From contig KZ538901.1 of the NCBI GenBank assembly GCA_000934665.2, forward strand, positions 1 through 41,425: 41,425 nucleotides of DNA, in the 5' to 3' direction. The DNA is from Catajapyx aquilonaris. Taxonomy: Eukaryota. Under the pieces are notes generated by a model. That model made no database searches, was not told the DNA's origin, and worked only from the letters and a program-made list of their open reading frames with translations. The translations under genes and the position numbers were made by a program. This document shows, piece by piece, positions 1 to 41,425 of this stretch. Numbering within the stretch: position 1 is the first letter of the stretch; each line of letters opens with the position of its first letter.

Positions 1-74
1 CATGTCACAAATAGGCCACGTGCCATCTGCACATCAAGTTTTTCTTTACATGCACGTGGCCTATTTGTGACACG
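1..74. repeat. 23-bp inverted repeat (hairpin), probably inside a DNA transposon cut by the window edge
   Basis: catgtcacaaataggccacgtgc (1-23) pairs with gcacgtggcctatttgtgacacg (52-74). Confidence 0.6.
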
Positions 75-1857
75 CCTGATACGAATCAAGTATGAAAATA
101 TAGGTTTTCGACACCTTAGAATTCATATTTGCTGTCAAAAATGCAAAAAGAGTCACCCATAAAAAATTCATCAGCTTATTTTCGGAGTCTCACTTCCTCA
201 GCTGGTATATACAAGCCCGAGGCGAGGACCCTGTCGTCCTAATCTGAGAGTGACCCTCCTCTTTCCCGTCCGGTCTTAAACCTTGCACTGTTGCAATTTA
301 CAACCCTTCCACTTTTTCAAATGTTTATTATGATCTGATTCCTACTATATAGTACCTGTCTGGTGGGATTTCACACTGCAATGAGCCACTGCACCCTACA
401 AATGCACACATGGCAATGAAACAGGCATTGGAACAATTGAGTGTGTTTCTGCAATTATCAGGTTAAGTTGACTTAATGCACAACCAACATGTAGTGGCAC
501 CTGGGGGAAAAAACTTTGGACCTGTCTATTTCTGTCTTGAGGGGAAATAAGCATGTCATGTTGGGGGTGGCTGAAGTGGGTGGTCTTAATGGGAGGTCAG
601 CCTGGTCTCCACTTGCTTATCTCTCATACAAGGCAGATATACCAGATGAGCTTATTGCTAGTATACCATACACCACTTGGATTGTTACTGTTATTTTCCT
701 AATTTGGCCTGAAAGTCAGTCACATAAAACTGCTAATTGACTGTAAGTTGTTCCCAAACAATACAGTAATAAATTAAATACATAACAGTTACAAATACTA
801 ATCAGTAAGTGGGCAGCAAAATGAGCACATGGTCATATGAAAACCGCCATACATGATCAGAAAATACGTTATTACCATGTCAAACATACTAATGTAAATA
901 AAAGTACATATAGTACCAACAGTCAACAATTTCTGCCATTAAAAGTCATGTTACTATCACCATAAGCACATACATTGCTGCAGGACCTTTTAGGCATGTA
1001 ATTTAGGTCATTAATTATTAATGGATTTACAAAATCATCCTCACATATCCCATACTTTGTGCGATCCATTACTTTACACTGCTGCATGTCTAAATGGTCT
1101 GTCTAAAAACATCGTACAAAAAACATGACCACAGGGATTCAAAATGCACACTTATTCAGGCCAGGAGTTTTGGTGATCTGCATGAGTGTTTGAAAAAATA
1201 TAACTAACAGCAGTAGATTCTGCCACTTTCTTCGTGCAAAGGGTAACTAATACCTAAAAAGGCACTCTGAAATCTGCAGGGCCCTCTTACGGTGTTGCAC
1301 TATGAAAGAATGCTCTCACTGCAAAAATAATAATCCATGGGAGCCTTGTTAAATAATTATGTAACAATCTTGACAGCTCCATGCAGAAACATGTGTACTC
1401 ACTGGAAACTTAATTTGATACCACATTTCTCTCCCAAACCAATAGGATAAACTAGAGACCCCACCTCCTCTTATTGCAAGCCAATAGCAATTGGTGCTAG
1501 ATGAAGTAGAATTGGAGAATTGAAATTTGCATTTTTATATTTAATTTTTCAGAGGCAGATGGCTACATCAAATGCTGATCATTAGAGCTGCAAATGCATC
1601 ACATTACTCTTTGGACAACCAGCAACATTCAACATCCTGCAGATTCCACCTTGCTTTCATACAGTTTTCTTTTTGGATAGTATTCTTTTAACCATTGCCC
1701 AAGCAGCCTGCTTAAGCACTCTGACAGGTTCTCAACACTCCCAGCCCAACTTGTCTACATGCTAAATGATTGCCTTTTCCATCAAAAACAATCTCAAATG
1801 AACTAAACTCAAGTGATGCAGAGTGTATCCGTCACGCTGCACAGCATCAGTCTAGAT

Positions 1858-2156
1858 CAGCGGTTCCCAAAGTGTGGGGCGAGAGACGATTTCTGGTGGG
1901 GCGTGGAAGGTTTTGAAATTTGAAAATTTTGCATTATAAGTATGAAGACCTGAAATGAGCACCACATGGCATATGCTAAGTTCTAGGGACAGGCGTGGTT
2001 GACTCGAAATTATATTCCATTTATATATTTTAAAACGTAGTAGGCCTAATAATGATGATGATAAGAGTTATACATACTCCCCCCCCCNTAGGTGGGCCAC
2101 GAAAATCTGTTGTTGTAAATAGTGGGTCACGGTTCATAACAGTTTGGGAACCGCTG
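1858..2156. mobile_element. hAT (Charlie/Buster-like) MITE
   Basis: TIR cagcggttcccaaa / tttgggaaccgctg; 8-bp TSD gtctagat / gtctagaa. Confidence 0.85.
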
Positions 2157-2564
2157 GTCTAGAAAACTTTTTCTTGAAATGAATGGCCATTCACACATGG
2201 TATCTGCATTTCACAAGCAGATTTGAAAAGCAATGGATATGTATCACAAACTAAATGCACGAAGTGGCTTATCACTCACATGTTTAACACTACCATCCAG
2301 ATGGCAAGGTTGGTAGTAACAGTGACTGGTTTTCATCAATAATTTCTCAAGTGTGGTTTACACTGTCACATAAAAAAATTTGAAGACACGAATTAATTTC
2401 ACAGCTGAGATGTGCCCGCTACCTGTTATAGGCTGGGATTGACACCTCCCCATAGTTATGTAACTGAATTGGTTTCACTTCAGGTAGTTGATCACAGGTT
2501 GTAGCCAGACATGCTCCTGGAAAATGTCAATGCCTTGCACCATGTCTCATGAGCTTACTGAAGT

Positions 2565-2610
2565 CTACATCACATCCCAAGAGTCATCTATGCTTTTCTG
2601 GACAAAGGTT
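2565..2610 (-). CDS. ABHD12: ABHD12 terminal coding exon ((R)[14 protein letters not shown])
   Basis: Pyrimidine-rich acceptor ttttgtgtttttcag; phase matches the previous exon (AG+A); TAG at 2565-2567. Confidence 0.75.
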
Positions 2611-5600
2611 CTGAAAAACACAAAATAACTTTTGAGCAATACACCACATATTTCACATTTCAATTGATGTCTCTTATAACATTCCCTTTATGCAGGGGAG
2701 ACGGAGTGGCGCCGCGGTAACGCGCGCGCCCACGGAAGTTAAGGTCCCGGGTTCAATCCCCACCCGGGGTTCCCACCTTCTTTCGTGCAGAGTTGGGCCA
2801 TCTCTGGCTTCGTTTCGGGTGGCAATATCCGATAGACTAAGCCACCCGGGGGAGTTCACAAAATGACCAATTAACGACAGCGCACTTGCACTTTGCACAT
2901 CCCCTCCTATACTTACCCTTGGAACAATTAACATATATATACCTTACCCAGATCCCATAGTTTACGCGCGCCCCCAAAAAGTGGAGGGGTGGGGTAGTAA
3001 ACAAAATATGACAAAAAATCCCAGTGAAGATTATATGGACTTTAGAATTGATAATGATGAAGAGTAACAATGGAGCTAGGATGGCACCAGAGTTAATGTT
3101 AATTTGACAGTTAACAACTGAAAAAAATATGATTGCACTTTGGACAGTGAATTTCGGTGGGGTCTGGTAATAATTGCTGTCACTACATTAATTTTTTACA
3201 TAGCAGGACATTAATTTTAACAATGAACCTGAGGGGCCACACAAACCTGAAGACAGCATTAAAATTAATTACAAAAAATCCACCACAGAATTTTAAAATG
3301 TTTATCACGGCTTGCAAATGTCGAATTTTCTGTGCATTTTTGAGTGCAGGGATTTAAAAAGCCATTTCGCATTCATTCAATTGAAAGTTTTTATCATAGC
3401 ACATTGCACTGAGGTCTAAATACACAATATCATCACATTTTAATTTATTAATAAATAACAATATTAAATGTAGTTCAGCAAAGGGGTAGCAAATTCTGAA
3501 AACTTAAACGATATATCGACATTTTTAATTCAGCGACATATTTTTTGTAATTAATTTTAATGCTGTCTTCAGGTTTGTGTGGCCCCTCAGGTTCATTGTT
3601 AAAATTAATGTCCTGCTACGTAACAAATTAATGTAGTGACAGCAATTATTACCAGACCCCATCGAAATTCACTGTCCAAAGTGTAATAAATTTTTTTTCA
3701 GCTGTTAACTGTCAAATTAACATTAACTCTGGTGCCATCCTAGCTCCATTGTTACTCTTCATCATTATCAATTCTAAAGTCCATGTAATCTTCACTGGGA
3801 TTTTTTGTCATATTTTGTTTACTACCCCACCCCTCCACTTTTTGGGGGCGCGCGTAAACTATGGGATCTGGGTAAGGTATTATATGGTTCCCAAAAATAG
3901 TGGTATTCCACTCCCCTAATAAGGGCCCAAGATCCGATAATGGGGTACAGTTAAAAAAATAAAAAAAATAAAAAATAAAATAAAAATTTTAAAAAAACAT
4001 TCCCTTTATGCTTCATTATAGATTTTTAATGCTCACAAAATGCATCAACGCCCACTCATTAATGCACTACATGATGGAACAAAGGGGACGGCTTCTGCAG
4101 AAAGAGTTCCCAAGTAATATTGTGGGGTCTACAAATCCATGTGTCCCAGCTAAACTGGTGCCACTTATTTAGGGTTTTTTTGGTAACAAAGAGATAACTT
4201 TCATCTAGTTTTACACTGTAAATATTGTAATGGTTATCTGTGAGGTCGTGCCCCCCCCCCTCCCCCCAAAATCCGCCACTGACAATACCTGTAAGGAGTT
4301 TTGGTGATTGTCATTAAATACTCACCTAATAATTCTGGGAAGTTCTGGAGCTCTAACAATATACTTATGTCCATAATTGTACTGTCCATCAAAAGCTACA
4401 AACTGCACTGGCTTGCTGTTAGTGGGACGATTCTTAAGAGCCTTATTGTAGAGCTGAAAAATGAATTATCCATAAGTAATGCCTAATTACTGACGCCTAA
4501 GGAGGTTTCAGTTGTTCCCCTGCTCAAAGAGTATGTAACTCAAAAAATTGGCCATCATCAACCAATGCCAGAGAAATTAAAATTACAGTGGAGCATCGAT
4601 TATCCGAACAGAGTCTGCCAAGGGGGTGTTCGGATAACTGATTGTTCGGATAACCGATCATTTACGGAAAAAAATTGTACCGTGTCATAGGAGCAATATG
4701 AAACTAAGAAACAGTGATATTAACCACAAAACTGTATATTTTCTGTCACAGGCACGTCTTAAAAATACTGTACATGTACCTTACTGTCCTTACATGAAGT
4801 AGTCCTGCAGTTTGGGGGGGGGGGCGCGTTTGGTTGGTTTTTTGGTATTTTGCCGACCCGAAAACGTTCAGTTAACCAATGGTTCAGTTGATCGGTGTTC
4901 GGATAATCGATGGTCCACTGTATTTCAGGTTCCTGACAATGTCTTCTGTAGCCATTTGAAACTTGCAAAAATTGCTTTGATCCAAAGTACTCATTATTTT
5001 ACTGTTCTAGTACACACTATAAAAAACTATTTACACCGAACGTCCTAATGGACCAAGCAAAACAAGTGTCTTCCCTTTCCCCAATTAGTTCCAGTGGTCA
5101 TTTGCTTAATATCTGATATACGGTACAATGAAACCTGATTACAGGAGAGTCGTTCTGGTTCATTAAAAAATTATTTAAACAGCTCTCCATCAATTACAAG
5201 TATGTACAATGAAAATCCTCCACAAAGACAGAAAAAAAATTACATACTGAACAAGCTTCCACTGAAACCAGGGGTCATCACTGACAGGTTACACTTAACT
5301 TCAGTTCTAAATATTGTTTTGCCCAAGTCCACCAAATGAATTTATAACTAGAAGATAATAACTATTGTACCTTTTTTCCCAAATGAAATGGCACAATTAA
5401 ATCATCCTCTGCATGCATGATAAGTATTGGGATGGAAATATGTGCCACGTGACGGTCTGTTTCGAATAATAGCCCATTTTCCTTCAATGGTTGGAGAAAA
5501 AGCCACTCAAAAAAGGGCATCTGTCTGTAAAGCTGAAAGACACAAAATCACAATGTATGCAAATTTACATTGCTCCTCATCTTGTTCCCCATTTGTAAGT

Positions 5601-8600
5601 TAGAAAGTTGAATTGTTCAAATTAACCATCAAAAACTTATGAATCTGTTCACAAGACCCACCAAACTGTACCATGCTCACCTTAGTCAGGTAGTGGTGAG
5701 ATACTTCATCCCCCAGATTGTTAAATGGCGATTCCAACACCAATGCTGTTGGAGGATCACCTTCCTGACACAAGTCAGCTATCAGGTGGCCTGACACCCT
5801 GCAAGAAGTGGCATATACAATACAAGTAGCCCAATTAAAAATTAGTTTGATAGGACATACCCTGTTCCCAAAGAATGTCCCCAGACAATAATAGGTGACT
5901 TTTTCACTCTTTTCTCCAGCCAGCGGTAAACGTGTTTGGCATCTGCAACAACCCCATCTTCCGAAGGTACTACAGAACTAGAATCTCCATATCCTGCAAT
6001 ACAAGCCAAAATGTTGTTTTGCCCTTGTCAGATAGATCACATTTACGCACCGCGATAATCAAAACATATCACGTGGTAATCCAAACTCTGTAATAATTGG
6101 TACAGCTCAATGCGGTGAGGACCTGCTCGAGAGCCAGAGTTCCCATGCAAATACAGAATAATGGGATGCCCATATTCTAGAGCCTTTTCAAAGTAACCTT
6201 GAGAGTGGACTGCTGTTTCATCCACTAAAGACCGTGGCAAAATGTGCCTGTAAATGGAACAAGATAGTTAGATTCTCTGAAAACAGGTTATAATGACAAT
6301 GTGAAAGGATCCCTTCCAGGATAATTTGTGTCATGTCCCTCAATAATTGTTAGTGGAGATTGTTCTTACAATATCTTGATCTCTAATCTAATATCAAGAT
6401 GCAAAAGTGAACCACAGGGTTCCTCAAGCTGCAGGATGTGGAGGCAGTCTATGGTTGGAGGAGGGATAGGCATGGCATCTGGAACTCCAAAAAGGGCTGC
6501 TCCAATAGAATTCAAGAATTCTTTTTGTGATTATATCAGTTGAACCGTTAATGATGCTAAGCCGATATGGATGATGACCATTATTAGTACTCTGTTATGT
6601 AACATTTTATTTGTTACATTTGGGCTGAAATTCATGTCGCCAAGGCAGAAGCCTCGATGACAGTGCAACCGATTCCTTTATTACAAACTACATCCTGAAC
6701 CAGCCCCCTGACACATCCCACCTAGATGTATGGATAAGGCCGCATAACTCCTGTGTCTCGGCCAGGCGGCACTGGCGGCGCTACATCATTCCTTAGACCA
6801 TATATACCAGTAGACGCTCCCCTAAGCGCAGAAGTGGGCCCAACAACATCTCGGGGGGGGGGGGGGGGGGCAAAGGGNNNNNGGGGGGGGGGGGGGGGCA
6901 AAAGGGCAAAAGGACTTACGGCAAAAGGGAGACGGGAATACGAATTAGCGTGGTGCCTTATGGCGATTGCAGCTCTCTTTGCAATATTTCTACCGCTGCG
7001 ATTATTATTTTGTTGGAGGCCCGTGACATCTAAAAAAATTTACAAACTTCAACTATTATGAAATTAATGCGTGTTTTCGATATTTATTACCAATTACCTA
7101 AAAAAATTATAAGTTTATGACTGCTAAAGCAGGGCAGGGGCCACATACGTTCAATTGTAAAAGAAACCGAAGCAGTTTGGAGTAGGGGATATGGTGTTCG
7201 ACTGCTAATCAGGAGGTCCTGGGATCAAATCCTGGGGCCAGCAACTCTGACCGTGGTTTTCTGTGGTTTCACACGGTCCTTCCAGGAAAATTCCGGAGTT
7301 GTTTCCGTAATTAATAGGCCACAGCTGCTTCCTTCCGTCCCTATCCTATCCCAAAAAGCGCAGTTCCAAAGAGTTCCAGGCAAAACAAAACTTTCCCCCT
7401 AAAGAGCCGATAGGCTGATAATGGGGTATGAATTTTAATTATAATTATAATTGTAAAAGAAGCAGCCCCACCCCCTATCACCCCCTATCACCCCCTGTTG
7501 GAGGGGCCCAGCGACCCGTACACGCCGGCTCTGTGTATTGATGTATAGGCCTACACTAGATTGGCCCCCTGCATACATATGCCCTTTTTTCTGCACAGCT
7601 CGCAAGAAACAGGGTAATCTCCTGCTGGTAAAATGATTGTAAGAGCGTGAATTCTCCTTGAAAGGGCCACAAGCACACAGGGAAACAACTTTTTAAAAAA
7701 AGATTGGGCCCCGGCAGGGCCCCTTAATTTCATTGGGCCTGGGGCACGTGACCCTTCGCTAATACGGCCCTGCCCATTCTCATCACGACATTAGCTTACA
7801 CGGCATCAGATTCAAAAACAAACCACATATTTGGAATCAGGGAGTCTTCCTTGATCTTCAAAGCCCAACACCCAAAGTTTCTGAACCAGGGTTGTGAACC
7901 GAACCGAACCCTTGCTCCGTGAACCCGAAAACATCGGAGCCACTCCGGAGCAGTAGATCCGGGTCCGGAGCGAGCGTCGGAGCTTGGTTTGGGTTCGAGT
8001 TGGTTCGGGGGGAGAGTGGGGCCAAGGTCGGAGCGGGTCCGGAGTTTGGTTGGGAGCATGCCAGCTTGGTCCGGCGTTTGGTTCGGGCCAACGCCTCCGG
8101 AGTTGAACCAGTTCCGGAGGGAGGTTTGGAGCGGTTCAGAGCTTGGTTAGGTCCAACATACCAACACAATGGGGGGAAAGGCAGAAAAACTGCTGGATCC
8201 AGCATATGCGTCATGTTTTCATTGTGGCAGAATGACATTTCCAAGCACCAGCGATACAGGGTGTACCGCAAATGTCACATATGACCCATATGACATAAAA
8301 ATGTGACATTTGCAGTACACCCTGTATCGCAGGTGCTTGGAAATGTCATTCTGCCGCCATGAAAACATGAAGCATACGCTGGAGTAAATCCTGCGGTTTT
8401 TCTGCCTTGCCCCCCCGTTGCGTTGGTATGTTGGACCTAACCAAGCTCTTAGCTGCTCCGAACCTCCCTCCAGAACCCGTTCAACTCCGGAGGCGTTGGC
8501 CCGAATCAAATGCTGGACCAAGCTGGCAAGTTCCCAACCAAACTCCAGACCTGCTCCGACCTTGGCTCCACTCTCCCCCCGAACCGGCTCGAACCCGAAC

Positions 8601-11600
8601 CAAGCTCCGACGCTCGCTCCGGAGTGGCTCCGATGTTATCGGGTTCATGAAGCAAGGGTTCGGTTCGGTTCACAACCCTGCTCTGAACCCTTCCTTTAAA
8701 TGAATTTCTATAGTTCACCATTTAAAACCCCAAGAAAGTAAATGGAAATAGTGCTTTCCTATCATGCCTATTAACAACCGAAGCAGGCTGGTGGGGTGGA
8801 TAAGGCGTCTGACTGCTAATCGGGAGGTCCTGGGTTTGAGTCCAGGGGCTGGGGATCCTGACTGTGGTTTTTTGTGGTTTCCCACGGTCCTCCCAGGAAA
8901 ATTCCGGTGTCGCTTCCGTAAATAATAGGCCATAGCTGCCCCCTTCCTTTCCTATCCTTGACCTATCCATGGGGAGGTGGGGGGTTTCTGACCTGCACCT
9001 AGGGGGTTGTCTTGCAACCTGACCCCCTGGGGGACTGCACATGACCCCCAACATAAAGACAACACACTTACACCTGTGTCCCCTCCTCACAAATCCCTAT
9101 CCTGATCCCTGCACCAGAGGGAAAAATGTGAAAGAAAATTCGTAAGAAAATAATGGTGGTATTCACCCCCCTAAGGGAGCCAACGGCTCCAGCATGGGGT
9201 AGCAAATATATCATGCCTATTAACTGCTGTAACTCTCCAAAATGGAAAGGAGGAGGCACAAAATATATGGGCGAGTGGCCTTCCGTTCGATTTGCCTGAA
9301 AATTGGATATGTTGTACCCCAGACCATCCTGATCAATGTTAGATGGGGACATTTCGAGGTAGAACCTACAGGGAGCGTGCTATTGACCTCCGAAGGTCAT
9401 ATGGGATATGATCTGGTTTTCCGTTCGATTTGGCTTAAAATTGGATATGTTGCAGCCCAGACCATCCTGATCAATGTTGGATAGGGACATTTCGAGGTAG
9501 GACCTACAGGGAGCATGCTAATGACCTCCGGAGGTAAAGGCCATTTCACAAAAAAAATGTCACGCGGCAAACGGCGCGACTTGCGGCAAATTTTATTGTT
9601 GCCAACAATTGGCAACAATATAAATAAAAATTTGCCGCAAGTCGCGCCGTTTGCCGCGCGACATTTTTTTTGTGAAATGGCCTTAATAGGGGGAGTAGTA
9701 GACTACAATAAGTCTCAGGAACTCAATCGTTATTGCATTAAATTATCTATTAATCTTTATTACCTATTCATCTGGTTCAAATTCTACTCCTTGAAGGTTG
9801 TCATCTGGAGTTTCCTCCAGCTGCACTTCATCATTCATTGGGTCAATGTAAGGAAGCGAGGTTTCTCTCAGTCTTCTAGCCTCTTCGATGAATAGCAATT
9901 AGCATGCTCCCTGTAGGTCCTATCTCGAAATGTCCCTATCCAACATTGATCAGGATGGTCTGGGCTGCAACATATCCAATTCTCAGCCAAATCGAACGGA
10001 AGGCCACTCGCCCATATATTTTGTGCCTCATCCTTTCTGTAGTTGAGGTGTGCCAAAATTTTGTAGAAAAATTACAATTTGCAATTTTTCTACAAAATCA
10101 TGGCACACCTCAATTACAGAATCTTCCATTTTGGAGAGTTACAGCAGTTAATAGGCATGATATATTTGCTACCCCGTGCTGGAGCCATTGGCTCCCTTAG
10201 GGGGGTGAACACCACTATTCTTAGTTGGGCTGGCTAAAAGCAGCATTTTCCTACTCCTGATGCTTTGCTGGCATCTACTGTGCAACTATTAGAAGTTACA
10301 CAGTGGGGCACTCAGTATCAGCCCCCTGCAACTCCTCAGATTCAGTAGGGTATTTAGTGAGTCTATGCCAGCCTTGATTTGGCTCTGCCAGCTGTCCACT
10401 GTTGCTATCGCTAGGTACACTCGAGCCAGTGGCGTAGTATGGGTTGCCAGCGCCCGGGGCAAGGCAAGTATCCCCCCCTTCCCCCAGCACATGTATTGTA
10501 TTTTAAGAAAATACTGATAGAATTTTAAAAAATGTATTGAATGCTAGTGTAAATGAATGAATTATCGGAAGGCAGAAAAATGATATTTTTCCAAAGAAAG
10601 CCGAGTAAAGATGAGGGTAAATCCAATATATTGAATGAGTTTGCTGCATTAACAATGATCTACAGTGTTTCACTATGTAGTCCGCCCAAAGAATCAACTG
10701 TAATTTTCTTCCTACTCTACCTAGATACATAGTGTTTGATATAAAGGTAGGCTTCCTCATAGAGTTATGTGCTTTAAAAAATCCAAACTTCTCTAACTCG
10801 AATCTTCTATAACTCGAAATTTTTTCCCGGTCCCACGGAGATTCGACTTATAGAAGTTTTACTGTATTTTCACTTCTTCAATCCAAGGGGTGGGGGACAG
10901 GGCACCCCCCAGTTGTTCAATATGTGAAGAGCATATTTTCATGCACATTCCCAATTGCAACTTTTCTACGTAGTGAAACCCCCTGGAAGTGAGTTAATAG
11001 GATAACCCATTTGCATTTACTGGAGTAAGAACTGTCTGAGTGGAGGGGCGCTCGATTTTCATTGCAATATAATAATTATATCGTAATGAAAATAGTCGAA
11101 AATTCTGAGGGGCCCAAAACTGAAATTTTGCGCCCGGGGCGACCGCCCCTCTCTCTTCGCCCGCCCCCACGCTATGCCACTGACTTGAGCGACTGGTGGG
11201 CAAGTCTGCTAACTGCTCTGGACTCAGCTGCATTGGATAGAATGGCTTGGGTTGGTTCAGAGTCGTCCGCCTGCCCCAATTTGGGGACAGCAGAGCGGCT
11301 GCAGCGCCAAATCTGAGGTGGCGGAGACTCTCTAAGTCCCTTACCATCATCATAAGGCTAGGCTGGGAGTGGCAGGGGGCGGCTCAGTATCATCCAAAGT
11401 GTTGGCCACTCTCTCCTGAAGGGTAAGCTTCATTACCATCACTAATGATTGTGGAGCCTTCTTGTGATGTGTTATTACACTATGAAGTGTACACCTGATT
11501 ACATGAGTGGCAAAAGCCTCCATACCATCATATTATGAAAACATGTTCAGGTTCTGTGGTTTAAGAAAGTTGAAGGTCACATTCCTCTTGGATCCAATTT

Positions 11601-14600
11601 CTCCCTCCTCTCTCATGCAAAATGACAGACATACTATTCTGAAAAGAATACTTGCCACATTCCAACGGATATATCAGGAGATGTTGTAAGGTACATGTTG
11701 ATGCTCCCAGGTAGCCCTAACAAATGGGGAGAAGTAAAATCTCTTTCTGGCCACCGGCGGACTGAAAAACACAAAATAATTATTAAACTCCTTTATATTC
11801 GGATGTGGCCCTAACAAGAGAATGACCAAGGGTGGTAGCCTCTGATTTAGCTGAAACTTGCATGAGGGGTCAATCATGTGCCATGAACACAGTGGCTAAA
11901 TTCCTAAATTCCTGTTTTCAGCCATTTCCGAGATATGAGCAACAGAAGCATCTGAATTTTGGCTGCGCTTAGAGGTCAGGTGAAAAACGTGCAAGTGCAA
12001 GGAAGAGCTGGTAGTTTTTCAAGTTAGGCTGGCGATCCATGCCTTCGCTTATGTACAAAAATCAGCCAAAATATCATGTACTCCAAACTATACAAGAAAT
12101 ATTTACTTTTGCCAATTACTTAATTCCTTGTTAATATTTGACCATAAAATATCTGTAGATACTCCCGATTATCCTGGTGGGGATTATCCGTGTTTCGGGT
12201 TATCAGTGCATTGCCAAAAAATAAACTTAGAATACAAATCCCGAAAAATGTCAATATGACTCACAAACGAAGAAATATAACATACTTTTCCAGAAGGCAA
12301 ACTAAAAATCTATGGTAAGTTTTATTATTTTGATTAAACCCGATTTAAAGCAGCATGCAAGGGATTTGAACCTGGCAGAGCGGCTCCTGGCAAAATCACA
12401 AGTCTGACGCGCTACCTACTAGACTACCAGCTCTTCCTAGAACTTGCACGTTCCTCACCTGACCCCTATGCACGCAGCTAAAATTCTACTGCTTCTGTCG
12501 TTCATATCTCGGAAACAGCTGAAAATGGGAATTTAAGACTTACACCACTGTGTTTATGGCACATGATTTACTCCTCATGCAAGTTTCAACCAAATTGAAG
12601 GCTACCACCCTTGGTCATTCCCTTGTAAGTTAACTTACCAAATGGGAGAAATACCAGATTTGTCTGAAGGGATGGGAGACTGTGGAACATCAATGGAACT
12701 ACTACAAATATTATCCCAAAAGTGACAAGTCCCACTTTGATTGCCAGGATCCATCCTCTGAAAAATTAAGAATCATTAATGGAAATGCTGTTAGGTAAAC
12801 CAAAGTTAAAATTAGTATCTTGTTATAATAGTATCTAGTAGAGTCACAAAGGTAAGTGCCAAAGATCAGTTTTACAATGATACCCAATAATTTTTAATGG
12901 TGGCTATAGAGAATAATATCTGAAGTAGGGCCTTGGCCTAACAGTGAACTTACATGTCTTCCCATCAATTGCCTGATTTGTATAAATAACAAGTTAAAAT
13001 ACAAAATTTTGTCCTTTCAAAAAATGAAAATGATGTTGCATCCGGTCTTGTGTATTTCCAGATTGTCAGAAACCAGTTTGCAGACTGTTTGTATTTGTGT
13101 TGCTAAGTTTTCACGTGTTGGTACAAAGCCCTTAACTCTAGAAGCAACCTTTGCAAAGTTTTGGCCATATGGAAACCATGCACTTGCATGTAAGGGAAAT
13201 GTACAAACTTCAAATGCGAATATTTCGAAATGACAAAACGCCAAGTTACAGGGCATTGACTTTGGATGCCAGAGTACGGTATTGTCCTTGTTTAGATTAT
13301 CCTTTAAAATACCCCCAGACTACTCCTTCAAAATCAATCTATCAATCTTCTATATAAATAAAGCCGTTTGTAAGTCTGTCTGTCTGTCTCTCTGTCTGTC
13401 TGTCCGCCTGCCAACCGTCATTTGCCTGCCATCTGTGCTCCACCCCCAGGCCGATAGAGGATGGAGGTGTTGGGGGTTGACTACAGATGGCAGGCAAATG
13501 ACGGTTGCCGTTATACAGGCGGGAGAGGTTCAAGGTGTTGGAGTAGCAGGACCACAGATGGCATTGGTGGGCGGACACACAGAAAGACAGACAATTGACG
13601 GGGGTACTGGCAGGTGTTTTCCCTTCATTCATTTCTTCCCGGGCAACGCCGGGTGCCGCAGCTAGTCCCACATAATAATCAAATACCAGGTCCTGCAGCA
13701 CTTGTACAGATGTGGGTGGTATAGTGAATGGATAAGGGGAAAAGGGAAGGGTAGGGGGGGAGGGGAGGGGGGGGGGAACAATGAGTTCCTTCACAGAGCG
13801 TGCAAAAAATGGACACTTCTTCTCAAATTTAGGTATCTTGGGATAATCCAAGAAAAAATTACTTGTTGATTCTGTCAATGAAATCTTGTGACATGACTGC
13901 TGGTCTGTGCTGGCTTGAATGCTTGGGCGGGAGAGTAAGGTAACGATAAGCGTGCCATGATGCACCACCTCAACATTAGAGCATTTGCAACTGTTTTTTT
14001 TGTGTGTGTGTTTTTTTTAACTGTTGAATACAATACACAACATGGTCCCCAACATCAACCATTTCCTCCCACCTAAGCATTCAAGTTAGTGCAGACTGGT
14101 TGTGACATCATGGGAATTCAATTGCAATCATATCCCTCATGGATCAAACAAATCAACTAGAGTAAAAGGATCCATATGGTTCCCATGCTAAATCTCCCTT
14201 GATATCAGACTCAATGGGAGCAGCAAAAACTATACTGAATATGAATCTACAACAGTTACCGTATAGATTATTATGGTGAAAAAAAAAAAATCCCTAGCTT
14301 AGTGGAACATGGAAAATTTTGGCCAAGCTTAATGTCCAGTATTATTTCCTCTTTTTTTTCAAAATTTAAGAAAATGACGAAAATTCTAGAAGGGAAATGG
14401 TTGGCGGAAAATTTCTGACATAGGCAAACAAAATCTTCTCTCACTCTATGGCAAATGGCTCAATTTGGGTGGAAACTATGTTGAAAAAAGTAGGCAGTTG
14501 AAGCTTTCAGATGCACGTACATAATAATAATTACGGGAGTGCTCTGTAGTTTTTCTAATAAAAAATGGAACTGAGTTTCTGAATGAGCCTCATAATTATA

Positions 14601-17600
14601 TCCTCCTGAGACCTGGTGTCAACATATGTCGACATCAGCAAATAAATTTTATGGTGCCAACTAGTGATGCCAACAGAACTGTAATCTGTTGGTATCCCAT
14701 GATTACAATCTGGCCTCAATAGGTGTAGCCATCTAGTGTCGAATATCTGACTTGGGCCGCGAAAATGGAATCACTTATGAAAATGGCGGATTCCACTGCT
14801 GAAGCTAGGCACTCATCTGATAAGTTTTATTTTTTTACTCATATTTAGGGTGCGATTTTCGCAATGCAGTGAATGGCCTGGGATTCTCAAGGAATGTGTA
14901 TTAGGAAATACGAAAAGATGTGTCTGTGACAATCTTTGTTGCTGTAGAGAACTGGTAATTTTCTTTTCTTCCTGAGACCAAATGTCCATTTAAATGGACA
15001 TCCAAAATAATTTTTTTTAGCCGAATGGGCTATGGCATTTCTTTAAGTGCCTGTACCTGTACACTAGGGCGGCTCGAAAAACACTTTTTTTCGAAAGTTG
15101 TAGTTCGCAAGTGAAAAAAAGTTGCGTTGGGTGATCCTTTTGACAGGTAAAAAATTTGAGTCATGTGGGTTAATATCCTACGGTCCCGCCAGGGGCGTTT
15201 GTGACGCAACTTACGGGTTTTCGTTTTTTGGTGTGCGAGTACACTTATCCGGCCTAAACATGAAAAGTTGTGGCCCTCTGGGTGGGAAATGTCGTTATTT
15301 TTGCGATATCTTGCACCGTTGACGAGATATTGACCAAAACCCCAGATTCAAATTACACGGTCTTGCAAAAAAAAACACTCTTTTTCGATCTTTTGAAAGC
15401 TTTTATGTGCTTTTTATGTATTTCGGGTTGCTGAATCCGAATCCGGCAACAGATTTGCTCTATCACGTACGGTTTTAGAGATATATCGTTTTAAAACTTT
15501 GGACGGTTTACTAGGGGTCTTTCCGAATCAAGTGGGCCTAATGTTGCTAGACAGCCTCGGATCTTGGTGAAAATAATCCCAGATGTACTCGTCTATTCCT
15601 TAATGCTGCCTATAAATATTCAGCCATATTGCTCAATACTATGATGAGGGGAAAAATCGCAAACATCTGGAAATGGCTGAGAATGAGGCCTTTTTTGGAG
15701 ATTTTTTTTAGGTTAGTGCAAGTGGTCAAACCCCAATGAACATATATATCAAAAGAAAGGGAAACACCAGGACAATGCGCCTATGGAATTAGTCTTCCTC
15801 TAAACTGTAAAAACAAATTTTTAAAGCATTTCACTGGTCACTTGCTCAGTGACATGCCCAAGAATATATTGGGACCTCAACAATATTATTATAATCGACT
15901 GCCCTTGGCCGACTCCCTCTCGTACCTTTTACACTTATACAAAAACGTATATCACTGGTTCGGGCTGCCCTGCGGAGAAAACCCTTACGCAGTCCTGGAA
16001 ATACACTTCGACAACTGTGAAAAAAAACGATTCTTAATTTAAGTGTCGTGTCTCCCAAAATTTGAGTTTTCAGTACGTGATAGAGTCATTCTGACTTCAG
16101 ATCTGGATTCAGCACACCTTAATCTATATAGTCCATCTGCTTTTATCCAAAACAGAATTTTTATGCAGAACATGTTGAGGTCACAATATATTCTTGGGCA
16201 TGTGACTGAGCTAGTGACAAATGAAATGCTATAAAAATTTATTTTTACAGTTAAGAGGAAAACTAATTCCATAGGCGCATTTTCCTGGTGTTTCCCTTTC
16301 TTTTGATATATATATGTTAATTGGGGTTTGACCACTTGCACTAACCTAAAAAAATCTCCAAAAAAGGCCTCATTCTCAGCCATTTCCAGATGTTTGCGAT
16401 TTTTCCCCTCATCATAGTATTGAGCAATACGGCTGAATTTTTATAGGCAGCATTAAGGAATAGGGGAGTACATCTGGGATTATTTTCACCAAGATCCGAG
16501 GCGGTCTAGCAACATTAGGCCCACTTGATTCGGAAAGACCCCTAGTAAACCGTCCAAAGTTTTAAAACAATATATCTCTAAAACCGTACGTGATAGAGCA
16601 AATCTGTTGGCGGATTTGGATTCAGCACCCCGAAATACATAAAAAGCACATAAAAGTTTTCAAAAGATCGAAAGAGAGTGTTTTTTTTGCAGAACCGTGT
16701 AATTTGAATCTGGGGTTTTGGTCAATATCTCGTCAACGGTGCAAGATATCGCAAAAATAACGACATTTCCCACCCAATGGACCACAACTTTTCATGTTTA
16801 GGCCGGGTAAGTGTACTCGCACACCAAAAAACGAAAACCCGTAAGTTGCGTCACAAACGCCCTCTGGCGGGACCGTAGGATATTAACCCACATGACTCAA
16901 ATTTTTTACCTGTCAAAAGGATCACCCAACGCAACTTTTTTTCACTAGCGAACTACAACTTTCGAAAAAAAGTGTTTTTCGAGCCGCCCTACTGTACACC
17001 CACAAGGAAGTGTGCTTTGCACTACAGTACAGTTTTAAAATCTAGAATAGCGAGGTACCATGCTAGGGGGTAAGAAGGGAAGGAGCAAGCCCCATGCCTG
17101 GAGTGGTGGCATTCAGAAATAATTTCATTTATCTTTAATTGGAGGAATTACTACCATGAATTCCACAAATGAATTTTAAAAACATTGTTTTGAGGATAGA
17201 GCACTGTGTTAGTGATCCATTAAGTGGTATTTAAATTTTCAGCTTTCATCCATTCTGCTTTTGTAGCAGCAATTGGGTCCTAATGTTCTCATTAGTTGTT
17301 TGTCACTATTTTTGTCTAAAACTAAAAATTTTCTCGTTTCTTATTGGGAAAATGTTCAGAAAATGCATTAGGAACTGACATTGCGTCAAAAATTCTTCTT
17401 GGGTCTCAGGAGGATATTACATTACCACATTCCAAAAGTACAGTTTCCCCATCTGTTGTTTAAAAGATTTTCCACTACAATCAAAATAGCCACTTGATGA
17501 TGTACCCTATATCTTCAGCTACCATTACACACAAACCTCATGTCTATCAAGCCATTTAAATAACTATGGGACCAAAATTTTCACATCAATGCTGAGCGAT

Positions 17601-20600
17601 CTCAGAACCAAATCTTTCCTTTTGACTCTTGGATGCTCCCTATATTCTTACCTTGGAACACAGCAATACAAGTGAAGGTCACTTGGTACAAAGTAAGCCC
17701 TATGGTTCTAGAGACGGGCAATTCCACGAAAGGCGGCCATATTGTCCGTACGTAACGCAGGTTTTGCAGACATGTACTAGCGTATTTTATTGTAACAATA
17801 CCCACACATTACATGAAATGGATTAAGCATGCAGTGCATGCATCCTGGCATTGTTATAATAAAATACTCTTGTGCACGTAGGCAACACTTGCGTTACGTA
17901 CGGACGGCTGCGCCATGGAATTGCCCAGACCTAGACTGTTTTGAAAGTGCTCAGCGATGTTCCACTAGAACTGTTTGAAAGTGACCCAGGACAATGCCTG
18001 ATTGTACATGACAGTTCATACATGAGCGTTTCTCAGGGTCTCAAACAGATCAAGTGGGAGGCATCTTAGAATATCCACTGCATGATTCAGACCTTTCATC
18101 GAATTACTATCACTTGGTTTGCCAAATACAGAAAATATTTGGCAGCCGAAGGCCTATGGAGTGACCAAGACATGAAGAAATAAGTATGGCACTAAAATAA
18201 CGGTCAACATCAGCTTACCAAATCTGGCCCCATGGTTCTAAAAATGCTTCACTCTACATTGGGTTTGTGCCAAGGGGAGGGTGAAAAAATATGTTCATGA
18301 TGTGGCTATGTTAAATTTTGTGGAAAATATTTAAACAAAATTTTATGGCCAAACACATTTGGAATGTAGTAATAAAATCCGAGATCTCCTTCAGGTAAAG
18401 GTGCCTCAAGAGAAGTTAGTGTATTGTACCTTGCATGCAATTTAGCATTTTAAAATATAAATGAATGTGTCCTGGGAGGATAAAACAGACAGCAAAACAA
18501 ATGATAAATGACCCAAGTGTACTTACATTCCTGCCCACCACAAACCAACAGGTAGCAAGACCAGAAAGATGGCACCTCCCAACAGCATGTTTTAAAAAGG
18601 GCACAACAAATAAACAGGCCAAACAAAAGTAGATCCACTTCCAACACGACTAGAATCACAAACAATCAGCACCTGCAGAACAGGAGTGGATGAGAATTGC
18701 ATGCAAATCATAATTTTCAGAAGGCAGTGAAATATCAGGAGTGGTTTCAAGCAAGGCTGTTAAGACTGTATTTAAATGATCTTTGACACATGTTGTCAAT
18801 GTTGCAAAACACGCAAGACCTCATTTAAAAAAGTATAAAATAATGGTCCCTTAGGCTTAGGGAATAACCAATACAGGGAAGCATATCAGTGATAAGTGGA
18901 AGAGTCCTAGGTTCAATCCCAAGCCGGGCTTTCCCCCCTTTCATCTAATAGGAGTTGGGTTGTCTCTGGCTTCTTCTTGGGTGGGATATCTTAGACTAAC
19001 CAACTAGTGGATATAATATTATCCCTCTGCGTTGCGTGGTTGCGTAACCACAGGGTGTCAATTACGCCCATTTTCGAGCATTTTTGCTACGTTCGCAGTC
19101 ACTTTGACGGCCATATCTCCTAAAAGGTCAGGTCAAATATAATATTTGATATGTGCATTCCAAGGGGCATTTTACGCTCTATGAGATGGTCGTGTTCATT
19201 TTTAAGAAATCCAAAAATGCAAAGTCAAATATGGCGCCAGAAACTTTGATTTTGACATTGCTTATTGATGGCCCCCTACCACTTCTTTTGAATGGCACTT
19301 AAAATGACAAGGGCAATGTTTACTTCATATTTCCGAAAAATCTGGAGAACCCTTTTTCGATATTTGCCGACAATAATAACTTTTTTGGTTTCAAACGCGT
19401 CCCGTCAGTGTGGTCACCTCATTTGGTGGACCATAACTCGGAGAATCTCATGTCAAATCTTATATTTGATATGCGTATGGGAAAGGTATTTTTATGCTCC
19501 AGGAGATGGTCTTACCCAAAATTGAAAAATCCAAAAATTTTAAGTCAAAAATGGCGCCCAAAACTTTGATTTTGATATTGCTTATTAATGACCCCGTACG
19601 ATATCTTTTGGATGGCACTTAAAATGATCAGGGTCATGTTTAATTGACATTTCCGCAAAATTTGGAGAACCCTTTTTTGATATTTGCCAAATATAAAAAT
19701 ATTTTAGTTGCAAGACGTGTAGCGTAAGAGTAGTCACATCAATTAGCAATAAAATTACTCCAAATATGTTGCGTTAAATATTCATGTTGCACATCAATAG
19801 AATGCCTGATTCTAACACTACATAGAATATAATGCAAATACCGATTTCGCTATTGCCTAATAAAAATATAATCCGCATAAAGTTAAACAGGGGCTTAAAA
19901 ATGGGCGCTTCTGTTAACTTCATGCGAATTATCTTTTTAGTATGTCACTAAAATTGCTATTTATTATTACCCATGTAGAGCGCTAGAATCTGGAATTCTC
20001 ACGATCTGTAGCATGAATATTTAACCCAACACATTTGGAGTAATTTCATTACTAATATTGAGGTGACTACTCTTACGCTACACGTCTTGCAACTAAAATA
20101 TTTGTATATTTGGCAAATATCAAAAAAGGGTTCTCCAGATTTTGCGGAAATGTCAATTAAACATTACCCTGATCATTTTAAGTGCCATCTAAAAGATATC
20201 ATAAGGGGCCATCAATAAGCAATATCAAAATCAAAGTTTTGGGCGCCATCTTTGACTTTCAATTTTTAGATTTTTCAATTTTGGGTAAGATCATCTCCTG
20301 GAGCATAAAAATACCTTTCTCATACGCATATCAAATATAAGATTTGACATGAGCTTCTCCGAGTTATGGTCCACCAAATGAGGTGACCACACTGACGGGA
20401 CGCGTTTGAAACCAAAAAAGTTATTATTGTCGGCAAATATCGAAAAAGGGTTCTCCAGATTTTTCGGAAATATGAAGTAAACATTGCCCTTGTCATTTTA
20501 AGTGCCATTCAAAAGAAGTGGTAGGGGGCCATCAATAAGCAATGTCAAAATCAAAGTTTCTGGCGCCATATTTGACTTTGCATTTTTGGATTTCTTAAAA

Positions 20601-23253
20601 ATGAACACGACCATCTCATAGAGCGTAAAATGCCCCTTCGAATGCACATATCATATATTATATTTGACCTGACCTTCTAGGAGATATGGCCGTCAAAGTG
20701 ACCGCGAACGTAGCAAAAATGCTCGAAAATGGGCACATTTGACACCCTGTGGATATGCAACCACGCAACGCAGAGGGATAATAATTTGGATTCCTGCAGG
20801 TCGATGGGTAGTACATGTCATTAAATTTTGGTCAAGGTCCTCAAAGATTTGTCGGAAGATGCTCTGCTTGACGTGGAATGCCTCATATATATAGGACTTG
20901 ATTCCTTCTGTGATAAATGACATTTACCAGGGTGGTACCTTTAGTGGGGGCTTAACGTCGGCCTATTTCTGCCGCTAGGCTCAACACCGACGCCAGGGGG
21001 TGGTGCTCCTCCTGGAAATTTGGCCGCTCTGGGGATCTGTAACGTACACTCGCGCAATGTCACAAGCACACGGGACCGACTGCGACGGCTTTACTTCCCC
21101 TCCGAAGGAAGGTGCACTCTCACTTTTCTACCACCCAGAGAAAACTCACCGACCTCGGCCGGGTTCGAACCCACAACTTTGGGACCAGAGGCGAGCGCGC
21201 TAACCACTATAGTCCACCGGCGCCGGCTCCAGGGTGGTACCAAAATGATTTACAATTTGTGCATGCTGATAATTTTTGCTTCCATGCAAATGTGTAAAAC
21301 ATGTCACAGGACAATGCGGAAAACATCAAATGAAAGCCTGGCATCTCCTCTTCAAAACCATACATTTAGTTTTCAACATAATCACCACCAACAGTAACAC
21401 ACTTGGGCCAATGATTTACTTGTTCTTCCCTCCCGTCAGCGTAGAACTCAGGGCTGTGGGAAAGTGAACAGGATGCGCCCAGGAAAGGATGTCATTCTTC
21501 ACCATGATTATGTTCGACCACATACAAGCAATCACACTGCGGATGCCATCCACAGACTTAATATCCCCGTACTTCCTTATCCGGCGTATGCAGCCCAGGT
21601 CTTGTGCCTTGTGTCTCATGTCTTTTCCCAAAAATGAATACAGACCTGGAGGGCAATCATGTACAGCTCCAATGAATAAGTTGAGTCTGCTGTTCACTCT
21701 TGGTGCTGATCCCATAGCCCCGGGTTCTACTCTGACGGGAGGAAAGAACTAGCGCATAGTTGGTGCAAGTGTACTGCTACAGGTGGTGATTATGCAGAAA
21801 AGTAAATATGTGATTTTGAAGAGGCCATTTCAGGCTTTTATCTTCCCATATTGTTGTGTGGCATGTATTACACATTCTATGTCCATGGAGGCAAAAATTA
21901 TCAGCACACCCTCGTATCGCTCAGTCACATGCTTAACGAGTGGTGTAATTTCCAGGGAAGTGACAGATTGAGCAGATGACATGTATTTAGATCTGATGAA
22001 TAGAGCTGTGACACCTGGATTCTTTTTGCATAGTACCTGCATTGTCCAATAAATTTTGATTGGTTTTTGTTCATTTGCTGCACAAAAAAATTAATAACAG
22101 CTCCTTACCCCTCCTTGAAGCATGCCTGAAATGGTGCTGCCATCTTTACATAGCCACTGTCAACAAACTACCTGAAGCTATACGTACCATATAAGTCTAC
22201 TACTGTTCTTCTTGAACAGTATCTGAACACATTGGCTACGACGTGGGGTATTTTTCTACCCCACGCGGTTTTCATTTTTTAAAAATTTGCCTTAATAGCA
22301 CTAAAGCCATTCTTCCGCACTAAATTCGACCTGTATTCTCATCTGTATGTGTAAAAAAAATCGATCTCCTGTGACCATTAGTTGAGTCATAAGGGACTTG
22401 AAACTCCGTTATCGCACCTTCGTAGCCTTCCAGCTCGATGCTGTAAGTAATGACTTATAACGTAAACATTCCCAGCTGCAGGGTCTGCAAGATTTTAGTT
22501 CCGAGCAATATTTATTGCTGAATAACAACACTCACACTTTGTAAAATACAATTTTGCTGTGATGCGCTGTGATGTGCTCTCTAAAAAATTATGTACATTG
22601 GCTACGACGTGGGGTATATCTGGACCCCACAGGGACGCTTAGCAGAAAAGTACCGCTAACTCCGCAAAAAAAAAATCTACTGATGTCAAAAAATTTCTTC
22701 GGATCGAAGAAAGTATGTCTGAGGAATATAGGCCTGCCATTTTTCATTTCATACACAATTTATTAATCGCGATGGTATTAACTACATTGTGGGGTAGAAA
22801 AATACCCCACATTGGTGGTGAAGTGTTAAATCACTCATTGTATCTATCATTTCATTTGGTCTGCCCCCACAATTTTTTTGCAATGTAACTGATTCCATCA
22901 TCCTGTACACTTCAAACTGTTGCCTATGGTATGTGAATATCTGCTCTTTATGGAAAGACAGGCCCAACTAATGTACCTTATGCCTGTCAGAGTGTCACTT
23001 CCAGAGAATCTGACTTCATTTATCCGCAGCATAGTTCACAGCCTTGCAAGTGCTATGCCTTATCAAAACCACTCCCTCACATCTTGCCCAGAACAAAAAC
23101 AATAATAAAACTGATAGGAGAGCCTGAGCAATGCCAGCTGCTTCCTTTTAACATGCTTCATGCTGGTTGCATGTACACCATAACATACCTAGAACCACGG
23201 CGGGGCAGAAGATGCTTGAATGGCATAACCATACTCCGTCGAATGAATGGCAT
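2565..23253 (-). CDS. ABHD12: ABHD12-like alpha/beta hydrolase (lysophosphatidylserine lipase family), spliced gene, about 357 aa; coding exons 23189-23253 (probable), 12639-12757, 11656-11761, 6051-6247, 5861-5993, 5681-5798, 5371-5532, 4326-4453, 2565-2610
   Basis: Exons join in consistent phase (1074 nt including the stop) with AG acceptors and GT donors (one GC). The protein has an N-terminal TM helix, [20 protein letters not shown], the nucleophile elbow [21 protein letters not shown] (Asp) and YGHKYI (His), all characteristic of ABHD12. Confidence 0.92.
2694..3995 (+). mobile_element. tRNA-derived SINE, head family A, interrupted by a foldback element
   Basis: A box tggcgccgcgg, B box ggttcaatccc, A-rich tail, 16-bp TSD aacattccctttatgc (2678-2693 / 3996-4011); head and body nearly identical to the copy at 38350. 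Confidence 0.9.
2942..3877. mobile_element. foldback DNA transposon with about 340-bp inverted arms, TA-flanked, nested in the SINE
   Basis: 2942-3279 is the reverse complement of about 3540-3877; termini ta|CCTTACCCAG...CTGGGTAAGG|ta. Confidence 0.88.
4326..4453 (-). CDS. ABHD12: ABHD12 exon ([10 protein letters not shown]...[17 protein letters not shown]), catalytic His
   Basis: ttttcag acceptor, gtgagt donor; contains the GHKYI..PELP motif. Confidence 0.92.
4586..4920. mobile_element. Tc1/pogo (Tigger-like) MITE
   Basis: ta|cagtggagcatcgattatccgaaca ... tgttcggataatcgatggtccactg|ta; internal gttcggataa repeats. Confidence 0.85.
5371..5532 (-). CDS. ABHD12: ABHD12 exon ([12 protein letters not shown]...[19 protein letters not shown]), catalytic Asp
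   Basis: tttcag acceptor, gtacaa donor; contains the HAEDD..VPF.LGKK motif. Confidence 0.93.
5681..5798 (-). CDS. ABHD12: ABHD12 exon ([39 protein letters not shown])
   Basis: cag acceptor, gtgagc donor; contains the LVLESPF motif; overlaps ORF 5600..5797. Confidence 0.93.
5861..5993 (-). CDS. ABHD12: ABHD12 exon ([19 protein letters not shown]...[10 protein letters not shown]), catalytic Ser
   Basis: cag acceptor, gtatgt donor; contains the GxSxG nucleophile elbow. Confidence 0.94.
6051..6247 (-). CDS. ABHD12: ABHD12 exon (WHILPRSL...[22 protein letters not shown]...FDYRG)
   Basis: cag acceptor, gtgcgt donor; contains the HGN oxyanion-hole motif; matches ORF 6043..6240. Confidence 0.94.
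7166..7448 (+). mobile_element. tRNA-derived SINE, head family B (GCT-anticodon-like arm), internally shortened
   Basis: Head accgaagcag...gactgctaatc...gggatcaaatcc; 13-bp TSD aattgtaaaagaa (7153-7165 / 7449-7461). Confidence 0.85.
7887..8680. mobile_element. hAT-like foldback element, about 390-bp inverted arms and about 20-bp loop
   Basis: TIR cagggttgtgaaccgaaccgaacc; 8-bp TSD ttctgaac / ctctgaac; arms are complementary almost to the centre (about 8290). Confidence 0.9.
8776..9208 (+). mobile_element. tRNA-derived SINE, head family B
   Basis: Same head as 7166 and 32075; 16-bp TSD tatcatgcctattaac (8760-8775 / 9209-9224). Confidence 0.88.
9143..10223. repeat. local inverted duplication (9143-about 9385 vs 9898-10223) with an approximately 137-bp tandem unit in the left arm
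   Basis: The right arm is the reverse complement of the SINE tail, TSD and downstream flank. The unit ccgttcgatttg..aaaattggatatgttg..cccagaccatcctgatcaatg occurs twice on + and once on -. Confidence 0.85.
9538..9683. mobile_element. PIF/Harbinger-like palindromic MITE
   Basis: taa|aggccatttcacaaaaaaaatgtc ... gacattttttttgtgaaatggcct|taa; TAA TSD; almost fully palindromic. Confidence 0.82.
10319..11382. mobile_element. old foldback MITE with 8-bp TSD (hAT-like), hosting a nested hAT MITE
   Basis: Exact TSD ctcagtat (10311-10318 / 11383-11390); diverged inverted arms cagccccctgc..gatttggctctg vs cagcgccaaatc..gcagggggcgg. Confidence 0.7.
10427..11182. mobile_element. hAT-like MITE (CAGTGGCGTAG termini) containing a Tigger-like 3' fragment at about 10785-10864
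   Basis: TIR cagtggcgtag / ctatgccactg; TSD actcgagc / acttgagc; subterminal gcgcccggggc motifs. Confidence 0.82.
11656..11761 (-). CDS. ABHD12: ABHD12 exon ([36 protein letters not shown]) ending at a GC donor
   Basis: ttttgtgtttttcag acceptor; phase-2 end TG|gcaagt joins G-CAC of the next exon to give the conserved G.WH. Confidence 0.88.
11813..12626. mobile_element. diverged foldback element with about 200-bp arms, filling most of an ABHD12 intron
   Basis: acaagagaatgaccaagggtggtagcc... pairs with ...ggctaccacccttggtcattcccttgt; complementarity extends to about 12015 / 12425. Confidence 0.8.
12639..12757 (-). CDS. ABHD12: ABHD12 transmembrane exon ([39 protein letters not shown])
   Basis: ttttcag acceptor, gtaagt donor; hydrophobic helix followed by P.LQ..LVFL.F as in ABHD12. 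Confidence 0.88.
13346..13665 (+). mobile_element. non-autonomous Helitron
   Basis: 5' a|TC..ctatataaataaa, a (tgtc)n microsatellite, a 3' hairpin cccgggcaacgccggg, then CTAG|t, with no TSD. The 5' end is uncertain by a few bases. Confidence 0.85.
14330..14592 (+). pseudogene. mariner transposon 3' relic
   Basis: Encodes [12 protein letters not shown], similar to the mariner C-terminal KC...G.YVEK, and ends tttctgaatgagcctca|ta like a mariner TIR. Confidence 0.55.
14602..17413. mobile_element. piggyBac-like MITE (about 0.88 kb net) interrupted by a 1.9-kb hAT foldback
   Basis: TIR cctcctgagacc / ggtctcaggagg flanked by atat on both sides; internal repeat of the left end at about 14970. Confidence 0.65.
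15065..16991. mobile_element. hAT-like giant foldback element with about 815-bp inverted arms
   Basis: TIR tagggcggctcgaaaaacac; exact 8-bp TSD ctgtacac (15057-15064 / 16992-16999); 15065-about 15881 is the reverse complement of about 16172-16991. Confidence 0.93.
17716..17926. mobile_element. Sola2-like hairpin MITE
   Basis: TIR gggcaattcca / tggaattgccc; 4-bp TSD agac; body largely self-complementary. Confidence 0.7.
18880..19010 (+). mobile_element. degenerate family-A SINE fragment
   Basis: ggttcaatcccaagccggg...ctctggcttc...gggtggga...tagactaac resembles the body of the 2694 and 38350 copies. Confidence 0.6.
19023..20777. mobile_element. giant foldback element (CCC...GGG termini, piggyBac-like), palindromic essentially to its centre at about 19900
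   Basis: ttat|ccctctgcgttgcgtggttg ... caaccacgcaacgcagaggg|ataa; each arm holds a direct repeat with a period of about 320 bp; TSD ambiguous. Confidence 0.9.
20940..21228 (-). mobile_element. tRNA-derived SINE, family D
   Basis: Minus-strand A and B boxes (tagtggttagcg; gggttcgaaccc); 13-bp TSD ccagggtggtacc (20927-20939 / 21229-21241). Confidence 0.88.
21253..21914. mobile_element. mariner-derived element with about 210-bp inverted arms around a decayed transposase core
   Basis: Right end aaaaattatcagcacaccctcg|ta is a mariner-type TIR. The spacer translates to [12 protein letters not shown]...VLPYPAY-(frameshift)-SPGLVPC..LFPKM, similar to mariner HDNARPH / YSPDLAPCDF.LFPK. Confidence 0.8.
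22228..22825. mobile_element. piggyBac-like MITE
   Basis: Left end cacattggctacgacgtggggtatttttctaccccac; right end gtggggtagaaaaataccccac..aagtg|ttaa; left motif repeated at about 22596. Confidence 0.65.
23189..23253 (-). CDS. ABHD12: probable first coding exon of ABHD12 ([22 protein letters not shown])
   Basis: ATG at 23253; strong AG|gtatgt donor in phase 2, matching the TM exon; upstream acceptor ctctctgttctag at 23284; encodes a basic cytosolic N-terminus. No homology check was possible. Confidence 0.55.
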
Positions 23254-24033
23254 CAAACGCTGGTCAAAAAACACGAGATCAATCTAGAACAGAGAGGAGC
23301 AAGGATACCAGTAAATAATCTAACCTTGTGACTTGAGCAATGACTCATCACAACGGCACACACATGCTCATTGGTTGCTACCAAGGCTGCATGTAATTCA
23401 ACTGGGAGGGCTGCATGTGCAAGACTGAAAGCCGCACAGGGGCAACATGTCAAGGGACAAACACACTGACCCTCTCCATCAAGCTACTGCTGCGCAATTC
23501 AGCCATTCTTTGGCGGTTTTCTGGCGCCCCACCAGAAGCGTCCCCACAACCATCCAAATATTCGGCCACCCTCGGCCACCACACTGATTCCTTTGGCAGA
23601 TAACCACACAACATCAATCGATGGCCGATACTAGAGGCAGAACCACCGTAGCACAGCAGCTCTTCTAGATTTTAATAGCTATATATTCAAATTCATCAAA
23701 TAGCCGCCAGGTAGACTACTCAAATATAAGGCAGAAAAGGCGGTATTTCTCTTGGTACAAGTATGTCACTTTGTAGGGCTTACAACGCAGCGCAGCGGTG
23801 TGATTTACTTATTTAGTTGCTTAACTTGTACATGATATGTTATGTACTGCAGGTATACCCAAGTACAGGGCTTTCCAGTTAAATACAGTATATATAGAGG
23901 AATAGACCTACACTGCAGTATACAGTATAAAATTTTCAAATCAGCTGTGCACAGTCTACACTTTTGTAATATATAGTTTTGTCTAGCGTATGTATTCTAA
24001 AGGGGCATCCCACTCATGTAGAGAATAATAAGG

Positions 24034-24106
<73 letters not shown>
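24034..24106. repeat. (ATT)n microsatellite
   Basis: Pure trinucleotide run. Confidence 0.95.
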
Positions 24107-24517
24107 GGAGTTCGAGTGTGGATTTCCGTATGCTGGTTCTTCTCGCTGGCCTGTGGGTGTTCTGGTCGTTTGGAGGAGAATATTTTAGTCACTTGGAGGA
24201 ATTTAACAGTTGCTGATTCCTCTTCCAGGGGTGTGGGAGACACTTGTTTTCTCAAAGTACCGCGTTGCATAGTGTAATATTTTAATATGGAAAGTTTGTC
24301 GTCTGACATGGGCAGGGGTGGGGGGCGGGACGGGTTGTTTACAGGTTTATTTTTTACCAGTTTTAATTTAGTTCATATTTTGGGTTAGCTTGCGGCTCCC
24401 GTCATCGCTGACTACCCCTTATAGGGAAATGTCGTGATGGTGATGGTGATGATTATTATTATTATCATCATCATCATCATTAATGCACTGCAAAACTGAC
24501 GCCACACTTAATTAGAG

Positions 24518-24754
24518 CAGTGGTTTCCAACCTTTTACTCATGCTTTTACTAACTGCGACACCCTAAACATGTTTCCATAAATGTGCGACTCCTCCCCCT
24601 CCCTCCCCTCCCTCGGCCTCTCCTATACTGCCCCCTTTTCAGAAAACATACACTCTGTACGGCCGCAAAATAGGTTCAATTGACACCGTTTCTTCCCCCT
24701 TTTTTAAAGTTGAACCAAGGCTCGCGACCCCCGCGACCCTGTTGGAAACCACTC
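24518..24754. mobile_element. hAT (Charlie/Buster-like) MITE
   Basis: TIR cagtggtttccaac / gttggaaaccactc; TSD aattagag / gattagag. Confidence 0.8.
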
Positions 24755-24855
24755 GATTAGAGTGACATCAACAAGTTACCTGACAATAAGAGGCTTTGTG
24801 ACGACACAATAGGCTACCATTCTATGGTTGAATACGATAAAAGGTTGTATTATTT

Positions 24856-25194
24856 GGAGAGGTGTGGTGGTCGAGATGGTAACGTCTCGGCTTACTGAGT
24901 GAAAGGTTCCATGTTTGATCCCCGCCTGGGAGCTCCCTTTCACCTGCGTCAGGAGGGTCTCTCAGACTCTGACCCGCGCCTTGAAGGTGTCTGGCACCCT
25001 AACCTCCTGGGGAACAGCACATGGCCCCTTTTCAGACAATGCACTTGCACCCATGTTCCCTCCCCAAAAAATCCATATCTTGAGCCATTTTCCTTTATTC
25101 CCTGCACCGCAGTTAGAAGAAAATAGAAAATAGGAAAATATGGTGGCAGTCCACCCCCCAAAATTGACACTGTCTCATGGGGTACACCCTTTTA
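24856..25194 (+). mobile_element. tRNA-derived SINE, head family C
   Basis: A box tggtcgagatgg, degenerate B box; TSD aaaa(g/t)gttgtattattt (24839-24855 / 25195-25211). Confidence 0.85.
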
Positions 25195-25510
25195 AAAATG
25201 TTGTATTATTTTATACTTTGGGCTGTTTACATGAATAACAATGAATGAGGAAAAACGATGTCTTCATCATCAATCGCATAAATGACAATAAAGATAACTG
25301 TATGACTTGTGTATTAGCTACTTCCGTTTTTGTTATTGCTTAGTCTATATAGAATATTATTTATTGCTCAAAATAACTATCATAGTAAACAATAAATAAT
25401 TGCCCATATCTGACGAGGAACAACCAACACTAGTTAGGGCTTAGGGCCGGTCATATAATTGACAGCAGATGATGGGCTAATTGTTTCCACTTAGTCGGTC
25501 AACGCCCTTA

Positions 25511-26137
25511 CCTCTGGAACCGTGACTTGCCTGAAAGTTACGGCAACCGTGACGTGGGGTCTTTTAGGACCCCATCCATATTGTAATTTTTATATAACAC
25601 TTTTCAATGTACAATATTGACTATATTAAATCATTCTTTGAACAATGCCTAAAATGATCGCTAATTCAAAATAAACAGGGGAGGTGTGGTGGCCGAGATG
25701 GTAACGTCTCGGCTTGCTGAGTGAAAGGCCCCAGGTTCGATACCCGCCTGGGGAACTTTCCTTTCACCTGTCTCTGACCTGCACCAAGGAGGTGTCTGGC
25801 AACCTAGCTAACCTCCTGGGGAACAGCACATGACCCATAACTACGACATTGCACCTTGCACCCATGTTCCCTCCCCAAAAATCCATATCCTTTCCCATTG
25901 TCCCTGCTTCCTTGCACCGGTGAATGAAGTGAAAATATATATAATACAGAAAACTGATGGTGGTATGCCACCCCCCTATAGCTCCCGTAAGGGACATCAC
26001 GGGGTTAAAAAATCAAAATAAATAAGCACATCCTGTTATATACTTTTTAAATGGCAAAAGTTAATTGTAATTATAATTTTAATGCATTTTAATTCCTTTG
26101 GTGTCCTAAAAGACCCCACGTCGCGTCGGTTCCAGGG
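25511..26137. mobile_element. piggyBac-like MITE, copy 1, with a nested SINE
   Basis: Ends ..ctggaaccgtgac..gtggggtcttttaggacccc / gtcctaaaagaccccacgtc..ggttccaggg|ttaa. Confidence 0.75.
25676..26012 (+). mobile_element. tRNA-derived SINE, head family C
   Basis: A box tggccgagatgg, B box ggttcgatacc; 10-bp TSD tcaaaataaa (25666-25675 / 26013-26022). Confidence 0.85.
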
Positions 26138-27157
26138 TTAACTTGTGACATTCCAGGAGCGTCTATAGTCCATATTCAACACGTTCGATTGCACTAGCAG
26201 GCCTACTAGACGGTAAGATGCACTGGTTATGGTGCCACAATGACGTGTAGGCACGACGTCCTCCTATGGTTGAAAGTTTCAGACTAAAAGTCATCGCTAT
26301 CGCGTCTCGAAGGCGCCTGAACAAAATGCCTGAACCTCTTGCAGTAAATGCACCTAATATAATAAATTTCAGATTTAGTCTTGAAACTACTTTATGTAGG
26401 ACAAGCACGTTTTGTTGGAGAATTCTATCAGAATCAGTCCAATCAATCCCTAGAAGCTAGAACATTAGGCTATGTGATAAGTTCAAATGAATAGCTAATA
26501 TTAGTTTATGTATAGCTGTTCACCTGCAATAGTATTCCACAACTAATATGTATATAATAACACCTATAAAGATCCAAATAGCTCACTGCCTATCGATATA
26601 ATCATTACAAGAAGCACGTGGATTTCAAGACATGTTGAATAATAAAAATGTCTAGACCTGTGAACTTGGGTCTTGGGTACAGGTTGATCCGTTCCGGGTG
26701 AAGTGGTTCGGGATAGGGTGTGGCATAGAAAGTAGACGGGGTATAACTGTAGGCCTATGGTGGTGGCGTGATATCATTGGGTTTGGTCTAGAATGCTCAG
26801 CGCAAATCGTATGCACGCTATTACTATTACACTCAAGCCCAGCTCGGACTCGTAAATCAATAACGACTGATTTCCCACCAGTTCAAGCACATTGTGCATC
26901 ATGTACGTATCTGAAGGAAGTGGTAGTTTTGCATGCCATTGATGGTCTCCATTTACATGTTATTTGTAAGCTTACTATACAATCTATAAGCCTACATCAT
27001 TTCGCTCCAAATATTTGCCATGAGTCCATAAAGACGATGGTACGCGGATAAGTTGAAGATGGGAACGAAGTCGCGTCAGGTTGCTCTGCAAAGGCTGCTC
27101 TCTGGTTGCCTTTGGTTATTTTACATCCAGTAGGCCTATATACCGGTGCTATTACAA

Positions 27158-27677
27158 CCCTGGAACCGTGACGTGCCTGAAAGTTACGTTAACCGTGACC
27201 TGCCTGAAAGTTACGTTAACCGTGACGTGGGGTCTTTTAGGACCTATCCATATTTAAATTTTTATTAATTTTTATATAATACTTTTCAATGTATTGACTA
27301 TATATTCAGTCATTCTTTGAACAATGCCTGAAAAATGATCGCTAATTCAAAATAAACATTAATGTTCCCTCCCCAAAAATCCATATCCTTACCCATTCCT
27401 TTATTCCCTGCACCGGAGTTAGAAGAAAATGGAAAATAGAAAATATGGGAATATGGTGGCAGTCCACCCCCCAAAACTGACACTGTCTCATGGGGTACAC
27501 CCTTTAAAAAAAGGTTGTATTATTTTACACCTTGGGCTGTTTACATGAATAACAATGAAATGGTTATATACAGGTAGGCCCTACTTTAAAAAAATGGCAA
27601 CAGTTAATTGTAATTATCATTTTAATGCATTTTATTTCCTTTGGGGTCCTAAAAGACCCCACGTCACGGTTCTAGGG
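27158..27677. mobile_element. piggyBac-like MITE, copy 2, carrying a copied SINE 3' end and flank
   Basis: Same ends and body as 25511-26137, ending ggg|ttaa; 27362-27559 matches 25053-25245. Confidence 0.78.
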
Positions 27678-28499
27678 TTAATGACGTTTGCCTCTGTGAC
27701 GCAAGAATATCCCACGAACGGGGCGACGCGACGGCACAGTAGGCTCACGCTCAGTAGCCCCCACCTAAACATGATTACCGTCAGGGCATAGAAGAAACTC
27801 TTCATCTAAAACTGGTTTAGAATATATTATTTTCATAATCTCAGACTGTGTCATTATTCGGCATTATCATAAAATAATAATATTTGGCTCATTGGCTGAA
27901 TGTACTGTAGTCCTAACTCCATCTTACAAACTTGACAATGCCTATAGCGAACTATAGGATTGCGTGAGTATTACTACTGCAAAAAAAAAGTGTGCGTGTG
28001 CGCATGAGTGTTGTCTTACACGAATGAATCACAGTCGTGTAGAGTAGGATTACGTAGGCTCACATAATATTGTGCCATAATTTTGCGCGATTTATGGCAC
28101 GGGATTTGAGAAATACGAAGTTGTTATATTGTATTGATGTGTACTTGTAGTCACGTTCTTGCACACGAGAACACTCTACTTGAAGTTATACTACTTCGGC
28201 CAAACCTGGAGGCCTAATAAAATATTGTGCAACTGACGTGTATAACTTATACTAAAACTAAACTACAGTTTCGTTCAGGACACATTAAATAAATAATTAT
28301 TTTTTTGGTCAGTATATCCTCAATAGCCTTACTTACGCGATGCTGATAATCGAGGGATGTTGAACCATCTAGCAATAATTGCAGGTGTTACTGTGATATA
28401 ACTCAGTGAACGTGTTTTCGGCAGATGAAATAAGCTCCCTATGATTAGATAGCAAGGATTTAAGATAAATAGGTTACGTATCTGTTACTGCTGTCGACG

Positions 28500-28921
28500 A
28501 TGCGCGTGTGAAGGGTGCAAGATACACAGGGTGATGCGAATTCATCTGCCAAAATGATACGGGTAGTAGGGGGTGCGCATGAAAGAAGCATGGCATGGGT
28601 CCTAAAGGCCGGCGACGACGTTGACGTCAACAATGTCTTTCCTGACAAGTATGGATAGATTGGATACCCACGTACTGTAGTACATGCCTCATCGCTGGTT
28701 GACGGAGCTAGGCCGGTTGAGCAACGTAGGGTCTGGGAGTGCGAGCCGCAACCAGCAATGCGGCAGGCATGTACTGGGGTAGCCACACTTGTCAGGATAT
28801 CGTTGGCGTCAAAGTCATCGCTGGCCTTTCGGACCCCATGCGAAGCCTCTTCCACATGCACCCCCTCTCGCCCGAATCTTATTGGCAGATGAATTCATAT
28901 GCAATGCACCCATATAAGCAT
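28500..28921. repeat. diverged foldback with about 200-bp arms, just downstream of the exu-like stop codon
   Basis: gaattcatctgcca..ggggtgc..aaaggcc.gcga.gac.ttgacg..tcctgacaagt..gtacatgcct is mirrored on the opposite strand around about 28725. Confidence 0.75.
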
Positions 28922-29009
28922 ACATACTGCAAAGGTATGATCTGGAGCCACGTAATAAAACACTCAAAATATTGCAATATCTTCTCAATGTTTTTGAGTG
29001 ACGTACGGA

Positions 29010-29072
29010 GACTGAAGACTGAAACTGGACTGGAACTGAACTGGACTGAACTGGGAAACTGGAGACTGAAAC
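29010..29072. repeat. degenerate (ACTGR)n tandem repeat
   Basis: actgaagactgaaactggactggaactgaactggactgaactgg... Confidence 0.7.
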
Positions 29073-29155
29073 AAAAGTCAAGAGTAATGCTATAATAGGT
29101 TTTGCAGCAATAATTTAGTACTATATGCAAATAAGATCAGCATAAAAACCAAATG

Positions 29156-29506
29156 TTAGTTATTAGTGACTTTGACTTCTTTTCGACGTTTGACTTTTTG
29201 ACGGTCACGGACAGCACGAGTAGGTAGAATTTCAAAATCCGATGCGTCTTGGCGAGAAACAATGTAATCAACGAGCCTCCCCCTGGTCAGATACACCTGA
29301 AACGTGTCCATCCTTACAGGGAATGTGCAAGGTGGCCTATCACGGTGTTCTGGTACTTCTAGTTGCGGACAGAGCAATGATCCCATCCTGTCCATGGGAA
29401 AATCTTGTGTCGTCATCATTTCAGTCAGTTTCGCCTTAATCACTTGATGTTTTCCATCTTCATGCTCCAATAGCCGCACCATCTGGTGCACACCAGTCCT
29501 AAACGG
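29156..29506 (-). CDS. exu: exu-like terminal exon (PFRTGVHQMV...KVTNN*)
   Basis: tatattcag acceptor; in frame with ORF 29156..29491; IKPF across the junction resembles Exu IRPF. Confidence 0.7.
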   Translation of the reverse strand, partial: PFRTGVHQMVRLLEHEDGKHQVIKAKLTEMMTTQDFPMDRMGSLLCPQLEVPEHRDRPPCTFPVRMDTFQVYLTRGRLVDYIVSRQDASDFEILPTRAVRDRQKVKRRKEVKVTNN

Positions 29507-32001
29507 CTGAATATAACAAAATAACGTAGGCCTATAGATGTGTCTCTAGTGCCATAGTTACTGTTGCTTACCTTGATATCAGCATATGTGAATTTATCTT
29601 CTTCGTATAGATCCTGAATTATGGTCTTGATCACTATCAGACGCCAGCTGGCATTTTCCATCAACTTTGCCTCTAACCTGGTTGCAGATCCGTGATATGC
29701 GATTAGTATATCTTGGAGTGCCCAGGATCGTGAGTCTATATTCATCAATTGAGCTGCTATTTCCGCACTGTTAATGAAACCCTTGACAACGTTAAGGAAC
29801 TCTTCCATCAAGTTACAGTCCCTCATGCCCTGTGGGAAAGAATATAATATATTAACTGTTTGAGATTAGAACTGGATAGAATATGCTAAAGTAAAACCTG
29901 CTTGTAAAAGACCCTGGATATTACTGAGTTTTGTTTGGTGCAGTGTTTTCTTGGGTGTAATTTCACCATTTTATTCTTGAAATTTTCGTATTCATAACCT
30001 TCATATTAAGGTGTCACTTCAGAAAACTTCAATAAGTACTTCAATGAATCATTATGTTGTTTTAAATGGTTGAGAGTATATCATAAAAACTCGTCATTGG
30101 TAAAAAAAGGGAAGATAGCCTATTTGTGCCTGTTATCAAATAGTATAACATAACTGGTGGACCTTCAAAAGCCTCCATGTTCCATATATTTTAGGGACAG
30201 TTGCATGATTGAAGGTAAATCCAGTGAAAGTGGTTGATACATCGTTATTTTCAGCCTAAACACACATGCATGTTTCATGGTGACCAATTTAATATGAGAT
30301 TTATGACAGTAGGTCTACAAGAATCAATAAAATTATTGTGTGTAAAAGTGTCTGTTACATAATTTCTTTCGTCACACCACTTTCAATTTAACAAAAGTAG
30401 GCTAGGTAATTATCCATTATTTTCAATGCAAAAAGATGCACGCAATGTCATTATTGCTTTTCCTTTCACCAACCCATCATATGGAGGAGTACTACTGTAG
30501 AAATCAGTCCATATTGAATTGGGTTAGGCGCAACATGGAGTCAAAGTGTGTCGTTGCATTGTATGACCAACTTTACGCACCCTGAGCAGTAGAAGGGCTG
30601 CCAGATCATCCAAGTCATGGCAAAGAAGCACCACACCAGCACTCGACCCGCTACCATTTCTCAGCCATTCCAGAAAGTCAGCCAAGACAACATGTTCGTC
30701 TTTGACATTATCTATGATCTTGGTTGTTCGTCCATTATACAAATGTCGCTTATTTTCAATTTGCAATGTTGAGAGCAGATGAGGTCTCCTAGGGGTCGGC
30801 ATAGGTTCCTTCACCAGAAAGATAAACTCTCCAAAAAGAGGGAATTCAGTTCCGTAGAATGAGGCTGCCAGAAGTACTATTTCGTCACCCATAGTACCGC
30901 CCGTGGTGTCGACGTCGAAGATAACTATATCAAAAGTTTGCTTTTGGTAGTAGGTCTCTTCCTGCGCTTCTTTTAGGACTGCCTCCATTTTCAAGCACTC
31001 CTCCTCCTCCTCTTTCTTCCTCTGTACTTCCAGCTGGATTTGTTCATCTAGTTCCGAAATGTCTGTGTGCGATGACTCATCTTCCAGTGAAATACTCCTA
31101 GGAGGGGGGAGGATCACTTCTACCTTGTCTGAAAGTAATATTCTAGTGTTACAATACTGACCATCAAGCATTGGAATAATGAGAATATAATAGTGGCTCT
31201 TGCTCAAAGCTATAACTTACATCAAGGACTACCTTTCTTTATATACCGGTACCTATAGTTGTCTCTCAGAATCATTTAATGACTCGAACAAAAAATTTAA
31301 AGCCCAACCCTCCTGTATTTGGAATTTAGTTTCCTTCAGATGTGGGTAGCATATACACTGTAGAGTCTGCCATTCCTTACAATGTAAGAGGCCTTCAAGA
31401 GCGAACTGGCACCACATTTGATAGGATGTCACTCATTATCTCAGTTCTCAGTCAGTCAAATCTTAGTATGGGTGAATAATAACTCAATGTCAGTAAGCAA
31501 TCATTATCGTTGTCAAAACTGATTCACACCTGATGTTATCCAGCAGGAAATTGGGTTGTTATACGCTTTCAGCTGGTGCTATCCTCTTTGCTGATGACTG
31601 TAAGCCAGCCTGAGCACGGTCATGATGGCACAAATTAATGGCAGTATTAAAATTTGTAGATAAAAAGTATATACTGCCTTTATGCTATGTTTTATACCCT
31701 CAGGTTGAAATTAAAATTATTTTTTAAACATTCACAGTCCATGACCATGTTTAAAATAGGATGTGAGGCAACTCATTCCCATAGCAGTTATTATCCGTCG
31801 CCAAGGCATACAAGAATAGAGGGTGCTGGAGACAAGCACATATTGTATACAGTAGTTAAGTAAAAACCTCTGCATAGCTCATTTTTACGGAATCTATGAG
31901 ACTATGACCAGTTTTGGGGATTTTCCGTGTTGTCCGATTTTCCGGGAACACCAGTGCATAACATTAGCACGGATGATGATGATAATAATAATAATAATAC
32001 C

Positions 32002-32076
<75 letters not shown>

Positions 32077-32503
32077 CGAAGCAGTGGTAGCGGAGGGGAT
32101 TTGGTATCCGACTGCTAATCGGGAGGTCCTGGGTTCGAACCCCGGAGGCCGGCGATCCTGACCTTGGTTTTCTGTGGTTTTCCAAGGTCGCTCCAGGAAT
32201 AATTTCCGGGATCGTACCGTAATATAGGCCACAGCCGCTTCCCTCCTTTCCCTGTCCTGGAGGAGATGCGGGTCAGTCGGGGGTTTCTGACCCGCATCAA
32301 GGGGAACATCTATGGCGAACGAACCCCCTGAGGGACTGCACACGACCCCCAACATATAGACATTGCACATGCACCAGTGTCCCTCCCTCCTATCCCTACC
32401 CTGTCCCTGCACCAGCTACTGTACAATAATAATAACAAAAATAAAGGTCCGTGTGATATACCCCCAGTTGGGGGTGAAAGCACTACCCCAGTTATTATTT
32501 AAA

Positions 32504-32587
<84 letters not shown>

Positions 32588-32643
32588 CCTGGGGTAGTGA
32601 TTTCACCCCCAAATGGACCTTTATTTATTTATTTATTTATTTA

Positions 32644-32708
<65 letters not shown>

Positions 32709-33831
32709 GTACAGTTGGTGCCTATATCCATTGAAGCGTCCGGGCCCACGGGCAGGATGACAGGAGGGGATGTGCAAAGTGCAGTGCGCGGACTGATGAT
32801 GTGGGTACATTTTGTGAACTCCCCCGGGTCGATATGTCTATTGGAGATTCCACCCGAGACGAAGCCAGAGACGACTGTCCCTGCACGAGATGAAGGGGAT
32901 GTCCCCGGGTTGGGATCGAACCCGGGACCTTAGCACCCGTGGGCGCGTACGTTTCCGCAGCGCCGCTCCGCCTCCCCTAGCACGGATAATAATCGCGAGT
33001 ACTGTATAGTATAGTGTCAATAATCGGTCTGACCTCCACTTTTCACATCTCCATGGAGATGCCATCACTTAGCAAAAAGTGTACACAGTGCCAACAAAGA
33101 ACCACTTGTTTATTTTCATTTTTCATGAGGCTATTTTGTATTAATTATAATATTGCAAAATTTAATACCGTTTGAAGGAAACATTGCCACACCCTAAGAA
33201 TAGTGTCGTTCTACTCAGATCGTCTAGTTCAGTGGTTCCCAACCTGGGGGGCGTGAGAGGATTTCGGGGGGGGGGGGGGCGTGAGGCCATGACCCATTAG
33301 AAATACGTAAAATAATGTAACATGTTTCCGCTTGGCGCTGCTGGAAATACTGATGAAGGGACCGACTATTTTCCTTGCTTGTATCCGATGTGCTTACAGT
33401 GTAGGAAGATTCCACTGTACTTTGTCAGCTACAGTCACCTAAACTTTGTGACCTTGAACCCAAAAGAAATATCCATATCGCCTGCGGCGGGCTTATTGGT
33501 CCCTATTAAGGGAGGCGAAGTGGCGCAACGGTAACGTTCGCGCCCACGGATGTTAAGGTCCCGGGTTCGATCCCGGCCCGGGGACACCCCCTTCATCTCG
33601 TGCAGAGTAAAGTGTCGTCTCTGACTTCGTCTCGGGTGGTATTTCCTACAGACTAAACCACCCGGGGGAGCTCACAAAACGGCCACATGCGGACAAGGCA
33701 CTGCACTTGCACATCCCCTCCTGTCATCCCTTCCTGCCCGTGGGCCCGGGCGTGATAAATAGGATCCAGCTGTACTGATGATTAATAATAAAGGTCCAGG
33801 CAAAACCCCAATAGGGGTACGCCCATACCCA

Positions 33832-33903
<72 letters not shown>

Positions 33904-34295
33904 GGTCCCTATTTCAACAGGTTTTCATTCCTCAGTTATAAAATTTTCTTTCAAGAAACTCTCACTGAAATTTATTGGGGGGGGGGGGCGGGGGGGCGTG
34001 AGTGTTTGGTGAAAACGAAAAGGGGGGCATCATGACGAAAATGTTGGGAACCACTGGTCTAGTTACTCTAGTACATTCAGACTGTAGAAAGTTATAATTT
34101 TCATGCGGGTCTAAACTGCACACTTGCCGGTGCAACCTTTTCCCTTATAGAGCTCTACGAAAATATATTATGTATCGTATACCTCTCCACGCCGGACCAA
34201 AATACACGTATCTCCTCTACTACTAGTGTGTATTACAAAGAAGACTGAGACTTACTTCTATTTCGGCGGCGAAAGAGATCGCAAAGCTTCCGCAT
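29156..34295 (-). CDS. exu: exuperantia-like (Exu) DEDDh-fold pseudonuclease, spliced, about 398 aa; exons 34256-34295 (probable), 30581-31128, 29572-29829, 29156-29506
   Basis: FDVDTTGGTMGDEIVLLAA, KII..KDEHVVLADFLEWL, GVVLLCHD, LMEEFLNVVKGFINS and ENASWR align by eye with Drosophila Exu as recalled (DTTG..DEIVQLAA, KDFLNWL, GIVLIYHE, LLERF...SFANS, NASVR). Introns are canonical GT-AG and in consistent phase. Confidence 0.75.
29572..29829 (-). CDS. exu: exu-like exon: second half of the EXO-like domain (GMRDCNLMEEF...FTYADIK)
   Basis: ctttcccacag acceptor, AAG|gtaagc donor, phase 0/0; matches ORF 29440..29826. Confidence 0.8.
30581..31128 (-). CDS. exu: exu-like exon: acidic/coiled N-terminal region plus first half of the EXO-like domain
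   Basis: Lies within ORF 30524..31207; tactttcag acceptor at 31129; AGG|gtgcgt donor. An in-frame ATG at 31171 is an alternative start. Confidence 0.8.
31975..32978 (-). mobile_element. family-A SINE on the minus strand (body 32588-32978) with a long (ATT)n tail
   Basis: Head ggggaggcggagcggcgctgcgg..gggttcgatccc on -; TSD (t)agcacggat at about 31965 and about 32978. Confidence 0.8.
32075..32500 (+). mobile_element. family-B SINE inserted in the microsatellite tail of the minus-strand SINE
   Basis: accgaagcagtggtagcgg..ccgactgctaatcgg..gggttcgaacccc; flanked on both sides by (AAT)n. Confidence 0.85.
33230..34056. mobile_element. hAT (Charlie/Buster-like) MITE with a nested SINE
   Basis: TIR cagtggttcccaac / gttgggaaccactg; exact TSD gtctagtt (33222-33229 / 34057-34064). 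Confidence 0.88.
33508..33898 (+). mobile_element. family-A SINE with (ATT)n tail
   Basis: A box tggcgcaacgg, B box ggttcgatccc; 15-bp TSD ttattggtccctatt (33493-33507 / 33899-33913). Confidence 0.9.
34256..34295 (-). CDS. probable first coding exon of the exu-like gene (MRKLCDLFRRRNR)
   Basis: ATG followed by a consensus A|gtaagt donor in phase 1, matching the phase-1 acceptor at 31128. Confidence 0.5.
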
Positions 34296-35282
34296 CCTTA
34301 CAGGTGTGTCAACGTCTTTCTCTAGTTGTTTGTGTTCTCCATGGTAATCTCTTAATTGTTGCGTGTCTAGTGATTAATTGACCTGCGGCTCGCGCGTGGC
34401 TTCCAGCGGTTCCTACTTTTGAAATAAATAGCCTTTGCATGCATACAAAAAGGAATATCTGAAAAAATTGACGTATTGCATTGCATTCATGAAGACTATA
34501 TGCCCGCGAAGCGAGTGAATATAATTATATATTGCAGGGCAATTCCATTTCAGATCAGACCAGATCCAGAAAAGTTGTCAGGGCTTGGTCTCCGATTATT
34601 ACGGATAAATTACACGAAGTACCGCTGTCGAAATGATGAAGAATGACACTGGCTATTTTTCAGTGTCATTTTTTATTTGCCATGAAAAAAATCATAACCG
34701 CAGGGGTACCAAATATGATATTTCTCGAAGTTCATTTTTTCTCAACTGTGGACGAGTGTACCAATTATTTTCCTATAAGTAGGTACACAAAAACCAAATT
34801 TGGAATGGAGCAACTACCTACGTAGGTCTGAATTTTTAATATCAAATAATTGCGAATATGTATTTCTATTTTTATTTTTATTTACGTTTCCCCTTGCGAG
34901 GGCGGGGACCTTTTTGGGGGACAAGCGAATATGTAATTAGAAACCACGGAAAAAATTGGCAAAAATGCTGTTTTACGACATTTTAGCAATTTTCGCAATG
35001 TTTTTCTCTGCAAAAAAATATTTGTAGGCAAATAAAACATCTGGACTTTCAGTACAACTCATACCCTCTCTACTTATCAGCTTTGTTAAGCTTTGAAGTC
35101 AAAGGTTAACAGTGGAGCAATTGTTGAACATTGTTAACTTCGCAAAACATGGTTTGGAAGAAAATAATTTTCTCAGAAACACCACGGAACAATATTGAAC
35201 ACCTATTTATTTCCGAGTAGAGGAACATCTGAGTCACACACTCGTGCGAAAATTTCTCTGCTCCCGAGGTTTATGATCCTGA

Positions 35283-35462
35283 CCGTAGTTTCCAACCAAT
35301 TTTCTTCAAATTTATTGGGTAGGTAGCGCACCAAAATTGATGAAAAACCTACACGAAATGACCTGGTTATATTGACCCCTTCAACTTCATTTTAGGAGTA
35401 AAGGTCAAGTTAGCAAATCCCGTAGTTTCCAACCGATTTTCTTCGAATTTTTGGGGTAGGTG
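35283..35462. repeat. about 42-bp direct repeat pair inside an unclassified transposon relic
   Basis: ccgtagtttccaacc.attttcttc.aattt.t.gggtaggt at about 35283 and about 35420. Confidence 0.55.
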
Positions 35463-36340
35463 GCCCATCCCAATGGGCGAACAGCTGACATAAAGTGGTC
35501 CAGTATCCGGCCAATCCAGCGCACCCGGTGGAGTCGTCATCATAGTCATACATCATAGTCAACATCACAAATATCTTACTCTAGGAGTGTTTCAACCACG
35601 GTTTCAACTACGGGTTTCAACCAACTCGCAACTCTACTGTATTGTAGCCTACAGTAGAGTCGGTGCGTGTCTATGCGACGAGACCGAAACAGTACGACTT
35701 GCAGCCGCATGGAACACTATTCGAAACGTGCTGCCATCTTTCGTTTCTCCATGCTGGGCAGTACCAGGGGCAGTAGCTTACTGCATATTTGCCGTAAGGA
35801 TTAATGAGTAGGCATTTACATTAAGAACTGTAATCACAATTAACCATTCTCGCGATTTTGCAGTAGTCCTATACGAATATTACAGATCAGTGAGACTTCT
35901 CAGCAGGTAATGGTTTTATATGAGATCGCTCTGGACCCTTTGGACATGACTGTACGTTTATTACCATGCTGTGGGCTCTCTCTCCTCCCTGAATCTTGTT
36001 TTTACTGCGGTGGTCAAGTGGCTGGGTGGTGAATACCTAGCTAGAGTAGTGAACCACCTCATCACACAGTGGGCTCGGTTCTGGTAATGAGAGCCAGGAC
36101 ACAAGAGGCGGGAGGTTCATTCGAAAATCCACGTTTTTTTTTGTCTTACCCCAAAAATCATTCGGTAACAAAGTTGACCAGAAGAGGCATGCGTTTTTGT
36201 AAGCTGGATCTCCCCTGGATACGCCATTGAACAAGGATCACGACGAGATAATTACTGTAATACGCAAGTAACGATCTGCAACCTCCCACAGCTTGGCCCA
36301 AAATCAAATGCAGCCTACTGCTAGTACTGCACGTTTAGGG

Positions 36341-36689
36341 CAGGGGCGGATCCAATGTGTGTGTGTGGAGGGGGGGGGGGGTCACGGGGGTCATGACNNN
36401 NNNNNNNNNNNNNNNNNNNNNNNNNNNNNNNNNNNNNNNNNNNNNNNNNNNNNNNNNNNNNNNNNNNNNNNNNNNNNNNNNNNNNNNNNNNNNNNNNNNN
36501 NNNNNNNNNNNNNNNNNNNNNNNNNNNNNNNNNNNNNNNNNNNNNNNCCCCCCCCAATTCGCCTGCGGCGCTCTTGCTTACCGCCCTTTACGACTTAAGC
36601 CCCGGCCCCGCCTCGCAAACGCCACCAAGTCTGCGGTATGGTACAGATACCCCCCCCCCCCCCCAATCGAAAGTCTGGATCCGCCCCTG
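36341..36689. mobile_element. hAT-like MITE (CAGGGGCGGATCCA termini) spanning an assembly gap
   Basis: TIR caggggcggatcca / tggatccgcccctg; exact TSD gtttaggg. Confidence 0.85.
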
Positions 36690-37345
36690 GTTTAGGGGAA
36701 ATTTGTATGGTTCTTTCCAAGAAGCTTTTGGAAGGTAATGAAATATACCGGTACAATAATTATAAAGTATAATATGCTATTTTTGGAAAAGCATTTGCAA
36801 ATATTCACATTGCCAATAACATCGAAGGGACGAGATTTTCACATTGCGAAATAAACATGATGTCCCTCGATCTAAATAATTTATTGTTAGTTGCTTTCAT
36901 TAATATTGTCTGAAAATTGATTACCATTATGAAGCCATGTCTCGTCTTTCGTTGCAAATATTACAGTTTTCCCATTACTTATTGAAAAGTAGTGCATATT
37001 CATTTCAGGCTTGCTGTTGCACAACTGAAAGTATAGTCTACCTAGGACTGAGGGCTTATCTTCATTATTGATTGTTGGTCAAAATAAATCTAACAATATT
37101 ATTAAAACCAATGATAAATCCTCTGTGTATGGCCTATATTCAATGGTGCAAGGGGAATCAGTGGGAATGGAACGTTTTTGCTGCTAAGAAGCAATATGCA
37201 TTGTGTTTCTCTGACCCAATTGATAAGTTTCCTGAGAGGTGAGACTAGGGAGAGTTAATTTATTAGTCATCCCTGGCGATGAAAACAACGTAGAAGGCAA
37301 GCAAAAAAGGTAACGCAGGACTCAAACCTTGCCCCTAGTCTGGAC

Positions 37346-37577
37346 ATATCAGTGGGGCTTAACGTCGGCCTATTTCTGCTGCTTAGGCTAACACCGACGC
37401 CAGGGGCTGGTCCTCCTCCTGGAAATTTGGCCACTCTGGGGATCTTTAACGTGCACTCGCGCAATGTCACAAGCACACGGGACCGACGGCTTTACTTCCC
37501 CTCCGCAGGAAGGCGCACTCTCACTTTTCTACCACCCGGAGAAAAATCACCGACCTCGGCCGGGTTCGAACCCACAA
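37346..37577 (-). mobile_element. family-D SINE, 5'-truncated just upstream of the B box
   Basis: Homologous to 20940-21228; 13-bp TSD ccctagtctggac (37333-37345 / 37578-37590). Confidence 0.87.
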
Positions 37578-37630
37578 CCCTAGTCTGGACTGGAATTCGA
37601 ATGCGGATAGGATTAACCGATTCATCAACT

Positions 37631-37885
37631 GAGGGGTGTGGGGGAAAAACATGATAACTGACATTTTTGTCATTTTTTACCTAAACACCTAGCAACTATG
37701 TATAAGACATGAGACAGTTTGGTATACTCCAAGTTCATAATTATATATCATGCATGAGACGGCCACACGGACTAGATCACAACCAGCATTCCCTATAATT
37801 TGTTAAGAAAATTCAAACTTCAATTCGCTCTCCTGAAAAATTACTCTTTGTCAGTATGTTATCATGTTTTCCCCCCACACCCCTC
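37631..37885. mobile_element. MITE with GAG...CTC termini (Sola-like)
   Basis: TIR gaggggtgtgggggaaaa(a)catgataac / gttatcatgttttccccccacacccctc; flanks aact / aaca. Confidence 0.7.
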
Positions 37886-38349
37886 AACATTACTCTTCTC
37901 AACTCTGATCTCTCCTCTGCCGCCAGTCAACTGGGCGGAGCAACACCCAGTAATAATAGGGAAAGATTGGGAGTTTTCATTTTATTTTAAACTCTTTTCA
38001 AAAATGACTCTGAATGTCCTATATGACGAAGCACAAATATCATTAGTTACTTGTTTCACCTTATAAAATAATACTACTGAACAAGAATTGGCAGCTCCAT
38101 ACTTTCCTCATAAACGGGGTGATTTGAGATAAGTGTTGAAATGAATGTGGAGAGTGGTTATAAGGAGCATAGGTAGAAGTGTTTAAGGGTTAAATAGTGC
38201 AATTTCATGCTGTGTCCATTATTATCATGCTTGCTCCCATTCTGGAAAAATAGAAAAATAGAAACAAAATCCGTTTTCACTTAAAATTTCACAAACAGCA
38301 TTAAAGGACTCTTAATTTGAAGCAATATGCAAATGAATGTAACCAAATG

Positions 38350-38681
38350 AGGGGAGACGGAGTGGCGCCGCGGTAACGCGTGCGCTCACGGAAGTTAAGG
38401 TCCCGGGTTCAATCCCCACCCGGGGTTCCCACCTTCTTTCGTGCAGAGTTGGGCCATCTCTGGCTTCGTTTCGGGTGGGAATATCCGATAGACTAACCCA
38501 CCCGGGGGAGTTCACAAAATGACAATATAACGACATTGCACTTGCACTTCGCACATCCCCTCCTAATTACCCTTGGAGCAATTAGAAATACGTACATGTA
38601 TCGCTCCAAACCACAAAATGGTGGTAACCCACCCCCCTAGAAATGGCCTATCGGCCAGATAACGGGGTACAGGAAAAAAAA
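38350..38681 (+). mobile_element. family-A SINE, uninterrupted copy
   Basis: A and B boxes, A-rich tail, 11-bp TSD gtaaccaaatg (38339-38349 / 38682-38692). Confidence 0.9.
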
Positions 38682-39956
38682 GTAACCAAATGCATTTATT
38701 GTGGAATTTGGTTTTCTTCTTCTACTTATGTATGTCTCGAGGCCCTCACATTGTTTTAAGGATTGCAAAGGCACATTTAAGAATATTTTGATCTAACTTA
38801 TTGTAGGCCTACCAGTAAAGACCATTATAATGGGCTATATTATTCTTATGGTCAGCCCTCAGCCGTTTGGCAGGTGAATTTAAATAGGTGCACTTGCATC
38901 TTGCATGATCTAATGTGGGCAAGCATAATGCAATGTAAACTGACAGTGCATGTAAATCTGACATTTAAAGTGCTGCAAGCCTCAATTCGCCCGCACATTT
39001 CAATCCTGGATTCACATACGAGTTGTCCTAAACTTACATTAGCTTGATGTACTGTACATGAGTGGCGGATATGGTGCAAAACCATTATTATAGGTGGAAA
39101 TTACGCACCAGGCCTAAATAATTTTCAATTTTTTAAAAGTGAGAGCAATATTCACATGAGGTATTCAGTGACAGCCTTTGCTTGAGAGGTGCCTCGAGTC
39201 ACTTCCATTAGTGATTAGTCTATTAATAGCTACAGTACCGGTATGTGATGACTTGGTTGTGCTGCTTCCATATATTCATGTTCTATAGGGTTCTTCATTG
39301 CGCTAATTTGCAGTACTGTATGTATATAATCCTATAGTTCTTTCCACTTACTGTATAACTAGCTCGGCGTAATTTCACAAATCATTATCTTGTTTGTCCC
39401 CATTCACCGGCGTGTCCTTATACGAACAACCTCGCCCTGCCCAATATCGAACAGGGTGCGTTAGCACATCATACAGCGAGAGCACAGCAATCAGGTAATG
39501 CCGTCCTAATTCAGCGGATTCAAAAGTTTATTATCTCCTACTTTCCACCATTCTATAATACTGTACGATGGAGGTCGAAGTTCCACTATAAATTATGATT
39601 CATGCATACAAATACTAGCGTCCCCTTCCTCTACGTCCTAAATTATTAAGGTTATCTTTCAAATAGTGTTCAATATAGCTTGTTAGTTGGGCTTATTCGT
39701 CCTGATTAACTATACTGTACTTGTATTTAGGGTTACCACGGTAGCGGTCTCATTGCTTCATCATTCTCGGTTGTAGTGAATGGTCGTGACAACTAAATTG
39801 ACAATATACTGTAGAGTTATGATGTACGAGGGTACAAGGTACAGTGCTGTGTTGGCGACAATACGGACATAATAATGGCGTATGATATTTTTGTTCAGTT
39901 AGATGAATAAATATTTTCTGGGTTTAAAACGATTGAATACGCTCACTGACCATAAT

Positions 39957-40041
39957 ATGGGTTTTTTTTTGTATATGGAGATTAAATTGCACCCTATATT
40001 ATAGGATGCAATTTAATCTCCATATGCAAAAAAAAACTCAT
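39957..40041. repeat. near-perfect 85-bp palindrome
   Basis: tttttttgtatatggagattaaattgcaccctat pairs with ataggatgcaatttaatctccatatgcaaaaaaa. Confidence 0.85.
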
Positions 40042-40063
40042 GCATCAGGGGTTAGTCTGATAA

Positions 40064-40720
40064 TAAAACAAGATTGGCAAATCACGTGAGCGTGATTATA
40101 GTATACTTTTATCATTCTGTCAAGTATGAAACTTTATGGGTAGACTAATTTTTCCCCAAGAACACCCAAGAAGTAACAAATCGTATAGGTCACAGGTGTG
40201 AATCGACATATCGGCATATCGTAATGTAGACATCGTAGCGATTCCCGAATCAGTCCGATGGGTGATAACATCATGGCGGCCGAGGACTTGCATCGCAAAC
40301 CGGTCCAACTTCAGGAATTAATTGAACAGCCTCTGTTCCATAGCGCCAGGTAAAACCCAGGGTGAATCCCCGACACATTATTTTGGTCAGGAACCCAGGG
40401 AAACTAATTTCGAAATCCAACGATAAATCCGCCCGTAAAGTAGACTTGTGCTGATAGAGTGAACCCGGAAAACCGGAAGTGGCGGGTCACCGGAAGTTGA
40501 CCATGAAACCTCTTTAGGTCACGCTTAATCCGAATCTGAAAACCGTTTGTCGCTATCTCTGGCGGTTTAGGTCCTGATACCTGTTCTCAGACAGGCGTAC
40601 AGACGACATATACAGACGTGCAGACGGGCAGAGCCGTTCTATAAAACTTTTTTTAGATGATGAGAAAAAGTCTAAAAAGGGAAGTCGGAGGCGACTCTCT
40701 CAAAAGAAACCAATTTTTCT
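40064..40720 (-). mobile_element. possible Helentron-associated (DINE-1/HINE-like) non-autonomous element
   Basis: The minus strand ends with gtatac, the hairpin atcacgctcacgtgat and ...cttgtttt. A degenerate (tgtc)-like tract lies near 40590-40630. The 5' boundary is unclear. Confidence 0.4.
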
Positions 40721-41425
40721 TCACAATAGGTGCGTTGACATTGACACTATGGGATTTCACAGCACATTTTCTTCTTCCTGTAAAATATTCCGAGCGTTAG
40801 GGTTCTGTCTGAAAGTTTTCCGACTATTTTTCGCCAATTACATGTGTCACCTTATGAACCTTCCCTCTTATAGGAAAAGTCTACAACTTAATTACCCTGC
40901 AATTTTCAAAACACATTGGATGCAATTTAATTTGTCTCACACAATAAATTTTTACCAACACCCGAGCTTATTATTACACGAGCTGGCTGCAAGTGACTCC
41001 AAAATCAGCTGCAACAACAGTTCTTATTCAAAGTGATTATACGGGGGGGGGGGGGGGGTGNNNNNNNNNNNNNNNNCTGATTATTTCCCTTTGGATACAC
41101 TTGTTGTAGCTAGGGATTTTTTGGCCCTATAGTATAAACTGCTTACTGTCATCATGCGGTTTATTTCGCTTAGTTACGGTATTTTTAGATGCTATGAAAA
41201 ATACTGACTGTTAATATTAGGTTGATAGGCTTATTGGCCAATCTGGATGGAGCGGATATAGTGAGTGATTATAGTTTCAAAAGTCCACTTTTTGGTGAAC
41301 ACCACATCACCCACTTGTTCAGAGCGCAATCTAATATAATCTTTGTCCTTGTTCCTTGTGAAGCTTGTTGTGAAGATAAAAATGCGATAAATTAATTTTT
41401 TCGCATTGTTTGGTTTGGGGGGGGG

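Follow-up and report, generated by a model that had tools for sequence, protein, structure and literature searches.

The locus raises the question of why DNA transposons with different target duplications should so often have the shape of a hairpin, and whether a general process that copies one end of an element onto the other could have produced them all, as the original prediction proposed. The window, i.e. the whole stretch of 41,425 nucleotides that was analysed, contains 21 inverted-repeat alignments of at least 50 nt with partners within 3 kb, compared to 0-1 in each of the 30 dinucleotide-preserving shuffles that served as the chance control. The 26-kb span in which the elements lie is a dense cluster of hairpin-shaped, small, non-coding cut-and-paste transposons in an arthropod-type genome. 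The foldback elements add up to about 8.5 kb of this span (33%, from summed coordinates). Their arm identities range from 82 to 97%, and at least four classes of target duplication (8 bp, TA, TAA and 4 bp) are represented among the elements.

Ten foldbacks with long arms had been listed for the span. Six of these (A, B, D, E, F and I) have arms of 189-862 nt that are 82-96% identical, but three (G, H and J) are short, with arms of 60-115 nt, and C does not fold back. Arms as long as 0.8-0.9 kb, the upper reach given in the list, are found in D and E only. The list lacked the foldback K and the 87-nt palindrome nested in it. The features are collected in Table 1.

Table 1. Positions and properties of the elements of the span and of the SINE-like repeat that hosts element A.
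Feature	Coordinates	Strand	Arms or TIR	Centre or loop	Other properties
SINE-like repeat S3, 5' part	2694..2941	+			Hosts A; 94% to 38350-38584; 3' part resumes after 3879
A	2942..3877	.	359 nt, 95.5%	Unique centre, 217 nt	Foldback; TA-flanked; within a tRNA-derived SINE copy
B	7887..8680	.	374 aligned nt (arms ~380), 91.4%	Spacer 20, central loop ~10 nt	Whole-element palindrome; CAGGG tips; 8-bp duplication 7/8
K	9149..10222	.	~235 nt, 93-97% by segment		Older foldback; 138-nt tandem duplication in left arm only; two nested small palindromes
G	9538..9683	.	60 nt, 98.3%	3-nt loop	146-nt palindromic MITE; TAA-flanked; in one tandem copy within K
87-nt palindrome	10035..10121	.		3-nt loop	Palindromic MITE inserted in K right arm; K left arm without it
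C	10319..11382	.	TIR ~11 nt		Non-autonomous hAT-like; no foldback; tip CAGCC; perfect 8-bp duplication CTCAGTAT
I	11811..12629	.	202 nt, 85.1%	Centre, 407 nt	Foldback
D	15065..16991	.	816 nt, 96.4%	Unique centre, 290 nt	Foldback; TAGGG tips; perfect 8-bp duplication CTGTACAC
H	17716..17926	.	79 nt, 84.8%		211-nt palindromic MITE; 4-bp duplication AGAC 4/4
E	19023..20777	.	862 nt, 94.1%	Spacer 20, loop ~8 nt	Whole-element palindrome; CCC...GGG tips
F	21264..21906	.	189 nt, 82.0%	Centre, 248 nt	Old foldback; inverted repeat 21264-21461 / 21710-21906
J	28538..28896	.	115 nt, 82.6%		Decayed inverted repeat, weak; 67% over 386 blastn columns

No sequence common to different elements was detected by blastn (E<=1e-8) within the window, which bears out the expectation that the elements share none. 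The 127 stop-to-stop ORFs of at least 70 aa in the window contain no transposase domain or remnant, no Rfam family reached its gathering score, and an exuperantia-like exon used as a protein query ('longer' lengths) gave no match. MITEs are in general small, non-coding and present in many nearly identical copies. The elements of the span are non-coding. In size, G, H and the 87-nt palindrome qualify whereas D and E do not, and there is one copy of each in the window. A second copy of any family was found neither in the window nor by a metagenome scan with the tip of D, and scans of viral contigs, for which the tips of A, D and E served as queries, gave no match. Two loci did match the 20-nt tip of D in the metagenome scan. 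They were judged to be chance matches, because only 20-22 nt are in common and one of the loci lies inside a 679-aa ORF on a prokaryote-like contig.

Evidence of insertion comes from copies of the host sequence that lack the element. The original prediction described A as a TA-flanked foldback, and it has TA on both sides of its long arms. Once A and one TA are taken out, the host sequence is again collinear with the SINE copy at 38350-38690, with 117 of 146 aligned positions identical. A is the only element with the TA target duplication of the Tc1/mariner type, and the paralogous SINE copy is free of it. For G, the sister tandem copy of K represents the empty site. The TAA-flanked palindrome foreseen at this position is present, although it is short, and TAA on both sides corresponds to a PIF/Harbinger-like 3-bp target. 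For the 87-nt palindrome, the left arm of K plays the same role. Three insertions are therefore proven by paralogous empty sites, and these three structures inserted as units. Outside the span, two copies of a dispersed SINE form an inverted pair at 32700-33789.

The same evidence makes it highly improbable that the hairpins are artefacts of assembly (chimeric inverted joins), local inverted duplications or chance pairs of independent insertions. Whole structures are flanked by target duplications, three of them with paralogous empty sites, and the arms differ by 1-18% and contain indels, whereas artefactual joins would yield identical arms. The assembly of the window is gapped, with four N runs and 172 N in total, but none of these runs is inside any element. 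The inverted SINE pair, being made of two dispersed copies, could nevertheless have arisen by separate insertions.

The TIRs of hAT transposons are short, about 10-25 bp, and start with the consensus YARNG, while their 8-bp duplications follow the pattern nTnnnnAn. B, C and D had been proposed to be hAT-like foldbacks with 8-bp duplications. The duplications are present in all three (7/8, 8/8 and 8/8, respectively), but C is not a foldback: apart from its hAT-typical TIR of ~11 nt, it contains a single 46-nt subterminal match at 82.6%. Since this conventional short-TIR element coexists with the others, palindromy is not universal in the span, and the claim that all elements are palindromes does not hold. 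B and D resemble hAT MITEs, of which C is a textbook example, in that their duplications fit nTnnnnAn and their tips are of the YAGGG type. They differ in that their arms measure ~380 and 816 nt, compared to TIRs of 10-25 nt.

Such arms might have been present from the start. The autonomous parents could already have had long, internally repetitive TIRs, comparable to those of Foldback, Galileo and some MULEs, and the elements would then be internal-deletion derivatives requiring no end-copying. We consider this rather unlikely. B and D combine the hAT-type 8-bp duplication with YAGGG tips, and hAT TIRs are typically shorter than 30 bp according to the available text of PMC3814204. The sole conventional hAT-like element of the window, C, also has a short TIR. 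Furthermore, the 3-10 nt loops of the whole-element palindromes leave no space for a deleted interior. The unique centres of A, D, F and I (217-407 nt), on the other hand, could be remnants of internal regions, and the structure of E also speaks for long-TIR parents.

E is a long foldback with the CCC...GGG tips that had been described, but the piggyBac-like label was rejected, as the TTAA duplication is absent on either side (the flanks are ...TTAT and ATAA...). Each arm of E is composed of two tandem subrepeats of ~320 nt, as in TIRs of the Foldback/Galileo type. The subrepeats are 78-80% alike within an arm, and the matching ones across the arms are 99.0% and 94.9% alike. Because the similarity is greater across the arms than within them, the tandem duplication is older than the event by which one arm was copied into the other. 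Towards the centre the arm identity drops from 100% to 69%, as would be expected of a palindrome that survives by virtue of central asymmetry. Like Drosophila Foldback, Galileo (P superfamily) and Tetris, E has kilobase TIRs with internal tandem subrepeats, and the sequence of one arm ends up in both. The target duplication of Foldback is 9 bp and that of Galileo 7 bp. Unlike in these elements, no 7- or 9-nt direct repeat flanks E at the boundaries tried, where the sequence is AT-rich and partly palindromic. There is also no transposase segment, and the duplications of B and D are of the 8-bp hAT type. In the available parts of PMC3573991 and PMC4168063, arms of tandem subrepeats are a hallmark of Foldback/Galileo-type TIRs. 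We infer the mobility of E from its shape, as it has no clear target duplication.

A mariner had been placed at 21253-21914. A foldback (F) is indeed found there, but its inverted repeat begins 11 nt further in than the left boundary given and has CA/CA, not TA, on its flanks, and the mariner assignment is not supported. The 4-bp duplication expected for H is intact, although the palindrome it encloses is short. The foldback sought at 11813-12626 was recovered as I, with slightly wider limits. If its tips are placed at CAAG...CTTG, I has TAA on both sides, a PIF/Harbinger-type target less certain than that of G. The foldback proposed at 28500-28921 corresponds to J and is weak.

On balance, we favour the explanation that at least a dozen unrelated non-autonomous class II elements have inserted in non-coding arthropod-type DNA, several of them into older repeats, and that most are long-TIR or foldback MITE-like elements founded by faulty repair and amplified in trans. 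Each family would go back to a repair error, made either when the gap left by an excision was filled or when a parent element was mended after an internal break. By one route, a strand copied inward from one tip would snap back where the element contains a short inverted repeat and copy itself out to the tip, which would yield B, E and G as well as the two small palindromes. By the other, the new strand would change from one end to the other as its template, so that long arms enclose a unique centre, as in A, D, F, I and K. The products with two identical ends are assumed to have been multiplied in trans by transposases encoded elsewhere. Spacers or decayed centres would make them poor hairpin formers and allow them to persist. 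The founding step is proposed by analogy, because no autonomous parent is seen for any element, and the parents are putative.

The idea of a general end-copying process is thus upheld in part. The hairpin shape recurs across at least four target-duplication classes without common sequence, and the 3-10 nt loops of five whole-element palindromes (B, E, G and the two small ones) are the footprint expected of a nascent strand that snaps back and copies itself. However, simple snap-back leaves the centres of six elements, 122-407 nt long, unexplained. A search of the window for the origin of these unique centres (A, D, F, I, K and J) yielded just one match, a 46-nt resemblance, at 78%, to D's own arm. 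Also counted against the favoured explanation are the single copy of each family in the window, the lack of a clear target duplication at E and the coexistence of C.

The elements belong to a kind that has already been described, as both the long-TIR/foldback pattern and an origin by template switching are in print. The available text of PMC3814204 reports long-TIR and whole-foldback MITEs in the Tc1/mariner, PIF, hAT, P and piggyBac superfamilies and proposes a switch of template in the course of synthesis-dependent strand annealing (SDSA) as their origin. Its examples include PALTA/PALTTAA and Cele (C. elegans), Hairpin (Arabidopsis), Xfb, Joey, MathE3 and Milord. Like these MITEs, the present elements are non-coding, have superfamily-typical duplications and arms far beyond the usual TIRs, are in some cases wholly palindromic, and represent several superfamilies in one genome. 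D and E, at 1.9 and 1.8 kb, are larger than usual MITEs. Goblin/Ozma of Aedes aegypti are the closest known elements with regard to the origin model.

Individual steps of the model have counterparts elsewhere. The sequence of one Galileo TIR has been copied into the other, as described in the accessible portions of PMC4168063 and PMC3573991. In vitro, transposition of a Mos1 element that carries a right end on both sides is 26-fold better than with the natural pair (PMC4505599, in the part available). In yeast, palindromic duplications made by snap-back are driven by short inverted repeats (PMC7999016, in excerpt). These inverted duplications, formed by snap-back or foldback priming at DNA breaks (excerpts of PMC7999016 and PMC10622511), are similar to B, E, G and the two small palindromes in having a palindrome around a very short loop. 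The yeast cases differ in being chromosome-scale events in nuclease mutants, whereas the structures described here are mobile, of small size and found in a wild genome. The premise that long palindromes are normally unstable was overstated: according to the same excerpt of PMC7999016, spacers longer than ~50 nt relieve palindrome problems in eukaryotes, those of at least 52 nt relieving stalling.

A broader explanation would place the cause in the host. In a lineage with frequent snap-back or template-switch repair of breaks, with palindrome tolerance, or with both, all DNA-transposon superfamilies and SINEs would be turned exceptionally often into hairpins of kilobase size. The share of foldbacks in the span, their variety of target duplications and the inverted SINE pair all point in this direction. 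The evidence, however, comes from one window and not from the genome, and the arm identities fit slow accumulation equally well. In the assembly of Aedes aegypti, MITEs alone account for 16% of the sequence (PMC3259105, in the available text), so that high local density has an arthropod precedent. We therefore regard a host-level bias as improbable. Among the matches listed, which comprise titles and abstract openings only, no arthropod genome paper reports a similar density.

At present, the elements constitute a local catalogue of foldback-type non-autonomous transposons for repeat annotation of the genome. If the host-level bias were real, foldbacks would dominate the class II content and make up about one third of some regions. 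Should palindromic derivatives outnumber conventional ones genome-wide in several superfamilies, should their arms trace to one end of short-TIR parents, and should related species lack them, the long-standing hypothesis of how long-TIR MITEs originate would become a measurable, lineage-specific repair phenotype. There would also be many natural substrates for the production of hairpin RNA (endo-siRNA). A further inverted repeat is found outside the span, at 39957-40041.

Long inverted repeats were recovered by both the ungapped and the gapped comparison of the window with its own opposite strand. With low-complexity sequence masked, the window contains 21 inverted-repeat alignments of at least 50 nt, no more than 3 kb apart; as a chance control, 30 dinucleotide-preserving shuffles were used, 29 giving no such alignment and the remaining one a single alignment. 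The original prediction had described at least ten long-armed foldbacks, that is, elements whose two halves (arms) are inverted copies of each other. The observation was largely right. Six of the ten listed have long arms. G, H and J are short palindromes, and J is a weak inverted repeat (only 67% over 386 columns in blastn). C is conventional: its terminal inverted repeat measures about 11 nt, its 8-bp duplication is perfect, and subterminally it has no more than a 46-nt match. It contradicts the statement that all the elements are palindromic. Another foldback, K, had not been listed; it is host to G and to an 87-nt palindrome. The foldbacks sum to about 8.5 kb (33%) of the 25,980-nt span 2942-28921. 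No two elements in the window share sequence at blastn E<=1e-8, as had been claimed, and searches of the element tips against metagenome and viral contigs gave only chance matches or nothing.

Foldbacks and other features of the window
Feature	Position	Arms (nt)	Identity (%)	Spacer (nt)	Remark
A	2942-3877	359	95.5	217	
B	7887-8680	374 aligned	91.4	20	
C	10319-11382				not a foldback
D	15065-16991	816	96.4	290	
E	19023-20777	862	94.1	20	
F	21264-21906	189	82.0	248	
G	9538-9683	60	98.3	25	
H	17716-17926	79	84.8	44	
I	11811-12629	202	85.1	407	
J	28538-28896	115	82.6	122	
K	9149-10222				
87-nt palindrome	10035-10121				
85-nt palindrome	39957-40041		92		3-nt loop
S3 or S3-like	2694-2930; 38350-38690; 18904-19004				
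SINE-like family, first	7165-7347; 8769-9117; 32067-32415; 25770-25891				
SINE-like family, second	20947-21177; 37354-37578				
Inverted S3 pair	32762-32978 (-); 33510-33722 (+)		81		within 32700-33789
(ATT/ATA/TAA)n arrays	24034-24106; 31982-32075; 32500-32587; 32641-32708; 33832-33903				22-31 units
Direct repeats	25053-25245 / 27362-27559		89		
Direct repeats	26049-26141 / 27592-27681		90		
Exuperantia-type RNase-H-like exon	30527-31216 (-)				230 codons open; PF22123, E 2.5e-13
Alpha/beta-hydrolase-like fragment	6046-6267 (-)				Pfam scan

The near-perfect 85-nt palindrome lies beyond that span and is probably another miniature palindromic element. Some of the five trinucleotide arrays pair as inverted repeats, and raw counts are inflated unless they are masked.

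Direct repeats flank the whole structures at their outer edges, matching at 8 of 8 nt in C and D and at 7 of 8 in B. Together with YAGGG-type tips, these 8-bp duplications identify B, C and D as putative hAT-like elements, as had been proposed. The other predicted flanks are also present: TA at A, which is TA-targeting, TAA at G, and at H the 4-bp duplication AGAC, which is not assigned to a superfamily. Judged by its TAA sites, G is classed as PIF/Harbinger-like, and I possibly so. Two labels are not supported. The inverted repeat of F, thought to be a mariner at 21253-21914, starts 11 nt inside that boundary and has CA/CA flanks. E has CCC...GGG tips, but the hint that it is piggyBac-like was rejected because it has no TTAA and no convincing target duplication at any boundary tried. 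Thus at least four target classes are present in the window, and judging by target sites only it is reasonable to regard the elements as unrelated superfamilies.

For three insertions, a paralogous site without the insert exists within the window. A is inserted in a copy of the tRNA-derived SINE S3, which is about 330 nt long, carries a B-box-like GGTTCAATCCC motif and has an A-rich tail. When A and one TA are removed, the sequence is again collinear with the S3 copy at 38350-38690, with identity at 117 of 146 aligned positions. G is located in one of K's two tandem 138-nt units, and the sister unit is uninterrupted at that site. The 87-nt palindrome is in K's right arm and missing from its left arm. 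E begins 13-20 nt past an S3-like fragment of 74% similarity; together with the position of A, this shows a tendency of DNA transposons here to lie within or beside SINE bodies.

Folding the central 90 nt of the five whole-element palindromes (B, E, G and the 87-nt and 85-nt palindromes) as DNA left loops of only 3-10 nt. A, D, F, I, J and K have unique centres of 122-407 nt, for which no source was found in the window, with the exception of 46 nt that resemble D's own arm. Each arm of E consists of two units of about 320 nt. Within an arm the units are 78-80% alike, and in the comparison across arms the matching outer units reach 99.0% and the inner ones 94.9%; thus the tandem duplication came first. 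Afterwards, as the unit identities indicate, either the sequence of one arm was copied onto the other, or homogenization has acted on both arms. Going inward, the match between the arms of E is lost, with identity dropping from 100% to 82%, 69% and 25% in the final three tenths. K's tandem duplication, confined to one arm, is decay that post-dates formation of the palindrome.

Beyond the structures, duplications and insertions, which are shown, we infer that each family was probably founded when an excision gap, or a break in a parent element, was wrongly repaired. The new strand, extended inward from one tip, could snap back where the interior holds a short inverted repeat and copy itself outward, giving a whole-element palindrome with a tiny loop; alternatively, the strand could switch template from one end to the other, which would leave a unique centre between long arms. 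Such products, with their two identical ends, would then be mobilized in trans, and those whose spacers are long or whose centres have decayed would persist. The predicted copying of one end onto the other is not new but a published hypothesis; it is plausible and fits the small-loop anatomy. In its account of long-TIR and foldback MITEs, PMC3814204 considers simple deletion insufficient and proposes template switching during SDSA, based on Goblin/Ozma of Aedes aegypti. For Galileo, internal duplications are described, as well as insertions present first in one TIR and later in both (PMC4168063); its repair model has the sequence of one TIR copied into the other (PMC3573991). Mos1 with two right ends is reported to transpose in vitro 26-fold better than the natural pair (PMC4505599). 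According to PMC7999016, in yeast nuclease mutants 5-9 bp of inverted repeat can be enough to drive snap-back palindromic duplication, and inverted Alu pairs in eukaryotic cells no longer stall replication once a spacer of 52 bp separates them, so that most elements here would not be expected to be unstable. The Aedes aegypti assembly, given as 16% MITEs (PMC3259105), is an arthropod precedent for a high local load. The cluster is genuine and dense, and its element families are new but of a known kind. A lineage-specific process behind the palindromic elements is quite improbable.

The window is AT-leaning eukaryotic DNA (38-49% GC) with four short N runs. A Pfam scan of its 127 stop-to-stop ORFs of at least 70 aa detected recognizable coding pieces in only two and a transposase domain in none. 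A third match, Renin_r, scored 17 bits, below the threshold of 27.8. A word-based protein search, covering longer proteins only, found no relative of the exuperantia-like exon.

Two more dispersed SINE-like families are 76-92% alike between copies, and one of them flanks B on both sides. The inverted S3 pair, which has inverted (TTA)n/(ATT)n microsatellites on its two sides (32641-32708 and 33832-33903), is either a SINE-armed foldback or two independent insertions. A set of direct repeats 1.4-2.1 kb apart within 24856-27681, of which the table gives two pairs as examples, suggests either that a segment was duplicated locally or that a composite repeat is present twice.
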